Source: Bacteroidales bacterium
GTDB lineage: Bacteria > Bacteroidota > Bacteroidia > Bacteroidales > WCHB1-69
Length of the DNA stretch: 64,000 nt
Direction: 5' to 3'
NCBI GenBank assembly: GCA_038240835.1
Contig: JBBRGJ010000001.1
Coordinates: 3,776 to 67,775 of the forward strand
Shown here: piece by piece, positions 1 to 64,000 of the stretch
Layout: every line of letters starts with the position of its first letter
How positions within the stretch are numbered: position 1 is the stretch's first letter
Notes under the pieces: model-generated
What the model was told of the DNA's origin: nothing
Databases searched by the model: none
The model's input: the letters and a program-made list of their open reading frames with translations, nothing else
Translations under genes and position numbers: made by a program

Positions 1-476
1 AAGGCTCTGATGCTGGTCTTTGTGTAATTCCATACGATTGTGTGACTTCCGAAATACAAGCGTGGGGAAATCGTGCGAAAGTGGAAATTTTAACCATGGA
101 CGAAGCGCGTGAGATTGCCGCAAAAAGTGATGCATTTTTGGAAGGATATACCGGAACAAAGGGCGGAATTATCGGTTCACTTGCGGCGGTCGGGCTTCGG
201 AAAATTGGCAACGATGGTCGATTCTTACACGTAAAAGGTATGCGCGACCTTAAAGGGGGATTTGATATTAAAAACTTCTTCAATATCGCAGACATCGATC
301 AGATTGTGGAGTTAGAAACAGGCAAAGAAATTACCAGTGGAACCATCTTTCTTGAAGAGTGGTGGCGACCTGTGTTGAAAAATAAAAATAAAGTACTTTT
401 TGTAGAATCAATAAAAAACAATGATTATGAATGGACAAACATCTCAAAAGACGTCATCAGGAGTATTTCCTCTTAG
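1..476 (+). CDS. hypothetical protein, probably 5'-truncated at the window edge
   Basis: The ORF track gives 42..476 with a GTG start. The same frame is stop-free back to nt 3, so the gene likely starts upstream of the window. It overlaps the next gene by 56 nt. No family recognised. Confidence 0.55.
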   Translation, partial: GSDAGLCVIPYDCVTSEIQAWGNRAKVEILTMDEAREIAAKSDAFLEGYTGTKGGIIGSLAAVGLRKIGNDGRFLHVKGMRDLKGGFDIKNFFNIADIDQIVELETGKEITSGTIFLEEWWRPVLKNKNKVLFVESIKNNDYEWTNISKDVIRSISS

Positions 477-993
477 TATTTCTAACTCGGTTGTTAGATA
501 CATCTTGCTCTATCTGATTGGCGCATTTGCCATGGTCATCCATGCTCGCTTACGTTTACACTTGGGAATTCCTGGTCACCAAGGATTTATTTATATGGCC
601 TTGCTTGTTGGCGCTTCTTCAGCACTTAGTACTCGTTTTTCGGGACTTGCATTTGCAGCCGGTTCTTCCACTATTTTAGCTTTTGGAATTTTAGGTTTTT
701 CAAATCCATTTATTTTTGTCGAATACCTTTTTGTGGGAATAGTGGCCGATATACTTCTGAATGTTTCCAAAACAAGCAGATATAAATTGATCTTTATCTT
801 GTTGGTAGGAGCATTGGGTTATGGAATGATTCCTGTGATTCGATTAATTATGACCTCGTTGACTGGTTTTCCATTCAAATCGTTTATGAAATTCGGATTT
901 GGAGTAGTGATGTTATCTCACATTGGGTTTGGAATGGCTGGTGCGATTTCTGGCTTTGGCATTAGCAAACTGTTTGCGTCAAAGAAGAGCTAA
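421..993 (+). CDS. integral membrane protein (about 5-6 TM helices), unknown family
   Basis: 190 aa, almost entirely hydrophobic helices (YILLYLIGAFAMVI, FIYMALLVGASSAL, LIFILLVGALGYGMIPVI and others). Its stop abuts the next ATG. Confidence 0.6.
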   Translation: MIMNGQTSQKTSSGVFPLSISNSVVRYILLYLIGAFAMVIHARLRLHLGIPGHQGFIYMALLVGASSALSTRFSGLAFAAGSSTILAFGILGFSNPFIFVEYLFVGIVADILLNVSKTSRYKLIFILLVGALGYGMIPVIRLIMTSLTGFPFKSFMKFGFGVVMLSHIGFGMAGAISGFGISKLFASKKS

Positions 994-1884
994 ATGAAAA
1001 GAACTGTATTCATTGCGATGGCTTTGATAGGAGTGTTGTCAATCTTAAATTCCTGTAAGAAGGAGGTCGTTGAGAAAATTTCACCTTCCATTTATTTTGC
1101 CGTAGAGCCTAATTTTTTATCGACCGATTCGGTGTTGAATTTGAATCAGAAGGTGAGCGTGAAAATTTATGCTTCGTCTGAAGGTTCTGCCATCACGCTG
1201 TTTAATTTCAAAATTTATGACGGAGAAAAGGTTACTTCCGTGGATTCGGGGTTGAATACAAGTGCCTTTTCTAAAGAGATTACTTTTACGAAAGGTCTAG
1301 CAACTCACGAAAGATGGGTGTTTGCAGTTAGAAATAAAGACATGCAGTGGGATAGCGTTTCGTTATCGGTTGATTTGAAACCCGGTTGGCAGTTTGGACC
1401 TATTACTACGGTGACTGGAATTCAACTTGGCGCTCAACAGAATAATTCCTTTGGAAGTTTCTATTCCATCTCACAGAATTTGGTCGCTACGCTTGCCATT
1501 GGCGCTAACTCTTCCAGTTTTTACGATTTGTGCTACTATTTTGATAATACTGGCGATATGAATACGCTTGCTTCTCCGGGAGCGAATATTTCAACCTCTA
1601 TTTTTGATCTGTCATCGTGGGCTGTGAAAAACGAAGCCCGATTTATGCAAACAACGCTCACTGCAACCGATTTTGATAATAGTCACAACGATAGTCTGAT
1701 TATCTCCAATACTTTTGTCTATCAATCGGGTAAGAGAAAGTGTAAACTGCTTGCCCCAGGCGATGTCTACTCTTTTATTCGTGGCGATTACAAAGGATTA
1801 ATTAAGTTTACCCAAGTTGTGGGTGCCGAGAGTGGAAACGTAGTCATGGACATAAAATATCAACCACTAACTGATAAACGATGA
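994..1884 (+). CDS. lipoprotein, unknown function
   Basis: Signal peptide ending in a lipobox-like LNSC. The ATG directly follows the upstream stop, and the 3' end overlaps the receptor gene by 4 nt (ATGA). Confidence 0.65.
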   Translation: MKRTVFIAMALIGVLSILNSCKKEVVEKISPSIYFAVEPNFLSTDSVLNLNQKVSVKIYASSEGSAITLFNFKIYDGEKVTSVDSGLNTSAFSKEITFTKGLATHERWVFAVRNKDMQWDSVSLSVDLKPGWQFGPITTVTGIQLGAQQNNSFGSFYSISQNLVATLAIGANSSSFYDLCYYFDNTGDMNTLASPGANISTSIFDLSSWAVKNEARFMQTTLTATDFDNSHNDSLIISNTFVYQSGKRKCKLLAPGDVYSFIRGDYKGLIKFTQVVGAESGNVVMDIKYQPLTDKR

Positions 1885-4166
1885 AATTTAAACACCTAAT
1901 TTTTCTGTTGTTTTTGTCTATTATCGGCAAAAATGTGATGACTCAATCGATTCAAGGGGTGGTCTATGATTCCATTAGCAAAAAAAATGTTGCGGATGTT
2001 TATGTATTGGATGAAAAGTATAATTTAATCGCTGTCACAACCAATGAGGGTAGATTTACAGTAGATTTTATAGAAAATTCAACCATTCATTTTTCTCATG
2101 TAGGATTTCACTCTTTTCAAATAAACTTGAAACCCCAATCGGATGGTCTTTTAAAAATTGCATTGATTCCAATCACCACTATTTTGGACTCGGTGATTGT
2201 TTCTGCCGATTTGAATGGTTCGGGACAAAAAGAAGTGCCCATGTTTGCAAAAACTATTTCACAAAATGATCTGATGGAAACACCAGCGACAAACATCGAC
2301 CTTTTTTTGAGAAAAGTGCCCGGCGTGAATGTCAACCGCAGTTGGGGAATTTTTTCAAAAAATGCAAGCATTACCATGCGAGGTCTTACCAACAGCGCTT
2401 CTGTGTTGGTTGCTTTGGATGGAGTGCCTCTCAATAAGTTAGCAGGGGGAAGTGTGAATTGGAACATGATGTCTTCCTCTTCGCTGTCCAGAATTGAGGT
2501 GGTAAAAGGTTCAAATGCAGCTCAATATGGGATGAATGCCATGGGCGGATGTGTGAATTTGGTTGGAAGAAAACCACAAAAAAAGTTGGAAGGAACGTTG
2601 TCGCTGTTTGGAGGAACTTACAATACTGGTGGAGGAACTTTGTATTTGGGAAGTAGAAACGATGAACATCGAATTAAATATTATTGGAATTTAAACCTAA
2701 ATGCCAGGTCTGGCGATGGATATATCTACTTTCCCACCAACGCACCTTCGCCAATTGCACAGAAAACTTACCTAAAAGAGAAATCTGCCTTGTTTAACAG
2801 CGGCGTAACTTGGAATCGCAGACACTCTACTCAAATTGGAGCACTGTGGAGTCTCGACAAAAGGGGAGAAGGTATTAAAGTGTGGGAGAAGGATGGAAGT
2901 TATAATAGCTACAATACTAATATTTTATGGGTTAAACATAATTATACTACTTCCAAATTGAATCTTTCGTTGCTTGCTTTTTCTAACGTAGAAAATTACT
3001 TCCGACAAAACGAAAATGTGAATAATTCGGGACTTTATCAATACTCAGAAACAAATTCATTGAAAGGAGATCGGGGAGTGAAACTGATTGCGAATTGGCT
3101 TCCCTCTATTAAGAACAATACGCTCAGTGGTGGCGTGGAAATCCGCCAAGGTGATGTGAGAGCTTCTGATTTGTACTATACATCTACCGATAAAATTACC
3201 TTTAAAGGGAATTTGGTTTTTGCGGGAATGTTTTTGCAAGATGATATCAAAATTACAAGTAAATTGAATGCTAAAATGTCTTTCCGATACGATTGGGCTT
3301 GGTTTAATCATGGAAATCTCGTGGTGTCTAATCCAACGCCGGTAACACTCTTTTTAGTGCCAGTAGATCAAAATTTTGAAAATAAACAGTGGAATGGATT
3401 TAGTCCAAAACTCTCGTTGTCGTATGATTTTGCAAAATCTACGATGATTTATATTTCTGCTTCCAAAGGTTTTTTGCCTCCCAAAATTGAGGATATGACT
3501 AAGTCTGGAAAAATAAGAAAAGGGTTCAAAATGGCAAACCCAAATCTATTTCCCGAACGATTGGCAAATTATGAGTTGGGCGTGAAATCGGTGTGGTTCA
3601 AAAAATTGGAAGTTGAAGCGGTGGTTTACTACAGTCATGGAAATGATTTTCAATACTTTGTCTCACAAGGTGATTCTGTGGATGTTGGCGCTGATGCCTT
3701 ATTACCAGTATTGCAAAAGACGAACATTGCCAATGTGGATATTTTTGGAACTGATTTGTTGATTAATTGGAAACAGAGTAAGTATTTTAATTTTCAAGTT
3801 AATTACTCCTACAACTCCAGCAAAATTGGGTCTATGAGTAGCGAAAACCCTGAAGTGCTCAAACTGGAAGGCAAGTTCTTGGCTGAAGTTCCTACACATA
3901 TTTTGGGCGTTTACTCAGATTTTCATCTGAAAGGATTTAACCTCTCTCTGTCGTATAATTATAATGGGGATCAGTGGTACGACGACGAGAATGTAGAAAT
4001 AGTAAAAGCATACAGCCTTTTCAATAGCAAGTTGTCCAAACGGATAAGCAAAAATATTTGGGCCGCCATCAGCATCGAAGATCTCTTGGATAGCCACTAC
4101 ATCGACCGAAAAGGATATTTATCCCCCGGCAGATTTATCCTCGGAGAACTGAGAATCGAATTTTAA
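1881..4166 (+). CDS. TonB-dependent receptor with N-terminal carboxypeptidase-regulatory-like domain
   Basis: 761 aa with a signal peptide. CarbopepD_reg-like segment IQGVVYDS..EGRFTV, plug motifs (ITMRGL, VLVALDGVPLN) and a C-terminal barrel ending in aromatic F (ELRIEF). Confidence 0.85.
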   Translation: MKFKHLIFLLFLSIIGKNVMTQSIQGVVYDSISKKNVADVYVLDEKYNLIAVTTNEGRFTVDFIENSTIHFSHVGFHSFQINLKPQSDGLLKIALIPITTILDSVIVSADLNGSGQKEVPMFAKTISQNDLMETPATNIDLFLRKVPGVNVNRSWGIFSKNASITMRGLTNSASVLVALDGVPLNKLAGGSVNWNMMSSSSLSRIEVVKGSNAAQYGMNAMGGCVNLVGRKPQKKLEGTLSLFGGTYNTGGGTLYLGSRNDEHRIKYYWNLNLNARSGDGYIYFPTNAPSPIAQKTYLKEKSALFNSGVTWNRRHSTQIGALWSLDKRGEGIKVWEKDGSYNSYNTNILWVKHNYTTSKLNLSLLAFSNVENYFRQNENVNNSGLYQYSETNSLKGDRGVKLIANWLPSIKNNTLSGGVEIRQGDVRASDLYYTSTDKITFKGNLVFAGMFLQDDIKITSKLNAKMSFRYDWAWFNHGNLVVSNPTPVTLFLVPVDQNFENKQWNGFSPKLSLSYDFAKSTMIYISASKGFLPPKIEDMTKSGKIRKGFKMANPNLFPERLANYELGVKSVWFKKLEVEAVVYYSHGNDFQYFVSQGDSVDVGADALLPVLQKTNIANVDIFGTDLLINWKQSKYFNFQVNYSYNSSKIGSMSSENPEVLKLEGKFLAEVPTHILGVYSDFHLKGFNLSLSYNYNGDQWYDDENVEIVKAYSLFNSKLSKRISKNIWAAISIEDLLDSHYIDRKGYLSPGRFILGELRIEF

Positions 4167-4169
4167 ATA

Positions 4170-4676
4170 AGTATTGTTATTTCTTAATTCTGTCTTCTTG
4201 CATTTTTCTTCTTCCTTTGTGAAACTTTGTGCCTCCTTTGTCTACCTAGTATAATGGTAGATAAATGTTACTTCGTGGCACAGCATAAAGTTTTTATTAG
4301 TTGCACTTTTGGCTTCTTTTTTGTCACAAAAATCGATTGCTTCGCCTCAATTTTTCCGCCAAAAAATACAATTTATTTTCCATCTCTGGACCCGGGCGTT
4401 GCCCGAGCCTTATATAAGCTGGGCACTTCGACTTAGCTCAGCACACCGCTTTCAGCCCGTTTATCCTTCACTAGGGGACTAATTTGCCCCACTGTCCCGA
4501 TAATTATCAAGAGCAGTAAAGTTTCTAATTATAAAAGACTTCATATTTCTTACTTCTATATTCTATATTCTTGCTTCTTCTTTTTCAGTCTCGCTTCGCG
4601 CACTCATCACTCATCACTTCTTCTTCTTCAGTTTCACAACAAAAAATCATTTAACTAACATTTCAAAAAATTATTC
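4170..4676. repeat. modular intergenic repeat block A
   Basis: Contains ctttgtg-type module 4211-4240 and inverted hairpin module 4240-4266. Also a reverse-oriented cacttcgac..gctcag module near 4424-4446, cttacttct-type runs 4541-4580 and tctcgcttcgcg/catcactcatcac 4588-4618. Confidence 0.8.
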
Positions 4677-4684
4677 TAAATTTG
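4677..4684 (+). promoter_or_regulatory. Bacteroidota -7 box TAAATTTG upstream of wtpA
   Basis: Exact match to the TAnnTTTG consensus, 49 nt before ATG 4733. Confidence 0.45.
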
Positions 4685-4732
4685 TCATCAATTACCGATA
4701 TGTTTATTTTTACATGTCATAAATACTTGAAA

Positions 4733-5722
4733 ATGAAGAAATACAACACAGTTTTTATTAAAGGATTGATTTCTATTCCGCTCCTTGTGATGATTTTAAT
4801 CTTTTTTTCCAGTTGCAAACCAACAAAAAAAACGGACGATCTTTCGGGCGATCTGATTATCTTCCATGCAGGCAGTCTGTCGATGCCGTTGAAGGAGATT
4901 GCCGTTGAATTTAAAAAGGAATATCCCAACGCAAATATACTGTTTGAAGCGGCTGGAAGTGTCGAAAGTGCTCGTAAGATTACCGAATTAAACAAACCTT
5001 GTGATGTGATGCTCTCTGCTGATTATGCCGTCATTGATAAAATGTTGGTTCCCAAATATGCCGATTGGAATATTAAGTTTGCCTCGAATGAAATGGCCAT
5101 CGTCTTTTCCGAAAAATCAAAACGTAGTGGCGAAATAGATTCTGCAAATTGGATGGATGTTTTACTTGATAAGTCGGTTAAAATTGGTCGCTCCGACCCA
5201 AATTCTGATCCCTGTGGCTATCGGACTGTTTTGGTGGCTAAGTTGGCGGAATCATTTTACAAAAAAGCTGGATTAGCCAACCAATTGATGAACAAAGATC
5301 GGGAGAATATTCGTCCCAAAGAGACTGATTTGTTGGCTTTGTTAGAGACCAATACCATCGATTATATTTTCTTGTATCGTTCGGTGGCGGTTCAGCACAA
5401 CTTGAAATTTATCACTTTACCCGATCAAGTGAACCTTAAAAGTTCTGAATTTGAGGATTTATATAATAACGTTTCAACAAATATTAATGGAAAAAAACCT
5501 GGTGAAACCTACGAGCAAGTGGGAGAACCCATGGTGTATGGGGTCACAATATTGAATAATGCTCCCAATCGGAAATTAGCACTCGCTTTTGTCGAATTTC
5601 TGCTCACAAGCGACAAAGGCATGGCAATCATGGCAAAACTCGGTCAACCATCGGTGGTGCCTTCCTCTACATTTACCTTTGATAAAATTCCGGAAGAGTT
5701 GAAACGTTTTGCAAAGAAATAA
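4733..5722 (+). CDS. wtpA: tungstate/molybdate ABC transporter substrate-binding lipoprotein, WtpA type
   Basis: Motifs FHAGSL, EAAGS, DPNSDPCGYR and VYGVTILNNAPN match the WtpA-type oxyanion binder as I recall it. The lipobox FFSSC follows the internal ATG at 4733. The TTG at 4682 lies inside a promoter box. Confidence 0.7.
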   Translation: MKKYNTVFIKGLISIPLLVMILIFFSSCKPTKKTDDLSGDLIIFHAGSLSMPLKEIAVEFKKEYPNANILFEAAGSVESARKITELNKPCDVMLSADYAVIDKMLVPKYADWNIKFASNEMAIVFSEKSKRSGEIDSANWMDVLLDKSVKIGRSDPNSDPCGYRTVLVAKLAESFYKKAGLANQLMNKDRENIRPKETDLLALLETNTIDYIFLYRSVAVQHNLKFITLPDQVNLKSSEFEDLYNNVSTNINGKKPGETYEQVGEPMVYGVTILNNAPNRKLALAFVEFLLTSDKGMAIMAKLGQPSVVPSSTFTFDKIPEELKRFAKK

Positions 5723-5794
5723 AACTTACTATAATTCTACTTTTAATTGCACTCGTGAGAGTAGGAAAATTACCTCTTTTTTAGCTTTTTTGGC

Positions 5795-5915
5795 GAAGTC
5801 TTGATTTTTTGGTTACTTTTGTTCGTAGAATTTTTATAATATAATGAACTCACGCTTTCGCCCCTTAAAAAGAACGGGGCTCAGTTGTATCAAGACAAAA
5901 GTGACACTAAAAAAG
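5795..5915. repeat. repeat modules inside the wtpA-wtpB spacer
   Basis: gtcttgattttttggttacttttg (5799-5822) and caagacaaaagtgacactaaaaa (5891-5913). The latter recurs at 55328-55350. Confidence 0.65.
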
Positions 5916-6017
5916 AAATAACTTCGGAGTAAATTGTGTTACGCTTTTTTGAAAAATTCTTGTCCTAATGATAATTCCTTGCGGTTTTAAGGAAACAGGT
6001 TAACTACAAAAAAATTA

Positions 6018-6803
6018 ATGATTAAAAAAATAGACACATTAAGTTTAATATTCACCTTTTTGGCGGGGTTGCTCTTGTTGTTTATAATTGCACCCGTTTT
6101 CGGAATGTTCTTATCAACCGCTCCCGTTGAGGTGTTTGATGTAGCTAAAGATGCGGAAGTACAGCGTAGTGTTGGTCTAACTTTATGGACATCTATGTTC
6201 GCCACACTGTTATTTTCTATTGGTGCAATTCCTTTGGCATATTTGCTGGCGCGAAAGAAATTTCCTCTCCGAAAGTTGCTCATTGGGATCATCAATATAC
6301 CTGTAATTATTCCACACTCTGCTGCCGGAATTGCTTTGTTAGGACTGGTTTCTAGAGATACTGTATTGGGCAAATTTGCCGAATCAATCGGTATTAGTTT
6401 TGTAAATCACCCCGCCGGAATTGTCATTGCAATGGCGTTTATCAGCATTCCGTATTTGATTAATTCTTCCATTGATGGGTTTAATAATGTACCCGAAAGA
6501 CTAGAGTTAGTGGCGCAGAATCTCGGTGCATCTAAGTCGAGGGCATTTTTCACCATCGCTCTGCCATTGGCTTGGCGCAATATTCTTACTGGACTGATAA
6601 TGATGTGGGGACGTGGATTGAGCGAATTTGGTGCTATTGTAATTATTGCCTATCACCCAATGGTTACTCCTGTGATGATTTTTGAACGATTTAACTCCTA
6701 TGGACTCGCTTATGCACGACCAGTTACCGTTCTTTTTATCATTATATGCCTGACTATTTTTGTTGGATTAAATTACCTCTCTAAAAGACGTCGAAATGCT
6801 TAA
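6018..6803 (+). CDS. wtpB: tungstate/molybdate ABC transporter permease
   Basis: 261 aa, 5-6 TM helices, binding-protein-dependent permease loop (SKSRAFFTIALPLAWRNI). Overlaps the ATPase gene by 8 nt. Confidence 0.75.
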   Translation: MIKKIDTLSLIFTFLAGLLLLFIIAPVFGMFLSTAPVEVFDVAKDAEVQRSVGLTLWTSMFATLLFSIGAIPLAYLLARKKFPLRKLLIGIINIPVIIPHSAAGIALLGLVSRDTVLGKFAESIGISFVNHPAGIVIAMAFISIPYLINSSIDGFNNVPERLELVAQNLGASKSRAFFTIALPLAWRNILTGLIMMWGRGLSEFGAIVIIAYHPMVTPVMIFERFNSYGLAYARPVTVLFIIICLTIFVGLNYLSKRRRNA

Positions 6804-7851
6804 ATTAGAAAATGTATGTAAATCTTTTAAAGAGTTTTCACTCAACAACGTTACTCTTTCGGTTGAGAAGGGCGCTTATTTTATGCTGATTGGAAGTTCG
6901 GGTTCGGGCAAAACTCTATTGTTAGATATTATTGCTGGATTAAACAATGCCGATAGTGGAACCATACTTGTCAACGGCACCAATGTAAATCTTCTGCCAA
7001 TTCAAAAACGAAATGTTGGGTTAGTCTATCAAAATCAAACTTTATTTCCTCATATGTCTGTGTATGAAAACATTGCTTATCCGCTAAAATGTAAAAAGGT
7101 TGACAAAAAATCAATTTCTAACATAATCCACGACATTGCAGTTGAAACAGAAATTGGTCATCTACTTTTGCGCCGTATTCAGGGACTTTCGGGAGGAGAA
7201 ATACAACGAGTTACCATAGCACGTGCATTGGTTAACAAACCAGATGTTTTGCTTTTAGACGAACCCTTGTCAATGCTCGATGTTCAGTTGAAAAGAGGAG
7301 TGAGCTCGCTGTTGAGAAAATTAAATCAGCAGGGACAAACCATCGTGCATGTCACCCACGACTACGAAGAAGCCCTTTCCTTAGCCAATACCATTGGAAT
7401 TATAGAAAAAGGGACACTTATTCAAACGGGAACAATCAAAGAAGTGCTTCAATATCCGAAATCCGAGTTTGTGGCCAATTTTGTGGGAATAAAGAACTTC
7501 TTCCACGGGAAAATTAAAGAAAAAACACAAAATCTTGCTGTTTTCGACTCGAATGGTGTAATCTTTCAAGTAGAAACCACTTCCAATATCGATGCAAAAG
7601 GTTTCTTAGTAGTGGATGCAAATAATATTGTTGTTTCTCATGAACCGATTTCGTCATTGTCCCCCAACACATTTGAAGGAACAATAGCTGAGGTTTTTCC
7701 AACCAGAAATGGAGTTGAACTAAAGATTGATATAGGTATAGAAATAATTGCACAAATACCCACACACTCATTCGAAAACCTTCCTTTTAAGACAAACTCA
7801 ACCGTCTGGATAACCCTAAATCCCAATGAAATAAGATTTTCAGAGCAATAA
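6796..7851 (+). CDS. wtpC: tungstate/molybdate ABC transporter ATP-binding protein with C-terminal TOBE/Mop-like domain
   Basis: Walker A GSSGSGKT, signature LSGGEIQR, Walker B LLLDEP. The C-terminal ~120 aa look like a TOBE domain. Confidence 0.8.
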   Translation: MLKLENVCKSFKEFSLNNVTLSVEKGAYFMLIGSSGSGKTLLLDIIAGLNNADSGTILVNGTNVNLLPIQKRNVGLVYQNQTLFPHMSVYENIAYPLKCKKVDKKSISNIIHDIAVETEIGHLLLRRIQGLSGGEIQRVTIARALVNKPDVLLLDEPLSMLDVQLKRGVSSLLRKLNQQGQTIVHVTHDYEEALSLANTIGIIEKGTLIQTGTIKEVLQYPKSEFVANFVGIKNFFHGKIKEKTQNLAVFDSNGVIFQVETTSNIDAKGFLVVDANNIVVSHEPISSLSPNTFEGTIAEVFPTRNGVELKIDIGIEIIAQIPTHSFENLPFKTNSTVWITLNPNEIRFSEQ

Positions 7852-7861
7852 TTTGAATGTA

Positions 7862-8232
7862 CTTGATTTCTTATATTCTTGTTACTTCGTTTCACCACTA
7901 AGGCACTTAGAGCACTTAGGAACATTTATCTAACAGCTTGCTGGTAGACTAAGACTTCTGACTTCTTTCTTCTCTTCTTCTTCTTCTTCCTTTGTGAAAC
8001 TTTGTGCCTTCTTTGTGTTACTTCGTGTTATAGCATAAACCTTTCAGCTGGGACACAAAAGACACAAAGAATACACAAAAGACACAAAGAAGATTTATCT
8101 AACAGCTTGCTAGGAAGACTAAGTTCACTAAGAATCATTTATCTACCAGCTTGCTGGTAGACTAAGACTTCTTAATTCTTACTTCTGTATTCCCTCTTCT
8201 TTTCACGTTTCACGGAAAATCGTTTCACTTTC
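7862..8232. repeat. modular intergenic repeat block B
   Basis: Three copies of atttatcta(a/c)cagcttgct(a/g)g(g/t)a(a/g)gactaag (7924-7953, 8093-8123, 8137-8166). Also the ctttgtg/cacaaag hairpin 7986-8092, cttaattcttacttctgtattc 8167-8192 and ttttcacgtttcacggaaaatcgtttcac 8200-8228. Confidence 0.85.
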
Positions 8233-8245
8233 TTGAAAAAAAGAC

Positions 8246-8253
8246 TACTTTTG
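8246..8253 (+). promoter_or_regulatory. -7 box TACTTTTG upstream of moeA
   Basis: TAnnTTTG match 19 nt before ATG 8272. Confidence 0.45.
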
Positions 8254-8271
8254 TACTTAAAACAAAAACGG

Positions 8272-9447
8272 ATGATTACCTTTGAAAAAGCCCTTCGTAC
8301 TGTCCTTGACTCATCTTTTTTAATTGGAGAAGAGGACGTCTCTATTTTGGATTCACTGAACCGAGTATTATCTCAAGACGTGGTTTCTGATATGAATATG
8401 CCGCCTTTCGATAAGTCGGCCATGGATGGTTATGCATGTCGATTTCAGGATGTTAAAAATGTATTGGAAGTAGTGGAGACAATTCCCGCAGGAAAATTCC
8501 CCGAAAAAGAAATTTTTGAAAATCAGTGTGCCAAAATAATGACCGGTGCCAAACTTCCAGTAGGAGCCGATTGTGTGATAATGGTGGAACATACTGAAAA
8601 CGTTGGAGAGGATAAAATTCGTTTTACCAAAGAGACAACCAACAAAAATATTTGCTATTTGGCCGAAGATGTAAAAGAAAACGATATTGTGCTCACCAAA
8701 GGAACGCTCGTCAAACCACAGCATATTGCTATTTTATCCGCAGTGGGCGCTGTTGCTGTACATGTGTTCAAAAAACCTCGAGTGGCTGTCATCGCGACTG
8801 GGGACGAATTGGTTGAACCTTTTTTTAAACCAGAAAAATCACAAATTCGAAACAGTAACGGTTATCAGATGGTGTCGCAAGTGACAAGTTGTGGAGGAAT
8901 TGCCAACTACATGGGAATTGTTCGCGACGATGAAGATTATTCCATTGCATTGATTTCCAAAGCGTTGATGGAGAATGATATTGTGCTCCTTTCGGGAGGA
9001 GTTTCAATGGGCGATTTCGATTTTGTGGGTGCAGCACTCAAAAAAAATGGAATCAATATCCTTTTTGATAGTGTGGCGATTCAACCGGGAAAACCAACAA
9101 CTTTTGGTGTGGGAAATAAAAAAATCTGTTTCGGAATGCCCGGAAATCCAGTCTCCTCATTTATTCAGTTTGAACTATTGGCAAAACCATTGATTCAAAA
9201 AATGAACGGTAGAGATGTCGAAATAGCTTCCCAGAAACTGCCATTGAAGAAAGATTTTTATAGAAAGAAAGCGGAACGATTGGCAATTGTGCCTAGTCAT
9301 ATTCATGCCGATTATACGGTAGAACCAGTAAATTATCATGGTTCGGCTCATATTTTCTCATTAGGAGATGCCGATTCTATCATGTTTATTCCAATGGGTG
9401 TGAATGAATTAAAAGCAGGAGATTTAGTAGATGTTAGACAAATTTAA
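8272..9447 (+). CDS. moeA: molybdopterin molybdenumtransferase MoeA
   Basis: MPPFDKSAMDGYA and PGNPVS motifs. The start is taken at ATG 8272 because the TTG at 8233 lies upstream of the predicted -7 box. Confidence 0.85.
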   Translation: MITFEKALRTVLDSSFLIGEEDVSILDSLNRVLSQDVVSDMNMPPFDKSAMDGYACRFQDVKNVLEVVETIPAGKFPEKEIFENQCAKIMTGAKLPVGADCVIMVEHTENVGEDKIRFTKETTNKNICYLAEDVKENDIVLTKGTLVKPQHIAILSAVGAVAVHVFKKPRVAVIATGDELVEPFFKPEKSQIRNSNGYQMVSQVTSCGGIANYMGIVRDDEDYSIALISKALMENDIVLLSGGVSMGDFDFVGAALKKNGINILFDSVAIQPGKPTTFGVGNKKICFGMPGNPVSSFIQFELLAKPLIQKMNGRDVEIASQKLPLKKDFYRKKAERLAIVPSHIHADYTVEPVNYHGSAHIFSLGDADSIMFIPMGVNELKAGDLVDVRQI

Positions 9448-10231
9448 TAGAGATATAAGCTATCTTCGGATATCTGTAACCGACCGATGCAATTTGCGGT
9501 GTACATACTGCATGCCCGAAGAGGGGATGAAACTGTTGTCGCACAATGATATACTTACGTTCGAAGAGATTGTGGAAATTGTTGAGGTAGGTGTGAAATT
9601 GGGAATTTCAAAAGTTAGAATTACGGGGGGCGAACCCTTGGTGAGAAAAGGAATTGTAGATTTGGTTTCCAAAATTGCTCAAATCGATGGAATCGAAGAT
9701 TTATCCATGACAACCAATGGGATTTTGTTGAAACAATTTGCCGCCGACCTGAAAAAAGCGGGCCTGCATCGCTTAAATATTAGTTTGGATACATTGGATG
9801 CCAATAAATATAGCGAAATTTCCCGTGGAGGAAAATTAAGCGAAGCATTGGAAGGAATTATGGAGGCTAAAAAGATTGGATTTTCGCCCATCAAAATCAA
9901 CTGTGTGATTGTTGAAAATGCGCAAGAACCCGATGCAATCGCGGTAAAAGAGTTTTCCGAAAAACATGGTTTTTTTGTGCGTTATATTCACCAGATGAAT
10001 TTAAATACAGGTGAATTTTCTGTCGTCGAAGGGGGCGATGGAGGTAATTGTATTAACTGCAGCCGCTTAAGATTAACTGCCAATGGAGATTTAAAACCTT
10101 GCCTTTTCAACGATATTTCGTTTAATGTGCACGAGTTTGGAATTGAAGAAGCTTATAAATTGGCCATCGAGAAGAAACCAAAGTGTGGAACTTACAATAA
10201 TACTGGAGAATTTTATAACATAGGAGGTTAA
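9431..10231 (+). CDS. moaA: GTP 3',8-cyclase MoaA, compact 266-aa form
   Basis: Radical-SAM CNLRCTYC, second cluster CxxCx13C (CINCSRLRLTANGDLKPC) and a C-terminal GG. Overlaps moeA by 17 nt. Confidence 0.85.
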   Translation: MLDKFNRDISYLRISVTDRCNLRCTYCMPEEGMKLLSHNDILTFEEIVEIVEVGVKLGISKVRITGGEPLVRKGIVDLVSKIAQIDGIEDLSMTTNGILLKQFAADLKKAGLHRLNISLDTLDANKYSEISRGGKLSEALEGIMEAKKIGFSPIKINCVIVENAQEPDAIAVKEFSEKHGFFVRYIHQMNLNTGEFSVVEGGDGGNCINCSRLRLTANGDLKPCLFNDISFNVHEFGIEEAYKLAIEKKPKCGTYNNTGEFYNIGG

Positions 10232-10684
10232 ATGAAACAATTTTCTCATACCGATAAACAGGGAAAAGCAAATATGGTAGATGTGGGAGATAAAATTCCA
10301 CAACTTCGCATAGCAAAAGCAACGGGTAAAATATTGCTTTCAGCTGATACACTGAAACTTATTCAGGAAAATCTGATGAAGAAAGGAGATGTGCTTACGA
10401 TTGCCAACATTGCTGGAATTCAAGCGGCAAAACAGACCTCTTCGCTCATTCCACTCTGTCACCCGTTGCAAATTACCAAAGCGGATGTAAAAACAACTCT
10501 TTGCGAAGATGGTGTGATTGCCACCAGCGAAGTGAGATGCATTGGACAAACAGGAATAGAAATGGAGGCACTCACAGGAGTAGGCATCGCATTATTGACC
10601 ATTTATGATATGTGCAAAGCTGTCGATAAATCGATGGTGATTGAAGGAATTAGACTCATTGAAAAAACAAAAACTGATATTTAA
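10232..10684 (+). CDS. moaC: cyclic pyranopterin monophosphate synthase MoaC
   Basis: FSHTDKQGKANMVDVGDK and LIPLCHPL motifs. The ATG abuts the moaA stop. Confidence 0.9.
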   Translation: MKQFSHTDKQGKANMVDVGDKIPQLRIAKATGKILLSADTLKLIQENLMKKGDVLTIANIAGIQAAKQTSSLIPLCHPLQITKADVKTTLCEDGVIATSEVRCIGQTGIEMEALTGVGIALLTIYDMCKAVDKSMVIEGIRLIEKTKTDI

Positions 10685-10685
10685 T

Positions 10686-11615
10686 ATGCAAACAATTAAG
10701 ATATTATCTGTAAATACATCAGAGAAAAAAGGCATTGTTAAAACACCCGTTGCTAAAATTGAACTTTCTGAAGTTGGAATTAAAAATGATGCTCATGCAG
10801 GACCTTGGCACCGACAAATAAGCCTTTTGGGAAAAGAGAGTTTTGATAAGTTCTCTATCGAAGCAAAACGTGAAATTCTTTTTGGCGAGTTTGCCGAAAA
10901 CATCACGACCGAAGGTGTCATTTTATATAAAACATCGCCGTTAGATATTTTTAAAAATAAAGAGTTGGAATTGATGGTCACACAAATTGGCAAAAAATGT
11001 CATGGCGATAGTTGTGCGATTTTTCGAGAAGTGGGCAATTGTGTGATGCCAAAAGAGGGGATATTTGCCAAAGTGATTCGCGGTGGCGAAATGAAAGCCG
11101 GCGACGTGTTAGAATATCACCCAAAAATATATAAAGTGAAAGTGATAACGCTTAGCGATCGTGCCAGCAGAGGCGAATATGAAGATTTAAGCGGTCCGGA
11201 AGTTGCCAAAATAGTCCAAACTTATTTCGAAAAAGCAAACAAACTGGTCACCACAGAAGTGGTAGTCATTCCTGACGATGAGGAACAATTGAAACAGATT
11301 TGTATGATGGATAAAAATCATTACGACGTTATTATTACCACCGGCGGAACAGGAATTGGGCCAAGAGACATAACTCCTGACGTAATTCGACCTCTTTTAG
11401 ATAAAGAAATTCCAGGAATTATGGAAATAATCCGTGTTCGTTATGGGATGGAAAAACCCAATGCATCGCTCAGCCGAAGCATCGCTGGAGTGATGGGAAG
11501 CACCTTGGTTTACACCTTGCCAGGAAGCGTAAAAGCCGTAAGAGAATACATGGATGAAATCCTGAAAACACTCGAACACCTTGTCTACATGCAATATGGG
11601 TTGGATGCTCATTAA
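10686..11615 (+). CDS. MOSC domain fused to a MogA/MoaB-type molybdopterin adenylyltransferase domain
   Basis: N-terminal MOSC-like region (GEFAENITTEG). C-terminal MoaB/Mog region (ITLSDRASRGEYEDLSGP, ITTGGTGIGPRDITPD). ATG 10686 lies 2 nt after the moaC stop. Confidence 0.75.
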   Translation: MQTIKILSVNTSEKKGIVKTPVAKIELSEVGIKNDAHAGPWHRQISLLGKESFDKFSIEAKREILFGEFAENITTEGVILYKTSPLDIFKNKELELMVTQIGKKCHGDSCAIFREVGNCVMPKEGIFAKVIRGGEMKAGDVLEYHPKIYKVKVITLSDRASRGEYEDLSGPEVAKIVQTYFEKANKLVTTEVVVIPDDEEQLKQICMMDKNHYDVIITTGGTGIGPRDITPDVIRPLLDKEIPGIMEIIRVRYGMEKPNASLSRSIAGVMGSTLVYTLPGSVKAVREYMDEILKTLEHLVYMQYGLDAH

Positions 11616-11657
11616 TCTTTGAAAGCCAATTGACAATAATATAAAAGTGCATATTTT

Positions 11658-12404
11658 TCACCAATTATCAAACACTGATTTAGATTCTACTGCATTTTCC
11701 ACATCATCCGGCAGTTGATAAAAGAAATCTATATTGGTTTGTTTTTCCAACTCATCTATGGAAACCACAAAAAAGGAGAGTGGTTTGGTGGACCCTTCGT
11801 TTTTTAGGATAAAAGCTATGGCTTTGGCTGGTTTGGGAGGATCGTAGAATAAAATTGCTTTGTAAAATCTGGTTGGAGCGCCAATTTTACCTTTGCCAAT
11901 GTATTCGATAAAGGAATCTAATATCGGACCAGTGGCTACGTAAATTGTACCATATTTTTCGGCCCAAGTTCTCACTTTTTCTTCTAAGTTTTTCCATATT
12001 ACTCGGTTGAATTGAGGTTTTTGTGGACTCATATTCGAGAAATAAAACGACTCGGTCATGGTTTGCATACTTCTGCTCATATCGGCCGCTGGAGCCAGGT
12101 GCCCTTTGTCGTAACCCGATTTTTTATAATCATTATTGGAACCTTGACCTGTTCTGGAAATTTCGGGATCGGCCACAAATTTATTGGTTCGTTTAAACTT
12201 CACACCATCCGATGCACTAAGAGGATATGCTACCCAATATGCTTGCTTGTGAGTGGTGGAGAACGAAATCTGCATTCCCGTTTTCTTTAATATCTGCTGA
12301 TCGGTAAATGTGCTTTTGGGAAGCTCATACTGAATGATGTTTTGAGAAAAAAGCAGACTTGGGATAAAGTAGATAATACTTAGGAATAACCATCTTTTTT
12401 TCAT
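11658..12404 (-). CDS. secreted DNA/RNA non-specific endonuclease (Serratia nuclease / DRGH family)
   Basis: Signal peptide. DKGHLAPAADM (DRGH-type active site) and SNMSPQ..FNR motifs. Confidence 0.8.
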   Translation of the reverse strand: MKKRWLFLSIIYFIPSLLFSQNIIQYELPKSTFTDQQILKKTGMQISFSTTHKQAYWVAYPLSASDGVKFKRTNKFVADPEISRTGQGSNNDYKKSGYDKGHLAPAADMSRSMQTMTESFYFSNMSPQKPQFNRVIWKNLEEKVRTWAEKYGTIYVATGPILDSFIEYIGKGKIGAPTRFYKAILFYDPPKPAKAIAFILKNEGSTKPLSFFVVSIDELEKQTNIDFFYQLPDDVENAVESKSVFDNW

Positions 12405-12497
12405 GCGAATGTTCTTTTTTTTGTAAAAGTATCCATTTTCTGAGAGATTAGTTGTAATTTTAACATCAAAAACAATTTAGTACATAATATTTTAACG

Positions 12498-14570
12498 ATG
12501 AAAAAATTAATTCTATTGGTTTGTGCTTTTACAACAGTCTGTGTATTAGCTCAAAACACAAAAACGATAGGTTTAGCCAAAGGCTTAAAAGATAAAAGTA
12601 TGAATGATAAAATTACACCTGAGTTTTTGTGGCAACTTGGTAGGGCTGGAGATATTAAGATTTCACCCGACGGAACAAAAGTCCTCTACGGAGTAACTAC
12701 TTACAGCATTTCTGCAAACAAAGGAAACCGTGAATTGTATGTCATTTCTGTGGATGGTGGTGAACCTAAACGGTTGACAGAAACTCCAAACAGTGAATTC
12801 AACGCTATTTGGCGTCCCGATGGAAAAAAAATTGGATACATCTCTGCCGAAGGCGGAACTCCTCAAATTTGGGAGATGAATCCTGATGGAACCGAAAAAG
12901 TTAAAATTTCCAACATCGCCAGTGGCGTGAATGGATTTGCTTATTCGCCAACGATGAAAAATATTTTGTTTACGACGGAAGTGAAACTTGATGCAACAGT
13001 TCAAGATACTTATCCCGATTTGCCAGAAGCAAATGCGATGATTTACACCGAATTGATGTATCGCCACTGGGATGCGTGGTCGGATCAATCGTATAGCCAT
13101 ATTTTTGTTCTTTCTTACCCAATTCCTGCCGTTAATCAAGGCAAAGATATTATGCCAAACGAGAGATGGGACGCACCAATTACCCCAGATGGCGGAATGG
13201 AACAAGTTGCATGGGATAATACTGGAAATAAAATTGCCTATACGTCTAAAAAATCTTTTGGAAAAGAGTATGCTACATCAACTAATTCTGATATCTATTT
13301 GTATGATTTAGTGTCGGATAAAACCACCAACATAAGTGCTCCTAATCCTGGATACGATATGGATCCTGTATTTTCTCCAGATGGAAAATATATTGTTTGG
13401 AATAGTATGAAAACAGCGGGTTTTGAGTCGGATAAGAAAAGAATCATCATCTATAATCTTGCGACTTCCAAAGCGGAAGATTTTTCGGCAAATTTTGATC
13501 AAAGTTCTTCCAGTTTTGTCTGGAGCAACGATAGCAAATCACTTTATTTCATCAGCGGTATTCATGCTACGTATCAATTGTATCAATTAGAAATTGGTAA
13601 GAAAAAAATAACTCAAATTACCCAAGGAAGACACGATTACACGGAATTGCAATTTGCTAAAAACAATAAATTGATTGGTTCAAAAATGTCGATGTCTATG
13701 CCTTCCGAAATTTTTTCGATAGAAGTAAAAACTGGCGTTGAAAAACAAATTTCGAATGTGAATACTGAAAAAATGGCAAGAGTGGCCAAAGGGAAAGTCG
13801 AAGAGCGTTGGATTGAAACTACCGATGGCAAGAAAATGTTGACATGGGTTATCTATCCTCCAAATTTTGATCCTAACATAAAATATCCAACCTTGCTTTA
13901 TACTCAAGGCGGACCTCAAAGTGCCATCAGTCAATTTTGGTCGTATCGTTGGAATTTCCAAATTATGGCTGCCAATGGTTACATTATCGTTGCTCCTAAC
14001 AGAAGAGGATTGCCAACATTTGGACAGGAATGGAATGACCAAATTAGCCAAGATTATGGTGGCCAAAATCAAGTTGACTGTCTTACTGCCATCGATACTT
14101 TGTGTAAAGAACCATTTGTAAATAAAGATAAATTAGGTGCTGTGGGCGCCAGTTATGGTGGATTCTCTGTATATTGGTTGGCAGGAAATCATAACAAACG
14201 TTTCAAAGCATTTATCTCACATTGTGGCATGTTCAATTTCGAAAGTTGGTATGGCACTACCGAGGAATCTTTCTTTGCTAATCACGATTTAGGTGGTGCT
14301 TATTACAACAAAAATCGTCCAAAAAGTTACGATTTCTCTCCACATCGTTTCATCGGTAATTGGGATACTCCAATACTAGTAATTCATGGCGGAAACGACT
14401 TCAGAATCCCTTACACCGAAGGAATGCAAGCATTTAATGCCGCTCAAATGAAAGATATTCCAAGTAAATTTTTGTTCTTCCCCGAGGAGTCACATTTTGT
14501 CCTAAAACCACAAAACTCGATTCTCTGGCAACGCGAATTTTTTAAATGGTTTGACTCTTATTTGAAATAA
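12498..14570 (+). CDS. S9 family serine peptidase (beta-propeller plus alpha/beta hydrolase)
   Basis: 690 aa with a signal peptide. Nucleophile motif GASYGGF, C-terminal D and H (HGGNDFR, EESHF). Confidence 0.85.
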   Translation: MKKLILLVCAFTTVCVLAQNTKTIGLAKGLKDKSMNDKITPEFLWQLGRAGDIKISPDGTKVLYGVTTYSISANKGNRELYVISVDGGEPKRLTETPNSEFNAIWRPDGKKIGYISAEGGTPQIWEMNPDGTEKVKISNIASGVNGFAYSPTMKNILFTTEVKLDATVQDTYPDLPEANAMIYTELMYRHWDAWSDQSYSHIFVLSYPIPAVNQGKDIMPNERWDAPITPDGGMEQVAWDNTGNKIAYTSKKSFGKEYATSTNSDIYLYDLVSDKTTNISAPNPGYDMDPVFSPDGKYIVWNSMKTAGFESDKKRIIIYNLATSKAEDFSANFDQSSSSFVWSNDSKSLYFISGIHATYQLYQLEIGKKKITQITQGRHDYTELQFAKNNKLIGSKMSMSMPSEIFSIEVKTGVEKQISNVNTEKMARVAKGKVEERWIETTDGKKMLTWVIYPPNFDPNIKYPTLLYTQGGPQSAISQFWSYRWNFQIMAANGYIIVAPNRRGLPTFGQEWNDQISQDYGGQNQVDCLTAIDTLCKEPFVNKDKLGAVGASYGGFSVYWLAGNHNKRFKAFISHCGMFNFESWYGTTEESFFANHDLGGAYYNKNRPKSYDFSPHRFIGNWDTPILVIHGGNDFRIPYTEGMQAFNAAQMKDIPSKFLFFPEESHFVLKPQNSILWQREFFKWFDSYLK

Positions 14571-14752
14571 AAAAAGATAAGCTTTCTGGGTGAGTTATGG
14601 ATCTTCTGGTTCGTGTAGTTTATCCAAAAAAGTCTTCATTGTATAAACGTAAAATGGATTTCTGTTTTTGAGAGAAAACAATGAATATCCTTTTACTTGC
14701 AGATTAATTGTTTTAAAAATAGTTGGGCAAACCAAACAGGGAAAAAATGTGT

Positions 14753-15544
14753 ATGAAAAAATGGATGTTATTATTGTTGGTGGTTTTTGGCATGAATCAA
14801 CTTTTTGCCGGATGGAAATTTATCGAAAAAAAGTCCAATCCACAAGGACTGACTTCGTTTGATACCATTGTTGTTCAGAATAATAAAATGCGCTCTGGCT
14901 CCAAAGAGGCAACTTATATCTACGATTTGGATGGTCAGAAGATAACGGTTATGAATAACTTTTATCGTACTTATTGGACGGGAACTCCTGATCAATATAG
15001 AGAAGGTGTTTTGTCAGGATTGAAAGAACAAATCGAGCTAATTATTAATCGTTTACCGAAAGAGAAACAGGTTGAATCGAGAGCAAAATTAGAGGGGATA
15101 ATGCAAGAAATGCAAAATCCGACCGCTGGTAAATCGGCTGGAATCGTAGTGGATGTGAAAAAAATTATTGACAAAATCATGATTTTGGGATACAATACTC
15201 AACGATACGAATTTTGGATTGAGGGGAAAAAGAAACTTTCCATTTGGGTGTCCGAGAAAATATTAATCAACAACGATTTTAATTTGGTGAAATTCGGACA
15301 GCTTATGCAACGGTTGATGTCTAACAATCCTAAGTTAGCGATAAAATCATCGGCTCAGTACATTGATGTGCTTAAAAAAGGTTATCCATTAAAAACAATA
15401 GAATACCTTGGAGGCGGAGAGATTGCCAGCGAATTGGTTTTTGCTAAAAAAGGAAATTATTCCAACTCTTTATTTGCGCCCTCATCTCAATTTAAAATCG
15501 TTCCTCTTGCTACACTTATTAAATCTATGAAAATAAAAGGATAA
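14753..15544 (+). CDS. hypothetical secreted protein
   Basis: Signal peptide MKKWMLLLLVVFGMNQLFA begins at an internal ATG (14753; alternative 14747). No confident family. Confidence 0.6.
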   Translation: MKKWMLLLLVVFGMNQLFAGWKFIEKKSNPQGLTSFDTIVVQNNKMRSGSKEATYIYDLDGQKITVMNNFYRTYWTGTPDQYREGVLSGLKEQIELIINRLPKEKQVESRAKLEGIMQEMQNPTAGKSAGIVVDVKKIIDKIMILGYNTQRYEFWIEGKKKLSIWVSEKILINNDFNLVKFGQLMQRLMSNNPKLAIKSSAQYIDVLKKGYPLKTIEYLGGGEIASELVFAKKGNYSNSLFAPSSQFKIVPLATLIKSMKIKG

Positions 15545-15551
15545 TATAGAA

Positions 15552-16286
15552 ATGAAAAAGTTAAATTTAATAATCCTATTAATCTCAATTTTTTACCTGA
15601 ATTATAGTTTCGCTCAATGCCCCAGAGGAAGAGTAAATAGTGCTAACTGTTGCGGAGCTCATTACGATGCCAATAAAAACTTTATTTGTGATTACTCTGA
15701 AGTAAAAACAGTGGTGGAATCTGAAAAAGAGCCAGAAAAAGAGGTAAAAAAAGTTGAGGTCGTATCTGTTGAAAAAAATCTAACTGTGGCTCAGCACGAT
15801 AAATCAAAATCGTGTGCTGGTTGTAAACATAAATGTTCAGAATCATCGGAGAACGTTGAAGCAGTTGCCTCTTCGGAAGAGGATGAGTTCAAATCGATGG
15901 ATGAAGAGGTAGATACTACTTCTGTTACGGCTACGGAGCTCGAAGCAATTGATAAACCGAAAGAAAAACCATATAGTTTGATTTTTATCTCTCTACTTAC
16001 CTTTGGACTATATGCATTTACATGGGCATTGGCTAAATTAAAAAAGATTAAACTATCCTTACACCGTAAGATTTGGAATGTAATTTTGTTCCTGACTTTT
16101 TTGGTCTCTTGCCTTTTCGGGTTTTTCCTCGTAATCCAACTTAATTATGATTTCGTAATGGATTGGTATAAAACTCTCATTTATTGGCATGTTCAATTTG
16201 GTATTGCTATGACCATTATTGCTTTCTTTCACGCAATATGGCACACCAAATATTACATCAATATGTTCAAACAGAAAAAGAATTAA
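15552..16286 (+). CDS. hypothetical membrane protein: signal peptide, Cys-rich head, acidic linker, His-containing TM bundle
   Basis: 244 aa. CPRGRVNSANCCGAHYDANKNFIC, then an E/K/S-rich region with CAGCKHKC, then 3-4 TM helices containing HVQFG..FFHAIWH. Confidence 0.6.
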   Translation: MKKLNLIILLISIFYLNYSFAQCPRGRVNSANCCGAHYDANKNFICDYSEVKTVVESEKEPEKEVKKVEVVSVEKNLTVAQHDKSKSCAGCKHKCSESSENVEAVASSEEDEFKSMDEEVDTTSVTATELEAIDKPKEKPYSLIFISLLTFGLYAFTWALAKLKKIKLSLHRKIWNVILFLTFLVSCLFGFFLVIQLNYDFVMDWYKTLIYWHVQFGIAMTIIAFFHAIWHTKYYINMFKQKKN

Positions 16287-16299
16287 ATTCAAGTTCAAC

Positions 16300-16625
16300 A
16301 CTGAGACATTTATCTACCAGCTTGCTAGGTAGATTTATCTAACAGCTTGCTGGTAGACTAAGATTTCTGTATTTTTCTTCCTTTGTGAAACTTTGTGAAA
16401 CTTTGTGTCTTCTTTGTGTCACTTTGTGTAATAGCATAAACTTTTCAGCTATGCCACAAAATACACAAAGAAGGCACAAAAGACACAAAGACCACTTTTT
16501 TCTTACTTCTTACTTTTTATTTCTTATTATTTCTTACTTCATTTCACGTTTCACTTTTCACGTTTTGTTCACTGAGCCTGTCGAAGTGCACCTTCTTCTT
16601 CTTCTTCCTCTTCCTCACTTCTATT
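16300..16625. repeat. modular intergenic repeat block F
   Basis: Hairpin module copies 16308-16332 and 16333-16362. Also the ctttgtg/cacaaag hairpin 16377-16494, cttactt runs, ttcacg runs and tcactgagcctgtcgaagtgcac 16569-16591. Confidence 0.85.
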
Positions 16626-16661
16626 TTAATGTTAATATTTCAACCTAAACACATTTTTTCG

Positions 16662-16669
16662 TAAATTTG
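16662..16669 (+). promoter_or_regulatory. -7 box TAAATTTG upstream of topB
   Basis: TAnnTTTG match 20 nt before ATG 16689. Confidence 0.45.
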
Positions 16670-16688
16670 TCAAAATTGAAAGTCTATA

Positions 16689-19001
16689 ATGAAAGTCTGT
16701 ATTGCCGAAAAACCAAGTGTCGCCAAAGAAATTGCCCGTATATTGGGTGCAAATTCGCGTAAAGATGGTTTTTTTGAAGGCAACGATTATCAGGTCACAT
16801 GGACTTATGGCCATTTGTGTACGCTGAAAAGTCCTGATGATTATACCGATCAGTGGAAAAGATGGGATCTCTATGCACTTCCAATGATTCCAACTCGTTT
16901 TGGTCTTAAATTGATCGCAAACGAAGGATCCATCAAACAGTTTAAAGTAATAGAAACTCTTTTAAATTCCTGTGATGAGGTGATAAACTGCGGGGATGCT
17001 GGAATTGAAGGAGAACTTATTCAGCGGTGGGTATTGGCAAAGGCACAATGTACAAAACCTCTCAAACGACTTTGGATATCTTCGCTAACGGACGAAGCCA
17101 TTAAAGAGGGTTTTACAAAGTTAAAACAGGGCAGCGACTTCGATTTATTGTATGCTGCCGGAAATGCCCGTGCCATCAGCGACTGGATTTTGGGAATGAA
17201 TGCCAGCAGACTTTATACACTCAAATATGCCAATGGTAAAGGCGTGTTGTCGGTTGGAAGAGTGCAAACTCCTACATTAGCGCTGCTTGTGCGACGATTT
17301 GAAGAGATTCACAATTTTGTTCCAAAGATCTATTGGGAACTCAAAACTACTTATAGAGAAGTCCTTTTTAATTCTACCAAGGGACGATATGATACGCAGG
17401 AAGATGCAGTTGCTGTATTAGAGAAAATTAAAAGTCATGAGTTTGAAATTGTCTCTTTTGAAAAGAAAAAAGGAACGGAGCAACCTCCTAAACTTTTCGA
17501 TTTAACCTCTCTTCAAGTGGAGTGTAATAAGAAATTTAGCTTTTCGGCAGAAGATACGTTGAAATATATTCAATCGCTCTACGAGAAGAAATTGGTGAGT
17601 TACCCAAGGGTTGATACCACTTTTTTGCCCTTAGATGTCTATCCGAAAATTGAGGGAATTCTGAGAAATATGACACCCTACGCCAATGTAATTGCCCCAC
17701 TGTTGGGGAAACCTATTCGAAAGAGTAAAAAGGTTTTTGATGATAAAAAAATCACCGATCACCACGCTGTTATTCCCACAGGAGTAGCGCCAACGTCGGG
17801 ATTACAACTTTACGAGAAACAAGTATATGATCTAATTGCCAAACGTTTTATCGCCGTTTTCTACCCCGATTGTATTGTGTCGAATACTACTGTCATTGGC
17901 GATGTGGTGGGAACGGAGTTTAAAGCGACTGGAAAAGAGATTTTGGAAGATGGTTGGCGTGTACTTTATCCTAAAAAAGAGTTGGATAAAGAGGAGGGTG
18001 ACAGCGATGAGGAACAATTGATGCCAACTTTTGTCAAAGGAGAACGTGGACCGCATGAACCCGATTTTTTTGAAAAACAGACTCAACCTCCAAAACTACA
18101 CACCGAAGCTACTTTGCTTAGAGCGATGGAAACTGCTGGTAAACAAGTGGATGACGATGAACTGCGTGATTTGATGAAAGAGAATGGAATTGGAAGACCT
18201 TCCACTCGAGCAAATATTATTGAAACTCTTTTTAGACGGAAATATGTAGTCAGAGAGAAGAAGAATTTAGTTCCTACACAAACGGGAATACAATTGATTA
18301 ATACCATTCAAAATGAGTTGCTTAAGTCGGCGGAACTTACTGGAATTTGGGAGAAAAAACTTCGCCAAATTGAACGGGGTGAGTACGATGCAAAGATGTT
18401 TTTGGATGAGATGAAACTGATGGTGGCTCAATTGGTTGCAGATGTGAAAAATGAACACTATTTTGTGATAAATATCGAACAGGATGAGGTTAAAAAAGAG
18501 GCTCCCGAAGCGAAGTCAAAAACTCCTGCAAGCTCCAAAGCCAATGAAGATACTCGTTGTCCAAAATGCAAAAAAGGCAATATTTTAAAAGGAAAATCTG
18601 CTTTTGGTTGCAGTGAGTATAAATCAGGGTGCGATTTTAAAATTGAATTTGAGCAAATGGGAAAAACCCTCACCGATAAACAGATTCTTACGTTGATTTC
18701 TAAAGGGAAATCTCCCAAAATAAAAGGATTTGAAATTGAAGGGAAAAAAGCGAATGGTGTAATTGTTTTAGATTCATCATTTCATGCAAAATTTGAAGCC
18801 GACTCGGAGGAAAAAAGTCAAGTGCCCAAGAAATTAGTCTGCCCAAAATGCGGAAAAGGGGAGATGCTCAAAGGCAAATCTGCATACGGCTGCAGCCACT
18901 TCCGCGAAGGATGCAATTTTGTTGTCTCATTTGATAAGCTAGGAGAAAAAACACCTACTCAAAAAGAACTGGATGAATTGTTCAAAACAGAACATAGATA
19001 G
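16689..19001 (+). CDS. topB: DNA topoisomerase III
   Basis: Toprim start MKVCIAEKPSVA, active-site Tyr context SYPRVDT, and two C-terminal CPKC..GC zinc ribbons. Confidence 0.85.
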   Translation: MKVCIAEKPSVAKEIARILGANSRKDGFFEGNDYQVTWTYGHLCTLKSPDDYTDQWKRWDLYALPMIPTRFGLKLIANEGSIKQFKVIETLLNSCDEVINCGDAGIEGELIQRWVLAKAQCTKPLKRLWISSLTDEAIKEGFTKLKQGSDFDLLYAAGNARAISDWILGMNASRLYTLKYANGKGVLSVGRVQTPTLALLVRRFEEIHNFVPKIYWELKTTYREVLFNSTKGRYDTQEDAVAVLEKIKSHEFEIVSFEKKKGTEQPPKLFDLTSLQVECNKKFSFSAEDTLKYIQSLYEKKLVSYPRVDTTFLPLDVYPKIEGILRNMTPYANVIAPLLGKPIRKSKKVFDDKKITDHHAVIPTGVAPTSGLQLYEKQVYDLIAKRFIAVFYPDCIVSNTTVIGDVVGTEFKATGKEILEDGWRVLYPKKELDKEEGDSDEEQLMPTFVKGERGPHEPDFFEKQTQPPKLHTEATLLRAMETAGKQVDDDELRDLMKENGIGRPSTRANIIETLFRRKYVVREKKNLVPTQTGIQLINTIQNELLKSAELTGIWEKKLRQIERGEYDAKMFLDEMKLMVAQLVADVKNEHYFVINIEQDEVKKEAPEAKSKTPASSKANEDTRCPKCKKGNILKGKSAFGCSEYKSGCDFKIEFEQMGKTLTDKQILTLISKGKSPKIKGFEIEGKKANGVIVLDSSFHAKFEADSEEKSQVPKKLVCPKCGKGEMLKGKSAYGCSHFREGCNFVVSFDKLGEKTPTQKELDELFKTEHR

Positions 19002-19860
19002 CAATTGAACGCGGATTTTTTTGGGGAATAGAGATAGCAGAGAACGCGGATGACGCGGATTTCTTATGATGAACGCGGATTTCTTTTTTTGGATGTTTGA
19101 GGATTTTTAGATAGCAATTGAACGCGGATGACGCTGATTTCTTATGATTAACGCGGATTTTTTTTTGAATGGGCACAAGTTGATCAAAGGTTCTTCGCTA
19201 TTTTGGTGTTTGCCTGCACTCAGATAATCAGATCACTATTTCGCCACTAAGCCATTTATCTACCAGCTTGCGAGGTAGACCAAGATTACTTAAGTTTTTT
19301 TGTCACACTCATTCTCCGCGGCGAAGTGAAGTGTCTCCACCCAAGGCTCTTCTTTATTCTTAATTCTGTATTCTTACTTCTTTCTTTCTTCTCCTTCTTC
19401 TTTTCACCTTTCACGGAAAACCGTTTCACCTTCTTATTTCTTACTTCTGTATTCTTTCTTCTTTCTTCTTCGTTTCACTCCCGATAGGGTTCAGGGTTCA
19501 TGGTGCAGGGTTCAGGGTTTGGTTTTAGTTCTACTTTATTACACGTTCTTCTTGTTTATTGAATTCTTCCTTCCTCTTCTTCTTCTTCTTCATTTCACCT
19601 TTGGTCACTGAGCCTGTCGAAGTGCACTTTTCACGTTTTACCACTAAGGCATTTATCTACCAGCATGCTAGGTAGACTAAGAACACTAAGATTCATTTAT
19701 CTACCAGCCTGCTAGGTAGACTAAGATTTCTTTTCTTCTGTATTCTTTCTTCTTTTTCTTTTTGTCACACTGAGCCTGTCGAAGTGCACCTCCCACCCTT
19801 TGGTCACTGAGCCTGTCGAAGTGCACCTTTCACCTTTCACCTTTCACCCTTCCTCTTTCC
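18996..19860. repeat. modular intergenic repeat block G (865 bp, between convergent topB and the M14 gene)
   Basis: aacgcggat units 18996-19166; hairpin module at 19254-19284, 19651-19681 and 19695-19725. gtcac(ac)tgagcctgtcgaagtgcac at 19604-19627, 19764-19789 and 19803-19826. Also tcagggt heptads 19487-19517 and ttcac / cttactt runs. Confidence 0.85.
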
Positions 19861-21672
19861 CTATCGAAAAACTCCCTTCTTCACCGTCATCAATAAATCC
19901 AACGTAATTTGTTCTGGAACTCTAATCACAGGATATACATTGAAAACTTTGTCCCAGTAAGGCGTTTTTTTATAAAACCAGTTGTAAATGCCATATTGAT
20001 TGTCTCTAAAAAGAGTGTCATTTTTTATCTTTGTTTCAAATTCTAGTTTAAGCGCTGGGTCTTTTTCCATCATTTCGCGCATCATTTTCTCCATTACGTA
20101 AGATTCTGCGTACTCTTTTTGTTCAAAATAGATGTTGAAAAATCCCCATTGCAGAAATGAATCTGGGGAATCGGGCTCAAACATGTGGGCAACTAGTTTT
20201 AATCTCAGTTGTGATACGGGGACAATGATGGAGCCTTTTGGAATCATCACATCTTGCTTGTACATGGAGTTTATCTGACTTTTTACAGTTTGTCTGCCTT
20301 CTGAACTGTTGCCACTCAACTCAATTTTATCGAAAACGGTGACCTCTCCCGGAATGGTAATGTCTGCTTTTGTTCTGAAATACTCTATTTTATGAATGTC
20401 TAAAAGCTCTCCAACAAAAGTGATTTCCGGAGGAATAACGTAGGCGTATGGAAGTGTAACTTGAGATTCTACTTTTAAAGCACGATAATAGGGGATGGAA
20501 AAATTCTCGTTTCGAGTATTATCATATTTAAACCAGTTTCCACCCGTAAGATCGCTCTTGTCCACATCGTAATGCACTCCCTTGAAAGTAGTCATGATGG
20601 AATCGCCACTTGGGACAAATTTTATTGGAAATGGAGCATTGAAAAACTCTTTAGAAACCATCGATTCATCCGCTCTTTTGTTTAAAAACTGAAGGGTGAA
20701 TTTCTCTTTTTTGAATATCTTTAGCGACTCCATTATTAGTTCATAAGTGGCAAATACTCGCGTTTTATACGGTTTTAGCATGTGTGTTTCAATTAGCATA
20801 CAACCTCTGTTACGAGCCGCTGCATAACCATTCATCAACTTTATTGGCGAAACATAATTAATTAATCCACTTCGGGGATCGTGCCAACTTTTGAAAATTA
20901 CGTATGGAAATATGGGGTATCCAAGGGAATCCATTTTTGGCTCTACTTGCTGAATGTATTTGGTCTCCAACCATTTGGATTGCTCTAAATCCATATTGCC
21001 AGAAGTTTCTAAACTGTAAGTGATAGCGTATTGATAATCAGCTCCATCGGTAGTGTGGCAATCAAAAAGGAAATCGGGATTCCATTTGTTGTACATTTTT
21101 AACCAATGTTTCATCTCTATGGCGTCTGCCTTCAGGTAATCCCGGTTTAAATTGTAATTTGCTGCCGTTGTCCGCCAGCCCATCTCCTTGGGACCATTTT
21201 GGTTGATTCGATTGTGAGCGCCCCATCTTTCGTGACCATCTACGTTGAAAATAGGAATAAATAAAATGGTGATATCATCCAATAACTCAATATTTTTCTT
21301 CTTAAAAATTAGGTCTCTAATGAGCATAAAACCTGCATCTTTTCCATCAGGTTCACCCGGATGCACGCACGCTTGAATCAACACCACCACTCTTCCCGAT
21401 TTCTTAATGCTGATGGGATTGGTATAAAAATCCTTGTCGATGATCAGCATTGGAATATCCTTGCCCCGCGCAGACTCGCCAATAGAGACCATGTTCACCA
21501 TTTTTGATTTTTCCTCCAACTCCTTGCAATAATCAACGGTGGCTTTATATGTAGGCGTTTCCAAAAAATCGGAACTTTCAAAATAGGTAGGGGATATGTC
21601 ACCTTTTTGTTGACAAAACACAAATAGAGGATAAATTAAAAGTAAGATTGCAATTGTTTTTTTCATGTTCAA
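19861..21672 (-). CDS. M14 family zinc carboxypeptidase-like protein
   Basis: Signal peptide. Zinc-ligand HxxE motif in the context HPGEPDG, plus NLNRDY and a later His (FDCHTTDG). Confidence 0.75.
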   Translation of the reverse strand: MNMKKTIAILLLIYPLFVFCQQKGDISPTYFESSDFLETPTYKATVDYCKELEEKSKMVNMVSIGESARGKDIPMLIIDKDFYTNPISIKKSGRVVVLIQACVHPGEPDGKDAGFMLIRDLIFKKKNIELLDDITILFIPIFNVDGHERWGAHNRINQNGPKEMGWRTTAANYNLNRDYLKADAIEMKHWLKMYNKWNPDFLFDCHTTDGADYQYAITYSLETSGNMDLEQSKWLETKYIQQVEPKMDSLGYPIFPYVIFKSWHDPRSGLINYVSPIKLMNGYAAARNRGCMLIETHMLKPYKTRVFATYELIMESLKIFKKEKFTLQFLNKRADESMVSKEFFNAPFPIKFVPSGDSIMTTFKGVHYDVDKSDLTGGNWFKYDNTRNENFSIPYYRALKVESQVTLPYAYVIPPEITFVGELLDIHKIEYFRTKADITIPGEVTVFDKIELSGNSSEGRQTVKSQINSMYKQDVMIPKGSIIVPVSQLRLKLVAHMFEPDSPDSFLQWGFFNIYFEQKEYAESYVMEKMMREMMEKDPALKLEFETKIKNDTLFRDNQYGIYNWFYKKTPYWDKVFNVYPVIRVPEQITLDLLMTVKKGVFR

Positions 21673-21702
21673 ATTATTTTTTAAAGCTGATTTTTTTTGA
21701 GA

Positions 21703-22899
21703 TTAATAAGTTAAGCCAAAAAGCCAAAGAGGTATTTTATTTCCAAATCCAATTTCAATATTGTCTAATACAAGAAATCCATTTTCTATATTTGAAATTT
21801 GTTTCTTTGTCTTGTTTTTACCGCCAATTTCAATATTGTATTTTTTTGACACCACAAAATCTGTAGTTTTGGAAAATGCAACATCATGTTTTACACGAAC
21901 TTGATTCATGAAAAATGATTCTCTAACACTGCCAATATTCGTCTGCTCTTCCCCTAAAGCAAAAGCGTAATTGGTGTTTCCTAAATAAATTTTATCCGGT
22001 TTTGTCATTTGTTTTAACCCGTTGGCATCTTTGTGCAACAACATGATTGCCTCTGCTTTGTTTAAATATTGCAGATAATTTAGAAGACTGATGCGAGTTG
22101 TTTCAATATCATGGCTTAGTTGCGAGATGTTTGGAGTAAATGGAACCAGTGATGAAAGAATTGCAAAAAGCTTTTTTATCTTTAAAACAGAATAATAGTC
22201 AATTCGTTCCATGGATGGCAAATCCATTTCAATAATTGTATTTAATGTCGCTAATAATCGTGTGTGATAAAGCTCCTTATCCTCTTTGTAGTATGGGAAA
22301 TATCCATAACGGATGTATTGATTAAAGGCAACTAATGGCTTGAAGTCTTTCCCTAAAGACATGGAAAGATTTATGTGGTTTGTAATTATTTCATCCACAG
22401 TGACAGTATTTGAAATGATACCGTATTCATACTCAAGAAACTCACGAAAAGATAATCCATACAGATGGTATGTTATTGCTCTTCTGCTTAAATCGGCTTC
22501 TCCTTTATATACTTCGAGTATAGAGGATCCCGTAAAAACAATTTTCATTTCTGGATGACTATCATAGATGTTTTTTATCTCTCGTGACCAACCTTTATAA
22601 TTATGTACTTCGTCGAGAAATAGTGCTTTTCCTCCTTGTTTGGCAAATTCGTCAGCTAAATCAACCAATGAATGAGTCGAAAACCATAGGTTGTCAAGAG
22701 ATGCATATAAAGATTCATTGTAATTGTGAGCATAGTTTAGTTTGATATATTGAAGCAATAGGGTTGTCTTGCCAGCACCACGTGAACCTATAATTGCAAT
22801 CAACCTGTTTTGCCAATGAATCTCACTATATAAATATCGTTTAAAATCGATAGATACCCGATTTAATTGTTGAAAATAAGAGGAAAATAGTTGTTGCAT
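21703..22899 (-). CDS. AAA_14-type ATPase with a DUF4143-like C-terminal domain
   Basis: Walker A GSRGAGKTT and Walker B LFLDEVH. Length and C-terminal half are typical of the AAA_14 + DUF4143 architecture (from memory, not searched). Confidence 0.7.
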   Translation of the reverse strand: MQQLFSSYFQQLNRVSIDFKRYLYSEIHWQNRLIAIIGSRGAGKTTLLLQYIKLNYAHNYNESLYASLDNLWFSTHSLVDLADEFAKQGGKALFLDEVHNYKGWSREIKNIYDSHPEMKIVFTGSSILEVYKGEADLSRRAITYHLYGLSFREFLEYEYGIISNTVTVDEIITNHINLSMSLGKDFKPLVAFNQYIRYGYFPYYKEDKELYHTRLLATLNTIIEMDLPSMERIDYYSVLKIKKLFAILSSLVPFTPNISQLSHDIETTRISLLNYLQYLNKAEAIMLLHKDANGLKQMTKPDKIYLGNTNYAFALGEEQTNIGSVRESFFMNQVRVKHDVAFSKTTDFVVSKKYNIEIGGKNKTKKQISNIENGFLVLDNIEIGFGNKIPLWLFGLTY

Positions 22900-22924
22900 G
22901 ATCTTAAAATTAAAATTATTTCAA

Positions 22925-22932
22925 CAAAGATA
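22925..22932 (-). promoter_or_regulatory. -7 box TATCTTTG (minus strand) upstream of the AAA ATPase gene
   Basis: The reverse complement of caaagata matches TAnnTTTG, about 25 nt before ATG 22899. Confidence 0.4.
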
Positions 22933-22972
22933 CTAAATTGTATGATATAAAATACAAATTTAGACAAAAAAT

Positions 22973-23024
22973 GTATTCTGTAAAATACAATTTGTTCTGT
23001 TTTTTGTATTCTGTAAAATACAAT
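22973..23024. repeat. two exact 19-bp direct repeats gtattctgtaaaatacaat, 33 bp apart
   Basis: 22973-22991 and 23006-23024. Each has an internal gtatt..aatac dyad. They lie 75-125 bp upstream of the ATPase start. Confidence 0.8.
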
Positions 23025-23111
23025 CTGTAAATATCAATTCAATAATACTCTAAAATTGGAACCAAAACAAGCCAAAAGATGTCGGGCCCGAAGAGGGGAG
23101 GCGGGGGCGGA

Positions 23112-23207
23112 GTCTGTAAAGTCGAAAGTCTATCAAGTAAAAAGTTTGTAAAGTAAAAAGTCTATCAAGTAGAAAGTTTATAAAGTAGAAAGTCTATAAA
23201 GGAAATA
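23112..23207 (+). repeat. tandem repeat: six 16-bp units (three 32-bp units)
   Basis: gtctgtaaagtcgaaa gtctatcaagtaaaaa gtttgtaaagtaaaaa gtctatcaagtagaaa gtttataaagtagaaa gtctataaaggaaata. Confidence 0.85.
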
Positions 23208-24001
23208 GCCATCAACAGCCATTAGAGATGGCCGATCATAAAGTTAGTAGAGATTTTTTACCAATTTAAAAAAAATACCAAATCATGAAAAGCACCCTCA
23301 GAGCCACACTCTATAGACTTTAAGGACTTTACAGCCTTTCCACTTTAGGTTTTACTACCATTTGAGTGGAAGAGAGCACAAATATCAAAATTGTTATTTA
23401 AAAAATGTCATGCTGAGATTTCATCCAATAAAAATTTGGAAATAAAGGGTTGATGACAGTGAGAAAATTTACCGCTATTTGGGGCTTAGAATAAGCATTG
23501 TGGCTGTTTTAGCGAGCGTCATACTGTCACGATAGCTATCGTGATAGTCGAAGTATTAAAGAAAGAGGTTTATGAAAGCACTTTTTACAGTCCTTCGATT
23601 AACTCAGGAAGACCAGAAAAAGCAACATTCCAATTCTGTCATTGGTAGTTTATCGAAGTCGACATAGTGAGAATATGAAGAAGAATAATAACCGCAGAGC
23701 TCGCTGAGAGAAGGAAAAAAGTTGAGGACGCAGAGGCGCGAAGCGTGGAAAAGAAGAAAAGGAATACAGAATTAAGAATACAGAAGTAAGAAATCTAAGT
23801 CTACCTAGCAAGCTGGTAGATAAATGTCTTAGTGGTGTCTTTCCTTCTCTTCTCTTTTGTACCTTTTGCTACTTTTGTGGTTCAAAAAAAAAACAAAAAG
23901 CGCGAAGCGCCACCGGAAAACCCCAGCATCGCTTCGCGCCCTTTATAAACTTTACAGACTTTATAGACTTTAAGAACTTTCCACTTTAAGGACTTTATTC
24001 C
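23208..24001. repeat. modular intergenic repeat block H (rest of the 1.1-kb ORF-free region)
   Basis: Reverse-oriented modules: ctatagactttaaggactttacag 23311-23334, gaatacagaagtaag 23761-23793, hairpin module 23795-23825 and ctttataaactttacagactttatagactttaag 23941-23975. Also gtcat(g/a)ctg variants at 23407 and 23519. Confidence 0.8.
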
Positions 24002-24628
24002 CTAAAAAAGCACTCCCACACGAACTCCAACAAATTGGTATAGAACTCTGGTTTCTTGATTTGTGGTTAATGTTTTGAATTCAAAATTAAGATCATCAGA
24101 CCATTTTAGTGAGCTCTCTTGCAATTTATATTCAAAAGAGATAACTCCAGCAGCAGATTTAGAAAACATTACTTTCAATCCCAGTCCGCCTGCAAAAAAT
24201 AGTCCTTCGGTCGCACCTTCAATCACCAAATTTTTTGGATCTGGAATTGGCGACTCGTACCATTTGCTCGAATATCCAAAATCGGCACTGATGAATGGTG
24301 AGTAACGACCATATAAGAGATTCGCTCTTAAATCAGCATATAATGGGATAAACGAAGTTCGTTTCCATTTTTCAAAACCTACGCCCATACCCAACGAAAA
24401 ATAAGGATTAAATTGATATCCAACTACTTGGTGCAACGATACGGCCGTGTTCAAATTGGTCATCGTGGTGTTTTCAGCATAACTGATCTCGTTAAATCCA
24501 TTCGCAAAACTAAACGATGAAATATAAATCACCCCACGTTCTTTAAAATCATCCATCTGCTGAGCCTGCATATTCGCAGAAAACCCCATCATAATGACAA
24601 AAACTAAAATAGTATATTTCTTTAGCAT
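24002..24628 (-). CDS. outer-membrane beta-barrel (porin-family) protein
   Basis: Signal peptide, alternating beta-strand pattern, C-terminal VGVRVGVLF. Confidence 0.65.
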   Translation of the reverse strand: MLKKYTILVFVIMMGFSANMQAQQMDDFKERGVIYISSFSFANGFNEISYAENTTMTNLNTAVSLHQVVGYQFNPYFSLGMGVGFEKWKRTSFIPLYADLRANLLYGRYSPFISADFGYSSKWYESPIPDPKNLVIEGATEGLFFAGGLGLKVMFSKSAAGVISFEYKLQESSLKWSDDLNFEFKTLTTNQETRVLYQFVGVRVGVLF

Positions 24629-24835
24629 AAGTATATTTTTTTACAAAAGTACGTTATTTTTTATCAGCTTCTGAAGTGTATGTGCTTTTTTATATATCTC
24701 CAATTTAATAAAAGTTCCTAATCTTCTATGGTATTGATTAAAGATTTTTCATGATAACCTTCTTTAGAATTCCCTTTATTAGAATGTAAATACCTAATCT
24801 GTTTATTTTTTTTTGTTTAAAGTGTTTTATTTTTG

Positions 24836-24843
24836 TATCTTTG
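24836..24843 (+). promoter_or_regulatory. -7 box TATCTTTG upstream of the T9SS cargo gene
   Basis: TAnnTTTG match 27 nt before ATG 24870. Confidence 0.45.
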
Positions 24844-24869
24844 TGTACTTATTTTAAAAATTTCATGTT

Positions 24870-26849
24870 ATGAAAAAAATATTACAATTATTGTCTATTT
24901 TTCCAATATTGTCTCTTTTCCTATTATTTAACGGTTCTGATATAATTGCTCAAACTACGAAGATTCAGCCAGTTCAATGTGGCTATTTGATGCCGGAAAT
25001 AAAAACCACAATTAAAGCTATTGCCGTCACAGGAGCTACTGGTTACAGATTTCGAGTGAGTGATGGAGATACATATTTAGAAATCATTGATAAAACTGTA
25101 AATAATTTTAAGTTAACACAACTGTTGACTGCGCCCAAATACAATACATCTTACATTATTGATGTGGCTGTTAAAACAACAGGAAGTTACGGCAGTTACG
25201 GAGAAGCATGTATTTTGACAACTCCTTCTGCTCCCCTTACAAAAATTCAAGAAAGTCAATGTGGAATAACTCTTTCGGATATAAATACCTTCGTTTATGC
25301 CGATGCAATGTGGTATATCGACATGTACCGATTTAAAATAGATGATGGTGTAAATCCGCCTCAAACTTATGAAACTACAGGACGGACATTTAAATTTCCA
25401 TTTTTCCCCTCCTTTGAATATAACACAACTTACAGTGTCTCAGTTGCGTTAAAAGCTGGTGGCATTTGGGGCTCTTATGGCCCAGTTTGTTCGGTGAAAA
25501 CTCCTTGTCAGAATTTAAAAGTATTTGCAGATACTGATGGTGATACCTTTGGAGATCTATCTAATTTTATTATTTCTTGTAATGGTGTTCCCGAAGGTTA
25601 CGTCCTCGATTCTTTAGATTGTGATGACGCAGATATGACAATTTATCCAGGTGCTCCTGAAATTTGTGGTGATGGAAAAGACAATAATTGCAATAATCAA
25701 ATTGATGAGTCAGGTTGTTCTGTTATTACCACTTTAACTGAAGATGTTTGTGGTTCAACTTTTGAGTTTTTAAATACTACTTGGATTACAGCAAATCCGG
25801 TTGAAGGAGCTGAACAATATGAATTTAAAATAACTGCAGGGGCGTATGAAGCAACTGCCTTTGATGATTTGCAAGCGACCAAAGCTCGATTCCCTCAATT
25901 TCTCGATTATCAATATAATACAACTTATGATGTTCAGGTTCGTGTTAAATTCAATGGTGTTTGGGGCGCATATTCTGTCCCTTGCTCAATTACTACTACT
26001 GATCATCCTTATACCAACATTGAATCACCTACCTGCAATTCTACATTGCCATTAATAACTACATACATTTATGCAAAAACGGTATCTGATGTTACGGCAT
26101 ATCGATTTAAAGTTAATGATGGAGTTCATTCAGAAGAGGTGTTAGAGAAAACGGTTAGAACATTTAATATTCCAATGTTAGCTAATTGGAATTATGGAGA
26201 AACTTATCAGATCTCTGTAGCCGTTAAATTTAGAGATGTTTGGTATCCATACGAAAATATTTGTCAATTATCATCTCCTACTGTTCCAACTCCAGTAGTG
26301 CAAACGAGTCAATGTAATTCTATATTAGCAAAACCTTCTACTACTATTAAATCAACTTTAATAACTGGTGCAACGGATTATAGATTTGAAATTAGCTTTG
26401 GTGATTCTACCCAAATTGTGGATAAATCTATTAATGAGTTCAAACTCACAGAGAAAGCAACTGCGCCCAGAAATGGTGTTGTATACACAATTAGAGTTGC
26501 CGCAAAAGTTTTCAATGTTTGGGGCGATTTTGGGAGTGCCTGTAGCGTTACTACTCCTGGCGCCAAAAACGAAGCTTTAACCGTTGTTGAAAATGAAAAA
26601 CACGAACTGTCTGCTATCGTTTCACCAAACCCTTCTAGTGATAAATTTACGATTTCGATTAATTCAGATATTTCAGGAAGTGTAGACGTATTGGTTACAA
26701 ATATTCTTGGTCAGAAAATTGAAAGTTTTTATCTGACGGTTTCAGATTTGTCAAAACTAACCTTTGGTGCAAACTATGAAAAAGGAATATACTTAGTTAC
26801 CATTCGCCAAGGTGCACATAGAAAAGTATATAAAATAGTCAAACAATAG
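24870..26849 (+). CDS. T9SS-secreted protein with five ~88-aa Cys-bracketed repeats and a central MopE-like Cys/Asp-rich motif
   Basis: Signal peptide. Five repeats of the pattern C..(T/A)GAT.YRF..DG...YNT.Y.V.V..K..G.WG.YG..C..TTP. Central DTDGDTFGD..DCDDAD..YPGAPEICGDGKDNNCNNQIDE. C-terminal Por sorting domain (VSPNPSSDKFTI...GIYLVTI..KIVKQ). Confidence 0.8.
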   Translation: MKKILQLLSIFPILSLFLLFNGSDIIAQTTKIQPVQCGYLMPEIKTTIKAIAVTGATGYRFRVSDGDTYLEIIDKTVNNFKLTQLLTAPKYNTSYIIDVAVKTTGSYGSYGEACILTTPSAPLTKIQESQCGITLSDINTFVYADAMWYIDMYRFKIDDGVNPPQTYETTGRTFKFPFFPSFEYNTTYSVSVALKAGGIWGSYGPVCSVKTPCQNLKVFADTDGDTFGDLSNFIISCNGVPEGYVLDSLDCDDADMTIYPGAPEICGDGKDNNCNNQIDESGCSVITTLTEDVCGSTFEFLNTTWITANPVEGAEQYEFKITAGAYEATAFDDLQATKARFPQFLDYQYNTTYDVQVRVKFNGVWGAYSVPCSITTTDHPYTNIESPTCNSTLPLITTYIYAKTVSDVTAYRFKVNDGVHSEEVLEKTVRTFNIPMLANWNYGETYQISVAVKFRDVWYPYENICQLSSPTVPTPVVQTSQCNSILAKPSTTIKSTLITGATDYRFEISFGDSTQIVDKSINEFKLTEKATAPRNGVVYTIRVAAKVFNVWGDFGSACSVTTPGAKNEALTVVENEKHELSAIVSPNPSSDKFTISINSDISGSVDVLVTNILGQKIESFYLTVSDLSKLTFGANYEKGIYLVTIRQGAHRKVYKIVKQ

Positions 26850-26898
26850 TTTAGGGCATGAAAAAGGAGGTAGATACCTCCTTTTTCATGCCCTAAAC
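26849..26898. terminator. 24-bp perfect inverted repeat between convergent genes (probable bidirectional terminator)
   Basis: gtttagggcatgaaaaaggaggta / tacctcctttttcatgccctaaac with a 2-nt centre. It starts in the last base of the stop codon of the T9SS cargo gene. Confidence 0.6.
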
Positions 26899-26932
26899 TA
26901 CATGGATTTCCTGAATAAAATCTCGAATTCCT

Positions 26933-28030
26933 CTATTTTTTTGAAATAATAGTATTGTAAATATTGGAGTATTCATGAGCAATTACTTTCCAATCATGAT
27001 TCACCATAATTTTCTTAAATGCATTTTCGGAAAGTTGTTTTAGTTTTTCATCATCGCCTATGACTGTTTTGATTTTAGAAGCTAAATCATCCGAATTTCC
27101 ACTTTCAAAATATAATACTTCTGTTTCGTCAAAAACATATACATTTTCTATGATATTACTCGCAATGATAGGGGTTTTAAGGGATGCAGTTTCAAGTAGC
27201 ATATTAGACATGCCTTCGTTTAATGATGGAAATATAAACAGTTTTGCATTGCAAATTATTTTAAACAACTCCTCTTTTTCGGTTATTAACCCTAAATAAT
27301 CAAGGTTCAGTCCGATTGATTTTTTTAAAATTAACTCCTTATAGCCTGAAATATGATCTAAAGAGCCTACAATTTTAACTTTCCCTTTATATTCAATTTT
27401 ATGTAAAGCATCTAACAAAAGATGAAGTCCTTTTAATCCAATAATTCTACTTGCCGAAAAACAGATGTAATCTTCTACACGTTTGTTTTTAAGAAGATCA
27501 GGATAGATATATACTCCATTCGGAATGTAAATAATCTCTTTTTTGCAAACAGTATTCAAATATTGAATGTGTGGTTTACAGACTGATACTGTTATGTTTG
27601 AAAATTTCAAAGCAATGTATTCGAATGCTCTAAAAAATATTTTGTCTAATTTATTCCATTTGTTGTCATTTTTCGGAATTATCCCTCTTACTGTATTAAT
27701 GACTGGATATTTTATTCTTAAAAATGGTATAATAAATCCTGCATATATATGTTGAACATGAATTACATCATAATTTGCCATAAAAAGACAATGAAACATT
27801 GATTTGATATAATACGATAGAGTGTCTAATCTTTTTATTGGAAAGGCTTTTAAGGTAATTTGATTTATTCCATGATAATTTCCACTTAGGTTTGTATGCG
27901 AAGAAACCGAATATACTGTAATGTTAAAATCGTCTTTTAATTCTAACATCATCGATTCGGTAGCTCTTGCACCTCCACCGTAACCAGGAAGACCCTTAAC
28001 TCCAATTACTGCAATTTTCTTTTTAATCAT
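26933..28030 (-). CDS. glycosyltransferase, GT4/GT1 fold with DUF1972-like N-terminus
   Basis: KIAVIGVKGLPGYGGGA N-terminus. EGMSNMLLETASLKTPIIAS (the E-x7-E region). Confidence 0.7.
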   Translation of the reverse strand: MIKKKIAVIGVKGLPGYGGGARATESMMLELKDDFNITVYSVSSHTNLSGNYHGINQITLKAFPIKRLDTLSYYIKSMFHCLFMANYDVIHVQHIYAGFIIPFLRIKYPVINTVRGIIPKNDNKWNKLDKIFFRAFEYIALKFSNITVSVCKPHIQYLNTVCKKEIIYIPNGVYIYPDLLKNKRVEDYICFSASRIIGLKGLHLLLDALHKIEYKGKVKIVGSLDHISGYKELILKKSIGLNLDYLGLITEKEELFKIICNAKLFIFPSLNEGMSNMLLETASLKTPIIASNIIENVYVFDETEVLYFESGNSDDLASKIKTVIGDDEKLKQLSENAFKKIMVNHDWKVIAHEYSNIYNTIISKK

Positions 28031-29096
28031 CTATTAAAATTTCCGTGTAATTGTTTTTTAAAGCTGTTGCTGAATACTCGTTCCTTAGCAAATCTATTGA
28101 ATTATTACTGAACTTTTGATACATTTCGGGATTTGAAATAACATTTAAAATTGATGTTGCAATTTGAGTTGAATCCCCAATTTTTGAAGTAAATCCATTA
28201 AAATTGTCTACCACTAACTTGCTGCTATCGCCAGCTGTTGTTGCAATGATGGGGAGCTTGAAACTCATCGCTTCCATAATGGTATTAGACATACCTTCAA
28301 AAATAGAAGTAGATATGTAAAGATCAGCTTTTATATACTCTTCATTAGTATTTGCCAACTGACCATCCACTATTTTAATATATTCAGACAATCCGAATTC
28401 AATGATTTTCTCTAAAATTGTTTTGTAAAGTGGCCCATATCCAACAATAGTTAATTCAAACTGATCAAATTTTAATCTATTTTTTAATTTATCAATGGAT
28501 TCAATGAGCGTATTATATCCTTTTTCTTCTACAAATCGGCCAACAGTTAAAAACTTAAAAAATTGAGTATGTTCGATGGATCGATTGATTAAAAGATTTT
28601 TATCAGGGATCAAAATCCCATTAGGGATAACGAATATGTTTTTTTCTTTGAACCCATATCCAATATATTTTGTTTTTGCAAAATAGCTATTTGATATAAA
28701 TTTTATATTTAAACAATTACAAATACACTTCATCGCAATCATTTTATGGAATGATTTAGACTTAGGTCCTCTAATTCCACAAAGAATGTTTTTTGTGCCA
28801 ACAATTTTTCCAACTACTGAACCTAATATGTTGTTGCTTGGCAAATAGCAAATTAAATTTTTCGCTTTTGCTCTCTTCAAAATAAGGAATAATGAAATCA
28901 ATTTATTGATAAAACAACCTTTTAAGAAAACGATATTGTCAATTTCTTTATACGAAATATGGTTGTTGCTTTTTGAGTTTTGATGATGAACTACAACTAA
29001 TGTTTTTCGCTCTTTTTGTAACTCTTTAGCCAAAATTAATGATTGCTTTTCTGCACCACCTTTCGTCAATGATCTTATGTAGATGATTGTGTTCAT
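28023..29096 (-). CDS. glycosyltransferase family 4
   Basis: GGAEKQ N-terminal motif and EGMSNTIMEAMSFKLPIIAT. Overlaps both neighbours by 4-8 nt. Confidence 0.75.
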   Translation of the reverse strand: MNTIIYIRSLTKGGAEKQSLILAKELQKERKTLVVVHHQNSKSNNHISYKEIDNIVFLKGCFINKLISLFLILKRAKAKNLICYLPSNNILGSVVGKIVGTKNILCGIRGPKSKSFHKMIAMKCICNCLNIKFISNSYFAKTKYIGYGFKEKNIFVIPNGILIPDKNLLINRSIEHTQFFKFLTVGRFVEEKGYNTLIESIDKLKNRLKFDQFELTIVGYGPLYKTILEKIIEFGLSEYIKIVDGQLANTNEEYIKADLYISTSIFEGMSNTIMEAMSFKLPIIATTAGDSSKLVVDNFNGFTSKIGDSTQIATSILNVISNPEMYQKFSNNSIDLLRNEYSATALKNNYTEILIDD

Positions 29097-29653
29097 TTAT
29101 CAACAAAATCTAAGATTATTTTCTTTCGGTCTTGTTTTGATGTCCCTGTTGGAATTATGACACTTTTTGACAAACAATCTTCTTTGTATTGTTCTATGTT
29201 TTTTATTGGCTTGGCTGGAATTCCAATTGCCACTGAATTGTCGGGGATGTCCTTTGTGACAATACTCCCACTGCCTATCACAACATTGTTTCCAATATTT
29301 GTATTTGGCATTATGATTACATTAGAGCCAATAAAGACATTATTACCAATAGTTATCCTCCCAAAAATATTTAACCCAGGGAACTGATTTCTAAGAACAA
29401 AAACTCCTCCGTCGTGTGTGTGAAAAACTACATCTTGCGTAATTGTAACGTTATCACCAATAGAGATTAAATATGCTTCACTTCCCCATCTTGGAAATCC
29501 AGTGATTCGTACATTTTTGCCGAATTTTATTTTGTGATAATAGGCGCAGACTCTATATTTTCGGGTGTTTGACGACAAGGACATCAGTAGCAAGTAAATT
29601 ATTCTATTTAATTTTTTCATGTATTTTATGATAGTAGTTGTTATATTGACCAA
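29093..29653 (-). CDS. hexapeptide-repeat (LbH) O-acetyltransferase
   Basis: Repeated [LIV]G-x4 hexapeptides (IGNNVFIGSNVIIMPNTNIGNNVVIGSGSIV). The true start may be the internal ATG near 29620. Confidence 0.75.
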   Translation of the reverse strand: MVNITTTIIKYMKKLNRIIYLLLMSLSSNTRKYRVCAYYHKIKFGKNVRITGFPRWGSEAYLISIGDNVTITQDVVFHTHDGGVFVLRNQFPGLNIFGRITIGNNVFIGSNVIIMPNTNIGNNVVIGSGSIVTKDIPDNSVAIGIPAKPIKNIEQYKEDCLSKSVIIPTGTSKQDRKKIILDFVDK

Positions 29654-30887
29654 GGGTCATTCCTAATAGAAAAAAGCCAAATATTCTAAACGTAATTGCA
29701 TTTAATCCCCCAGAGAAGGACATGGCTATTATACTAAAAAAGGAAGAGACGAAAAGATAATTTAAATGTACAAGATTTCGATTTGATATTCTTCGCCTGA
29801 CTCTTTTTTTGAAAAATAGAAATTTTGAAAAAACCTTTAAATAAAATAGAGCATATAAAATTATTCCAACTAGTCCGCTACTGAAAAAGATAATGTTTAT
29901 ATCTACATGCAAGGGTCTGTCTCCAAATTCTCCGTTGCCATAATTCTCAACCGAGTTAAAAGGCTTCTCTCCAAAAAAAAGCAACTTTAATGATTTCTGT
30001 TCGAAACGCTCTTCCCATAAATTAATAGATTCTTTCAGCCTTGATTCCTCATTTAAACCTTTGTCAAATGTTTTAGTTCTTGCGTCAAATTGTTTGTCAA
30101 ACAATGAGTTAAATTCAGGAAGAACAAAAATGACGGCAATGCCAATTATGATAATAAATCTAATAGATTGAACACCTATCCTGTAAAAAAGAATTATTCC
30201 AATTCCTGAAATGCCCAAAATCACATATGCTGAACGCCTGAATGCGATGATAATAATACCTACAACTAAAAAAGTTAACACGATAAATAGTAGCTTTTGC
30301 TTTTTTATTAGAATTAAGGCCATGCTTATGGTAATAGTTAGACTTGGGATATACCACATGTTTGAAACAATTCCTCCAGTATAAAACCCTACTTCTTCAG
30401 AGTATCCAGCCCATCCGAGTTTGAAGATGTTTGAAATTATGATGTTGACAAGAGTGATGATCAACAGAGAAAAAGCCATCTCCTTGAATTTGATGAGATT
30501 AAAATTATTACGACTAAAATAAGTGTAAAATGCATAAAAACTATAAATAATCAGAATGAATTTAATAGTTTCAGTGATGCCTTTAATGTTTTGGAACTCA
30601 AAAATTGTCGATATACTTAAGATAGAAATCAATAAAATAAAATAAATATAGGCTGGTTTATTTTGAAAAGAAATTGATTTTGAACTTCTCCTGAGTTTGA
30701 AGTAGAAGAAGATTATAATAAAAAATCTAATTAAATTTAATATCAAAGTACTTGATGAATCTATCGAATAGAACACTAAATCGTAAATATAGTTGAAAGG
30801 AAGGAACATATATACTGCTTTGTGTGTGTCTTTTGTTAAGACATACAAAAAGTAAATACAAAGTATAATGATTATTGCAATTTGCAT
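29604..30887 (-). CDS. O-antigen/EPS polymerase (Wzy-like) multi-pass membrane protein
   Basis: 427 aa, about 10-12 TM helices plus one larger loop. Its position next to Wzx is typical of Wzy. Confidence 0.6.
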   Translation of the reverse strand: MQIAIIIILCIYFLYVLTKDTHKAVYMFLPFNYIYDLVFYSIDSSSTLILNLIRFFIIIFFYFKLRRSSKSISFQNKPAYIYFILLISILSISTIFEFQNIKGITETIKFILIIYSFYAFYTYFSRNNFNLIKFKEMAFSLLIITLVNIIISNIFKLGWAGYSEEVGFYTGGIVSNMWYIPSLTITISMALILIKKQKLLFIVLTFLVVGIIIIAFRRSAYVILGISGIGIILFYRIGVQSIRFIIIIGIAVIFVLPEFNSLFDKQFDARTKTFDKGLNEESRLKESINLWEERFEQKSLKLLFFGEKPFNSVENYGNGEFGDRPLHVDINIIFFSSGLVGIILYALFYLKVFSKFLFFKKRVRRRISNRNLVHLNYLFVSSFFSIIAMSFSGGLNAITFRIFGFFLLGMTLGQYNNYYHKIHEKIK

Positions 30888-31879
30888 TAAATGTCGTTTT
30901 TTGGGACGATGTCTAAGATCTGAATATTTTTATTGCGAAAAATTTGATAGACTTCTAAAATGTCTTTGTTCGTGACGAATTTTTGTAAATCTATTGAAAT
31001 AATTTCAATATTATCTGGCAGTATCTCTTTTAGTGTTACTAAAGCAGATGAGTAAAAAGAGAGTACTATTTTTGGAGAAATCAAGTTGTCTGTTAAATAT
31101 AGTTCAAGAGGAATTGAAATGGGGCCTTTTGTGATGGAGAAGTTTTCCGGATATTTTATTTTATTTACAGATAGTTCCCATCTATGAGGAATATATTCGA
31201 TTGTCGAATTACTATAATATTGACCTATTATTTTAAAAAAATAATTAATTTCTTCCTCTGTAAATAATTTTGCCTCAAGCAACGGCTGACCAATAAAAAT
31301 TATTTTTTCACCCAAAGTTGATTTCTGAATCGACTTAAGATATGAGAAGTTATTCTTTAAAAAAATGTGAGAAGTTGGACTTGATTCAGGTGTCCTTAAA
31401 AACGAGAATGAGGTAACGCTATTATTGTTTGTCAGATAGTCAAAATCTAATCCTTTAGAACTTAATCCGTCATCTAATAATATGATCTCTTTGTTTGAAA
31501 CAGAGTTTGTGATTTTATGGAAATCTTTGTAATTTGGATCACCTATAATAATTGAATTATGTTTCTTTAGAAGGGCCTCTATTCTCTTTTGTTGAATTTT
31601 TTGCTGAATTATTGCGCCAATTTTAATTGGTATTTTTAATAATAAATGGTCTCTTAAGATAATCTGTTTCCCAAATAATGAGATGATGTTAGAATTGAAT
31701 ATTTTGATTCTTTTATACGATTTGATATTCAAATAATTAAAAGAATTGGTCATCTGGATGTTTGAGAAATTGTATTTCTCAAAGTAAATAAAATCAATTT
31801 TATCCAATGAAATATTCATCGAAAATGCATATTCTACAGCACAGATCAATTGCAAGGGGGTTTTAATTATTGCGATCAT
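30887..31879 (-). CDS. putative nonulosonic-acid (sialyl-type) transferase, GT52-like
   Basis: From my recollection of GT52 (LsgB/Lst type): N-terminal KTPLQ, LLDDG, FIGQPLLE, YIPHR and SFYSSALVTL line up with CTPLQ, FDDG, FIGQPLL, YFPHP and FFSSVAFNL. It sits next to the CMP-sugar pathway. Confidence 0.45.
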   Translation of the reverse strand: MIAIIKTPLQLICAVEYAFSMNISLDKIDFIYFEKYNFSNIQMTNSFNYLNIKSYKRIKIFNSNIISLFGKQIILRDHLLLKIPIKIGAIIQQKIQQKRIEALLKKHNSIIIGDPNYKDFHKITNSVSNKEIILLDDGLSSKGLDFDYLTNNNSVTSFSFLRTPESSPTSHIFLKNNFSYLKSIQKSTLGEKIIFIGQPLLEAKLFTEEEINYFFKIIGQYYSNSTIEYIPHRWELSVNKIKYPENFSITKGPISIPLELYLTDNLISPKIVLSFYSSALVTLKEILPDNIEIISIDLQKFVTNKDILEVYQIFRNKNIQILDIVPKNDI

Positions 31880-33137
31880 TTAATGTTTTAATTAGTAAGT
31901 AATATGCAAGAATTGATGTGATTACAAATCCAATTAAAGTGCCCACTGATACAGCTGTTAATGGTGAGAAAAAAGGCAAACAGATAATTGGAAAAACAAA
32001 CATTAAAATTACTTTTAATATACTATATATTGAAACCGCTTTTTTATTTCCAATGCTGTAAAAAATATTGATACATATAGTATTTGTATTTATTACGCCA
32101 CTTATTAAAAACAACTGTGTAGCAAGAGTTCCTTCAATATATTTTGGGAAATACAGCTCTATAGCCCAAGGAATAAAAAAGATAGAAAATATAATAGTGG
32201 GGATTAATAAGATAATAGAAGCTAGGTATATTTTGTTCACATACGGAATGAGTATCTTTTTGTCTTGATGCTTCCCATATAAATAGGAGAACTTGGGGTA
32301 TAAAAATTGAGATATCGTACCAGGCAAAAAAGCAATTGCAGTGAAAACTGCTGTAGCTGGGGAAAATAGTCCAACTAAATACACCGACCCAATAGCGAGC
32401 AAAATCATTCGATTAAACGTTTTTGTTACTTGTTGAAGATATCCCCATGCGAATATAGGAACACCGACTTTCATTAATTTACGAAATGACTCTTTTGAAA
32501 AATTGGCTTTTAATTTAAATGGACGAAATATGTGAGTTAAAATTAAAAAAATAAACGCGTTCGAAAAGTAGAAAATTAATAGTCCATTATAGTTGAAAAA
32601 ATAGACAAATGATAAACTTAAAATCATGAAAAATGAAGATACATGATTTATTTTAGACAAAGTGTCAAAACTTTTAGATGTTCTATACGTGACATTTAAA
32701 TAGTTCTGGTAAAAGCTAAATGAAATTAAAAAGACGATTACAAGAAGCATCTTAATCTCATGTTCGCCCATTTTTCCAAAGAAATAGATGAGAAGAGTGA
32801 TTATTAATCCTAATATAAGAGTTCCACTACTTAATGCTTTTGCATATGATATTCCTGTTTTTACTAATTCTTTTGCTTCATTTTCTTTGTTCTGTCCAAA
32901 TAAAAAAGGAATTTCTCTGTTTAAGCCGGTAAAAACTCCTAGTTGTAAGAAAAATGTATATGCTATCAATACATTGAATGAGTTGTAAATGCCAATTTCA
33001 TTTGGAGATACCCATTTTAGAATAATCACATTTGTAACCGCTAAAATAAGTGTTTTAATAAAACTAGATAAGGCAAAATTAAAAAAAACCGTCTTTTCCT
33101 TGGTTAGTTTTATTTTAGATAAAAAAGCGTATTGCAT
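31863..33137 (-). CDS. wzx: oligosaccharide flippase (Wzx / MOP superfamily)
   Basis: 424 aa, about 12 TM helices, typical polysaccharide-biosynthesis-protein topology and context. Confidence 0.7.
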   Translation of the reverse strand: MQYAFLSKIKLTKEKTVFFNFALSSFIKTLILAVTNVIILKWVSPNEIGIYNSFNVLIAYTFFLQLGVFTGLNREIPFLFGQNKENEAKELVKTGISYAKALSSGTLILGLIITLLIYFFGKMGEHEIKMLLVIVFLISFSFYQNYLNVTYRTSKSFDTLSKINHVSSFFMILSLSFVYFFNYNGLLIFYFSNAFIFLILTHIFRPFKLKANFSKESFRKLMKVGVPIFAWGYLQQVTKTFNRMILLAIGSVYLVGLFSPATAVFTAIAFLPGTISQFLYPKFSYLYGKHQDKKILIPYVNKIYLASIILLIPTIIFSIFFIPWAIELYFPKYIEGTLATQLFLISGVINTNTICINIFYSIGNKKAVSIYSILKVILMFVFPIICLPFFSPLTAVSVGTLIGFVITSILAYYLLIKTLNDRNN

Positions 33138-33142
33138 TTTAG

Positions 33143-33826
33143 CTATGATTTATTTTTGAGAATTAATTCGCACAAATCCCAATCAATTTCTGTGTCAATA
33201 TCGAGAGAATCAATTTCTGACATGAAATATTTTTTAATTTTCTTAAATTCTGTCATAGAGCCTTTTTTTAATGATTTTACATTTATAATGTAAATAGCAC
33301 CATTTAATTCCCATACTTTTGGACAATCTTGCCTTCTAATAAAATTGCCTTTTTTAGTCTTTCTCAAAAAACCATGTTCATTTTCTTCATATAAGACAAA
33401 ATATGGATTTGATTTAGTCTCTTTAACGGATACAACCATGTCGATATTGTCAGTATATAATTCTAGAGATTCTTTAATGTGAAACGATGTTCGAAATGGT
33501 GATGTTGGTTGTAGTAAAATAATCGTGTCAGGGACGAACCCTTTTTCTTCAACTTCTTTTAATGCATGAATTAAAACATCGTGTGTGGATGAGTTGTCTT
33601 GAGAAATATCTGAGGGTCTAATAAATGGGACAGTTAGCCCAGTTTGTTCGACAATTTTTTTGATATTCAAATCATCCGTTGATACTATTATTTGGTCGTC
33701 AGTAAATAATTCTCTAGCAGCGGCAATTGTGTAGTGAATTAATGGGATTTTATTTAGCAATCTGATGTTTTTACCAGGAACTCCTTTAGAACCGCCTCTG
33801 GCAGGAATTATAACTAATGGCTTCAT
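33143..33826 (-). CDS. neuA: CMP-nonulosonic acid synthetase (acylneuraminate cytidylyltransferase, NeuA/LegF type)
   Basis: IIPARGGSKGVPGKNI N-terminal cytidylyltransferase motif; 227 aa. Confidence 0.85.
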   Translation of the reverse strand: MKPLVIIPARGGSKGVPGKNIRLLNKIPLIHYTIAAARELFTDDQIIVSTDDLNIKKIVEQTGLTVPFIRPSDISQDNSSTHDVLIHALKEVEEKGFVPDTIILLQPTSPFRTSFHIKESLELYTDNIDMVVSVKETKSNPYFVLYEENEHGFLRKTKKGNFIRRQDCPKVWELNGAIYIINVKSLKKGSMTEFKKIKKYFMSEIDSLDIDTEIDWDLCELILKNKS

Positions 33827-34872
33827 TATAATTGAATGTTTAATATATCTTCTTGTGCTTTTGCAAAATCCTCAGGTTTGCCAATATCTAACCAGTAGCC
33901 TAAATGTGGATAGGAGGTGACTTTTTTCCCCATTTTAATTAATGTTTCCATAAAATCTGTGGAGTTAAACTCTTTTTGGATGGGGATATGTTCTAAAAGT
34001 TCTCGTTTAAACAAATATATTCCTCCGTTTGCATAATAGGTGTATTGGGGCTTTTCTTTAAAGTCGGTAATGATTCCTTCATCGGTTTCCAATATAGCGT
34101 AAGGAACTTGAACGTGATACGGAATGGTTGCAACAGCTAAATCAGCTTGTTTGTTTATAAAATGAAGGAATAAATTTTCGTAATCTATGTTTGTGAGAAG
34201 ATCGGAATTGAGCACCATAATATAATCACTCAAGAAATTATGAATTAACGAAATGGATCCAATGGTTCCCAACGGTTCTTCCTCTGTAATATGATGAATT
34301 TTAATGTTTTTTTGGCTGCCATCTCCAACATGTTCGATAATTTGATCTCCTAAATATCTGGATGTAATCCAAATATTGTCGATTCCAAAAAGGCGCAATC
34401 GATCTATGTTGTGATCAATGATTGTTTTTGGACCAACTTTTAATAATGGTTTTGGCGTATGGTCTGTTAATGGTCTTAATCGTTCGCCTCTTCCACCGGC
34501 CATAATCACTGCATCGATGGGAAGATAAGATTTTATTTCACGAAAATTAATGACATTTACAACTTCATTCTTTTTATTAATAATTGGAATGATTCTGAAA
34601 TTTTGATTGCGGTATTCAATAACTTTAGCAAAATCACAATCTTCTTTTCGTAAATACCGTGGATTGGGTTGAATAATACAATCTACGATATCTTGAATGC
34701 TAAATCCTTTGAGTAAACCCCTACGTACATCACCATCGGTAAGCGATCCGATCAGTTTATTGTCCCCGTCAACAATGAAAATAATTGCATCTATGGCAAG
34801 CGAGTCTAGTCGCTCGAGTGCTTCTCTTATTGTACTTCCTGATGCCAATAAGTGTTTTCTAAATGTTTTCAC
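33826..34872 (-). CDS. CBS-pair + sugar-1-phosphate nucleotidyltransferase (PtmE-like)
   Basis: N-terminal CBS pair. MAGGRGERLRPLT..PKPLL nucleotidyltransferase motif. Confidence 0.75.
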   Translation of the reverse strand: MKTFRKHLLASGSTIREALERLDSLAIDAIIFIVDGDNKLIGSLTDGDVRRGLLKGFSIQDIVDCIIQPNPRYLRKEDCDFAKVIEYRNQNFRIIPIINKKNEVVNVINFREIKSYLPIDAVIMAGGRGERLRPLTDHTPKPLLKVGPKTIIDHNIDRLRLFGIDNIWITSRYLGDQIIEHVGDGSQKNIKIHHITEEEPLGTIGSISLIHNFLSDYIMVLNSDLLTNIDYENLFLHFINKQADLAVATIPYHVQVPYAILETDEGIITDFKEKPQYTYYANGGIYLFKRELLEHIPIQKEFNSTDFMETLIKMGKKVTSYPHLGYWLDIGKPEDFAKAQEDILNIQL

Positions 34873-35977
34873 GATACGCTTTTTTTAGTTCGTTAATGAT
34901 TGCGTTTGAGGTGTCTGGTTTGAAGAAAAGGTTGCACCCCTCGTATTCAATCTTTGAAAAAGTAATTGTTTCCTGATATATTTGTTCGCTGTTGAACGGA
35001 ACATGAATTACATTTTCACCGCAAATACGCCCTTTTTGCCGATCTCCCAAATTTAATACATATTTCCCAAAGGAAGCGGCTTCAATGATTCCACTCGAAG
35101 TATTTCCTATCATCAAAGCACAATGTTTCATGGCAGAGAAGTAACCACGTGTTCCTAAATTTTCAACACAAATTATTCTGTTTTGTGTTTCTGCTGAAAG
35201 GCGCAACAATCGATCTCGAATCACTGCATTGCTGGTATCTGCATTGGGTAAAGTAACCAATACTTGAAACTCGTTCAAGCGAAGAATTGCATTTGAAAAC
35301 GCTTCAATGTTTTGTTGATTATTTTCGGGATGAATAGTTTCAGGATGTATCGTTGTTAATATAGTTGGGGGAGATAAATCAATGGAAAATTGATCTTTAA
35401 ATTCTTCGATTGAATAGAGAGAAATTGATTTTAAATTTTCTAAACTTAATGCTCCAACATTAAAAACGTTTTTTTGAGATGAAATTAGTTCTTCAACTCT
35501 TGATTTGTGTTGTTCACAAGAGGTAAAATGGAGTTTGGAAGCATGGGTAATGGAATTTCTAAAAATGTTATCCATTGCACCCAAGGTGGTTTCCCCGCCA
35601 TGAATATGCGCAAAGTTAATCCCAAATGGAATTCCGGCAGTTACAGCTGCAAACATTTCGTATCGGTCGCCAAGGCATAATACCCAATCGTATTTTGTTG
35701 AATATTTGTCCCAAAAATCAGAAAATTCGGCAATAGTTTTGGCAATGGCTTTAGAAATATCAACGGCAGAATCTCCTTTTGGAGTGGTTTTTAATTTGTA
35801 CTTTACGTTAAAGCCATCTTTCAATATTTGGTCGATTGTATATCCAAACTCGTGCGACAGGTGAGTGCCAAAAGCAATAATGTCGAATTCTAAATCTACT
35901 GTTTTATCTAGCGTTTTTAAAAGGGGAACATATACTCCGTAATCTGCACGCGAACTGGTGAGAATTGCAATTTTCAT
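34859..35977 (-). CDS. neuC: hydrolysing NDP-N-acetylhexosamine 2-epimerase (NeuC/LegG type)
   Basis: MKIAILTSSRADYG start. ATG 35977 forms an ATGA overlap with the neuB stop. Confidence 0.8.
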   Translation of the reverse strand: MKIAILTSSRADYGVYVPLLKTLDKTVDLEFDIIAFGTHLSHEFGYTIDQILKDGFNVKYKLKTTPKGDSAVDISKAIAKTIAEFSDFWDKYSTKYDWVLCLGDRYEMFAAVTAGIPFGINFAHIHGGETTLGAMDNIFRNSITHASKLHFTSCEQHKSRVEELISSQKNVFNVGALSLENLKSISLYSIEEFKDQFSIDLSPPTILTTIHPETIHPENNQQNIEAFSNAILRLNEFQVLVTLPNADTSNAVIRDRLLRLSAETQNRIICVENLGTRGYFSAMKHCALMIGNTSSGIIEAASFGKYVLNLGDRQKGRICGENVIHVPFNSEQIYQETITFSKIEYEGCNLFFKPDTSNAIINELKKAYRENI

Positions 35978-36996
35978 AACAAATCCTCCCAAGCTAATTG
36001 GTCGTCAGAAAACAAGTTCTTGATTGTCCTTTTTCCAATTACTTTGTCAATTTCCATCGGCGAGATGCCATCTCCTGGCCTTTTCATGATTAAATCTGTG
36101 GCTTTTATTTCTAGTCCAGCTTTGATGTCATTTTTTACATGAATACTTTTGCGGGCAATATCTTTATTTTTTATTTCCGATGGAGAAGCCGTTTTTATTC
36201 CATCACCGCTCAGGGCAAGTTCCACATTCCTGATGGCTTCTACCATCGCTTTCAATTCATTGGGTTCGAGTGATGCTGCGTGATCTGGACCTTTCATCTT
36301 TCGGTCTAATGTAAAATGTTTTTCAATAATAGTAGCTCCTAATGCAACTGCTGCAATGGGAATTTCAATGCCTAAAGTGTGATCCGAATAGCCAATTTCG
36401 ACTCCAAATTCCGATTGAATATGGAGCATCGCTCTTAAGTTTACATCGCGCATGGGGGTTGGATATTCCGTATTGCAATGCAATATAGATATTTTATCCA
36501 TTGAAATACCTTCGTTTGTAAGGACTTTTAATGCATCTTTTATCTCTCCTAAATCAGACATTCCAGTAGACAATACGATGGGTTTCCCTTTTTGAGCAAT
36601 GTGTCTTAATAAAGGAAGATTTGTGATTTCGCCAGAGGGGATTTTGAAAAAAGGAATTCCAATCTCCGATAGAATATCAACACTGATTTCGTCAAATGCA
36701 GTGGACAAAAACTGAATTTTTTTACTATCGCAATAAGCCTTGAGATCTAATAGTTCAGTTTCTGATAACTCGAGTTGCTTGAGCATTTGATATTGAAAGC
36801 CATTCTCATTTAAATCATTTTTTTTCTGATATTCAGCCATTTTAGCACTCTTTGAAACAATATTTTCGGCTTTAAATGTTTGAAATTTGACAAAATCTGC
36901 CTTTGCATCCGTTGCCGCGTCAATCAATTTTTTAGCAATTGATATTGATCCGTTGTGGTTCACTCCAATTTCAGCAATAATGATGACCTTTTTCAT
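35974..36996 (-). CDS. neuB: nonulosonic acid synthase (NeuB/LegI type)
   Basis: IIAEIGVNHNGS motif, TIM-barrel part and a C-terminal SAF domain. Confidence 0.85.
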   Translation of the reverse strand: MKKVIIIAEIGVNHNGSISIAKKLIDAATDAKADFVKFQTFKAENIVSKSAKMAEYQKKNDLNENGFQYQMLKQLELSETELLDLKAYCDSKKIQFLSTAFDEISVDILSEIGIPFFKIPSGEITNLPLLRHIAQKGKPIVLSTGMSDLGEIKDALKVLTNEGISMDKISILHCNTEYPTPMRDVNLRAMLHIQSEFGVEIGYSDHTLGIEIPIAAVALGATIIEKHFTLDRKMKGPDHAASLEPNELKAMVEAIRNVELALSGDGIKTASPSEIKNKDIARKSIHVKNDIKAGLEIKATDLIMKRPGDGISPMEIDKVIGKRTIKNLFSDDQLAWEDLL

Positions 36997-37631
36997 TATT
37001 TTATTTGTCTTTTTAATGGATTTCCAAAATACATACTAGGTACTTCGATGGATTTATTTACAATACTTCCAATTCCGATGATTGTATTATCCGGAATTTG
37101 GATATTATTTGAGAGGATACTTCCACTTCCAATAAAACAATTATTGCCAATAGTGCAATTTCCATTAATGATTACGCCTGTTGAAATATGAGTGTTATTG
37201 CCAATTATGGTATCGTGTTCGATGAGAGATTTTGAGTTTATGATGCAATTTTCGCCAATAATTACATTTGAATTTACCAAAGCATGATTCATGACAATTG
37301 ATCCTCTGCCAATTTTTGCAAATTCTGAAAAATAGGCAGCTTTTGAAACAATGGTTGCCAATTCGCCCCCTTTACTAAGAACTAAATTCATAAGATTTTT
37401 ACGAAGGGTGGAATCTTTGATTTGTCCTACAGTAATAATAAATTGGCAAGATGAAGCATGTTTTGAAATAAGTTCATCTGTCCCGATGATTGGAAATCCA
37501 CAACAGAACTCTCCAATTCTGTCTGATTTATCTAAAATTCCAATGATGGTATAGTCAGAGTTTTTCGCAACTTCAATTACAGAATTACAGTGTCCTCCAC
37601 CTCCAATTAATATCAACTTCTTTTTTTTCAT
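36996..37631 (-). CDS. NeuD/PglD/LegH-family sugar N-acetyltransferase
   Basis: LILIGGGGHCNSVIEVA Rossmann-like N-terminus followed by hexapeptide repeats. Confidence 0.8.
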   Translation of the reverse strand: MKKKKLILIGGGGHCNSVIEVAKNSDYTIIGILDKSDRIGEFCCGFPIIGTDELISKHASSCQFIITVGQIKDSTLRKNLMNLVLSKGGELATIVSKAAYFSEFAKIGRGSIVMNHALVNSNVIIGENCIINSKSLIEHDTIIGNNTHISTGVIINGNCTIGNNCFIGSGSILSNNIQIPDNTIIGIGSIVNKSIEVPSMYFGNPLKRQIK

Positions 37632-38779
37632 ATTCTTACACTACTAGGTATATTCACCACTCGTTCTTCAACCCAAATTGAATTTGTTAATTCATCTGTT
37701 TGACAATCCTTATACATCGGCAGTCGGTTCATTAGTTGCCAAACAGGTCTGGTCATTACCCCAGCAGCATTCGTTTCTTGAAGAAATTGTTGCTGAATTA
37801 TTCTATTTGGCAATATCACAGCGTTTAACCAATAGTTGGATTTGCAATCAATGGGTTCGTTAAAGAAATCGATGCCTTTTATGGTCGAGAAAAATGACTT
37901 ATATTTTTGAGCTGTTTCTCTCTTGTTTTCAATAATCTTTTCGATCAGTTCCATTTGTGCACAACCGAGCGCAGCATTTATGTTTGGCATTCGATAATTG
38001 TACCCAATTTCATCATGTTCAAAATTCCATGCATGAGGAACTTTAGCTTGGGTGGTGAGATGTTTGGCTTTAATGGCCAGATCTTCATCGTTGAAAAGTA
38101 ACATACCACCACCACCAGTAGTAATTGTTTTATTTCCATTAAAACTTAATACGCCAATTTTGCCAAATGTGCCCGTATGTTTCCCTTTGTAAAAACTCCC
38201 TAAGCTTTCAGCGGCATCTTCTATTAATTCTAACTTCCATTTTTTGCACACACTTAACAGTTCTTCAATACGAACCGGATGCCCAAATGTGTGCATTGGA
38301 ACACAAGCTTTTATTGTTCGCTTGGTCTTTATATTTATGCAATGTCCATTTCTGAGTTCGGCATTTTGTTCTAACCATTTTTCAACAGCAATAGGGGAGA
38401 GTCCCATGGTCTCTTTGTCCACATCTATAAATATTGGATGCGCATTGCAATAGGAAATAGCATTCGCAGTTGCAACAAATGTAAGTGCCTGGGTAATGAC
38501 TTCATTATCTTTCTCTACGCCCAGCAATTTGAGTGCTAAATGTAATGCATTGGTGCCGTTAACACACGCAACCGCTTTTTTTGTTCCGGTATATTTCTCC
38601 ATTTTTTCTTCAAAGAGATCGACATATTTCCCAACACTTGAAACAAAGGTTGAGTCAATACACTCTGTAAGATATTTCTTTTCTTTTCCGTTAAAAGTTG
38701 GACTGTGCAACGTGATTGTGTCGTTTGAACAGGCATATAAACTTTTGACGAATGAAATAAATAATTTAATATTGATCAT
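37628..38779 (-). CDS. DegT/DnrJ/EryC1-family PLP aminotransferase (LegC type)
   Basis: HSPTFNGKEKKYLTECIDSTFVSSVGKYV N-terminus and SFNGNKTITTGGGG (PLP Lys). Start set at the internal ATG 38779; the ORF-track extension is hydrophobic junk. Confidence 0.8.
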   Translation of the reverse strand: MINIKLFISFVKSLYACSNDTITLHSPTFNGKEKKYLTECIDSTFVSSVGKYVDLFEEKMEKYTGTKKAVACVNGTNALHLALKLLGVEKDNEVITQALTFVATANAISYCNAHPIFIDVDKETMGLSPIAVEKWLEQNAELRNGHCINIKTKRTIKACVPMHTFGHPVRIEELLSVCKKWKLELIEDAAESLGSFYKGKHTGTFGKIGVLSFNGNKTITTGGGGMLLFNDEDLAIKAKHLTTQAKVPHAWNFEHDEIGYNYRMPNINAALGCAQMELIEKIIENKRETAQKYKSFFSTIKGIDFFNEPIDCKSNYWLNAVILPNRIIQQQFLQETNAAGVMTRPVWQLMNRLPMYKDCQTDELTNSIWVEERVVNIPSSVRI

Positions 38780-38895
38780 GTAATATAAATAATTGACAAA
38801 AATTAAGATATAGCAAAGCCCTTTCACTCACATTGATATTTTGTTTAAATATATGAGTTACAGCTATTTGTGTTATTTTTTCTGAGAAAATTTAA

Positions 38896-39393
38896 TTATA
38901 TTTTCTCTATGTCATTTCCCATTAATTCAAAGACAAAGGCTTGCCCAATGGCTTCAATGATAATCAATACTTTTGATTTACCCTTGATTTGGGTTAACAC
39001 TCCTTGCATTCCTTTAAATGGTCCTTTTTTTATCAATACGTTGTCTCCCAGCTGAATGTTTAGTGTCGAAATCAACTGAGGTTTTTGTTCAATGCTTAAA
39101 TACTCTTTAATCCCGTCAATGATTGATTTGTCAATTTTATAATCTATGTTTTCAAATTTAATAATCTTGGCAACTCCTTCGGTGAATAATATATGATCTC
39201 TCTGTTTTGGTGAAAAGTAGACAAATAAATATCCCGGAAAAAGTGGCTTCTCTACCCATTTTTTTCGGTCACTCCACTGAACATATTCTTTAAAAAGAGG
39301 AAGATAGGTGTCAAACCCTTGCATATTGAGTATATGGTCACATTTTTTTTCAAATCTCGACCGTGTGACTAATATGTGCCAACTCTTCTCCAT
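38896..39393 (-). CDS. UpxY-family NusG-like transcription antiterminator
   Basis: NGN domain (WHILVTRSRFEKK..PLFPGYLFV) plus KOW (GDNVLIKKGPFKGMQGVL). Heads the biosynthetic part of the polysaccharide locus. Confidence 0.8.
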   Translation of the reverse strand: MEKSWHILVTRSRFEKKCDHILNMQGFDTYLPLFKEYVQWSDRKKWVEKPLFPGYLFVYFSPKQRDHILFTEGVAKIIKFENIDYKIDKSIIDGIKEYLSIEQKPQLISTLNIQLGDNVLIKKGPFKGMQGVLTQIKGKSKVLIIIEAIGQAFVFELMGNDIEKI

Positions 39394-39420
39394 TCCCCTC
39401 TAGGTCATTATTATATTAAA

Positions 39421-39453
39421 AATAATCTGGGAGATTTAACCTCCCAGATTATT
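39421..39453 (-). terminator. 13-bp-stem hairpin plus T-rich tail between the ompA-like gene and upxY
   Basis: aataatctgggag / ctcccagattatt with a 7-nt loop. On the minus strand it is followed by tttaatataat. Confidence 0.55.
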
Positions 39454-39461
39454 CAAACTTA
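39454..39461 (-). promoter_or_regulatory. -7-like box TAAGTTTG (minus strand) overlapping the ompA-like stop, upstream of the upxY hairpin
   Basis: The reverse complement of caaactta matches TAnnTTTG. A 13-bp-stem hairpin follows immediately, then the upxY ATG. Confidence 0.35.
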
Positions 39462-40763
39462 TTTTATGATAATAAAATCAACCCGACGATTAATCGAATT
39501 ATTTTTGCTCGACAATGGATCGGAGCTAACTTTAACCATTGTTTCCAATCGAGATCTATTAATGTTATACTCTTTTGCTAACATTTCGAGCACCGCTTTT
39601 GAACGATTATTTGCAAGTTTATTATTTACCCCATCTTTGTCTCTTTTGTCGGTATGAGCAATTACTGTGAGGCGTGCATTTGGATACGTTCTTAAATAGA
39701 GCGCTACAGCTGCCATGTTGGCAAAATTATTTCTTGTAATTGTATAACTACCTGTTTCGAAATAAACAGAAGGAAGTACTGCTCCAAAACTTACTTGTTT
39801 ATCAGACATTAGAGAGTCTACCTTGTCAGAAATATCTTGTGTCTTTTCCTTCAATGCAATCACTTTTTCATCCACAGGTTTTACTACGGCTTGTGCAATA
39901 GAATCCATTTTGGTGTTTTTAAGTGCAGCAACTTCTTTTGCTAACGAATCTACTTTTTGGGCCAATGCGTCATATCCATCGGTATTATTTTTTGCATTTT
40001 CGTATTCTCCCATATTAACCCACTGGAGGGATTTCTCTTTTTTGCCAAAGATGTAATGGACCCCAAAATGGGTATAGCTATATTTGTCTCTAGGGTTGTA
40101 TTGACGTTCAAAGGCATCTAACTTATCAGAATTTAAATTACGGAGGTTTGTCTCTAAATTGATGAAAATTTTCTCGCTAATACGATATTTTACTCCTAAT
40201 CCAACTGGGAATACGGCTTCAATAGTTCTATCTGCTTTAGTGTTTCCATTGTCGCTATATCCTCTACTTGCGACAAATACATCTTGGTCAAGGGTTGTTA
40301 GTTTTGCACGGAAGGCAACTAATCCAAATCCAATTAATCCATAAAAATCCAATTTTTCATTCAATTTCAAACGAGGAGCCCACCATTTACTAAGACTTAC
40401 GGTCGCATTAAAACCATACTCCATGATATTTGAATTGAATTTCAGATTAGCTACTGCATGGTTTTTCCAATTCGTTTTTTTTCCAGCTAAATCCCCATAG
40501 ATAAATTGTCCCTGAAGTCCAAGAATAGGAGACACTTGGTACCCAACAACAGCACCGCCTCCAAATTTCCATTCACCACTCACTGGCATGTAGTCTTGTT
40601 GTTTAATATTGGTAAAAGTAATCATAGTTCCACCATTTAAACCAATGTAAAATCGGTTGTAGCCTTTGTATTCAGGTTCAACCGTTTTTTCAATTTGAGC
40701 AAATGTATTTTGCGCAAAAATGAGTGTTATTAAGATAAGTATTCCCCTTTTAATTGTTTTCAT
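39459..40763 (-). CDS. OmpA-family protein: N-terminal beta-barrel, central coiled coil, C-terminal OmpA domain
   Basis: Signal peptide. Coiled-coil-like segment (ALAQKVDSLAKEVAALKN...KEKTQDISDKVDSL). C-terminal OmpA motif (TDKRD..NNKLANNRSKAV..NRRVDFII). Confidence 0.8.
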   Translation of the reverse strand: MKTIKRGILILITLIFAQNTFAQIEKTVEPEYKGYNRFYIGLNGGTMITFTNIKQQDYMPVSGEWKFGGGAVVGYQVSPILGLQGQFIYGDLAGKKTNWKNHAVANLKFNSNIMEYGFNATVSLSKWWAPRLKLNEKLDFYGLIGFGLVAFRAKLTTLDQDVFVASRGYSDNGNTKADRTIEAVFPVGLGVKYRISEKIFINLETNLRNLNSDKLDAFERQYNPRDKYSYTHFGVHYIFGKKEKSLQWVNMGEYENAKNNTDGYDALAQKVDSLAKEVAALKNTKMDSIAQAVVKPVDEKVIALKEKTQDISDKVDSLMSDKQVSFGAVLPSVYFETGSYTITRNNFANMAAVALYLRTYPNARLTVIAHTDKRDKDGVNNKLANNRSKAVLEMLAKEYNINRSRLETMVKVSSDPLSSKNNSINRRVDFIIIK

Positions 40764-40769
40764 ATAGTC

Positions 40770-43214
40770 TTACTTTTTGTTTTTACGGAATAAAGATAAA
40801 ATATTTTTTTTGTTCTTATTGTTAACATTGTCAGAATAATAATAATTGTGGCGATATTTATACCCATATTTATATCGATATTCATAGCTGTCTCGCCTTG
40901 AATCGTCGTTGAGGATAATTCCAATGCTTCTTATCTGTTCAGTTTTATATACGTTGTTTATGTCTTCTAAAAATCTTTTTCTTGTGTATTTCAAACGAAC
41001 AATATATAAAATAGTGTCAACGTTTGGAAAAATTTGCAATGCATCCGAAACAATATTGATAGGCGGAGTATCTATGATGATAAATTCATATTGTTTTTTC
41101 AACTCATCAATCATTTTTAACATATTTTCAGACCCAATCAATTCTGATGGATTTGGAGGAATTGGTCCCGCTGCAAGATAATCTAAATTAGCGATATGCG
41201 TTTTGCTGATTGACTCGTTAATGGTAGATTGCCCTGATAAATATGTGCTTATCCCCGTATGCGACTCTGAATCGAATACTTTAGATAATCCAGGATTTCG
41301 AAGATCCAGTCCAAGAATAATAGTCTTCTTGTTTGTGATGGCATAGCCAATCGCAATATTCACTGAAATGAATGTTTTTCCTTCGGATGGAATTGAAGAG
41401 GTGACTAATATAGTGTGTTGGTCTGTATTGTTTAATATAAATTTCAATTTAGTTCTTAATGCTCTAAAAGCTTCTGCGATATCCGATTTAGGAAAATCAT
41501 TTACAACCGTTGCGTTGGGATATTCCGAGTGGGGAATGCTTGTAATTATAGGGATTTTCGTAATGGGTGTGATATCTGTTTTTGATTCAATGTAGTCGTA
41601 TAAGTTTTTCTTAATGATTACGTATAAAATTGGAAGAAAAAGACCTAAAATTAATGATATTAAGTAAATTAATTGTTTGTTTGGGGATACTGGATTTGTA
41701 TTTATTGCGCGAGCACTATCAATAAGTTGACTGTCGGGCATGTTGGACGCTTTTGCAATAGCAGACTCAGCTCTTTTTTGAAGAAGAAATATATAAATAT
41801 CATTGTTTATTTTGAAATTCCGTTGCATTCCTATTAAAGAACGCTCAGTTTCTGGTATTTTCAACAACTCTTTGTCATAACTGGCTAAGTTTTTCTTTAA
41901 CTCTCTGATTTCAATTAAGGTTGTACTATTTAAACTTTTGATGGTTTCGATTATCCCATTTTTAGTTTCTGTAATTTGTTTGTTTATGTTTTGAACTAAT
42001 GGGTTGTTGTTTGTAGAGTTGAATTGCAATTTCCTCTTTTCTGAAGAAAATGAAAATAAGTCACTCACTAATTTGTTTAATAGTACGTCTGATATTCCCA
42101 TTACAGAAGGGGTGACAATATCCTTAAACTCATCATTGATTAAAAGATAATCGTTTAAGTATTTGAAATATTTTAATCGAAGTTCGGCCAACGCAATGTC
42201 TGTTGCAATTTTTTGTGACTGTTCATAAGCGCCAGCTACCTGAATGTCTACATTAATTACTTTATTTGTGCGTCTGAATGATTCTAGTTGAGATTCGTTT
42301 GAGTGGAGTGAATCAGATAGACCAGATAATTGCGTGTCGATAAAATCAATGGTTGAAGAAGCAATTTTGTTTTTTTCTAGTAAGTTGTTTATGGTGTATT
42401 GCTCAATAAATTCATTTAAAAAATCAATTGCCTCTTCTGAGTTATCATGAATTAAACTTACGTCAATGATGTCAGACTTTTTACTAGTAGGTTCTGCTTT
42501 AATAGAACTATTTAAAACTGTGGATAGATTTTTTAAATCCCTAATTTCAAAATAATACGTCTCATCAGTCATTATATTTTCATCAACTTCAGAATCTTTC
42601 CGCTCTTCTATCTTTAATTTTAACCAGTTTGTTTCTATCCATTGATCCGTTTTGAATGTTTGATTCAATGTTTTTGATTGAGGACTCGATTTTGAAGTTG
42701 TCAAGTCGATAAAGTTTATAGATTGGTTGTTGTGAGCCTCTAACTCTATTTTAAAGGTTGTTTTGTTGATAAATTTAAGTTTGAATAATCCAATTAGTTG
42801 TGGATGTGTTTCGTCAAAAACAACTGAAAAAGGAGCTTTTTTGTATATATTGTCTCTGCGAAGTTTGTTGAATTTGTAGTAACTGACAAAATGGTTCGAA
42901 TTCCTAATGGTTGCTTCAGCGATACTGTATGATTTAATAATCCCTATTTCGTTTTCAATGTTTTGTTGATTGTCAAAAAGACCAAATCCTTTCATTAATT
43001 CATCTGAATTTCCAGGTTTAGAATCTTTTTTTATTAAAATAGTTGAAGTTGCTTTGTATTTTCTTACAGTTTTGATGTTGATATAATAACCGACTGAGAA
43101 ACAAATCAATATACTTATCGGAAAGAAATACCAAATTCTAATGATATTGCTGATGTAGGATTTTATATCAATACTTTCATCTTTCTGTATGTTGTCAATT
43201 TGTTCAATGTCCAT
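40770..43214 (-). CDS. wzc: polysaccharide co-polymerase / BY-kinase (Wzc type)
   Basis: Wzz-like N-terminus with 2 TM helices. Walker A in VTSSIPSEGKT. C-terminal Tyr cluster YEYRYKYGYKYRHNYYY. Confidence 0.85.
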   Translation of the reverse strand: MDIEQIDNIQKDESIDIKSYISNIIRIWYFFPISILICFSVGYYINIKTVRKYKATSTILIKKDSKPGNSDELMKGFGLFDNQQNIENEIGIIKSYSIAEATIRNSNHFVSYYKFNKLRRDNIYKKAPFSVVFDETHPQLIGLFKLKFINKTTFKIELEAHNNQSINFIDLTTSKSSPQSKTLNQTFKTDQWIETNWLKLKIEERKDSEVDENIMTDETYYFEIRDLKNLSTVLNSSIKAEPTSKKSDIIDVSLIHDNSEEAIDFLNEFIEQYTINNLLEKNKIASSTIDFIDTQLSGLSDSLHSNESQLESFRRTNKVINVDIQVAGAYEQSQKIATDIALAELRLKYFKYLNDYLLINDEFKDIVTPSVMGISDVLLNKLVSDLFSFSSEKRKLQFNSTNNNPLVQNINKQITETKNGIIETIKSLNSTTLIEIRELKKNLASYDKELLKIPETERSLIGMQRNFKINNDIYIFLLQKRAESAIAKASNMPDSQLIDSARAINTNPVSPNKQLIYLISLILGLFLPILYVIIKKNLYDYIESKTDITPITKIPIITSIPHSEYPNATVVNDFPKSDIAEAFRALRTKLKFILNNTDQHTILVTSSIPSEGKTFISVNIAIGYAITNKKTIILGLDLRNPGLSKVFDSESHTGISTYLSGQSTINESISKTHIANLDYLAAGPIPPNPSELIGSENMLKMIDELKKQYEFIIIDTPPINIVSDALQIFPNVDTILYIVRLKYTRKRFLEDINNVYKTEQIRSIGIILNDDSRRDSYEYRYKYGYKYRHNYYYSDNVNNKNKKNILSLFRKNKK

Positions 43215-43217
43215 TGC

Positions 43218-44009
43218 CTATTTTTTTGAGATAAAAGAGATGATTACAATAACAGTGGTGATAGCACTTAATATAGTAGAATATGGGAAAACTGCTAACC
43301 CAAAAGGTTTGGTTTTCATAGGTTCAACATAAACTATATCGTTCGGCATTAAGATAAATGCCTCACTAGATATTAGAGTAGATTTAGTAATATCAATGGT
43401 TAATATCTTACAATTATCATCTCCAATTTTTCTCACAACGGATATGTTTCTTCTATTTCCGTATGGAGTTAAATCCCCAGCCATTGCAATTGCATCTAAA
43501 AGATTGATGTGCTTTTGTGATGCATAATACTGACCAGGTCTAATTACTTCTCCAAGGACTGAAAAGTTCGTATTGGCTAGCTTTACGCTAACTATTGCAT
43601 CAAGTATAAATCTATGCATTGATTTTTCAATAGCGTCTTTGAGTTGCTCTGTCGTCATTGATTTGCATGAAAAAGATCCCACTAAAGGCAATTGTATGTT
43701 AAACTCATCATCAATAGAATAAGTGGTTAGAAATAGAGAATATGGTGTTACAGATGCAGACGAAAATGGTTCGGTATTTTTTCCATTAATCAATGTCCTC
43801 ATTTCCGGATTAGTGGTTTTGATATCGATGTATAAATTATCTCCCTTTTGAAGTAAATAGGGTTGTGAGACTACTTTTATGGTGTCGTTGTGGTTCGATT
43901 TGTCTCGTTGTAGATACTTAAGTCTGCTTACAGGTGTGCAGGATGTTATTAGGAGTGATAGGATGCCTAATAAAACTAAAGTATATGTTATGTTATTGTA
44001 TTTCAGCAT
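43218..44009 (-). CDS. wza: polysaccharide export protein (Wza family)
   Basis: Lipobox ITSC, Poly_export-like LQKGDNLYIDI, SLBB-like region and a C-terminal TM helix. Confidence 0.8.
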   Translation of the reverse strand: MLKYNNITYTLVLLGILSLLITSCTPVSRLKYLQRDKSNHNDTIKVVSQPYLLQKGDNLYIDIKTTNPEMRTLINGKNTEPFSSASVTPYSLFLTTYSIDDEFNIQLPLVGSFSCKSMTTEQLKDAIEKSMHRFILDAIVSVKLANTNFSVLGEVIRPGQYYASQKHINLLDAIAMAGDLTPYGNRRNISVVRKIGDDNCKILTIDITKSTLISSEAFILMPNDIVYVEPMKTKPFGLAVFPYSTILSAITTVIVIISFISKK

Positions 44010-44052
44010 TTTAATTGTAATTCTCTATTTGAACAGATTTGTTGTATATATG

Positions 44053-44060
44053 CAAAATTA
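44053..44060 (-). promoter_or_regulatory. -7 box TAATTTTG (minus strand) upstream of wza
   Basis: The reverse complement of caaaatta matches TAnnTTTG, 44 nt before ATG 44009, inside the 104-bp wzi-wza spacer. Confidence 0.4.
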
Positions 44061-44113
44061 GTATTTTTTTACATTATATACTCTATTTTTTTTGTTAATT
44101 CACGAAAAGTAGT

Positions 44114-45820
44114 TTATAATCCTATGTTGAGCCCAGTTTTTATAATCACATGATTTCCTTGCTCAAAGGGTGATGTAAATCTGTCAAGATAATACTTAGC
44201 TGATTGATTGTCAGCTGATTTTGTTGAAATAAGTGATTTCGAAATTCCAGCTTCAAATTTTATATTGTTTGTAATTTGATAGTTAATTTCAAGATTCAAT
44301 TGTTGTTTTTTCCAAACAATATCTTTTAAAAATTCAAACTCATCTACTTTGGGTAGATTTCTCCCAACAATGTAAGGATAGTCGTTCCCTTTTAATATTT
44401 GAGTAAAAGAAGCTTCTACTGTTATTTTATAATGTGGTTTATAACTTAATGCTAAATAGATTTCTTCTGCATTATCCACTAGGTAGCTGCCCAAATTGTA
44501 GTAGTTGGTTTCGAAGGTGGTTGTTGGGACTCTATGTTTAAAAGTCATGGGTTTTGTGTGAGTATATTCAGCCGTAAAACTGATGTTTTGGAGTAAGAAG
44601 TTGCTGGTTTTTAATCCAGCTTTGTAACTGATAAAATTGGTTCGTTTTGAATTCCCAATTCGGTCTTTCGAAAATTCATCAATAAAAAAGGATGAGTAGA
44701 GATGAATGTTTTTGATGTTTCGTGAACTAATGTTGAAAAAGAGTTGCGAATTTTCATTTTCCACGCCCCGTGTGAGTGTGTGATCTATGGATTTGAAAAA
44801 CATGACTGGAATCAGGTATGCAGGCTGAATGCTCTTGTCGCTATAAACGATTGAATTTCCAAACGAAAAACTGAAGTTCTTAAATGGGCGAATGGTGAAC
44901 ATGTTGGCTGCTATGTATTTGTCGCTATATATTTCTCTATCCATACCGGTAGAGGTGGTGTAAGAGCGACTGCTGTCAATTTCCATCGAGACCAACCATC
45001 CGTGAAAATAGTTCAATTCAAACCAGTTGGTAGGGGTTAAATTTAGTTTTATGCTGGCAAACGAAGGGGTTCGACCTGATAAAATATTACTCCCATGATT
45101 GTTGTCGCCCCATTCGATATGATCTTTAATCAATCCAATATTTCCCCACTTCCAAGCGTAAGTAATTCCGCCTCGCATTTCGCTGTAGTCGGCTCCCAAT
45201 CTGCCTCCATTGTTTACTTTATAACTTCCTCCTTCGTACAAGGTTAAGTTTGTAGGCTGGGCGTAGATGTCGTTTTTTTGATAATTATCGCGTAAGCTTG
45301 CGTAAATGGAGAGATTATCGCCAATGTAGCCCACAAAGTTTGCTCCAATTCTATTGTGATATCTATACTCTTTGTCATCCCGAATGTCGTAAGTTCTGCC
45401 TGCTATTGGTCGAATGGTTGCTCTGAAGTTTTTGTCGTAATAATTTATGCTTAATGGATTGAGTGAGTTGTCGAATGAACCGGTTTTTTTGAATACTGAG
45501 TATTTGCTTTTAGAATAACTCTCTTTGTTCTCGATCGCATATTCTTTCAACAAAAAATCTAACTCTTTTTGTTGACGATGATTGAGTTGTTCTTTGTTTT
45601 GTTCTGCTTCAATTAATTTTTCTAGAATAAAAGTTCTGCTGTAAGGTTTGATGGCCGAATTGAGTTTGATGACCTGTTTTGAAGCTAATTCATCCAAAAA
45701 ATCATAGATTTTAGAGTTTTGAATATGCTCATACGCCACTTGCGAATGCCCATTTGTAGAGCAAAAAAGAATAACGATTGTGGTGAATAACAGCTGTGCG
45801 AAAAGAGTAGGTTTGTTCAT
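44114..45820 (-). CDS. Wzi-like capsule assembly outer-membrane protein
   Basis: Signal peptide. The N-terminal YDFLDELASKQVIKLNSAIKPYSR resembles the Wzi L..L.D.GVI.L....P.S helix region. Rest is beta-rich. Sits between the PGT and wza. Confidence 0.55.
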   Translation of the reverse strand: MNKPTLFAQLLFTTIVILFCSTNGHSQVAYEHIQNSKIYDFLDELASKQVIKLNSAIKPYSRTFILEKLIEAEQNKEQLNHRQQKELDFLLKEYAIENKESYSKSKYSVFKKTGSFDNSLNPLSINYYDKNFRATIRPIAGRTYDIRDDKEYRYHNRIGANFVGYIGDNLSIYASLRDNYQKNDIYAQPTNLTLYEGGSYKVNNGGRLGADYSEMRGGITYAWKWGNIGLIKDHIEWGDNNHGSNILSGRTPSFASIKLNLTPTNWFELNYFHGWLVSMEIDSSRSYTTSTGMDREIYSDKYIAANMFTIRPFKNFSFSFGNSIVYSDKSIQPAYLIPVMFFKSIDHTLTRGVENENSQLFFNISSRNIKNIHLYSSFFIDEFSKDRIGNSKRTNFISYKAGLKTSNFLLQNISFTAEYTHTKPMTFKHRVPTTTFETNYYNLGSYLVDNAEEIYLALSYKPHYKITVEASFTQILKGNDYPYIVGRNLPKVDEFEFLKDIVWKKQQLNLEINYQITNNIKFEAGISKSLISTKSADNQSAKYYLDRFTSPFEQGNHVIIKTGLNIGL

Positions 45821-45843
45821 ATTGTCTTTGATATCAGGTTAAA

Positions 45844-47355
45844 CTATTTGCTTCTAGCTCTTTTGAATAGAATGTTTTTTAAAATTAGGAAAAAATATTT
45901 TACATCAGTGATAAAAGGTCTATTTTCATATTGTAACAAGTATTTTTTTTCAGAAGCCACAATTTCGTCAATGTCTTTTGGCAAATCTACGTAATAGGGA
46001 GGGAGCAGTCCGGGTTTGAACTGGATTCTGTATTTTTGAAACTCTTCAGGATATAGTTTAAAATACTGTTCGCTCAGTGGACGGACTCCCACTAATTTAA
46101 TCTCTCTCTTATAAATGTTGATGAACATCGGAAACTCATCAATCCAAAATTTCCTAAATATTTTTCCAGCAGTCGAAATTCGGAAATCATCTTTGAATTT
46201 TCCTCCTCTGTCAAGGTTGTTGTTTTGGTAAACAAATTCTTGGATGTATTCGCTGTATGGATGCATGGTTCTGAATTTCAATACATTAACTATCTTGCCA
46301 TTTTTTCCAATTCTTCTAAGTTTTATAAGAGGTCCATACGTGGGTTCTAAATCAAGGATTGGCTTGGATGTTTTTTTCATCACATACCAAGTTTTCATAT
46401 CAATTTGCTTATAATCGATGAGCTCAAATCCACATGAGTAGAGTCTACCCAAGACTTCCGCATGCGAAATCGCTCTGTCTTTACCTTTGGTAAAATAGAA
46501 ATAAATTCGTTTAAAAAATGGCAACTTTGGCCATACTCTTTTATACGTGAAATAGAATAGGTAACAGCAATAATTAATTCCCCAAGGAATGGTTTTGAAA
46601 AAATGTTCCTTACGTGTTCGGTTTGTGATAGCATTGCAGATTAAATAACCTTCATGTTCTAGTTTTAATGTAATCGTTTGAAGATATTTGTTTATTTTTT
46701 GAATATCATTGATTGAGGATAAATTAACGATGTTCTTCGAAATATATGGGATTCTGAGAATATTAAATCTGGAGGTAGCTTTTAAATATTCTGTCTCTGA
46801 AGAAGTTTTATTGATGTGGATTTTAAATAAATCTAGCACCTCTTGACCTTCTGTTTTCCTAATCAATTCTATAATATCTTGATTTTCTTCATCGACATAA
46901 TCGATACGTTTTACACAATTTTCCTCATTTTTTACCACTTTTTTCATTATTTTCAAGTGATCGATATCTTCTTTATTGGCTACAACCACTGCATGCTTAT
47001 ATGCTAATAAACTAAGAATCCAGATGATGTTTAGACTCAGTAAAATACCCAAGAAGCCAAGAATTACAACTCGACTTGGAAATGGTAATTCTAAAACATA
47101 AATAGAGGAGAGAAGTAAAACAGCACTTAAAGACCAACTGTAAAAATGTTTCTCTAAAAACAGTCGGTTACTGCTTTTATATGGTATCGTGTATTTTCTT
47201 AAAATCAGAGAAATTAATATATAAATAGCACTATATGAAGCAAATAGATAGAAAAATCGATTAAAGGTAAAAGAGAAAGAACTCTCTTTGAGGTATACAG
47301 AAATGGTGTAGGATAAGAGTAATAAGATGAAATCAAAGAAGAATCTAAAATTCAT
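45844..47355 (-). CDS. polyprenyl-phosphate sugar-phosphate transferase (bacterial sugar transferase family)
   Basis: C-terminal KFRTM...DEFPMFINIYKREIKLVGVRP motif and an N-terminal 4-TM block. Start set at ATG 47355; the TTG at 47376 overlaps the -7 box. Confidence 0.8.
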   Translation of the reverse strand: MNFRFFFDFILLLLSYTISVYLKESSFSFTFNRFFYLFASYSAIYILISLILRKYTIPYKSSNRLFLEKHFYSWSLSAVLLLSSIYVLELPFPSRVVILGFLGILLSLNIIWILSLLAYKHAVVVANKEDIDHLKIMKKVVKNEENCVKRIDYVDEENQDIIELIRKTEGQEVLDLFKIHINKTSSETEYLKATSRFNILRIPYISKNIVNLSSINDIQKINKYLQTITLKLEHEGYLICNAITNRTRKEHFFKTIPWGINYCCYLFYFTYKRVWPKLPFFKRIYFYFTKGKDRAISHAEVLGRLYSCGFELIDYKQIDMKTWYVMKKTSKPILDLEPTYGPLIKLRRIGKNGKIVNVLKFRTMHPYSEYIQEFVYQNNNLDRGGKFKDDFRISTAGKIFRKFWIDEFPMFINIYKREIKLVGVRPLSEQYFKLYPEEFQKYRIQFKPGLLPPYYVDLPKDIDEIVASEKKYLLQYENRPFITDVKYFFLILKNILFKRARSK

Positions 47356-47373
47356 ATATATATTATTTGTTAG

Positions 47374-47381
47374 CAAATTTA
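47374..47381 (-). promoter_or_regulatory. -7 box TAAATTTG (minus strand) upstream of the sugar transferase gene
   Basis: The reverse complement of caaattta matches TAnnTTTG, 19 nt before ATG 47355. Confidence 0.45.
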
Positions 47382-47465
47382 CAACTTTAATTTCTTATAC
47401 GAAAGAGTGACTTTACATGTTGTCCCCAATTGTATGTTTAAAAGTGATTGAAATTAATCATTTTT

Positions 47466-47490
47466 TACATTTGCAAAATTTGTATATTTG
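47466..47490 (+). promoter_or_regulatory. two candidate -7 boxes (TACATTTG, TATATTTG) upstream of guaA
   Basis: Both match TAnnTTTG. The proximal one ends only 4 nt before ATG 47495, which would give a near-leaderless transcript. Confidence 0.4.
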
Positions 47491-47494
47491 CACC

Positions 47495-49024
47495 ATGAAT
47501 GAGATGATATTAATCCTAGATTTTGGTTCGCAATACACTCAGTTGATTGCGCGAAGAGTTAGAGAACTCAATGTTTATTGTGAAATTCACCCGTATAACA
47601 AAATCCCAGCTTTTGGGAGCGAGTTAAAAGGGGTGATTTTGTCGGGCAGCCCCTTTTCAGTGAGAACAGAGGGAGCGCCTAATCCCGATATTAGCAATAT
47701 TAGAGGCAAATTTCCAATGTTGGCTGTTTGTTACGGAGCGCAACTTTTGGCGCAACAAAATGGCGGAACTGTGTTGCCTTCAGAAACTCGTGAATATGGA
47801 AGAGCTCATCTTTCATTCGTGAATAACCAATCAGATTTATTGCAAGATATTCCTAATGGAAGTCAGGTGTGGATGTCGCACGGAGATACCATTTCGGTAA
47901 TGCCCGATAATTTTGAAATTATTTGCAGCACTTCGGATGTAAAAGCGGGTGGATTTAAAATCAAAGGCGAAGATACGTATGGAATTCAATTTCACCCCGA
48001 AGTTTATCACTCTACCGATGGAATGACGTTGTTGAAAAACTATGTTTATAACATTGCTAAATGCAGCGGAAACTGGACTCCAGATTCATTTGTAGATACC
48101 ACCATTGCTGAATTAAAAGAAAAATTGGGTTCTGATAAAGTTATTTTAGGACTCTCTGGAGGTGTAGATTCATCGGTAGCAGCTGTGCTTTTGCATAAAG
48201 CCATTGGCGAAAACTTATATTGTATTTTTGTAGATAATGGATTGCTTCGCAAAAATGAATTTCAAGAAGTATTGGATTCGTATCAGCACATGGGTTTGAA
48301 CGTAAAAGGGGTAAATGCTTCTGCGGATTTTTATAAAGCGCTTAGCGGAATCACCGAACCCGAAGCAAAACGTAAAGCCATTGGCAAGACATTTATCGAT
48401 GTATTTGATGCAGAGGCCAAAAAAATAGAAAATGTGACTTGGTTGGCACAAGGCACCATTTATCCTGACGTGATTGAATCGTTGTCGGTAAAAGGTCCAT
48501 CTGCAACCATCAAATCGCATCACAATGTGGGCGGACTTCCCGATTATATGAAACTTCAAATTGTAGAACCGCTCAAATCGTTGTTCAAAGATGAGGTGCG
48601 TAGGGTAGGAGCTGCGATGGAAATGTCGGAAACATTGTTGAAACGCCATCCATTTCCTGGTCCAGGACTTGGAATCCGAATTCTAGGAGATATTACACCC
48701 GAAAAAGTAGCTATTCTACAAGAAGTGGATGATGTATTTATCAAACATTTGCGCAATTCGGGTTGGTACGACAAAGTTTGGCAAGCTGGAGTAATGCTCT
48801 TGCCAGTTCAAAGTGTAGGCGTAATGGGCGACGAACGTACGTATGAAAGCGTAGTAGCCTTGCGAGCAGTAAGTTCCACAGACGGTATGACCGCAGATTG
48901 GTCGCACTTGCCTTACGATTTATTAGCAAAAATTTCAAACGATATAATCAACAAAGTAAAAGGGGTAAACAGAGTAGTCTACGACATCAGCTCAAAACCA
49001 CCCGCAACCATAGAATGGGAATAA
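47495..49024 (+). CDS. guaA: glutamine-hydrolysing GMP synthase
   Basis: [22 protein letters not shown]-loop SGGVDSS, C-terminal PPATIEWE. Start at the internal ATG 47495. Confidence 0.95.
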
Positions 49025-49345
49025 AGGATTCAGGGTGCAGGGTTTAGGGTTCAGGGTTTCAGGGTTCAAGGTTCAGGGTCAATGGTTTAAGGTTCATGGT
49101 GCAGGGTTTGGTTTTAGTTCTACTTTATTACACGTTCTTCTTATTTATTGTATTCTTTCTTTCACTTCTTGGTTTTGTCACACTGAACAAAGTGAAGTGT
49201 CTCTTCTTACTTCTTAATTCTTTCTTTCTTCTTTTCACGTTTCACTTTTCACAACTCAAAAACACAAAGTCCTCTATAAACTACTTCTTACTTCTTACTT
49301 CTGTATTCTTTCTTCTTCTCACTCGTCACTTCTTCTTTCATATTC
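49025..49345. repeat. modular intergenic repeat block L
   Basis: tcagggt-type heptads 49029-49110; a segment 49091-49160 near-identical to 19495-19570. Also gtcacactgaacaaagtgaagtgtctc 49177-49203 plus cttactt and ttcac runs. Confidence 0.85.
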
Positions 49346-49358
49346 ACATTTTAAAACT

Positions 49359-51065
49359 ATGAAACACATTTTAAAATTCTTATTCCTGTTGACGCTTGTT
49401 TTTTCAAGTGTTGTCATTATTGCGCAAGTAAATAATGTTAAAAGTACTCGTATAGAGAATATTAACGGCAAATCTTATTACATTCATACCGTTGAAAAAG
49501 GTCAAACGCTGTATGGGATTTCCAAGATATATGCCGTTTCGGTGGATGAGATTTTAGAATATAACTCCGAAGCAGCTTCTGGTTTGAAAAAAGGGATGGA
49601 TTTGAAGATTCTAACCAAACAGAATATGGGAACCCCAATCGTTCCAGAAATTAAAAATCCAGTAGTGGTTGCTCCGAAAAAATCCGACAGTGTCAAAGAT
49701 AGTATCATTCAACATGTTGTAAAACAGGGAGAAACATTGTATTCAATTTCTGCTAATTACAAAGTGTCTGTGACTGATCTAAAAAAATGGAATGCCAATT
49801 TAACCGATCAGATTTCTGTGGGTGATACTATTTTGGTTCGTTTGCTGAATAAAAAAGATCAGGTAAACAATGCTCATATTGTTGAAATTATCAACAAAGG
49901 CGTGGATGTTGAACCCAAAGCAATTCCCTTAGATACGGTTAAAAAAGAGATTACTCCCACCGTTGTATCTAAATCATTCCGTGGTTATTATGAAGTTGCG
50001 TTGATGGTTCCATTTATGCTTTCTGATATAGCAAATTCGGAATCCATTAGATCAATTAAAGATCTTGAATCTGAAAAATCTTTTGAATTTATTCAGTTTT
50101 ACGAATCCTTTCTCATTGCGTTCAAGCAATTTGAAAAATTAGGCGTAAAAGTCACATTGAGAGTGTATGATATTACGAGTGATACCAACCGATTGAATAA
50201 AGTGCTCAACTCGCTTGATTTTCAAAATGTAGACATGATCATTGGACCATTTTTTACCTCTACCTACAAAGTGGCTTCCAATTGGGCAAAAAAAAACCAA
50301 GTATATATTGTCAATCCATTTTCGCATCGTGATGATCTATTTGTGGATAATCCATTCACCATCAAATTAGTCTCTTCGGATAAAAGTCAGTCGCTTAAAA
50401 TAGCTCAATATTGCAACTCCTTGTCCTCCGACGCAAATGTGGTTGTGGTTCATAATGGAACGGCTGATGAGAAGAAATTTTTATCACTTCTAAAGCAAGC
50501 ATTTGCCACAGTTGCCAACAAAATTAGTGTGAAAGATGTTTTGTATAGTCAAAAAGGAATTGGTGGTGTAAGCGAGAAAATGGTGTCTGGTAAAATGAAT
50601 ATTGTGATCTCATTGCTTTCCAAAGAGGCGGTGGTTACTAACTTTGTTAGAAGATTGTATGAGCTAAAACGTGAGAATTTAATTCTTTTAGCACCCGATT
50701 CTTGGGAGAAATTTGACAACATTGAGACAGATTATTTTGAGTCGTTACACTTGCATCTATTTGATGGCTATTTTGTGGATTATTCGAATGAAAACTCAAT
50801 TAAATTTGTCGAAGAATTTAGAGCACAATACAATACAGAACCAGATATCAACAAATACGCTTTTCAGGGGTATGATATCTGTACTTATTTTGTGGGAGCG
50901 CTCATCAAAGATGGTTATTCCTGGACCGAAAAATTAAATGATTATCACCCAGAGCTAATCAGTACAAAAATCAAATTACATCGAATAGACGAGAATTCTG
51001 GTTGGGAAAACACTGAATTACAAATATTCAAAATTGAAAATTATAAATTTGTGTCAGCTCAATAA
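49359..51065 (+). CDS. LysM (x2) + periplasmic-binding-protein-like domain protein
   Basis: Signal peptide, two LysM motifs (HTVEKGQTLYGISKIY, HVVKQGETLYSISANY) and a type-1 PBP-like C-terminal half. Confidence 0.75.
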   Translation: MKHILKFLFLLTLVFSSVVIIAQVNNVKSTRIENINGKSYYIHTVEKGQTLYGISKIYAVSVDEILEYNSEAASGLKKGMDLKILTKQNMGTPIVPEIKNPVVVAPKKSDSVKDSIIQHVVKQGETLYSISANYKVSVTDLKKWNANLTDQISVGDTILVRLLNKKDQVNNAHIVEIINKGVDVEPKAIPLDTVKKEITPTVVSKSFRGYYEVALMVPFMLSDIANSESIRSIKDLESEKSFEFIQFYESFLIAFKQFEKLGVKVTLRVYDITSDTNRLNKVLNSLDFQNVDMIIGPFFTSTYKVASNWAKKNQVYIVNPFSHRDDLFVDNPFTIKLVSSDKSQSLKIAQYCNSLSSDANVVVVHNGTADEKKFLSLLKQAFATVANKISVKDVLYSQKGIGGVSEKMVSGKMNIVISLLSKEAVVTNFVRRLYELKRENLILLAPDSWEKFDNIETDYFESLHLHLFDGYFVDYSNENSIKFVEEFRAQYNTEPDINKYAFQGYDICTYFVGALIKDGYSWTEKLNDYHPELISTKIKLHRIDENSGWENTELQIFKIENYKFVSAQ

Positions 51066-51079
51066 TTTTTGTGTCAATT

Positions 51080-51262
51080 TAGTACAAAGAAAGAAGAGGT
51101 ATCAAAGAAAGAATGTGACGAGCTTCGCTCCGTTACTCCCGAAAAAACAGAAATCTCTGATTTCATTTTTTTTCGAGGATCCACGAAAAAATAACAATCC
51201 GCCAGTTGGCGGATTTATTTTTCGGGACCCGTTACCCCGTCACCTCTTCGTACTTCGTTATT
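51080..51262. repeat. modular intergenic repeat block M
   Basis: gtgacgagcttcgctccgttac (complement orientation of block O/P modules). The cccgaaaaaa..ttttttcgaggatccacgaa..aatccgccagttggcggatt..tttttcgggacccgttacc unit is shared with block N. Confidence 0.8.
51196..51223. terminator. hairpin aatccgcc-agtt-ggcggatt with flanking A/T runs (bidirectional terminator candidate)
   Basis: 8-bp GC-rich stem extended by cgaaaaaataac / tatttttcg. It lies between the convergent LysM and yraN genes. Confidence 0.55.
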
Positions 51263-51278
51263 TTTTCTTTAAAATCAG

Positions 51279-51641
51279 TTACATCCCAGCCTGAAAAGCA
51301 TCCTTTATAATTTTGATATCCTGTTGTTTGGAGTTGTACAACACTGAAACAATATCAAAACGAAACTCTTCCATTATGTCATACTTTTCGGCATAGTGAT
51401 TGGCTGCACGAATTAGAAAAAACTGTTTCTTTTTGGTGACAAAAGTTTCGGGCTCTCCAAAATAGTTTGTTTGACGAGTTTTTACTTCTACCAAGACAAT
51501 CATATTATCCTCCTTCGCAATGATGTCTACTTCATCGTTTCCGTATCTCCAATTGGTGTGTAAAATTTCATATCCAAGTTTCCTTAGTTCGGCTAAAGCA
51601 AGCTCTTCGCCCGCTTTTCCTAAATCGTTGTGTTCTGCCAT
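51279..51641 (-). CDS. yraN: YraN family (UPF0102) endonuclease-like protein
   Basis: GEELA..L...GY.IL..NWR....EVDIIA......VLVEVKTR pattern; 120 aa. Confidence 0.85.
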   Translation of the reverse strand: MAEHNDLGKAGEELALAELRKLGYEILHTNWRYGNDEVDIIAKEDNMIVLVEVKTRQTNYFGEPETFVTKKKQFFLIRAANHYAEKYDIMEEFRFDIVSVLYNSKQQDIKIIKDAFQAGM

Positions 51642-51644
51642 CGG

Positions 51645-52550
51645 TTAATTGTTAAAGGTTAAAGTGCTCGACTCTTTTGTGACTGAAAGGGTTACTTCGG
51701 CTCCCATTTTTAAAGCAAAATTTTGGTCAATATGTCCGGCTGGAAATCCAAAACAGACTGGAAATGAAAACTCTTTCACGGACTCATGAATTATCTCTTC
51801 GGCTGTTTTCCCAAAAGGGACTGTATTGTCGTGCATATCAGACATTCCGCCAACGATGAGACCTATTAAGTTCTTGATTTTTCCACTTCTTTTTAAAGAG
51901 AGAATCATTCGGTCGATGTGATAGAGATATTCATCTAAATCTTCCAAAAACAGTATTTTTCCATCGGTGTTAATGTCCGAAATAGATCCTTGTAAACTGT
52001 ATAATATGGATAAGTTTCCCCCAATCAAAACTCCTTTTGATTGACCAATTCTGTTCATTGGAGTATTGGAAAACGAGTAGGAGAGAGGTTTCCCGGTGAG
52101 TGCGTTCAAAAGTGTGTTCACCGATTCATTACTTGAGCCATCAACTGGGAAATTGATGGGCATGGTGCTGTGGATTGTTTTTAGTCCCAAGTGATGAAGA
52201 TGAGCATGTAAAACGGTGACATCGCTATACCCACAAATCCATTTTGGAGCTGATAACAGTGGGGTGAAATCAATAGAATCAATGATTCTAGCAGTTCCAT
52301 AACCGCCTCTAGTACAAATTATTGCTTTGACTTTGGGGTGCTTGATAAGATATTCAAAATCTTCTGTTCTTTGTTCGTCAGAACCTGCAAATTGATTTTC
52401 GGCAGCATAAATATTTGGAGGAGTAACAACATTAAATCCTTGGTTTTTAAGAAAAATAATGACAGGTTCGAGTTCGGTTTTGGTTATTTTTCGGGCTGTG
52501 GAAACAAGTCCAATCGTATCGCCAATGGATAAATATTCTGGAGTAATCAT
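51645..52550 (-). CDS. ldcA: S66 family LD-carboxypeptidase
   Basis: CTRGGYGTARI, nucleophile context GYSDVTVLH, and the C-terminal GHI region. Confidence 0.8.
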   Translation of the reverse strand: MITPEYLSIGDTIGLVSTARKITKTELEPVIIFLKNQGFNVVTPPNIYAAENQFAGSDEQRTEDFEYLIKHPKVKAIICTRGGYGTARIIDSIDFTPLLSAPKWICGYSDVTVLHAHLHHLGLKTIHSTMPINFPVDGSSNESVNTLLNALTGKPLSYSFSNTPMNRIGQSKGVLIGGNLSILYSLQGSISDINTDGKILFLEDLDEYLYHIDRMILSLKRSGKIKNLIGLIVGGMSDMHDNTVPFGKTAEEIIHESVKEFSFPVCFGFPAGHIDQNFALKMGAEVTLSVTKESSTLTFNN

Positions 52551-52639
52551 CTTTATCTATTTATTTAGATGCAAATATACATTTTATTTATCCTAAATGA
52601 ATTAATTGTAATTTAAAAAAACGAACTTAGCTAGAAGAA

Positions 52640-52925
52640 AGAGGTGCCAAAGTGACGAGTGACGAGTGACAGAGCGGAGTCTCGCTTTTCGCCGGTCTCG
52701 CTTCGCGGTCACTCGTCACCTGTCACTTCCCTCCATCGTCGCTTTCCCGAAAAAAAGAGCAGCCTAATGGCTGATCGTTTTTTTTCGAGGATCCACGAAT
52801 TTTTACAAAATCTCTCCGCCGCGGCGGATTAAAATTCGGGACGCGGTCACTCCCGAAAAAACAATCCGCCAGTATGTGGATTTATTTTTCGGGACCCGTT
52901 ACCTTCCTTCATCGTCACTTTTTCC
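52640..52925. repeat. modular intergenic repeat block N
   Basis: gtgacgagtgacgagtgac 52653-52671 paired with gtcactcgtcacctgtcac 52709-52727. 14-nt perfect palindrome tccgccgcggcgga 52815-52828. cccgaaaaa / tttttcggg hairpin units are shared with block M. Confidence 0.8.
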
Positions 52926-52992
52926 TACAAACAATGAACATTGCTTTGTTAGCAAAAAAAAACAAAATACAATATTGAAAAACAAAACACGT

Positions 52993-53000
52993 TAATTTTG
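52993..53000 (+). promoter_or_regulatory. -7 box TAATTTTG upstream of exbB
   Basis: TAnnTTTG match 29 nt before ATG 53029. Confidence 0.45.
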
Positions 53001-53028
53001 CATCATCAAATATTAAATTTAAAAGTAT

Positions 53029-53745
53029 ATGCTAAATACAATTTTGTTACAAGTCACAAAGGCAGGTGAGGCAGTGGCTGAAAATGTTTCCAATGCTCCA
53101 GTTGCAGCTCCTCAACAGTTTGAATCTTTGAATATTTGGAGTTTGACGTTAAAAGGGGGATGGATTATGATCCCATTGGCTCTTATGTCAATTCTTGCCA
53201 TCTATATTTTTGTGGAACGTTTTATTACGTTGAACAAAGCCGGAAAGGATGATCCAAATTTCATGAACAACATTCGTGATTTTATCCACAATGGCCGTTT
53301 GGATTCTGCGGTGGCTCTTTGTAAAAACAATCAAACTCCGTTGGCACGAATGATTGAAAAAGGGTTGACTCGTCTAGGGAAACCATTAAATGATATCAAT
53401 GCTGCCATCGAGAATGTAGGAAAATTAGAAGTAACACGATTGGAAAAAAACATTGCGGCTTTAGCAACCATTGCAGGTGCAGGTCCAATGCTTGGTTTTT
53501 TGGGAACAGTTACTGGGATGGTGAAAGCTTTTTACGACATGGCCAAAGCTGGGAATAATATTGATATTCAATTACTTTCGAGTGGTATTTACGAAGCAAT
53601 GGTTACCACTGTTGGTGGACTTGTAGTTGGTATTATAGCGTATATTTGTTACAATATATTGGTTGCAAGAGTTGAAAAAGTGGTCTATATCTTAGAAGCT
53701 CGAACCACTGAATTTATGGATTTATTAAATGAGCCAGTAGCTTAA
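53029..53745 (+). CDS. exbB: MotA/TolQ/ExbB proton-channel protein
   Basis: 3 TM helices and the GPMLGFLGTVTGM motif. Confidence 0.85.
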   Translation: MLNTILLQVTKAGEAVAENVSNAPVAAPQQFESLNIWSLTLKGGWIMIPLALMSILAIYIFVERFITLNKAGKDDPNFMNNIRDFIHNGRLDSAVALCKNNQTPLARMIEKGLTRLGKPLNDINAAIENVGKLEVTRLEKNIAALATIAGAGPMLGFLGTVTGMVKAFYDMAKAGNNIDIQLLSSGIYEAMVTTVGGLVVGIIAYICYNILVARVEKVVYILEARTTEFMDLLNEPVA

Positions 53746-53766
53746 TTTATTTAAAATAGGATAGTT

Positions 53767-54183
53767 ATGGCATTAAAAACCAGAAATAAGAGAAATATTG
53801 AGTTTAGTACCGCTTCTATGTCGGATTTGGTGTTTTTATTACTCATTTTTTTTATGATTACATCGACATTGGTGAGTCCAAATGCAATTAAACTTTTGTT
53901 GCCAAATAGCACCGGTCAAGTTAAATCTCCAAAGACCATGAACGTTTATGTGAGGGCTCCCGATGAATTTTATGTGGAAGAAAATCGTGTGCCTTTGGAA
54001 GAACTTTCTTTAAAGATTCAAGAAAACTTGGTTGGTCAACCTGATGATGCAACCGTTGTTTTACGTTCCGACAAAGAAGCAGCTGTTCAGTTGGTTGTAA
54101 ATGTAATTGATGCGGTGAACAAAATAAATGAACAGTACCAAAAAAAGTACAAAGTTATTTTGGCAACAAATCCACAGAAATAA
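53767..54183 (+). CDS. exbD: biopolymer transport protein ExbD/TolR
   Basis: N-terminal SMSDLVFLLLIFFMITST TM helix; 138 aa. Confidence 0.85.
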   Translation: MALKTRNKRNIEFSTASMSDLVFLLLIFFMITSTLVSPNAIKLLLPNSTGQVKSPKTMNVYVRAPDEFYVEENRVPLEELSLKIQENLVGQPDDATVVLRSDKEAAVQLVVNVIDAVNKINEQYQKKYKVILATNPQK

Positions 54184-54219
54184 CGTTAAACCTTATAGAT
54201 CAAATCAAATTAGTGCAAT

Positions 54220-54924
54220 ATGTTAAAGATAAGCAATCAACATAAGGGAATTATTGGAACCGTGGTGTTTCATTGTCTTTTATTGCTCTGTTTCTTTTTT
54301 ATGGGGTTTAAAACTCCATTACCTTTGCCCGAAGAGATTGGTACAGAGATAGATATGGGCGGTGGTGGCGGTGGTTCATCCAGTTCTGATGTAAGTACAC
54401 CTGCATCATCCAGTCCCGAAGATTATGCTACCCAAAATTCTGAAGAATCGACAGCATTGACTAATAATAAAAATAAAGTCATCAGAAAAAATGTCGATAA
54501 CAAAGTGGTAGAACCCAAAGTGGATGAACGTTTTATCTATAAAAAATCAAATAATAATGGTTCTGGCAATGGGAACGGCAATGGAAATGGTCCTGGCACT
54601 GGTCCCGGAAGTGGTCCTGGTGATGGAGGCGGAAATGGTCCCGGTCACGGTCCTGGCAATGGTCCTGGATTTTCTTTGAATGGAAGAAGTGCCAAAAGTT
54701 TGCCCGCTCCCGATTTTAGCAACATACAAGGAAAGGTAGTCGTTAGAATTAAAGTAGATCCAAATGGGAAAGTGATTGACGCAGAAGCAATTTCAAAAGG
54801 TTCAACCATTGCAAATAATAAAGTTTGGAAAAAATGTGAAGAATATGCAATGAGAGCAAAATTCAGTGCAAAATCTGATGCGCCGGATGTACAGCAAGGA
54901 ACGATTACTTATATTATTGAGTAA
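54220..54924 (+). CDS. tonB: TonB-family energy transducer with a Gly/Asn/Pro low-complexity linker
   Basis: N-terminal TM anchor, (NG)n(PG)n linker, C-terminal TonB_C-like beta region (GKVVVRIKVDPNGKVIDAE). Confidence 0.7.
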   Translation: MLKISNQHKGIIGTVVFHCLLLLCFFFMGFKTPLPLPEEIGTEIDMGGGGGGSSSSDVSTPASSSPEDYATQNSEESTALTNNKNKVIRKNVDNKVVEPKVDERFIYKKSNNNGSGNGNGNGNGPGTGPGSGPGDGGGNGPGHGPGNGPGFSLNGRSAKSLPAPDFSNIQGKVVVRIKVDPNGKVIDAEAISKGSTIANNKVWKKCEEYAMRAKFSAKSDAPDVQQGTITYIIE

Positions 54925-54950
54925 TAGTTTTGTAGATATATTTCTAAAAT

Positions 54951-54991
54951 AAAAAAATGCTCAAGTATCGAAATATTTGAGCATTTTTTTT
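54951..54991 (+). terminator. intrinsic terminator after tonB
   Basis: aaaaaaatgctcaa - 12-nt loop - ttgagcatttttttt. Confidence 0.65.
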
Positions 54992-55009
54992 ATGAAATCT
55001 TTTTAGGGG

Positions 55010-55300
55010 GAGAAGTGAACAGGTGAGTGAAGCTCGTTCTGAAAGAGGTGACGGAGTAACGGGGTAACGGGGTAACGGAGCGAAGCTCGTCTGAAGAAGT
55101 GGCCGAGTGGCGGAGTAGCCGAGTGGCGGAGTGGAGCGAAGCTCGACTGGCCTCGCAAGAGTCTCGCTTCGCGCCCGGACTCGCTTGCGCATCGTCGCTT
55201 CGCGCCCGGACTCGCTTGCGCATCGTCGCTTTGCGGTCACTCCGTTACTCCGTAGCCCCGTCACCTTCTTCACTCGTCACCCCGTTACTTTTTTCTCAAA
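55010..55300. repeat. GC-rich modular repeat block O (upstream of folC)
   Basis: ggtaacgg octads 55047-55080. gccgagtggcggagt units. About 108 bp (55096-55203) are ~94% identical to 56789-56895. A perfect 31-bp tandem duplication lies at 55164-55225, with complementary gtcactccgttac / gtcacc modules on the right arm. Confidence 0.85.
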
Positions 55301-55316
55301 GTATTATTTTTTTTTC

Positions 55317-55324
55317 TACTTTTG
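55317..55324 (+). promoter_or_regulatory. -7 box TACTTTTG upstream of folC
   Basis: TAnnTTTG match 105 nt before ATG 55429. Confidence 0.4.
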
Positions 55325-55428
55325 CAGCAAGACAAAAGTGACATTAAAAATAGGATCTTAGAAGGAAAAAAGGTTCATCTTTTTCGACAAAATATTTTTT
55401 TTAAAAAGAGTAAATCAATTGCTTAATT

Positions 55429-56703
55429 ATGAATTACAAAGAAACGTTAGAATATTTATTTAATAGTTTGCCCATGTTTCATCGGGTTGGAGCTGCAGCT
55501 TATAAGGCAAATTTGGATAATACGTATAAGTTGATGGATTTAACGGGACATCCTTACGAGAAATTTAAATCAATCCATGTTGCTGGAACTAATGGAAAGG
55601 GCTCTAGTTCTCACTTTCTTGCTTCCATCATGCAGGAGCAAGGGCTGAAAACTGGGTTGTACACATCGCCTCATTTAAAAGATTTTCGCGAAAGAATTAA
55701 AATTAATGGGGTGATGATTTCCGAAGAAGAAGTTGTTGGTTTTGTGGAGAAATACAAGTCTAATTTTGAAGAAATTCAACCCTCTTTTTTTGAAATGACT
55801 GTGGCCATGGCTTTCTCTTATTTTGCTAAAGAAAACGTAGATATTGCAATTATAGAAACGGGCTTAGGTGGTCGTTTAGATTCAACAAATGTCATTCATC
55901 CACTGCTCTCTATCATCACAAATATTGATTTTGATCATACCGCTTTGTTGGGAAATACATTGGTTGAAATTGCCGGTGAAAAAGCTGGAATTATAAAGAA
56001 AAATGTGCCAGTGGTGATTGGAGAATCTTCGGTAGAAACTGATTCTGTTTTTATACAAAAATCAATTATTGAAGATGCTCAAATTGTATTTGCTGACAAA
56101 GTAAATTTGGTGGAGGATGTGGAGATGATAAATCCTTTTTTAATGAATTTTAAATTTGGAAATTATAATCTTTCTAGTCCACTAGCTGGAAAGTATCAGC
56201 TAAAAAATTTGGTCACCGTATGTACCGCCATCGATCTGTTGAATAATTGTACTGACATTCAAATCTCTCCAAAAAACGTGGAGTTAGGAGTTCGTAATGT
56301 GATCAAAAATACACAATTTGTTGGAAGATGGCATCGATTGAATGAGAGTCCTTTAGCCATTGCTGATACAGGTCATAATCCTCATGGTTTGTCTATTGTG
56401 TTAAAACAATTGGAGGAATTGCAAGCAAAAACACTTCATTTTGTCCTGGGAATGGTCAACGATAAAGATATTGATTTGGCGTTGTCGATGATGCCAAAAA
56501 ATGCAGTTTATTATTTTTGCAAAGCAGATATTCCAAGAGGATTAAACCAAGAAATTTTGGCACAAATGGCTCAGAAGTTTGGATTAAATGGCTCGTGTTA
56601 CTCTTCTGTGAATGAAGCATATCAAGTTGCCTTAAAAAATGCAAAACCAGAAGATGTCGTCTTTGTCGGAGGAAGTACGTTTACAGTTGCTGAGGTGGTT
56701 TGA
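55429..56703 (+). CDS. folC: folylpolyglutamate synthase / dihydrofolate synthase
   Basis: HVAGTNGKGSS P-loop and Mur-ligase organisation. Confidence 0.9.
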   Translation: MNYKETLEYLFNSLPMFHRVGAAAYKANLDNTYKLMDLTGHPYEKFKSIHVAGTNGKGSSSHFLASIMQEQGLKTGLYTSPHLKDFRERIKINGVMISEEEVVGFVEKYKSNFEEIQPSFFEMTVAMAFSYFAKENVDIAIIETGLGGRLDSTNVIHPLLSIITNIDFDHTALLGNTLVEIAGEKAGIIKKNVPVVIGESSVETDSVFIQKSIIEDAQIVFADKVNLVEDVEMINPFLMNFKFGNYNLSSPLAGKYQLKNLVTVCTAIDLLNNCTDIQISPKNVELGVRNVIKNTQFVGRWHRLNESPLAIADTGHNPHGLSIVLKQLEELQAKTLHFVLGMVNDKDIDLALSMMPKNAVYYFCKADIPRGLNQEILAQMAQKFGLNGSCYSSVNEAYQVALKNAKPEDVVFVGGSTFTVAEVV

Positions 56704-57000
56704 AAGAGGTGACGAGTGACGAGTGACGAGTGACGGAGCGAAGCTCGACTGAAGAGGTGACGGGGTAACGGAGCGAAGCTTATCTGAGGAAGTGGCCGAG
56801 TTGCGGAGTAGCCGAGTGGCGGAGTGGAGCGAAGCTCGACTGGCCTCGCAAGAGTCTCGCTTCGCACCAGACTCCCTTGCGCATCGTCGCTTCGCGGTCA
56901 CTCGTCACTCGTCACCTGTCACTTTCCTCCATCGTCGCTTCGCGGTCACCCCGTTATTTCGTCACCCCGTTACCTTCTTGCTCCGTTTCTTCGAAGTCAT
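56701..57000. repeat. GC-rich modular repeat block P (downstream of folC)
   Basis: gtgacga heptads 56709-56734 are mirrored by gtcactcgtcactcgtcacc 56897-56916. It shares the ~108-bp core with block O and cgcttcgcggtcactcgtcacctgtcactt.cctccatcgtcgctt with block N. Confidence 0.85.
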
Positions 57001-57117
57001 CCTCCATTTCCCCCCTTGGAAAACAGAGTATTGAAAGGGTTTTCTCTTTTCCTTTGTTCAATAAATGTTTAACAATTTTTTTGTTATAAAAATAGTGTAA
57101 AAAACAACTATTTTTCA

Positions 57118-57125
57118 TACTTTTG
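57118..57125 (+). promoter_or_regulatory. -7 box TACTTTTG upstream of guaB
   Basis: TAnnTTTG match 20 nt before ATG 57145. Confidence 0.45.
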
Positions 57126-57144
57126 CACGATAAAGTATAAAATT

Positions 57145-58620
57145 ATGGATTTTAATTTTTCAAAAGATAAATTTGTAGGCGAAGGGCTAACCTACGATGA
57201 CGTATTATTGGTGCCAGCGTATAGCGAAGTACTGCCTCGTGAGGTAAGTTTGCGTACTAAATTTACCCGCAACATTGAATTGAATATTCCTATTGTTTCG
57301 GCGGCAATGGATACCGTTACTGAGTCAGAAATGGCAATTTCTATGGCTCAAGAGGGTGGAATTGGTGTTTTGCACAAAAATATGTCGATAGAGGCACAAG
57401 CCACCGAGGTAAAAAAAGTGAAACGTGCCGAAAATGGAATGATTATCAGTCCCATTACGATTTTAGAAAATGCCACAGCGGGAGATGCGCTTAAACTGAT
57501 GGCTGAGTACAAAATTGGTGGCATTCCGGTCGTGAACGAAAAAAACAACTTAGTAGGAATCGTGACCAATAGAGATTTGCGTTTTATTCGTGAAATGGCA
57601 AAACCCATCGCAACGATTATGACACGCAAAGTGGTGACTACTTCGGAGTTTACAACTTTTGAAAAAGCCGCCGATATTCTTCAAGAATACAAGATCGAAA
57701 AATTGCCAGTGGTGAATAAAGAGGGATTTTTAGTTGGCTTAATCACCTACAAAGATATTATAAAAATTAAAGCTCGTCCAAACGCCAACAAGGATAAAAT
57801 TGGTCGTTTGCGTGTTGCTGCTGGGGTTGGCGTTACTGCCGATACACTCAGTCGTTGCGAAGCTTTGGTGGCTGCAGGCGTAGATGCTTTGGTGATTGAT
57901 ACGGCTCATGGTCACTCCAAAGGAGTTTTGGAAATGGTTAGAAAAGTAAAAGATTTATATCCAGAAATTGAGTTGGTGGTTGGAAACATTGCAACGGCAG
58001 AAGCAGCTTTGGATCTCGTAAAAGCGGGAGCTGATGCTGTAAAAGTTGGAATTGGACCAGGATCAATATGCACTACTCGAATCATTGCAGGCATTGGCGT
58101 TCCTCAATTGGGCGCAATTTATGCAGTTTCACAAGCACTTAAAAATACAGGCGTTCCTGTAATTGCCGATGGTGGAATTCGTTACACTGGCGATATTGTA
58201 AAAGCAATTGCGGCAGGTGCCGACTGTATTATGGCAGGCTCGCTCTTCGCTGGCGTGGATGAATCTCCAGGTGAAGCAATTATTTTCGAAGGACGTAAAT
58301 ATAAAACATACCGAGGAATGGGATCCATTGATGCGATGCAAAAAGGGTCAAAAGATCGCTACTTTCAAGATGCTGAAGATGATCTTGGAAAGTTAGTTCC
58401 CGAAGGTATTGTAGGTCGCGTAGCTTATAAAGGAAGCCTTTCAGAAGTGGTTCACCAAATGACTGGTGGACTTAGAGCTGGAATGGGTTACACCGGTTCT
58501 GCAAGCATTGACCATCTGAAAAAATATGCTAAATTTGTAAAAATAACTCATGCAGGAATGGTCGAAAGTCATCCTCATGATATTACAATTACCCGTGAAG
58601 CACCAAATTATTCAAGATAA
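57145..58620 (+). CDS. guaB: IMP dehydrogenase
   Basis: CBS pair insert, catalytic [12 protein letters not shown]-terminal EAPNYS. Confidence 0.95.
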
Positions 58621-58651
58621 ATTATTAATCAACATTAAACTTAAAAAAAAT

Positions 58652-60715
58652 ATGAAAAGAGTTTCAATTGTGTTTGTTTTTATAATGGCAAACCTATTTT
58701 TATCACAACCTATTTTTGCTCAAAAGAAAGGGACTGCTAATAAAGCTACGAAACCTACTACTCAAACAAATGTAGCGACTCCAGTTCAAATAGAGGATCC
58801 TATTTTGATGACGATTAATGGTGAAAAAGTCACTAAATCGGAATTTTTAGGTGTATTTCTAAAAAATAATTCGAATAAAAATGCGCCCATTGATCAAAAA
58901 AGCATCAATGAGTACTTAGATCTTTATATCAATTTCAAACTGAAAGTAAAAGAAGCTGAGTTGTTGAAATACGATACTTCTGCTGCATTTATTAACGAGT
59001 TAGCAGGATATCGCAAACAGTTGGCACAACCTTATTTGGTCGACAAAGAGGTAAATGAAGTATTGTTGAACGAAGCTTACGATCGTTCCAAATTTGATGT
59101 TCGCGCGAGTCATATCTTGATTCGTTTGGATAAAGACGCATCTGCAAAAGACACCTTGATCGCCTATAATAAAATCTCTGCATTAAGAAATCGTTTTATC
59201 AAAGGCGAATCTTTTGCTAAATTAGCGGTAGAAGGTTCCGAAGATCCATCCGCTCGCGATCAGAGAGAAGAAGGTGGACGTCCTGGATACAAAGGAAACA
59301 AAGGTGATTTGGGCTATTTTTCAACATTTGACATGGTTTATCCATTCGAAAATGCAGCTTTTTCTACACCAGTAGGTCAAGTTTCTTCAATTCTTAGAAC
59401 CGATTTTGGCTACCACATTTTATACGTTGTTGATAAAAAACCTGCATTAGGAAAAGTTCATGTTGCGCACTTATTGGTAAAACTACCAGAGAATGCAACC
59501 AAAGCTGATACCATCGCTGCATTAGCAAAAGTGGCTGAAGTAGATGCGAAAATCAAAAATGGAGAAAATTTTGAGGAACTTGTAAAAACGTATTCCGACG
59601 ACAAAGGATCTTCTCCAAAAGGTGGATTATTGCCTTGGTTTGGTCCAAATAGAATGGTTCCAGAGTTTGTGTCTGTTCTTTACAGTCTCGAATTAAACCA
59701 AGTATCTGCACCTGTAGCGACAATTTATGGATGGCATTTTATTAAAATGGTAGAAAAAAGCAAAACTCAATCTTTTGACGAAGTTAAATCTGAATTGAAA
59801 ATGAAGATTGCGCGTGATGTTCGTTCCAATAAGAGTAAAGATTCATTCATCGAGAGATTAAAAGCAGAATATTCATTTGTCTATTATCCTAAAAATGTGG
59901 ATGAATTTGCTTCACTATTAGATTCTTCATTTCACACAGGAAGCTGGAAAGCAACAAAAGCTTCTGGTTTAACCAAACCAATCTTTGTGCTTGATGGAAA
60001 TAAATATACACAACCTCAATTTGCGGAATATTTGGAAAAACATCAAGCGGATAATTCGAAAGAAGAGTCTGGTTCTGTGTTGAAAAATAGATTCAAATCG
60101 TGGGTTGAAGAAGAGATTGTAGCTTACGAAGATTCTCGTTTGTCGGAAAAATATCCTGACTTTAGATTATTGCTAAAAGAGTATCGTGATGGTATTTTAT
60201 TGTTTGATTTAACCGACCGTAAAGTTTGGTCTAAAGCAATTAAAGATACTGTAGGGTTAGATGATTATTACGATGATTTGAAAAATAACTACAAATACCC
60301 ACGCCGTGTGGATGCTACTATTTACAAAGCAAAAGATGAGAAAAGTGCGAAAGCTGCTTTGAAAACGATTAAAAAAGAGTCTGCAAAAGGAACTGCTCCT
60401 GCTGAAATCGCTAAGATGGTCAACAAGAAAGGGGAGTTGGTAAAAGTAGAAACAGGTCTCTTTGCTGCTGGTGACAATGTAATCCTTGATGAGATTGAGT
60501 GGAAAGAAGGACTTTCGGGTGTTGAATACATTAAAAATAGTTTCAATATCATACGTATTTCAAAAGTATTGGCTCCTTCGGTTAAACCACTTTCCGAAAT
60601 CAAAGGAATTATTATTTCTGAATATCAAAACTATTTAGAAAAAGAGTGGATTCGCGAACTAAAAGCTAAATATACAGTAGTTGTAGATCAAGAAGTATTA
60701 AAATCAATAAAATAG
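58652..60715 (+). CDS. periplasmic PpiC/parvulin-type peptidyl-prolyl isomerase (two parvulin domains)
   Basis: Signal peptide at the internal ATG 58652. FGYHILYV and YGWHFIKM parvulin motifs. Confidence 0.8.
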   Translation: MKRVSIVFVFIMANLFLSQPIFAQKKGTANKATKPTTQTNVATPVQIEDPILMTINGEKVTKSEFLGVFLKNNSNKNAPIDQKSINEYLDLYINFKLKVKEAELLKYDTSAAFINELAGYRKQLAQPYLVDKEVNEVLLNEAYDRSKFDVRASHILIRLDKDASAKDTLIAYNKISALRNRFIKGESFAKLAVEGSEDPSARDQREEGGRPGYKGNKGDLGYFSTFDMVYPFENAAFSTPVGQVSSILRTDFGYHILYVVDKKPALGKVHVAHLLVKLPENATKADTIAALAKVAEVDAKIKNGENFEELVKTYSDDKGSSPKGGLLPWFGPNRMVPEFVSVLYSLELNQVSAPVATIYGWHFIKMVEKSKTQSFDEVKSELKMKIARDVRSNKSKDSFIERLKAEYSFVYYPKNVDEFASLLDSSFHTGSWKATKASGLTKPIFVLDGNKYTQPQFAEYLEKHQADNSKEESGSVLKNRFKSWVEEEIVAYEDSRLSEKYPDFRLLLKEYRDGILLFDLTDRKVWSKAIKDTVGLDDYYDDLKNNYKYPRRVDATIYKAKDEKSAKAALKTIKKESAKGTAPAEIAKMVNKKGELVKVETGLFAAGDNVILDEIEWKEGLSGVEYIKNSFNIIRISKVLAPSVKPLSEIKGIIISEYQNYLEKEWIRELKAKYTVVVDQEVLKSIK

Positions 60716-60718
60716 TCG

Positions 60719-61561
60719 TTGAAAAAAAGTGTAATCTTCTGCTTTTTTGCAGTTCTGATGTTTCTCTCTTCTTGCAATAACCATCGAGATGATGTGGCAT
60801 TGGCAAAAGTGGGTAGTGAATATTTGTATGCCTCCGATTTGAAAGGATTGGTCTCAGATAACGCTACCTCTGCCGATAGTGCATTGATCGTAAGTAGTTA
60901 TGTTCAATCGTGGGTAGAGCAACAGATTATGGCTCAAAAAGCAGAAGATGAACTTCCTTCGTCTAAAAGAGATTTTAAAAAGCAATTAGAAACCTATAAA
61001 CTCTCGCTTTTGATTCAGGCGTATGAATTTGATTATGTCGATAAACATTTAGATACATTGGTTTCAGAAAAAGAGATTTCTACCTATTATAATACGCATG
61101 TATCCGATTTTCAATTGAACTCAAATATTATTCAACTGATTTTTGTGAAATTCAAAAATTCACATCCGTTGATTAATCGAGTGAAACAGATGCTGTTCTC
61201 AAAAGCTCCCAATAAAAATTTGATTTCTAAGACGGTAGAAAAAGAAGCAGAGAACTTTTTTTTGGATGATAAAACATGGCTATTATTCGACGATATCACC
61301 AAAGAGTTGCCTCTTCAAAACTTTCAACAGTCTCAGTTTTTCTATAATAATCAGCTTGAGATAAAAGATTCATTGTATCATTATTTAATTGTGATTAAAG
61401 ACTTTAAAATAAAAGATGGTGTTTCTCCGTTGATGTACGAACGCGAAAATATAAAAACGATTATCTTAAATAATAGAAAGAATATATTGTTAGAAAAACT
61501 ACGATCAGAGGTTAAGAAAAAAGCGATAGAAAACTCTGATTTCGAAATATTCCAAAAATAA
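60719..61561 (+). CDS. hypothetical lipoprotein, possibly a SurA-N-like chaperone
   Basis: TTG start, lipobox LSSC. Conserved position between the two PPIase genes. Confidence 0.55.
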   Translation: MKKSVIFCFFAVLMFLSSCNNHRDDVALAKVGSEYLYASDLKGLVSDNATSADSALIVSSYVQSWVEQQIMAQKAEDELPSSKRDFKKQLETYKLSLLIQAYEFDYVDKHLDTLVSEKEISTYYNTHVSDFQLNSNIIQLIFVKFKNSHPLINRVKQMLFSKAPNKNLISKTVEKEAENFFLDDKTWLLFDDITKELPLQNFQQSQFFYNNQLEIKDSLYHYLIVIKDFKIKDGVSPLMYERENIKTIILNNRKNILLEKLRSEVKKKAIENSDFEIFQK

Positions 61562-61566
61562 ATAAA

Positions 61567-62922
61567 ATGAAATTATTAAAATTAAGTGCTCTGTTTATTG
61601 TCCTTTTTGTGATGGGCTTTTCGGTGAATGGTCAGGATAAGAAACCTGTAATCGATGAAGTAGTCGCCACTGTGGGAAATAAAGCGATTCTGTTGTCTGA
61701 GATTGAAAATCAGTATCTTCAATATAAATTGCAAAATCAAACGGAAGATTCAGACATCGATATCCGATGCATGATTTTGGATAATTTGATGTTGAGTAAA
61801 CTCTTGATTACGCAAGCCCAATTGGATAGTGTCGAGATTACCGATGGTCAAGTGGAAGAGAGAATTGAGCGAAATATGAGATACTTTATTTCGCAATTTG
61901 GCTCTAAACAGAAATTGGAAGAGTATTACAAGAAAAGCATGAAGGATATTAAAGATGAGTTGCGTGATAATGTAAGAGAGCAGCTTTATGTTGAATTTAT
62001 GCAAGAAAAAATAACCAGAGGCGTTGTTATTACACCTTCGGAGATCAATACCTATTTTAAGAAAATACCAGTGGACAGTATTCCAATTTTTCCTGCAGAA
62101 TATGAGATGTCTGAAATTGCAAAAGTTCCAAAAATATCTCAAAATCAAATGGATGCGGCTAAGTTTAAACTCAATGGACTGAGGGATCGTATTGTCGCAG
62201 GCGAAGGTTTTGCTACATTGGCAGTATTATACTCCGAAGATCCGGGTAGCGCTGTAAAAGGTGGCGAATTGGGTTTTGTAAATAGGGGAGAGTTGTATCC
62301 AGAATTTGAAACCGCTGCTTTTGCGCTTAAACAAGGAGAGATATCGCCAATTATTAAATCAAAAGCTGGTTATCATATCATCCAGCTGATTGAGCGCCGT
62401 GGACAATCCATCAACGTACGTCATATTTTGATTATGCTGAAACCAGCGATGGAAGATATGATTAGCGTGAAATCTTCGCTCGATTCGGTGTATACATTGC
62501 TCAAAAGCAGTTCGTTATCCGTGGATGAAGCTATTTCGACTTATTCCGAATCTCCGACCAAAAAGAACGGTGGATACATTATTAACCCATATTCAGGTAG
62601 CCTTTCATTCTCCGAAAACCAAATGGACGAGTCATTAGCTTCTGCTGTTGAGAAACTTACAGTTGGTGAATTTTCAAAACCAATGGTTTCCAAAAACGAA
62701 GAGGGTGAACTCTGTTACCGAATAGTGATTCTTAAAAAGAAAACAATGCCTCATAAAGCGAATATTTTAGACGATTATGATAAAATTCAAAAAGCAGCTT
62801 TAGAAGATAAGAAACAACGAACATTGGATAAATATGTATCCGATAAAATTGTGGATATTTATATAAATATTTTGCCAGCATATAAAAAGTGTTCATTTAT
62901 GCACACGTGGATAAAGGAGTAG
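61567..62922 (+). CDS. SurA-like periplasmic chaperone / PPIase
   Basis: Signal peptide, SurA_N-like region, parvulin motif AGYHIIQLIERR. Confidence 0.8.
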   Translation: MKLLKLSALFIVLFVMGFSVNGQDKKPVIDEVVATVGNKAILLSEIENQYLQYKLQNQTEDSDIDIRCMILDNLMLSKLLITQAQLDSVEITDGQVEERIERNMRYFISQFGSKQKLEEYYKKSMKDIKDELRDNVREQLYVEFMQEKITRGVVITPSEINTYFKKIPVDSIPIFPAEYEMSEIAKVPKISQNQMDAAKFKLNGLRDRIVAGEGFATLAVLYSEDPGSAVKGGELGFVNRGELYPEFETAAFALKQGEISPIIKSKAGYHIIQLIERRGQSINVRHILIMLKPAMEDMISVKSSLDSVYTLLKSSSLSVDEAISTYSESPTKKNGGYIINPYSGSLSFSENQMDESLASAVEKLTVGEFSKPMVSKNEEGELCYRIVILKKKTMPHKANILDDYDKIQKAALEDKKQRTLDKYVSDKIVDIYINILPAYKKCSFMHTWIKE

Positions 62923-62925
62923 TTT

Positions 62926-63894
62926 ATGATGATTTTTAAAGATGATGTAGAAGCCGTAGACGCTTTTATTGAGAAATATAATAGGATTAGAAAAGAGGTG
63001 GCCACGGTCATTGTTGGTCAGGATGATGTAGTGAGAGATGTGCTTATTGCTATCTTTTGCAGAAGTCACGCCTTGTTAGTAGGTGTTCCCGGATTAGCAA
63101 AAACATTGATGGTGACCACCATTGCTAAAAGTATTGGTTTGTCGTTTAATCGAATTCAGTTTACGCCCGATTTAATGCCGAGTGATATTATGGGAACTGA
63201 AATTTTGGACGAAAGTCGTAAGTTGAAGTTTGTAAAAGGTCCGGTGTTTTCGAACATTGTACTTGCCGATGAAATCAACAGAACTCCGCCAAAAACACAA
63301 TCAGCGTTGTTGGAAGCTATGCAAGAGCGGACCGTTTCCATCGCTGGAACTTCGCACCAACTGCCCAATCCATTCTTTGTACTTGCTACACAAAACCCTA
63401 TTGAACAAGAGGGAACCTATACATTGCCCGAGGCTCAACTCGATCGATTTATGTTTAATATCAACTTAGATTATCCCTCTTTTGATCAGGAGTTGGAGAT
63501 TGTGAAAAGTACAATCACCCGAGATTTACCTGAACCTGCTTCGGTGATGTCGGTGGAAGAGATTTTGTTTTTTCAACAGTTAATGCAACGAATTCCAATT
63601 GTGGAGAATGTTTATCGATATGCTGTAAATATTTCTGTAAAATCTCGTCCAGAGACTGAAATGGCTCACCCTTATGCCAACCAATATCTTTCGTGGGGCG
63701 CAGGACCTCGTGCTTCGCAGAATCTGATTATGGCAGCTCGCTGTCATGCTTTGATTCAAGGGAAACATGCTCCAGATATTGAAGATGTTAGAGCCGTGGC
63801 TCCATCTATACTTCGACATCGATTGGTGAAAAACTATAAAGCCGAAGCCGATGGTGTTTCTGTAGAGAATATCATTGAAGCATTTTTGAAATAA
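62926..63894 (+). CDS. MoxR-family AAA+ ATPase
   Basis: Walker A GVPGLAKT and Walker B/sensor VLADEINRTPPKTQSALLEAMQE. Confidence 0.9.
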   Translation: MMIFKDDVEAVDAFIEKYNRIRKEVATVIVGQDDVVRDVLIAIFCRSHALLVGVPGLAKTLMVTTIAKSIGLSFNRIQFTPDLMPSDIMGTEILDESRKLKFVKGPVFSNIVLADEINRTPPKTQSALLEAMQERTVSIAGTSHQLPNPFFVLATQNPIEQEGTYTLPEAQLDRFMFNINLDYPSFDQELEIVKSTITRDLPEPASVMSVEEILFFQQLMQRIPIVENVYRYAVNISVKSRPETEMAHPYANQYLSWGAGPRASQNLIMAARCHALIQGKHAPDIEDVRAVAPSILRHRLVKNYKAEADGVSVENIIEAFLK

Positions 63895-64000
63895 GTAATT
63901 TTGGATTTTTCTTGATTTGAAAAACGGAATCTATTCCTTTAATAAAGAAGAATCTTACAATCATAAAAACGACATTAATAATCACTAATATCAATTTATA

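Follow-up and report, generated by a model that had tools for sequence, protein, structure and literature searches.

The long intergenic spacers in the 64,000-nt stretch of an uncultured Bacteroidales genome analysed here (the window) carry a mosaic that is made of three interlocking kinds of non-coding repeat and not of one system. These are tandem arrays with units of 7–9 nt; small hairpin modules (a, e and h), each within its own cognate heptad array; and module (i), an 87–97-nt, two-fold symmetric double hairpin. We favour, with a probability of about 0.6, the reading that such spacers accumulate lineage-specific, mostly selfish or neutral repeats. The letters a to l denote the 10–30-nt modules which the original prediction had listed as recurring in long spacers.

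The modules are present at the positions predicted and are nearly confined to the long spacers. Module (a) was counted 10 times by motif search, as claimed (minus strand at 4240 and 23797; 7924, 8093, 8137, 16308, 16333, 19254, 19651 and 19695), and module (e) has the four expected exact cores (16573, 19609, 19771 and 19808) together with degenerate copies. All 10 matches to module (c) with at most two mismatches lie in spacers, as do 9 of the 13 matches to module (k), while modules (g), (h), (j), (d) and (l) gave 10, 4, 5, 2 and 2 matches in the window, respectively. Apart from three ordinary terminator palindromes, all significant self-matches of the window (blastn) fall in spacers. Of all spacer bases, 40% fall in 12-mers that recur in another spacer, compared with 3.7% when the spacers are replaced by second-order Markov copies and 2.0% in non-overlapping coding chunks; at k = 14 the corresponding values are 32%, 0.5% and 0.2%. 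The 5.5 kb of spacer DNA contain 17 occurrences of GCGAAGC/GCTTCGC, where 0.5 would be expected. The spacers had been estimated at about 5 kb, or 8% of the window, but their coordinates add up to 4,494 nt (7.0%), and one of those listed as module-built, 5795–5915, is not (k = 12 coverage 5%). It shares only motif (l), CAAGACAAAAGTGACAYTAAAAA (5891–5913, plus strand), which is common only to 55328–55350; both copies lie in putative gene leaders (modB and a folC-like gene), and the motif is probably a separate cis element outside the repeat mosaic. Two spacers absent from that list (14571–14722 and 24629–24869) were checked for length and composition only.

As predicted, no credible CDS is present in the spacers, which contain just short low-complexity ORFs, and indels between paralogous repeat copies are non-triplet. 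The periods of tandem arrays at about 95 related loci are 7 (95 arrays), 8 (65), 9 (37) and 6 (18), and this peak at 7 with few arrays at 6 is not a coding pattern. No transposase was found among the housekeeping genes flanking the spacers within the window. The array motifs vary between genomes and even from locus to locus, and the arrays are mostly imperfect and decayed in appearance, although the module (k) nonamer AACTTTAYR is kept across several genera. Together with hairpins, the arrays form composite units of 100–225 nt, with full-length identities between spacers of 83–86%; for the GC-rich pair, identity in the core reaches about 92%. Part of the difference between these units is a whole-heptad insertion and a varying count of CTTTGTG units, and their neighbouring modules differ too. 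The copies are diverged (blastn matches at about 72–97% identity, mostly 80–93%). What had been described as a shuffling of modules is mostly divergence of composites through heptad gain or loss and nesting; the part of that claim which stood is that module content and order differ in relatives. The suggested resemblance of module (e) to a motif producing ghost ORFs in Bacteroidota fits the data: elsewhere in Bacteroidales, 10 loops of the form GAGC-N3-4-G(Y)CGA (0.8 expected) are closed by 4-bp stems that differ in sequence but remain complementary, and the ghost ORFs of the window read ..FDRLSVT../..LRQAQCD... In contig L011 the loop of one module (i) hairpin contains an e-type hairpin, and heptad arrays enclose module (i) in L067, L056 and the window.

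The spacer 4167–4681 (plus strand), between a TonB-dependent receptor gene and modA, contains module (c) at 4183 and 4549, CTTTGTG units at 4215 and 4225, a reversed module (a) with a different loop (about 4236–4266), a reversed e-type hairpin (4412–4440), GCTTCGC at 4339 and 4593, and the arrays (TTCTATA)n (4554–4571) and (CACTCAT)n (4601–4618); a promoter-like TAAATTTG adjoins the start codon. Between modC and moeA (7852–8232, plus; fold z −4.5/−4.1), CACTAAG-type heptads host module (a) at 7924–7953, 8093–8123 and 8137–8166. The same spacer has a CTT run, (CTTTGTGNNN)n and (CACAAAGNNN)n arrays that pair imperfectly into a long hairpin (7990–8090), module (c) (8178–8192) and module (d) (8202–8228). 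Both this module (d) and the promoter are kept in the relative L001. The spacer upstream of topoisomerase III (16287–16688, plus) carries two copies of module (a) (16308–16362), a long CTTTGTG/CACAAAG hairpin (16381–16491) with 89% identity to 7990–8090, (CTTATTT)n (16495–16536), (TTTCACG)n (16538–16565) and module (e) (16570–16592); its promoter TAAATTTG, at about 16655, is kept in L001.

In the spacer where topoisomerase III and an M14 peptidase gene converge (19002–19860, plus), AACGCGGAT arrays (module (j); 19008–19171) and (AGGGTTC)n (19486–19519) occur together with modules (a) (19254, 19651 and 19695), (c) (19359, 19440 and 19731) and (d) (19403–19429), and three copies of module (e) (19606, 19768 and 19805) lie within (CACCTTT)n heptads. 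Its plus strand is pyrimidine-rich, G-poor and no more structured than shuffles. The spacer 49025–49358 (plus), which begins directly 3' of the guaA stop codon, comprises (AGGGTTC)n with G3 runs (49025–49108), a 96-nt unit (49075–49170) with 86% identity to 19486–19581, a degenerate module (e) (49178–49199) and, across 49203–49322, (CTTCTTA)n, (TTTCACG)n and module (c). The largest spacer (22900–24001, minus), flanked by two minus-strand genes, contains 16-nt/9-nt arrays of module (k) (23111–23205) with their complement at 23308–23347 and 23941–23998, degenerate e-type hairpins (23519–23560 and 23592–23615), modules (c) and (a) reversed and hence co-oriented with the genes (23762–23828), and GCGAAGC-type mini-hairpins at 23738, 23902 and 23931.

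In the stretch 52640–52744 (plus; fold z −7), (GTGACGA)n (52651–52670) and its complement GTCACTCGTCAC (52708–52725) flank GCTTCGC-containing sequence as the arms of an imperfect hairpin beside a module (i) element. The composite at 55010–55300 is a GC-rich (60%) palindrome (fold z −7.7) with a purine-rich half of (GGTAACGG)n, GAGCGAAGCTCG and (AGTGGCSG)n and a pyrimidine-rich half of CGCTTCGCG repeats and CCGTTAC/GTCAC units. An ordinary terminator (54951–54990) precedes this composite, a promoter-like TACTTTTG (about 55315) follows it, and a minus-strand ghost ORF (54944–55273) overlaps it. A second GC-rich composite copy (56704–57000; z −5.5), preceded by (GTGACGA)n (56709–56735), matches the first at 84% over 225 nt (56756–56979 and 55063–55270; core about 92%) and has an extra 17-nt GTCACTC-heptad insertion. 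Folding of entire spacers into long hairpins, as predicted, is borne out in six of them (z −4 to −7.7) and fails for 19002–19860 and 49025–49358 (z about −1.5 to +2.4), both of which are pyrimidine-rich and unstructured.

Module (i) is present in the window as two full copies and a monomer. The first copy (51137–51227; 73 bits, E value 4e-15) has the layout TCCCGAAAAAA-hairpin-TTTTTTCGAGGATCCACGAAAAAA-hairpin-TTTTTCGGGA and is embedded in CCGTTAC-type octads in the convergent spacer 51066–51278, with a reversed module (h) beside it (51119–51137); its distal hairpin (51196–51215) is terminator-like on both strands. The second (52745–52841; 57 bits), in the divergent spacer 52551–53028, belongs to an AATTTT-stem subtype also found in L001, L015, L033 and L111. 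The single-hairpin monomer (52851–52894; CCCGAAAAAA-AATCCGCC..GGATT-TTTTTCGGG) has 92% identity to 51189–51236 and a weak score (13 bits) in the family search. The genome scan returned at least 110 DNA stretches; delimitation gave 89 distinct copies, and the alignment comprised 62 copies of full length; among the matches listed, the hosts are many Bacteroidales/Bacteroidota MAGs, often with several copies per genome. In the 62 aligned copies the two-hairpin fold has 97.2% of cells paired, against 81.3% in shuffles, and covariation scores 0.385, whereas shuffles give 0.104 (none of 500 reached the observed value) and slid controls 0.02–0.10. The covariation is almost purely Watson-Crick (19 G.U cells in 1,721; 1.1%), so that either strand can be read as the same structure, which is what a DNA palindrome should give, and the scores of the two strands are near-equal. 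At 11 loci, comparison with the intact tRNA sequence showed precise insertion, without duplication or loss. The sequence AAATC-NNN-GATTT is kept in many of the hairpins, across genera, and the distal stems are weak and AT-only in most family members. The modules had been described as unlike MITEs bounded by terminal inverted repeats, but module (i) has such boundaries. A search around 95 copies revealed no Y1 transposase; no conserved target tetranucleotide was found at the insertions, and no transposase partner among the neighbouring genes. Module (i) is a widespread mobile family that is apparently undescribed.

The Rfam search gave no match at gathering score and only chance matches at E values up to 5, in agreement with the prediction. 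An assembly artefact had also been considered, but another assembly (contig L056) also has modules (c), (e), (g), (i) and (j), at 89–96% identity and with different order and orientation. Syntenic relatives carry modules (d), (i) and (k). As anticipated, orthologous spacers in relatives have the same kinds of repeat with changed content and order: this applies to relatives with 82% and 78% TopoIII identity, while in a relative with 69% TopoIII identity the orthologous spacer has no modules. Module (a) was not found in JGI metagenomes. The source species is a cluster of one, with no close strain in collections.

Neisserial intergenic mosaic elements are comparable extragenic mosaics of small palindromes. 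Overall, the spacers resemble a known sort of bacterial repeat mosaic, REP/BIME- or neisserial-like, with an added heptamer excess; a single unprecedented combinatorial architecture, as originally proposed, was not found. The supposed unlikeness to REP/BIME did not hold, since a mosaic of small palindromes is of the same kind as the REP/BIME clusters of Enterobacteria and Pseudomonas (PMC3733652), which are likewise small imperfect palindromes of high copy number, strictly extragenic, clustered between transcription units and variable in order and orientation, with proposed roles in termination, mRNA stabilisation and supercoiling (PMC3733652). The window repeats differ in having no GTAG/CGTC-tagged 20–40-nt consensus outside the stem, in hairpins embedded in heptad arrays, and in long stems that are inverted arrays instead of unique palindromes; no RAYT gene was seen in the DNA examined. 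The microsatellite-like runs belong to the known class of intergenic 5–11-nt repeats, in which heptamers predominate according to PMC4679880 (citing Mrazek 2007) and PMC4692102. Known examples are cyanobacterial heptanucleotides, TAACTGA of Beggiatoaceae, Cyanobacteria and five Bacteroidetes, and GGGAATC/GGGGATT of Xanthomonas and Nostoc (PMC4679880, PMC4692102). Shared features are head-to-tail 7-nt units, an overwhelmingly intergenic position, often directly 3' of stop codons, several heptamers per spacer, G3 heptads, and length and content that vary among close relatives. In the window, however, many heptads, octads and nonamers, mostly imperfect, occur together in one genome, pair with their complements into long hairpins and host hairpin modules. 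BrickBuilt of Porphyromonas gingivalis, a MITE of the same order (PMC4596501), is also intergenic and species-specific, with inverted-repeat ends and an internal tandem array, but it comprises just one family, characterised by a 23-nt minisatellite plus a defined leader and tail, whereas the window has many families with 7–9-nt units; no sequence similarity between the two was seen. As in palindrome-associated elements derived from IS200/IS605 and in REP/RAYT mobilisation, which transpose through single-strand hairpins, the ends of module (i) are structured as hairpins and include bulged bases, insertion is precise without target-site duplication, and covariation preserves the hairpins, although its hairpins are inverted copies of each other and not like-oriented left and right ends.

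The mosaics might instead be functional boundaries of transcription units, in which Rho would load on unstructured runs rich in C and poor in G, and hairpins (the distal stems of module (i), the long imperfect ones and the GCGAAGC mini-hairpins) would end transcription or shield 3' ends; their repetition would then come from selection for insulation between operons. We consider this unlikely, despite several features that are consistent with it. The sense-strand C/G ratio is 1.3–1.8 in CT-rich spacers (80-nt windows up to 7–10), compared with 0.7–0.9 in coding DNA (maxima 1.3–4.6), and these spacers are not more structured than shuffles. Arrays begin right behind stop codons, and the top bidirectional terminator-like sites are module (i) distal hairpins, one of which is the sole terminator of its convergent spacer. 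In each of the four spacers whose orientation is unambiguous, module (c) and the pyrimidine-rich runs point the same way as transcription, a hint of selection on the transcript and not of pure neutrality. Yet the ordinary terminator at 54951–54990 already stands ahead of a mosaic, compact terminators at 26847–26900 and 39421–39453 serve other spacers that have no mosaic, and the relatives' orthologous spacers hold different modules or none. Most module (i) distal stems are the weak, AT-only ones, and in other genomes the element separates an intact tRNA gene from its promoter side, a place in which efficient termination would do harm.

That the arrays and hairpins are BIME-like binding sites for nucleoid proteins, gyrase or a dedicated repeat-binding factor, acting in supercoiling or chromosome structure, seems distinctly improbable to us, because the motifs change between genomes and loci, most arrays look decayed and no candidate protein was identified. 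The fixed 7–9-nt units and the cruciform-prone palindromes, with strongly negative fold z-scores on both strands, would suit such a role, and the cross-genus conservation of AACTTTAYR and AAATC-NNN-GATTT could mean protein binding. Small structured RNA genes, or processed cis or trans RNA elements, might account for the strong secondary structure of six spacers, for the covariation in module (i) and for the conserved loop and variable stem of e-type hairpins. With no matching Rfam family, copies in either orientation relative to genes, no promoter-like boxes consistently accompanying the modules, and a Watson-Crick, strand-symmetric covariation that is the signature of a DNA palindrome, this explanation is very unlikely. 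The window is a contig of a metagenome-assembled genome, and at least five related contigs (L026, L030, L038, L063 and L078) end less than about 150 nt from a module (i) copy, which indicates that such repeats do break assemblies. An origin of the repeats themselves in assembly or binning is nevertheless extremely improbable, as the copies are diverged and not identical, the same modules occur in the independent assemblies L001/L002, L003 and L056, and the genes on either side are undamaged and keep synteny with those of relatives.

In the accumulation of mostly selfish or neutral repeats that we favour, the 7–9-nt arrays would expand and contract through replication slippage, a hypothesis with precedent in the literature on heptamer excess (PMC4679880, PMC4692102). 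Small hairpins (a, e and the GAGCGAAGCTC/GCGAAGC mini-hairpins) would be dispersed with their cognate heptad array as 100–225-nt composites, and module (i) would be the non-autonomous mobile DNA of a Bacteroidales-wide family, spread by a presumed transposition. The units may nest in one another and then decay, which would produce the appearance of shuffled modules. They would survive only between transcription units, after stop codons or terminators and before the close-lying promoter of the next gene. Some copies have probably been co-opted: module (i) distal hairpins have the appearance of bidirectional intrinsic terminators, and sense-strand runs rich in C and poor in G have that of Rho loading sites.

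Outside the window, module (i) recurs in the D-loops of partial tRNA copies, and a small GIY-YIG nuclease is the only gene family that recurs beside it (seven loci, none in the window). SegB, a free-standing GIY-YIG homing endonuclease of the T4 tRNA cluster (PMC2330249, PMC13096335), is also found beside tRNA genes and is likewise associated with segmental duplication of tRNA-region DNA. SegB, however, belongs to a phage system, whereas the module (i) loci are on bacterial chromosomes and are linked to the nuclease by adjacency alone, at those seven loci. The association with partial tRNAs and the GIY-YIG nuclease, although it lies outside the window, is the most interesting lead.

The 10–30 nt modules (a to l) which the original prediction placed in the long intergenic spacers were all found at or near the coordinates proposed for them, and in about the proposed copy number, when motifs were counted against the sequence read. 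The same repeat families were recovered by independent repeat finders. Self-comparison of the window by blastn gave 55 significant pairs, all in long spacers except three ordinary terminator palindromes (26847–26900, 39421–39453, and 54951–54990). Twelve-mers that recur in another spacer (both strands counted) account for 40% of spacer bases, as against 3.7% in second-order Markov surrogates and 2.0% in size-matched, non-overlapping coding chunks. The heptamer GCGAAGC, which is described as an exceptionally stable DNA mini-hairpin in a 2026 review (PMC13037366), is present with its complement 17 times in 5.5 kb of spacer (0.5 expected) and four times in the remaining 58 kb. Inspection of ORFs upheld the absence of any credible CDS from the spacers, although the mosaics do give rise to ghost ORFs. 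The listed spacers add up to 4.5 kb (7%) rather than to about 5 kb (8%), and one of them, 5795–5915, is without modular construction.

The results from folding analysis indicate that six spacers fold far better than shuffled sequences (z −4 to −7.7). The proposal that whole spacers fold does not extend to the pyrimidine-rich spacers 19002–19860 and 49025–49358, which are no better than shuffles, the second being worse. Similarly, the order and orientation of the modules vary as had been proposed, but the modules are not independent letters and combine into longer dispersed units. Every one of the ten copies of module a and of the recurring e-type hairpins (module e and its degenerate forms) lies in a spacer, either orientation being represented and the order varying. 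Composite units, in which several modules are dispersed jointly, were recovered by blastn as the pairs 55063–55270/56756–56979 (225 nt; 84% identity), 7917–8090/16326–16491 (174 nt; 83%), 8093–8203/19651–19756 (112 nt; 84%), and 19486–19581/49075–49170 (96 nt; 86%). In pairwise alignment their cores reach 92% identity, and the copies differ by insertion of heptad units (17 nt, GTCACTC), in the number of CTTTGTG units, and in the neighbouring modules.

The microsatellite-like iteration of many modules was borne out by TRF, which reported 37 arrays of period 5–12 in the window; the period-7 arrays picked out by inspection of this output sit in spacers. Much spacer sequence consists of head-to-tail arrays of 7–10 nt units (AGGGTTC, GTGACGA, CACCTTT, TTTCACG, CACTCAT, GGTAACGG, AGTGGCSG, CTTTGTGNNN, and CTTTATAGA), and the tandem unit lengths obtained with TRF in the window are 7–10 and 16 nt. 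Each small hairpin is embedded in its own cognate heptad, which is the sequence at the foot of the hairpin. The host units are CACTAAG for module a (TCTACCAGC-TT-GCT(A)GGTAGA), CACCTTT/TTTCACS for module e (CACT-GAGCCTGTCGA-AGTG), and GTGACGA or CCGTTAC for module i. Arrays and their complements, tens to hundreds of nt apart, form long imperfect hairpins (modules b, g, and k, and the GC-rich composites of 55010–55300 and 56704–57000).

The mosaics are sited 3' of stop codons, once 3' of an ordinary terminator (54951–54990), and 5' of the promoter of the next gene, and therefore occupy the zone between transcription units. Within a 20-kb run of packed or overlapping minus-strand genes (26900–47400; G+C 0.29–0.35) no spacer exceeds 104 nt and repeat modules are absent, the mosaics being excluded from this operon-like block. 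The spacers at 19–24 kb were also considered as a replication origin or terminus, which was rejected because GC skew tracks gene orientation and shows no switch. The (AGGGTTC)n arrays at 49025–49108 and 19486–19519 each carry at least four G3 runs on the sense strand, and the former begins at the first base past the guaA stop codon. By analogy with the GGGAATC repeats of Xanthomonas (PMC4692102), these sense-strand arrays could form G-quadruplexes.

The window has a G+C content of 35.8% and encodes a TonB-dependent receptor, ModABC, molybdopterin synthesis proteins, topoisomerase III (best named relatives in Bacteroidales MAGs), GuaA, GuaB, ExbBD, and a FolC-like protein; no tRNA gene is present in it. 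The compact promoter consensus of the Bacteroidetes type is TAnnTTTG, and promoter-like boxes of this form occur near start codons in the window. A 23-nt motif, CAAGACAAAAGTGACAYTAAAAA, is found at 5891–5913 and 55328–55350 in the putative leaders of modB (6018) and of the folC-like gene (55429). The second copy is directly downstream of a promoter-like TACTTTTG box, and the first about 70 nt downstream of a similar box. The motif has no relation to the repeat mosaic and may serve as a regulatory site. The modA–modB spacer (5723–6017; 295 nt) includes a promoter-like box and a GC hairpin (cgcccc..ggggc), with no Rfam match, including none to the molybdenum-cofactor riboswitch. A 12-nt periodic repeat (GGNGGNCCNGGN-like) at 54553–54680, within the CDS 54220–54924 that follows exbB/exbD, is ordinary coding repetition outside the mosaic and probably encodes a Gly/Pro/Asn-rich linker of a TonB-like protein.

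Module (i) is a two-fold symmetric double-hairpin element, whose core TTTTCGAGGATCCACGAA is common to two copies in the window and two in L001, a syntenic stretch from a related genome (L numbers denote stretches from other genomes). A scan of one genome per species with the query TTTKCGAGGATSCWCGAA returned at least 110 stretches. Among the matches listed, most are from Bacteroidales/Bacteroidota MAGs, with several per genome. The few listed from other phyla mostly lack the element termini, the exceptions being single Chlorobiota and Cloacimonadia MAGs, together with L056. The element has the layout TCCCGAAAA - variable hairpin - TTTTCG(A)GGA | TCC(T)CGAAAA - variable hairpin - TTTTCGGGA. Its length is usually 85–94 nt, while minimal forms of 48–51 nt and monomers also exist. 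Across 62 aligned copies the end positions are invariant or nearly so; C4, G5, and A6 are replaced in a small number of copies, and a position at the 3' end shows covariation (G in 40, C in 19).

RNAalifold analysis of these 62 copies gave a two-hairpin fold with compensatory changes in 14 of 28 pairs. Paired cells amount to 97.2%, compared with 81.3% in shuffles. The covariation score is 0.385; shuffles score 0.104, none of 500 attaining the observed value, and slid partners give 0.02–0.10. G·U occurs in 19 of 1,721 cells, and a covariance model scores the two strands of the window copies nearly equally (73 and 69 bits; 57 and 47 bits); the structure can therefore be formed by both strands. 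Such a conserved structure is what characterises a DNA palindrome, and not a strand-specific RNA. A cloverleaf-like fold, with outer 5'/3' pairing and a central palindrome, was rejected because variants alter each half-hairpin independently (CGCAAAA/TTTTGCG in one half only, TGC..GCA in the other).

The covariance model identified full copies at 51137–51227 and 52745–52841 and a weak monomer at 52851–52894. Their distal stems are GC-rich and flanked by A and T runs, and are the best bidirectional terminator-like sites of the region (51196–51215, 52760–52773, 52815–52828, and 52863–52882, each a GC-rich stem with a T run). The repeats take the form of an intrinsic terminator only in the distal hairpins of these three copies, and most family members outside the window have weak, AT-only stems. 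In L094 (7211–7500) a GC-richer variant, TCCCGATCCCGGTCCCCGGGATCGAGGATGCTCGATCCGACAAGTCGGATCGGCA, lies a few bases from a standard copy within the same tRNA-Met fragment, and the family therefore includes subtypes with the A/T runs replaced. The core had ten matches in IMG/VR, all by chance and none with TCCCGAAAA termini, giving no sign of a phage vector. Against Rfam the window had no match at the gathering score and, at E ≤ 5, only chance matches (long hairpins to miRNA precursor models, and a weak rimP match, E 1.9), so that none of the modules corresponds to a described RNA family.

At 11 or more loci the sequences on either side of the element, once joined, make up the 5' part of a tRNA gene. 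In all 11 of the loci compared (L008, L018, L027, L032, L052, L069, L075, L091, L094, L100, and L109) an intact tRNA of identical sequence is encoded on the same strand, 3–317 nt further downstream (Ala-GGC twice, Arg-UCU, Pro-UGG, Pro-CGG, Leu-UAA, Leu-CAG, Val-UAC, and Met three times). Relative to the intact gene, exactly the element has been inserted, with zero bases duplicated or lost, and the insertion point follows tRNA nt 12–21, always in the D-arm. The interrupted copy spans nt 1 to nt 22–68, and a promoter-like box is present upstream of it in most loci read. A 5' partial tRNA copy with the element in its D-arm is also present in L009, L030, L036, L038, L087, L092, L106, and L114; about a fifth of element copies, among the matches listed, are tRNA-associated. 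This association suggests either structure-directed targeting of the D-arm combined with purifying selection, or an insertion process that generates the duplication. The element was also considered as a tRNA intervening sequence and rejected as such: its computational excision leaves no tRNA for ARAGORN, because the interrupted copies are truncated 5' fragments upstream of the intact gene.

The original prediction had set the repeats apart from MITEs bounded by terminal inverted repeats. Module (i) does have such repeats (TCCCGAAAA ... TTTTCGGGA), but the 11 tRNA-derived insertions are without target-site duplication, which argues against a DDE-type MITE and is compatible with hairpin-directed single-strand mechanisms. 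The precise tRNA insertions also led us to reject an origin of the heptad arrays from target-site duplications of module (i) stacked one on another; apparent duplications and in-phase flanks inside such arrays follow trivially from their periodicity. An e-type hairpin is found within the loop of an element hairpin in L011, and heptad arrays of L067, L056, and the window enclose elements, so nesting is common. Of the traits of IS200/IS605-type elements, module (i) shows bulged hairpins and insertion without duplication. A conserved target sequence was not found, the flanks being diverse and the tRNA insertion point ranging over nt 12–21, and no Y1 gene was seen.

Clustering of ORFs near the roughly 95 element copies listed revealed no recurrent transposase and no Y1 gene. 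The sole recurrent neighbour among these copies is a small GIY-YIG protein (Pfam PF01541; E 1e-17 to 1e-19). At seven loci among the matches listed, all outside the window, an ORF of 82–91 aa is located about 20–150 nt from the element (L032:3840–4100(-), L035:3769–4005(-), L036:5036–5281(-), L081:257–472, L087:368–469, L100:7547–7765, and L105:158–415). The copy in L100 is frameshifted and absent from the ORF-finder list, and for the Pfam scan its sequence was translated by hand through the shift in frame. In both L032 and L100 the ORF has the interrupted tRNA copy on one side and the intact tRNA on the other, and in L032 the unit of GIY-YIG gene, upstream region, and tRNA appears tandemly duplicated. 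In phage T4 the GIY-YIG endonuclease SegB has tRNA genes as its neighbours and promotes segmental amplification of that region (PMC2330249, PMC13096335), which by analogy offers a precedent for the link, not a demonstration of it. We found no description in the literature of the double-hairpin family, its preference for tRNA D-arms, or its GIY-YIG neighbours.

Orthologous spacers were compared in L001 and in the second syntenic stretch, L003 (82% and 78% topoisomerase III identity to the window, respectively). They again contain heptad and nonamer runs (CATCAAAT, TTCAAATC, and ACTTTACAA), e-type hairpins (CCCT-GAGCGCAGTCGA-AGGG), TTTCACG runs, and module (i). Module order and content are unlike those of the window, in agreement with the turnover expected, and only the promoter-proximal 30–60 nt are conserved. 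A relative with 69% topoisomerase III identity has an ordinary spacer at this position. The modules are not confined to this assembly, since c, e, g, i, and j are present at 89–96% identity, in yet another arrangement, at 972–1590 of L056 (JBBRVS010000221.1), a contig from a MAG labelled Pyrinomonadales (Acidobacteriota). Almost certainly, L056 was binned wrongly and comes from a close relative of the Bacteroidales organism that carries the window; it illustrates how the mosaics can mislead binning.

In 810 kb of other Bacteroidales, modules a, b, c, f, g, and h are absent or occur only once or twice, and are therefore lineage-specific. Module a (ATTTATCTAMCAGCNTGCT) had 25 matches in JGI metagenomes, all by chance and none with the second hairpin arm, and is therefore confined to the source lineage within the collections scanned. 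The loop GAGC-N3-4-G(Y)CGA occurs ten times in other loci (0.8 expected) on six different complementary 4-bp stems; the e-type hairpin is older and more widespread than the lineage-specific modules. Short-period arrays occupy 10.8 bp/kb in the roughly 95 element-bearing loci listed and 4.1 bp/kb in chance-match loci from other phyla. Their periods across the element-bearing loci are most often 7 (95 arrays), followed by 8 (65), 9 (37), 6 (18), and 10 (9), and some arrays in related loci run to 16–35 units. In five contigs (L026, L030, L038, L063, and L078) a double-hairpin element lies no more than about 150 nt from the contig end. With contigs terminating in or near the repeats, short-read metagenome assemblies are evidently broken by them.

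The spacers had been described as unlike any REP/BIME system. They are, however, clusters of extragenic, multi-copy imperfect palindromes of the 20–40 nt class arranged as mosaics, and a BIME is by definition a mosaic of small palindromes (PMC3733652). As for the REP tag GTAG/CGTC, module a has CTAC..GTAG within its stem (TCTACC..GGTAGA) and not as a 5' tag, and the heptads of module g hold CGTC only within the repeat unit. The separation from CRISPR stands, as never more than two copies of module a follow each other in tandem (spacing 25 or 44 nt), the DNA separating the copies recurs at other places, and no cas domain was found among the flanking genes scanned in the window, nor any RAYT or Y1 HUH transposase. 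The window conforms to the heptamer-dominated LSSR/STRR type, with head-to-tail units concentrated between genes, and across related loci 7 is the commonest period. An excess of intergenic heptameric simple repeats is known in several phyla and has tentatively been ascribed to polymerase slippage (Mrazek 2007, as cited in PMC4679880 and PMC4692102). Arrays of TAACTGA are known from five Bacteroidetes, with Paludibacter (Bacteroidales) among them (PMC4679880, PMC4692102), and in Xanthomonas G-rich heptamers lie directly past ORFs, some pairs forming inverted repeats (PMC4692102). BrickBuilt is a Bacteroidales MITE containing a minisatellite, with 23-nt tandem bricks between a conserved leader and tail (PMC4596501); no 22–23 nt period was present in the TRF output for the window. 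The families are unnamed, as had been proposed, but the phenomenon has precedents, and given those of heptamers, BIMEs, and BrickBuilt the window represents a new, rich combination of known kinds and not a new kind.

We propose, with a probability of about 60%, that the spacers are tolerated dumping grounds in which precisely spreading hairpins and slippage-grown arrays nest and decay. Spacers would tolerate selfish or neutral repeats, and the hairpin elements would spread by a precise, duplication-free mechanism. Precise insertion is observed for module (i) and presumed for modules a and e. Slippage would then expand the heptad arrays, possibly nucleated beside hairpins, as suggested by the identity of each heptad with the foot of its hairpin; the units would subsequently nest and decay. 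A functional layer, which we consider much less likely and in which the mosaics act as Rho-loading-like runs or are co-opted as terminators, would account for the co-orientation of pyrimidine-rich modules with transcription in the four spacers of unambiguous orientation, where sense-strand C/G reaches 7–10 in 80-nt windows. It would also fit the module (i) copies of the window, which are predicted to be good terminators in both directions; one lies in a convergent spacer that has no other terminator. However, ordinary terminators are already present, module content is not conserved among relatives, and in other genomes the element is found between promoters and tRNA genes, all of which weighs against a dedicated function.

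A more far-reaching reading would join the tRNA and GIY-YIG observations, with module (i) as an undescribed, structure-directed mobile DNA that builds the intergenic mosaic together with arrays derived from stalling. The element would enter the loops of DNA hairpins without target duplication, the targets observed being tRNA D-loops and loops in hairpins of other repeats. Small free-standing GIY-YIG nucleases would mobilise the element or co-evolve with it, and would also generate the promoter-bearing 5' partial tRNA duplications, and replication stalling at hairpins would leave the heptad arrays as by-products. We regard this combination as a distinctly long shot.

In this uncultured Bacteroidales lineage about 7% of the window is given over to a repeat ecosystem comparable with BIMEs or with cyanobacterial heptamer arrays. 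A covariance model is now available for a widespread double-hairpin element that is missing from Rfam. The main value of the analysis lies in this family and in its tRNA/GIY-YIG link, which itself lies outside the window. If the association with tRNA D-loops and GIY-YIG genes holds, it would offer a new and tractable example of DNA mobility directed by hairpins, and of the remodelling of bacterial tRNA genes.

Follow-up and report, generated by a model that had tools for sequence, protein, structure and literature searches.

We know of no case outside REP/RAYT in which the spread of repeats of 20-30 nt has been resolved. Small dispersed repeats (SDRs), reportedly described by Elhai et al. 2008 in Nostoc punctiforme and other filamentous cyanobacteria, are said to be intergenic units of about 21-27 nt, some of them hairpin-forming. 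They are also said to be nested in other repeats and in tandem heptamer arrays, and their mobility was reportedly inferred from comparisons of filled and empty sites; to our knowledge, no enzyme has been assigned to them. Elements of the IS200/IS605 group carry two hairpins, and HUH/Y1 enzymes use hairpin ends and make no target duplication.

REP sequences, REPINs and BIME mosaics are short extragenic palindromes of 20-40 nt mobilised by RAYT (Y1 HUH) transposases (PMC3116915; PMC3733652). The tetranucleotide GTAG (or CGTC) ends the REP, and RAYT recognises and cleaves GTAG (PMC3733652), while in REPINs two REPs in inverted order form a hairpin and replicate as one unit (PMC3116915). Tandem heptamer arrays of the LSSR/STRR type are found in Cyanobacteria, Beggiatoaceae and some Bacteroidetes; they are intergenic and gene-oriented, close relatives lack them in the orthologous spacers, and contigs are interrupted by them (PMC4679880). 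For classical MITEs (Correia, Nezha, RUP and others), the comparison of filled and empty sites is the standard evidence of mobility (PMC3184786).

Here we analyse the window, i.e. the whole 64-kb stretch of DNA from an uncultured Bacteroidales bacterium, with emphasis on a short hairpin found inside another repeat at 4241-4265. Our preferred reading, held with about as much confidence as doubt, is that this represents one copy of a non-autonomous insertion unit of very small size, set at a fixed heptamer register without duplication. The unit, its target word, the orientation rule and natural filled/empty pairs are all readable from sequence, which makes the question of how such repeats spread testable. 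There is also a practical side, since these modules break every short-read assembly of the organism and its relative, limiting MAG contiguity for the group.

An interrupted palindromic module

The first-pass annotation of this DNA had pointed to 4211-4290 as one module cleanly inserted in another, and the comparisons behind that proposal hold. The segment 4211-4240 is identical to 7986-8015 at 29 of 30 positions, a match with no comparable counterpart in 100 shuffles, and direct comparison of 4266-4290 with 8016-8040 gives 21 identities in 25, the first 12 nt being identical and all 4 mismatches lying beyond them. Similarity also reaches upstream of 4211, with 85% identity over 61 nt between 4181-4241 and 7956-8016. 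The two halves of the host sequence are contiguous at 8015/8016, as had been claimed, and also at 16416/16417 and in a metagenome locus (L010); when 4181-4320, 7956-8070, 16357-16472 and the L010 locus were aligned with MAFFT, a single clean gap of 25 columns appeared opposite 4241-4265 in all three empty copies. The insert had further been described as a reverse-oriented, slightly diverged copy of a hairpin module. This is correct: on the minus strand it reads TTTATCTACCATTATACTAGGTAGA, identical to the hairpin consensus TTTATCTACCAGCTTGCTAGGTAGA at 21 of 25 positions, and all 4 differences fall in the loop.

Concerning the junctions of 4241-4265, host-type identity to the empty copy extends up to both of them, over 12/12 positions at one and 11/12 at the other. 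One base (T on the plus strand) can be assigned to either side of the junction, hence any target duplication is at most 1 nt, and the duplication that an insertion might have left was indeed absent beyond 1 nt, as no longer direct repeat occurs at 4240/4266. The 3' flank of the unit is the host CAAAG, where canonical copies instead carry CTAAG. Flanks that are host-type up to both junctions, with CAAAG and not CTAAG on the 3' side, indicate that only the 25-nt core was transferred. The comparison sets a filled site known from one assembly against three empty copies, of which one belongs to a different organism.

The interrupted module is the left arm of an imperfect palindrome of ~105 nt, here called module A, which is built of CTTTGTG/CACAAAG words; the 4211 copy is without the right arm. 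Folded as DNA, the complete copies give -22.3 kcal/mol (z = -5.0) for 7986-8092 and -28.6 kcal/mol (z = -6.6) for 16381-16493, and the latter is 89% identical to 7990-8090 over 101 nt. In metagenomes, 25 loci match CTTTGTG-nnn-CTTTGTG..AGCATAAA, mostly as generic CTTTGTG word arrays of other Bacteroidota. Three of these (L010, L011 and L015) are the only ones closely similar to the 4211 module; they are all empty and non-orthologous, and GGCACAGCATAAA of the 4266-4290 arm is also common to them.

Two other histories of the site were rejected. Precise deletion from an ancestrally filled module would have to be reconciled with flanking direct repeats of at most 1 nt and an empty outgroup copy, and local template switching as the source of the insert with the fact that neither arm occurs nearby and the insert matches a dispersed family.

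We judge it very improbable that low-complexity sequences merely fell side by side by chance or that the assembly process created the arrangement. What speaks for such an explanation is the single assembly with a filled site, together with the short-read contigs of the organism and its relative, which break at ~4211 and ~4590. However, neither the two flank matches nor the hairpin match turned up in shuffled sequence, and independent Logan contigs (SRR19962012), whose ends lie inside hairpins, agree with the window at 100% over 5906-7953 and 8117-16363, hairpin copies included. A chimeric join would moreover bring in a canonical hairpin, whereas the 4241 copy has a unique loop, and the window genes are intact.

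Structure and conservation of the hairpin unit

The unit consists of a TTTA tail, a 6-bp stem (TCTACC/GGTAGA) and a loop of 8-9 nt, adding up to 24 or 25 nt, with one single hairpin per 25 nt. Ten copies occur in the 64-kb window, all intergenic (Table 1), those at 4241 and 23800 on the minus strand. The stem of the bare unit is weak (-3.5 to -3.7 kcal/mol as DNA); the 4241 unit, also with 6 bp, folds at -3.6 kcal/mol as DNA, and inclusion of its host flanks brings this to 10 pairs and -4.8 kcal/mol.

Table 1. Hairpin units, word array and host palindromes in the window.
Feature	Position	Strand	Details
Left part, interrupted CTTTGTG-word arm (truncated module A copy)	4211..4240	+	29/30 vs 7986-8015
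Inserted 25-nt hairpin unit	4241..4265	-	TTTA tail, TCTACC arm, ATTATACTA loop, GGTAGA arm (minus-strand reading); gap in 3 empty relatives
Arm continuation after the insert, up to AGCATAAA loop motif	4266..4290	+	21/25 vs 8016-8040
CACTAAG / CACTTAG word array carrying the 7925 hairpin	7896..7924	+	
Hairpin unit, 24-nt subtype	7925..7948	+	inside CA^CTAAG, after three CACT(A/T)AG words
Complete module A	7986..8092	+	4 CTT(T/C)GTG words, loop AGCATAAAC..TTTCAGC, 4 CACAAAG-type words; empty site 8015/8016
Hairpin unit, variant 3' arm GGAAGA	8094..8118	+	left flank GA, right flank CTAAG
Hairpin unit, 24 nt	8138..8161	+	in CA^CTAAG
Head-to-tail doublet of abutting hairpin units (25 nt, then 24 nt)	16309..16357	+	between CA and CTAAG
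Second complete module A	16381..16493	+	one extra CTTTGTGAAA word; empty site 16416/16417
Hairpin unit	19255..19279	+	in CA^CCAAG
Two hairpin units, 19652-19676 and 19696-19720	19652..19720	+	each in CA^CTAAG, one CACTAAG word between
Hairpin unit	23800..23824	-	in CA^CTTAG; co-oriented with flanking minus-strand genes

An exact-pattern scan of one genome per species (GTDB representatives, which exclude the source genome) found the unit in three other MAGs, with 6 matches in total: Bacteroidales CAUVYH02, Bacteroidota ELA627 and a Lentimicrobiaceae MAG. All three share the flanking words with the window, as well as several of its other modules, and the 24-nt subtype is 100% identical in ELA627, whose M14 peptidase ortholog is only 66% identical. 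A catalogue of 18 copies was drawn from the window, these three species-representative MAGs and the relative with 87% identity described below. Across it, substitutions number 3/270 in tail and arms versus 11/144 in the loop (Fisher p = 9e-4, for copies that are not phylogenetically independent). A near-invariant tail and stem next to a varying loop is the pattern expected of a protein-recognised hairpin.

Searches for the hairpin in viral contigs gave 0 matches, and 7880-8230 had no match to plasmids (distant BLAST). Against Rfam 15, the whole window had 0 matches at the gathering threshold, and 4150-4740 likewise had 0 at E <= 1. The TCTACC/GGTAGA stem is followed by CTAAG or CAAAG (on the plus strand at 4262, TAAATG) and by no T-run, hence the unit is not an intrinsic terminator.

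The two length subtypes have markers that are mostly linked: the 25-nt subtype has C at position 9 and an additional A at position 19, whereas the 24-nt subtype has A at position 9 and lacks the additional base. Each subtype is present in several species, and the copies at 8094 and 8138 of the window carry recombinant combinations of the markers.

Register and orientation of the unit within heptamer words

Canonical copies have the arrangement ...CACTAAG-G-CA[unit]CTAAG-AA-CACTAAG-ATT-CA[unit]CTAAG..., in which CA and CTAAG, the two flanks of a unit, make up exactly the word CACTAAG. Removal of the unit restores a regular CACTAAG word array, showing that the unit splits the word between CA and CTAAG. 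Among the 18 catalogued copies, 16 directly precede C-N-N-A-G of the split word, in one orientation relative to the word, and the remaining two directly precede another unit. The conserved flank is mainly the 3' one, C(T/A)AAG; on the left, CA precedes 14 of the 18 copies, and variants of this flank are GA at 8094 and TA in the Lentimicrobiaceae MAG (L007) and in one copy at L006.

The 4241 copy splits CA^CAAAG, a CACAAAG word of the palindrome arm, with the same orientation relative to the word, and the unit is reversed there because the words in the left arm are reversed. The first-pass annotation had left it to be seen whether the junction recurs. It does: the heptamer is split at CA^C(T/A)AAG, with nearly all of the 17 other copies in the same register and orientation. 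The chance that the 4241 copy alone meets both register and orientation within a 45-nt arm was estimated at ~4/90.

It should be noted that the CACTAAG-like words of the window's intergenic spacers almost all adjoin a hairpin (the exception is 19217, ~40 nt upstream of the 19255 unit), and most copies could therefore have been spread within a larger composite module. L007 does contain a CACTAAG array free of hairpins, and only the 4241 copy sits clearly outside the usual CACTAAG array context.

Orthologous spacers in a close relative

A close relative found in ERR12726940-42 shows 87.1% nucleotide identity to the window, and four orthologous spacers were compared, each in part. Downstream of modC, the relative carries CACTAAGGCA[25-nt unit][24-nt unit], where the window has CACTAAGG-CACTTAGAG-CACTTAGGAA-CA[24-nt unit]CTAAG, i.e. 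only the 24-nt unit. The extra 25-nt unit directly precedes the counterpart of the 7925 copy, with exact unit boundaries; the spacer also differs by two words, and this difference in the number of flanking words means that two events are needed there. Downstream of a 244-aa gene, the window has the 16309 doublet and the relative a different module and no hairpin, the difference being a larger word-plus-hairpin block and not a bare unit. Upstream of moeA, two units lie within 180 nt in the window and none within 240 nt in the relative, and upstream of wtpA the module content differs. The contigs of the relative end at window position ~4211 (L036) and resume at ~4596 (L038), so that the 4241 site falls between them. 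The evidence of insertion thus consists of a single clean paralogous case together with a single orthologous one.

In L034 and L035, which hold more distant relatives of the TonB receptor (71-79% amino acid identity), hairpins and arrays are lacking. L033 ends 33 nt past the stop codon, inside a CACTAAG array.

Some further features of these spacers deserve mention. In the moeA spacer, the relative retains the 40 nt adjacent to the start codon (window 8180-8271 versus L041:1-240 and L042:1-95). They include TACTTTTG at 8246-8253, which we take to fit the Bacteroidetes -7 motif TAnnTTTG. All of the sequence farther upstream is rearranged, the relative having two modules swapped in order and a ~95-nt tandem duplication. 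Upstream of wtpA lies a 25-nt block containing GTCTCGCTTCGCG (4582-4606), which is missing from a paralogous CT-rich run (49277-49330) and has a TTCTTAC run in its place in the spacer of the relative (L038:1-40). The GC-richer stretch 4378-4512 was considered as a riboswitch upstream of wtpA and rejected, the fold not being significant (z = -1.0); a search of the window with just its first 22 nt (4388-4409) showed these to be unique there. The short-read contigs L001, L002, L033, L036, L037, L038 and L040 end inside or beside repeat modules. As contigs of the organism and its relatives break at these modules, the repeats limit MAG contiguity for the clade.

A mosaic of intergenic modules

About 10 spacers of the window are mosaics of short modules, among them TTCTTAC-type runs, TTTCACG words, CACTGAGCCTGTCGAAGTGCAC, GGGTTCA arrays and a second word-built palindrome family with GTGACGA/GGGTAAC arms. 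We read the hairpin unit as sitting in a fast-shuffling mosaic of intergenic repeats. A systematic search of the window for flanks contiguous in one copy and split in another recovered the 4241 case and, for other modules, 19293-19348, 4582-4606, 19603-19624 and 52800-52855. Further filled/empty pairs, which the first-pass annotation had suggested looking for, thus exist, several of them in the window, but they involve modules other than the hairpin; being filled or empty is a general property of the mosaic and not unique to the hairpin.

Since other modules and larger blocks are also present or absent, general recombination or template switching is a live alternative, which we consider possible although clearly less probable than the insertion of a unit. 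It would dispense with dedicated mobility: slippage, template switching and ectopic gene conversion between word-sharing arrays would shuffle modules in hypervariable mosaics, and the hairpin would have been copied from a CACTAAG array into a CACAAAG array, given that only one base distinguishes the two words. The paralogous presence and absence of the four blocks just listed fits such a process, as do the module swap upstream of moeA, the tandem duplication and the word-plus-hairpin block difference at the 244-aa gene in the 87% relative. Slippage is known to lengthen and shorten tandem heptamer repeats (PMC4679880), and donor and recipient have CA on one side and AAG on the other in common. 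Yet the homology between the canonical donor and the 4241 recipient amounts to only 1-2 nt at the junction, no donor flank was co-converted, as the recipient retains CAAAG, and the transferred tract is exactly the conserved core. Slippage, moreover, leaves unexplained why tail and stem are near-invariant across species whereas the loop drifts.

The location of the units relative to genes bears on a second alternative. Arrays begin 10-75 nt past stop codons. Only 1 of the 10 window copies, that at 4241, is antisense to the neighbouring genes; of the other 9, 6 lie between co-directional genes in the same orientation and 3 between convergent genes. Hairpin and words could on this account be selected functional motifs, either sites for nucleoid or regulatory proteins or REP-like 3'-UTR stabilisers of mRNA, which ordinary duplication and deletion rearrange, the 4241 copy being selected or tolerated. 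Besides the gene-related placement, the sequence identity of the unit in several species, the constrained stem and tail with a free loop, and the spacing of module A words by ~10-11 nt, one helical turn, would all agree with it. We nevertheless find it improbable. Occupancy differs at three orthologous spacers between 87%-identical relatives, which is hard to reconcile with a locus-specific function, and the antisense 4241 copy, the 0 Rfam matches and the lack of a T-run, and so of an intrinsic terminator, also count against it; selection alone does not explain a copy inside another repeat. More generally, a hypervariable arrangement combined with a conserved unit sequence speaks for continual re-copying under a constraint on sequence or structure, or for selection.

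The remaining modules are summarised here as observations in their own right. The second palindrome family spans ~215-230 nt at 55040-55272 and 56707-56923, with partial copies at 52650-52930 and 51110-51250. Its left arms consist of GTGACGA / GGGTAAC words and its right arms of their complements (arms of 26-37 nt, 78-100% complementary), small GAGCGAAGCTC and GTCGCTTCGCG hairpins lie within it, and comparison with the sequence from 51170 onward shows presence or absence of a 56-nt block (52800-52855). Heptamer arrays of GGGTTCA / GGGTTTA / GGTGCA, telomere-like words, are found at 19486-19520 and 49025-49110, and the 96-nt block that follows both is 86% identical between the sites. Six tandem 16-nt units, AGTCTATAAAGTAGAA-like, occupy 23111-23206 and have inverted partners 171 and 794 nt away (23326-23345 and 23949-23997); units and partners bracket an ORF-free stretch at ~23200-23940, with a longest ORF of 53 aa. 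The ACTTTATAGACTTTA words of these units also appear just upstream of genes in the MAG loci L004 and L007. At 19003-19165, a run of repeated AACGCGGAT / GACGCGGAT words has its start right at the stop codon of the topoisomerase gene. Lastly, in the Lentimicrobiaceae MAG (L007:3560-3640), one copy of a CACACTGAGC..TCGAAGTGCAC module has ~24 extra nt (TTCGCCTGTCCAGCTTTAACGGGA) where the others have CTG, which may be a second case of small nested insertion, in another module.

Proposed mechanism of insertion

Under our preferred reading, the unit would have been inserted into a CACAAAG word, within the left arm of a decayed copy of the ~105-nt word-built palindrome. Insertion would use the fixed register and orientation of the heptamer word CA^C(T/A)AAG and make no target duplication (at most 1 nt), and the unit could also insert beside an existing copy, yielding abutting head-to-tail doublets. 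We infer that it would be moved in trans by a sequence- and structure-specific enzyme acting on the folded single strand. The leading candidate would be an HUH/Y1 transposase of the IS200/IS605-RAYT kind, because such enzymes use hairpin ends and make no target duplication, and because the unit, given the 1-nt junction ambiguity, can be written as ending exactly in GTAG.

The first-pass annotation had suggested a very small insertion element or a product of site-specific recombination. Of this suggestion, the discrete unit and the clean, reproducible junction stand, whereas the trans-acting enzyme that it proposed to search for was not among the 40 window ORFs scanned, in which Pfam found housekeeping genes only and no transposase or recombinase domain.

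A more far-reaching version, which we think doubtful, is that uncultured, Lentimicrobiaceae-like Bacteroidales harbour an undescribed system in which a 24/25-nt hairpin, base-for-base conserved across genera, is inserted at a fixed heptamer register by an enzyme that is not a recognised RAYT/IS200 transposase, the arrays and palindromes being products or footprints of that machinery. If true, this would amount to miniature mobile DNA of a new type, whose target code can be read.

Comparison with known systems

The hairpin unit shares with REPs its size (24/25 nt with a 6-bp stem) and its intergenic abundance of 10 copies in 64 kb, and with REP/BIME mosaics the mixing with other motifs downstream of genes and the lack of target duplication. 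It ends in GGTAG(A), but this GTAG is paired with CTAC inside the stem, where the REP tag is unpaired. The unit is also AT-rich with a weak 6-bp stem, its sequence is conserved across species whereas REPs are species-specific, and no RAYT / Y1 domain occurs in the 40 window ORFs. In contrast to REPINs, its doublets (8094/8138, 16309/16334, 19652/19696, L006 and L038) are all direct, with no inverted pair. Miniature elements of the IS200/IS605 type have distinct subterminal hairpins at both ends, where the hairpin unit has one. Such elements insert 3' of a short specific sequence; the unit has CA on its left in most copies and GA or TA in some, and its conserved flank is mainly 3', C(T/A)AAG.

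Resemblance to classical MITEs is found in module A (~105 nt, a highly stable palindrome, several copies). The 25-nt unit itself is 4-10 times smaller than any MITE in the table of PMC3184786, has no terminal inverted repeats beyond its own stem, no direct-repeat target duplication and no known parent IS, and thus shows none of the classical MITE features (TIR plus target duplication, about 50-500 bp). It looks like one of the smallest mobile DNA units known.

The word arrays of the window are, like LSSR/STRR arrays, intergenic, made of 7-nt words, oriented with the gene upstream or downstream, lacking from the orthologous spacer in close relatives and prone to break assemblies. Reports of the latter cover arrays only, whereas here a hairpin unit splits a word; the words are moreover CACTAAG, CACAAAG, TTCTTAC, GTGACGA and others, not TAACTGA, and they form long palindromes. 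A literature search on repeats in Lentimicrobiaceae/Bacteroidetes returned only the TAACTGA heptamer paper (PMC4679880), and no published description was found in Bacteroidota of this hairpin, the word-built palindromes or the word-register insertion rule.

Closest in behaviour are the SDRs, as the hairpin unit is nested in module A, splits heptamers and shows orthologous presence and absence. The differences are that the phylum is another one, the sequence is unrelated, and a handful of sites stands here in place of a genome-wide survey; the fixed CA^C(T/A)AAG register is a specific rule not attributable to SDRs. The likeness is one of function, the unit working like an SDR with neither sequence homology nor a taxon in common, and hence not one of descent.

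Follow-up and report, generated by a model that had tools for sequence, protein, structure and literature searches.

REP-type repeats are well studied in Proteobacteria, and those of Bacteroidota are known only as "atypical secondary structures" spotted by eye beside subclass 2.6 RAYT genes. This TnpA-Y1 (RAYT) subclass, Bertels group 5, occurs mostly in Bacteroidetes, and its genes are flanked by atypical, weakly folding structures without GT[AG]G that have copies elsewhere in the genome (PMC6006769). The REPs listed for subclass 2.6 are mostly 24–28 nt long, with a 3–5-nt foot, an 8–10-bp stem and a 3–4-nt loop, and they end at the stem (PMC6006769). A REP may also sit inside another conserved palindrome (PMC3733652).

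Here we analyze a 24/25-nt repeat unit found in a 64-kb stretch of a Bacteroidales genome (the window) and in related genomes. Among known repeats, the atypical Bacteroidetes REPs come closest to the unit, as do, in size and nesting, the cyanobacterial SDRs. SDR4–6 of Nostocaceae (Elhai and colleagues, 2008) are reportedly 21–27 nt long, have hairpin potential and form nested, precise insertions without target duplication; they are said to occur in genomes with many short tandem word arrays and in one lineage only.

The repeat unit and its copies

The unit has the sequence ATTTAT + CTAMCAGC-TT-GCT(A)GGTAG, to which the following ACTAAG does not belong. A 6-nt unpaired 5' foot, ATTTAT, is followed by an imperfect 8-bp hairpin with a 2-nt loop, and the unit stops at the 3' end of the stem. 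The 25-nt form, ATTTAT CTACCAGC TT GCT-A-GGTAG, has a bulged A, and the 24-nt form, ATTTAT CTAACAGC TT GCTGGTAG, carries an A.G mismatch. The preliminary description had given the family a 7–8-bp stem. The hairpin itself was recovered, but only one copy has a perfect 8-bp stem (Table 1); the stem of the 25-nt form is bulged and that of the 24-nt CTAAC form mismatched. As single-stranded DNA the hairpin is weak, at −3.6 to −6.4 kcal/mol, with one degenerate copy unfolded.

Pattern and profile searches recovered all ten copies previously listed for the window, eight on the plus strand (Table 1) and two on the minus strand (4236–4266 and 23795–23825). A profile built from all copies gave exactly these 10 matches in the window and no others. 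The degenerate 31-nt pattern matched 7 times versus 0.00 expected (100 shuffles), and the 18-nt palindrome 3 times versus 0.06 expected. All ten copies are intergenic and lie in five intergenic regions, with 10.5% of the window being intergenic (P ~1e-5 for 5 loci); with the copies from other metagenome-assembled genomes (MAGs) included, 20/20 are extragenic. The hairpin-module family proposed earlier is real; it is intergenic and often paired.

Table 1 Units and associated repeats in the window.
Feature	Position	Strand	Basis
Unit, 25-nt form, ATTTAT CTACCAGC AT GCTAGGTAG	19651..19675	+	pattern and profile matches
Unit, 25-nt form; second of dimer, 44-nt spacing	19695..19719	+	pattern and repeat matches
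CACTAAG word array hosting two units; with units removed: CACTAAGG CACTAAGAA CACTAAGATT CACTAAG	19642..19725	+	
Unit, 25-nt form, GCG variant; CCACTAAGCC before, ACCAAG after	19254..19278	+	
Unit, 24-nt CTAAC form; three words before (7896-7923), ACTAAG after (7948-7953)	7924..7947	+	
Unit, 25-nt form, degenerate GGAAG; upstream word is last CACAAAG of large palindrome	8093..8117	+	
Unit, 24-nt form, sole perfect 8-bp stem; dimer with 8093, 44-nt spacing	8137..8160	+	
Unit, 25-nt form; abuts next unit directly, no ACTAAG between	16308..16332	+	
Unit, 24-nt form; then ACTAAG (16357-16362)	16333..16356	+	
Unit, 25-nt form, most divergent copy; nested in left arm of CTTTGTG...CACAAAG palindrome, at C^ACAAAG on minus strand	4242..4266	-	25-nt gap in both paralogues
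Unit, 25-nt form, identical to L001 copy of another MAG; on minus strand, CCACTAAGAC before (23826-23835), ACTTAG after (23795-23800)	23801..23825	-	
Host repeat with nested unit; empty paralogues 7973-8092 and 16364-16491	4198..4300	+	

The region 19641–19730 reads CCACTAAGGC-[ATTTATCTACCAGCATGCTAGGTAG]-ACTAAGAACACTAAGATTC-[ATTTATCTACCAGCCTGCTAGGTAG]-ACTAAG. Its two units form one of three pairs in the window; the spacing is 44 nt here and in 8093/8137, 25 nt in the abutting pair 16308/16333, and 34 nt in the L004 locus of another MAG. No inverted unit pair was found in the window or in L004, every pair being direct. Between the dimers 8093/8137 and 19651/19695, identity reaches 89% across 63 nt.

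Both flanks of the module had been described as fixed. This holds for the 5' ATTTAT, which is invariant in 20/20 copies from the window and related genomes, but only in part for the 3' hexamer: ACTAAG follows 15/20 copies, one-base variants follow four (ACTTAG, ACCAAG, ACAAAG and ACTCAG, one each) and ATTTAT follows one. The base preceding the unit is C in 15/20 copies, and in 19/20 an AC..AG word begins 8–10 nt upstream of it.

An intrinsic terminator combines a stable, G+C-rich stem with a T-run. The stem of the unit is followed by ACTAAG, no T-run was found after any copy, and no unit was among the terminator-like site calls, in agreement with the preliminary description. A search of the whole window against Rfam 15 gave 0 matches at gathering score, and the region 19000–19900 gave a chance-level match to MicA only (E = 9.9).

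For the covariation analysis proposed earlier, 18 distinct copies from four genomes were aligned and pairs were counted for a 9-bp helix. Over these 9 pairs, 88.9% of cells pair. A single cell is compensatory, a C-G to T-A change in the nested copy 4242–4266. The other stem changes break pairs: GGAAG in 3 copies, GCG in 1 and the A.G mismatch of the 24-nt CTAAC form, uncompensated, in 10/18. The stem variants previously called compensating do not compensate. Stem covariation was not significant, with one double change and a score reached by 59/500 shuffles; the copies are too uniform to support or refute the structure. The one defect of the stem recurs at a fixed place, as a bulge or a mismatch. 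Such persistence is typical of protein-read hairpins, which the unit may be said to resemble.

Boundaries of the unit and its insertion position

Three independent lines of observation limit the repeated entity to the bare 24/25 nt and leave ACTAAG outside it. The first comes from three paralogues in the window of a ~100-nt imperfect palindrome built from CTTTGTG / CACAAAG words. In an alignment, the palindrome at 4190–4330 holds a clean, gap-free 25-nt insertion, the minus-strand unit, that is absent from the palindromes at 7965–8095 and 16356–16496. The two empty paralogues already contain both words that flank the nested insertion, ACGAAGTAAC upstream of it and ACAAAG downstream, and therefore no target duplication accompanied the insertion at 4242–4266. 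The insertion site, C^ACAAAG, resembles the usual C^ACTAAG. This is the only clean filled/empty comparison, that of the nested copy with the two empty paralogues.

The second observation is the abutting pair, in which unit 16308–16332 runs straight into unit 16333–16356 and ACTAAG follows the second only. The inserted entity therefore lacks ACTAAG, and its site is the position 5' of this word. The third is the word spacing. Once the units are removed in silico, the last AC..AG word upstream starts 8, 9 or 10 nt before the downstream word in 19/19 cases, and unit-free neighboring CACTNAG words show the same 8–10-nt spacing.

The unit thus interrupts a CACNNAG word array at a fixed phase, C^AC(T/A)AAG, and its orientation tracks that of the words, also in the reversed arm of the palindrome. 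On the top strand it lies 5' of AC(T/A)AAG and on the bottom strand 3' of CTTWGT (CTTAGT or CTTTGT) in 19/20 copies, the remaining copy abutting another unit. As in IS200/IS605-type elements, there are no terminal inverted repeats and no target-site duplication, and the unit keeps one orientation beside a short specific sequence. The place within the array differs between loci and genomes, after word 1, 2 or 3, with one or two units per array.

The ACTAAG words on both sides had suggested an element bracketed by a short direct repeat, possibly a target-site duplication. As an observation the words are confirmed: an ACTNAG-type word stands on both sides of nearly every copy, as expected for a MITE-like module that duplicates an ACTAAG target on insertion. 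This origin of the words is very improbable. The filled/empty comparison contradicts it, since the insertion is of the bare 25 nt and both words preexist in the empty paralogues. The words at the two ends of the unit are also unlike, the upstream end being ..NNC and the downstream end ACTAAG. Between the upstream word and the unit lie 2–4 variable bases, the downstream word follows the unit without a gap, and in most copies the two words have different spacers after them. Nor were inverted repeats found beyond the hairpin. Because the insertion is bare, the end words are unlike and deletion restores the array period (19/19), the ACTAAG "bracket" is the host CACNNAG array or target, and does not belong to the element.

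The surrounding repeat mosaic and relatives in other genomes

The unit-bearing intergenic regions consist almost wholly of short repeats: the heptamers TTTCAC(C/G), CTTCTTA/CTGTATT and AGGGTTC, the CACNNAG words, the module CACTGAGCCTGTCGAAGTGCAC and the CTTTGTG palindrome. This vocabulary, in much the same order, recurs in related MAGs. An exact-pattern scan of one genome per species (185,579 species) gave 6 matches at five loci in three MAGs, namely Bacteroidales CAUVYH02, Bacteroidota JBAXTE01 and Lentimicrobiaceae CAZZHH01, assembly GCA_964653595.1. These MAGs hold 10 further copies with the same foot, stem and context, bringing the total to ~20; a typical context reads ..TTTCACC ACTAAGG CACTCAGAG C[unit]ACTAAG nnn CACTAAG... 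The L001 copy matches window 23801–23825 over all 25 nt, and also the CCACTAAGAC upstream flank and the first three downstream bases (ACT).

The hairpin could be an integral part of a larger mosaic, in which TTTCAC words lead to CACTNAG words with the hairpin and then to CTTCTTA/CTGTATTC words. Recombination, duplication and slippage would spread this mosaic in blocks, and the bare unit would be immobile. The same module order in four genomes agrees with such spread, and so does the flank type, which co-varies with the unit subtype: the 24-nt form is accompanied by the two-word flank CCACTAAGGCACTNAGAGC at window 7924 and at L002, L003 and L004 (two MAGs). L004 also contains a 240-bp tandem duplication with two units. 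Because flank type co-varies with subtype and the two window dimers are 89% identical, at least part of the unit spread is block duplication. The CACTAAG words could travel with the unit, since in the window they occur almost only beside units (6/7 cases). As a full account, block spread is the main alternative to insertion of the unit itself, though we consider it doubtful. The nested copy was inserted into an unrelated repeat as 25 nt and nothing more, 16308 and 16333 abut with no words between them, an ACTAAG array free of units is present at L005 3485–3550, and unit position and number vary within arrays. We therefore hold to a two-level picture with BIME-like organization, in which insertion at the level of the unit is combined with duplication and slippage at the level of blocks.

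The divergence of the genomes compared was assessed with topoisomerase III. Homologues of the window protein lie on three long contigs at 79–83% identity; among the window, L047, L049 and L051 identity is 79–87%, and synonymous third positions are 36–44% identical, so that neutral DNA is saturated between these genomes. L047 is syntenic with the window from moeA to the M14 peptidase gene, and conservation between their spacers is limited to 30–40 nt beside start codons. The orthologous L047 spacers (modC-moeA, upstream of topoisomerase, topoisomerase-M14) contain other repeats and no unit. The unit sequence is thus maintained and its positions change, as would be expected if a sequence-specific process kept copying the element anew. 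A gene-specific regulatory site would not show this pattern.

The unit could also be read as a cis-acting site under host selection, either a palindrome, TCTACC-N8/9-GGTAGA, bound by a putative dimeric DNA-binding or nucleoid protein, or an RNA hairpin that protects mRNA 3' ends or pauses transcription. Near-invariance of the sequence across genomes with saturated neutral sites would suit such a role, most copies are sense to neighboring genes and downstream of a stop codon, several window copies lie around mod/moa genes, and secondary roles of this kind are known for REPs (PMC3733652). We nevertheless find it improbable, as the unit is not kept at orthologous positions, the modC-moeA spacer included, and the flanking genes have no common function. 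In the window and the MAGs alike these are unrelated housekeeping genes; those beside MAG copies encode lysyl-tRNA synthetase, TauE, PAP2, DsbD_2, a phosphatase and a methyltransferase. Three copies (window 4242, L001 and L003) are antisense to both neighbors, the weak stems are not terminator-like, the variants break pairs instead of compensating, and there is no Rfam match. Should the unit serve the host, for instance by binding a protein or protecting mRNA 3' ends, this putative role would come second. A ModE-type or Moco-related operator, considered on account of the neighboring mod/moa genes, was rejected: the orthologous spacer of the syntenic MAG has no unit, and copies elsewhere flank unrelated genes.

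A scan of metagenome contigs with the inner stem left free gave 41 loci, all chance or unrelated and none with the AGCTTGCT core or the ACTAAG context; therefore, no divergent relatives were gained for covariation. One apparent tandem relative, L039, is an operator-like palindrome pair upstream of a TonB receptor gene on a high-GC contig and is unrelated. A scan of viral contigs for the unit gave 0 matches.

Comparison with known repeats and a possible mechanism

With the subclass 2.6 REPs the unit shares the phylum, the length (24–25 nt versus 24–28 nt for most listed) and the layout of a short unpaired 5' foot followed by a hairpin that ends at the stem, the foot here measuring 6 nt, the stem 8 bp and the loop 2 nt. 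Both lack the GT[AG]G tag, have weak or imperfect structures and occur as dispersed extragenic copies. Unlike those REPs, the unit has ATTTAT as its foot instead of the frequent GCTRG, is arranged head-to-tail inside word arrays, and was found with no cognate RAYT gene in the window, beside units in other MAGs or in a 187-kb motif scan. Its AT-rich stem is also much weaker, at ~−4 to −6 kcal/mol as DNA versus roughly −10 to −17 for most listed REPs, in a table whose energy parameters are unstated. The unit sequence is absent from the tables of PMC6006769. GCTAGG/GCTGG inside the unit matches the GCTRG foot common in subclass 2.6 REPs; as no hairpin follows it in the unit, we take this match as a coincidence or a lead only.

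The unit is an imperfect, hairpin-capable palindrome within the 20–40-nt range of REPs. Like the REP/BIME and REPIN sequences of Proteobacteria (PMC3733652, PMC3116915, PMC2817692), it belongs to short imperfect extragenic palindromes with bulge or mismatch subfamilies, clustered with other conserved motifs in mosaic intergenic regions, occasionally nested and lineage-specific in sequence. In contrast to canonical REPs, it has no unpaired GTAG or CGTC tag, GTAG being paired as the 3' end of the stem, and its exclusively direct pairs set it apart from REPINs. REP copy number usually exceeds 100 per genome, and that of the unit appears low, with ~20 copies known and 64 kb of the source genome covered. 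With the reported SDR4–6 repeats, the unit would share size, hairpin potential, nested precise insertion without duplication, a word-array setting and lineage restriction; it differs in phylum and is unrelated in sequence. MITEs, BOX and Correia elements (PMC3184786) are likewise non-coding, intergenic and repeated, and the surrounding mosaic is modular like BOX (A-Bn-C), but the unit is far smaller than MITEs and has neither their terminal inverted repeats nor their target-site duplication.

IS200/IS605 elements (IS608, ISDra2; PMC6006769) also lack terminal inverted repeats and target duplication, have a hairpin as their recognized feature and keep a fixed orientation beside a short specific sequence, as does the bottom-strand unit 3' of CTTWGT. 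The unit differs in consisting of one hairpin, 25 nt in total, without a transposase gene, and its hairpin foot abuts the presumed target directly, unlike at the IS608 left end. Precise insertion without duplication, the lack of inverted termini outside the hairpin and a fixed orientation are hallmarks of single-strand, hairpin-guided transposition of the IS200/IS605/RAYT type.

We favor, with a probability of roughly 0.55, the reading of the unit as a REP-like miniature insertion element that sits 5' of AC(T/A)AAG words and belongs to a BIME-like mosaic. In this reading it is the palindromic part of a mosaic that is specific to the lineage, resembles BIMEs and is made up of the short intergenic repeats of Lentimicrobiaceae-like Bacteroidota. 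We file it as a variant of the REP/SDR kind and claim no membership in a named family.

Searches for an enzyme gave no transposase by Pfam among ~50 ORFs of the window or among 10 ORFs beside units in other MAGs, and a scan for the HUH...Y motif in 186,603 bases, only a minor part of each genome, found no Y1/HUH transposase. RAYT genes are usually single-copy per genome. As no transposase was found in these ~187 kb, the mechanism is one that we infer. New copies would arise by sequence-specific insertion of a folded single strand; the bottom-strand unit has CTTWGT on its 5' side, much as IS200/IS605-type elements are placed 3' of a short target. Acting in trans, the enzyme would recognize the hairpin, and a RAYT-type Y1 HUH transposase is the most likely candidate. 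Afterwards, composite blocks of words and units, and unit dimers, could spread further by duplication and array slippage.

More speculatively, and in our estimate unlikely, the unit and the CACNNAG arrays may mark an undescribed site-specific, single-strand insertion system of Lentimicrobiaceae-like Bacteroidota. Its 24–25-nt foot-plus-hairpin element would be smaller than any other known type of target-specific mobile DNA, with the arrays as landing pads or footprints and with a RAYT-like or novel enzyme of new foot specificity (ATTTAT) and target CTTWGT.

In MAGs of the Lentimicrobiaceae-like lineage the mosaics probably lead to broken assemblies and spurious ORF calls, and they should not be taken for terminators, riboswitches or operators. 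The unit family is a clean case: its boundaries are exact, its insertion position is defined (5' of AC(T/A)AAG, without duplication) and it has a host array. The targeting of such tiny elements thus becomes directly testable once a complete genome or a cognate enzyme is in hand.

Heptamer arrays and modules in the intergenic regions

The long intergenic regions of the window are mostly taken up by arrays of heptamers of the AGGGTTC, CTTCTTA/CTGTATT and TTTCACG/TTTCACC types. AGGGTTC is present in approximately 12 copies at 49025, and the 96 nt at 19486-19581 match 49075-49170 with 86% identity. One intergenic region of 1.1 kb contains 5.7 copies of a 16-nt tandem repeat, AGTCTATAAAGTAGAA, as well as the 9-nt words GACTTTATA/AACTTTACA; these 16-nt and 9-nt words are found in related MAGs, too.

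Repeat families and gene clusters of the window. L047 (the MAG syntenic from moeA to the M14 peptidase) and L049 are contigs with topoisomerase III homologues; L005 is a locus in a related Bacteroidota MAG.
Feature	Window	Other MAGs	Strand
Heptamer-word arrays	49025-49108, 19486-19520, 19348-19476, 19727-19763, 16495-16565, 19824-19852		
16-nt tandem repeat and 9-nt words	23111-23205, 23308-23347, 23940-23997	L047 12470-12560; L049 4110-4230; L005 3780-3820	
Imperfect palindrome, ~100 nt, three copies	4198-4300, 7973-8092, 16364-16491		
Second module family, (GT)CACTGAGCCTGTCGAAGTGCAC	16570-16593, 19604-19627, 19768-19791, 19805-19828	L005 3570-3655	
Longer and shorter variants of this module	19297-19336, 49172-49199		
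Second repeat vocabulary, higher G+C	52551-53028, 54925-55428, 56704-57144		
Recurring motif TTTCACGGAAAA(T/C)CGTTTCAC	8201-8232, 19402-19433	L047 100-125; L049 4345-4375	
Molybdate uptake and Moco genes	4682-11615		
Polysaccharide biosynthesis and export cluster	26933-47376		Minus

The imperfect palindrome is composed of a GCATAAAC core flanked by CTTTGTG words in the left arm and CACAAAG words in the right arm. Identity between 7990-8090 and 16391-16491 is 89%, whereas the copy at 4198 has other sequence in place of the right arm. The second module, which starts with the word CACTGAG, is common to the window and the Lentimicrobiaceae MAG; it may likewise have been inserted into the arrays of words. 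At 19010-19165, shortly past the stop codon of topoisomerase III, repeated AACGCGGAT(G/T) words (gaacgcggatgacgcggatttcttatgatgaacgcggatttc) are present twice; since all have the same orientation, they form no hairpin.

Likeness to atypical REPs

The 3' half of the hairpin-unit stem contains GCTAGG (e.g., 19669-19674) or GCTGG (e.g., 7940-7944), matching the common GCTAG/GCTGG foot of the subclass 2.6 REPs of Aequorivita, Zobellia and Spirosoma (PMC6006769). In the window, this sequence has no hairpin after it, and therefore the likeness may be coincidental. The L004 locus, on a JBAXTE01 contig, begins its analysed stretch with a perfect 240-bp tandem duplication (1-480) with two hairpin units in each copy, which may be either genuine or an assembly artefact caused by repeats.

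The G+C-richer vocabulary comprises the 8-mers AGTGGCCG/GGTAACGG, the heptamers GTGACGA/GTCACTC, CATCGTCGCTTCGCGGTCAC modules and a 122-nt repeat (55054-55175 and 56747-56868, 92% identity). Its CGCTTCGCG cores are similar to G+C-rich REPs of Bacteroidetes RAYT subclass 2.6.

Molybdenum and polysaccharide genes

The molybdate uptake genes encode a ModA-like substrate-binding protein, a permease and an ABC ATPase with a TOBE domain; after them come the genes of MoeA, MoaA, MoaC and a MOSC/MoCF protein. An Rfam search of the window detected no Moco riboswitch. In the syntenic MAG, the TTTCACGGAAAA(T/C)CGTTTCAC motif, along with AAAAAAAGACTACTTTTGT, has kept its position upstream of moeA. The motif may be either a true regulatory site or one more repeat module.

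The polysaccharide cluster encodes glycosyltransferases, NeuB, UDP-GlcNAc 2-epimerase, a flippase, Wzz/GNVR, Poly_export and a NusG-like protein. At 26-34 kb, the fall in G+C content to 0.29-0.32 suggests that this segment is horizontally acquired or variable.
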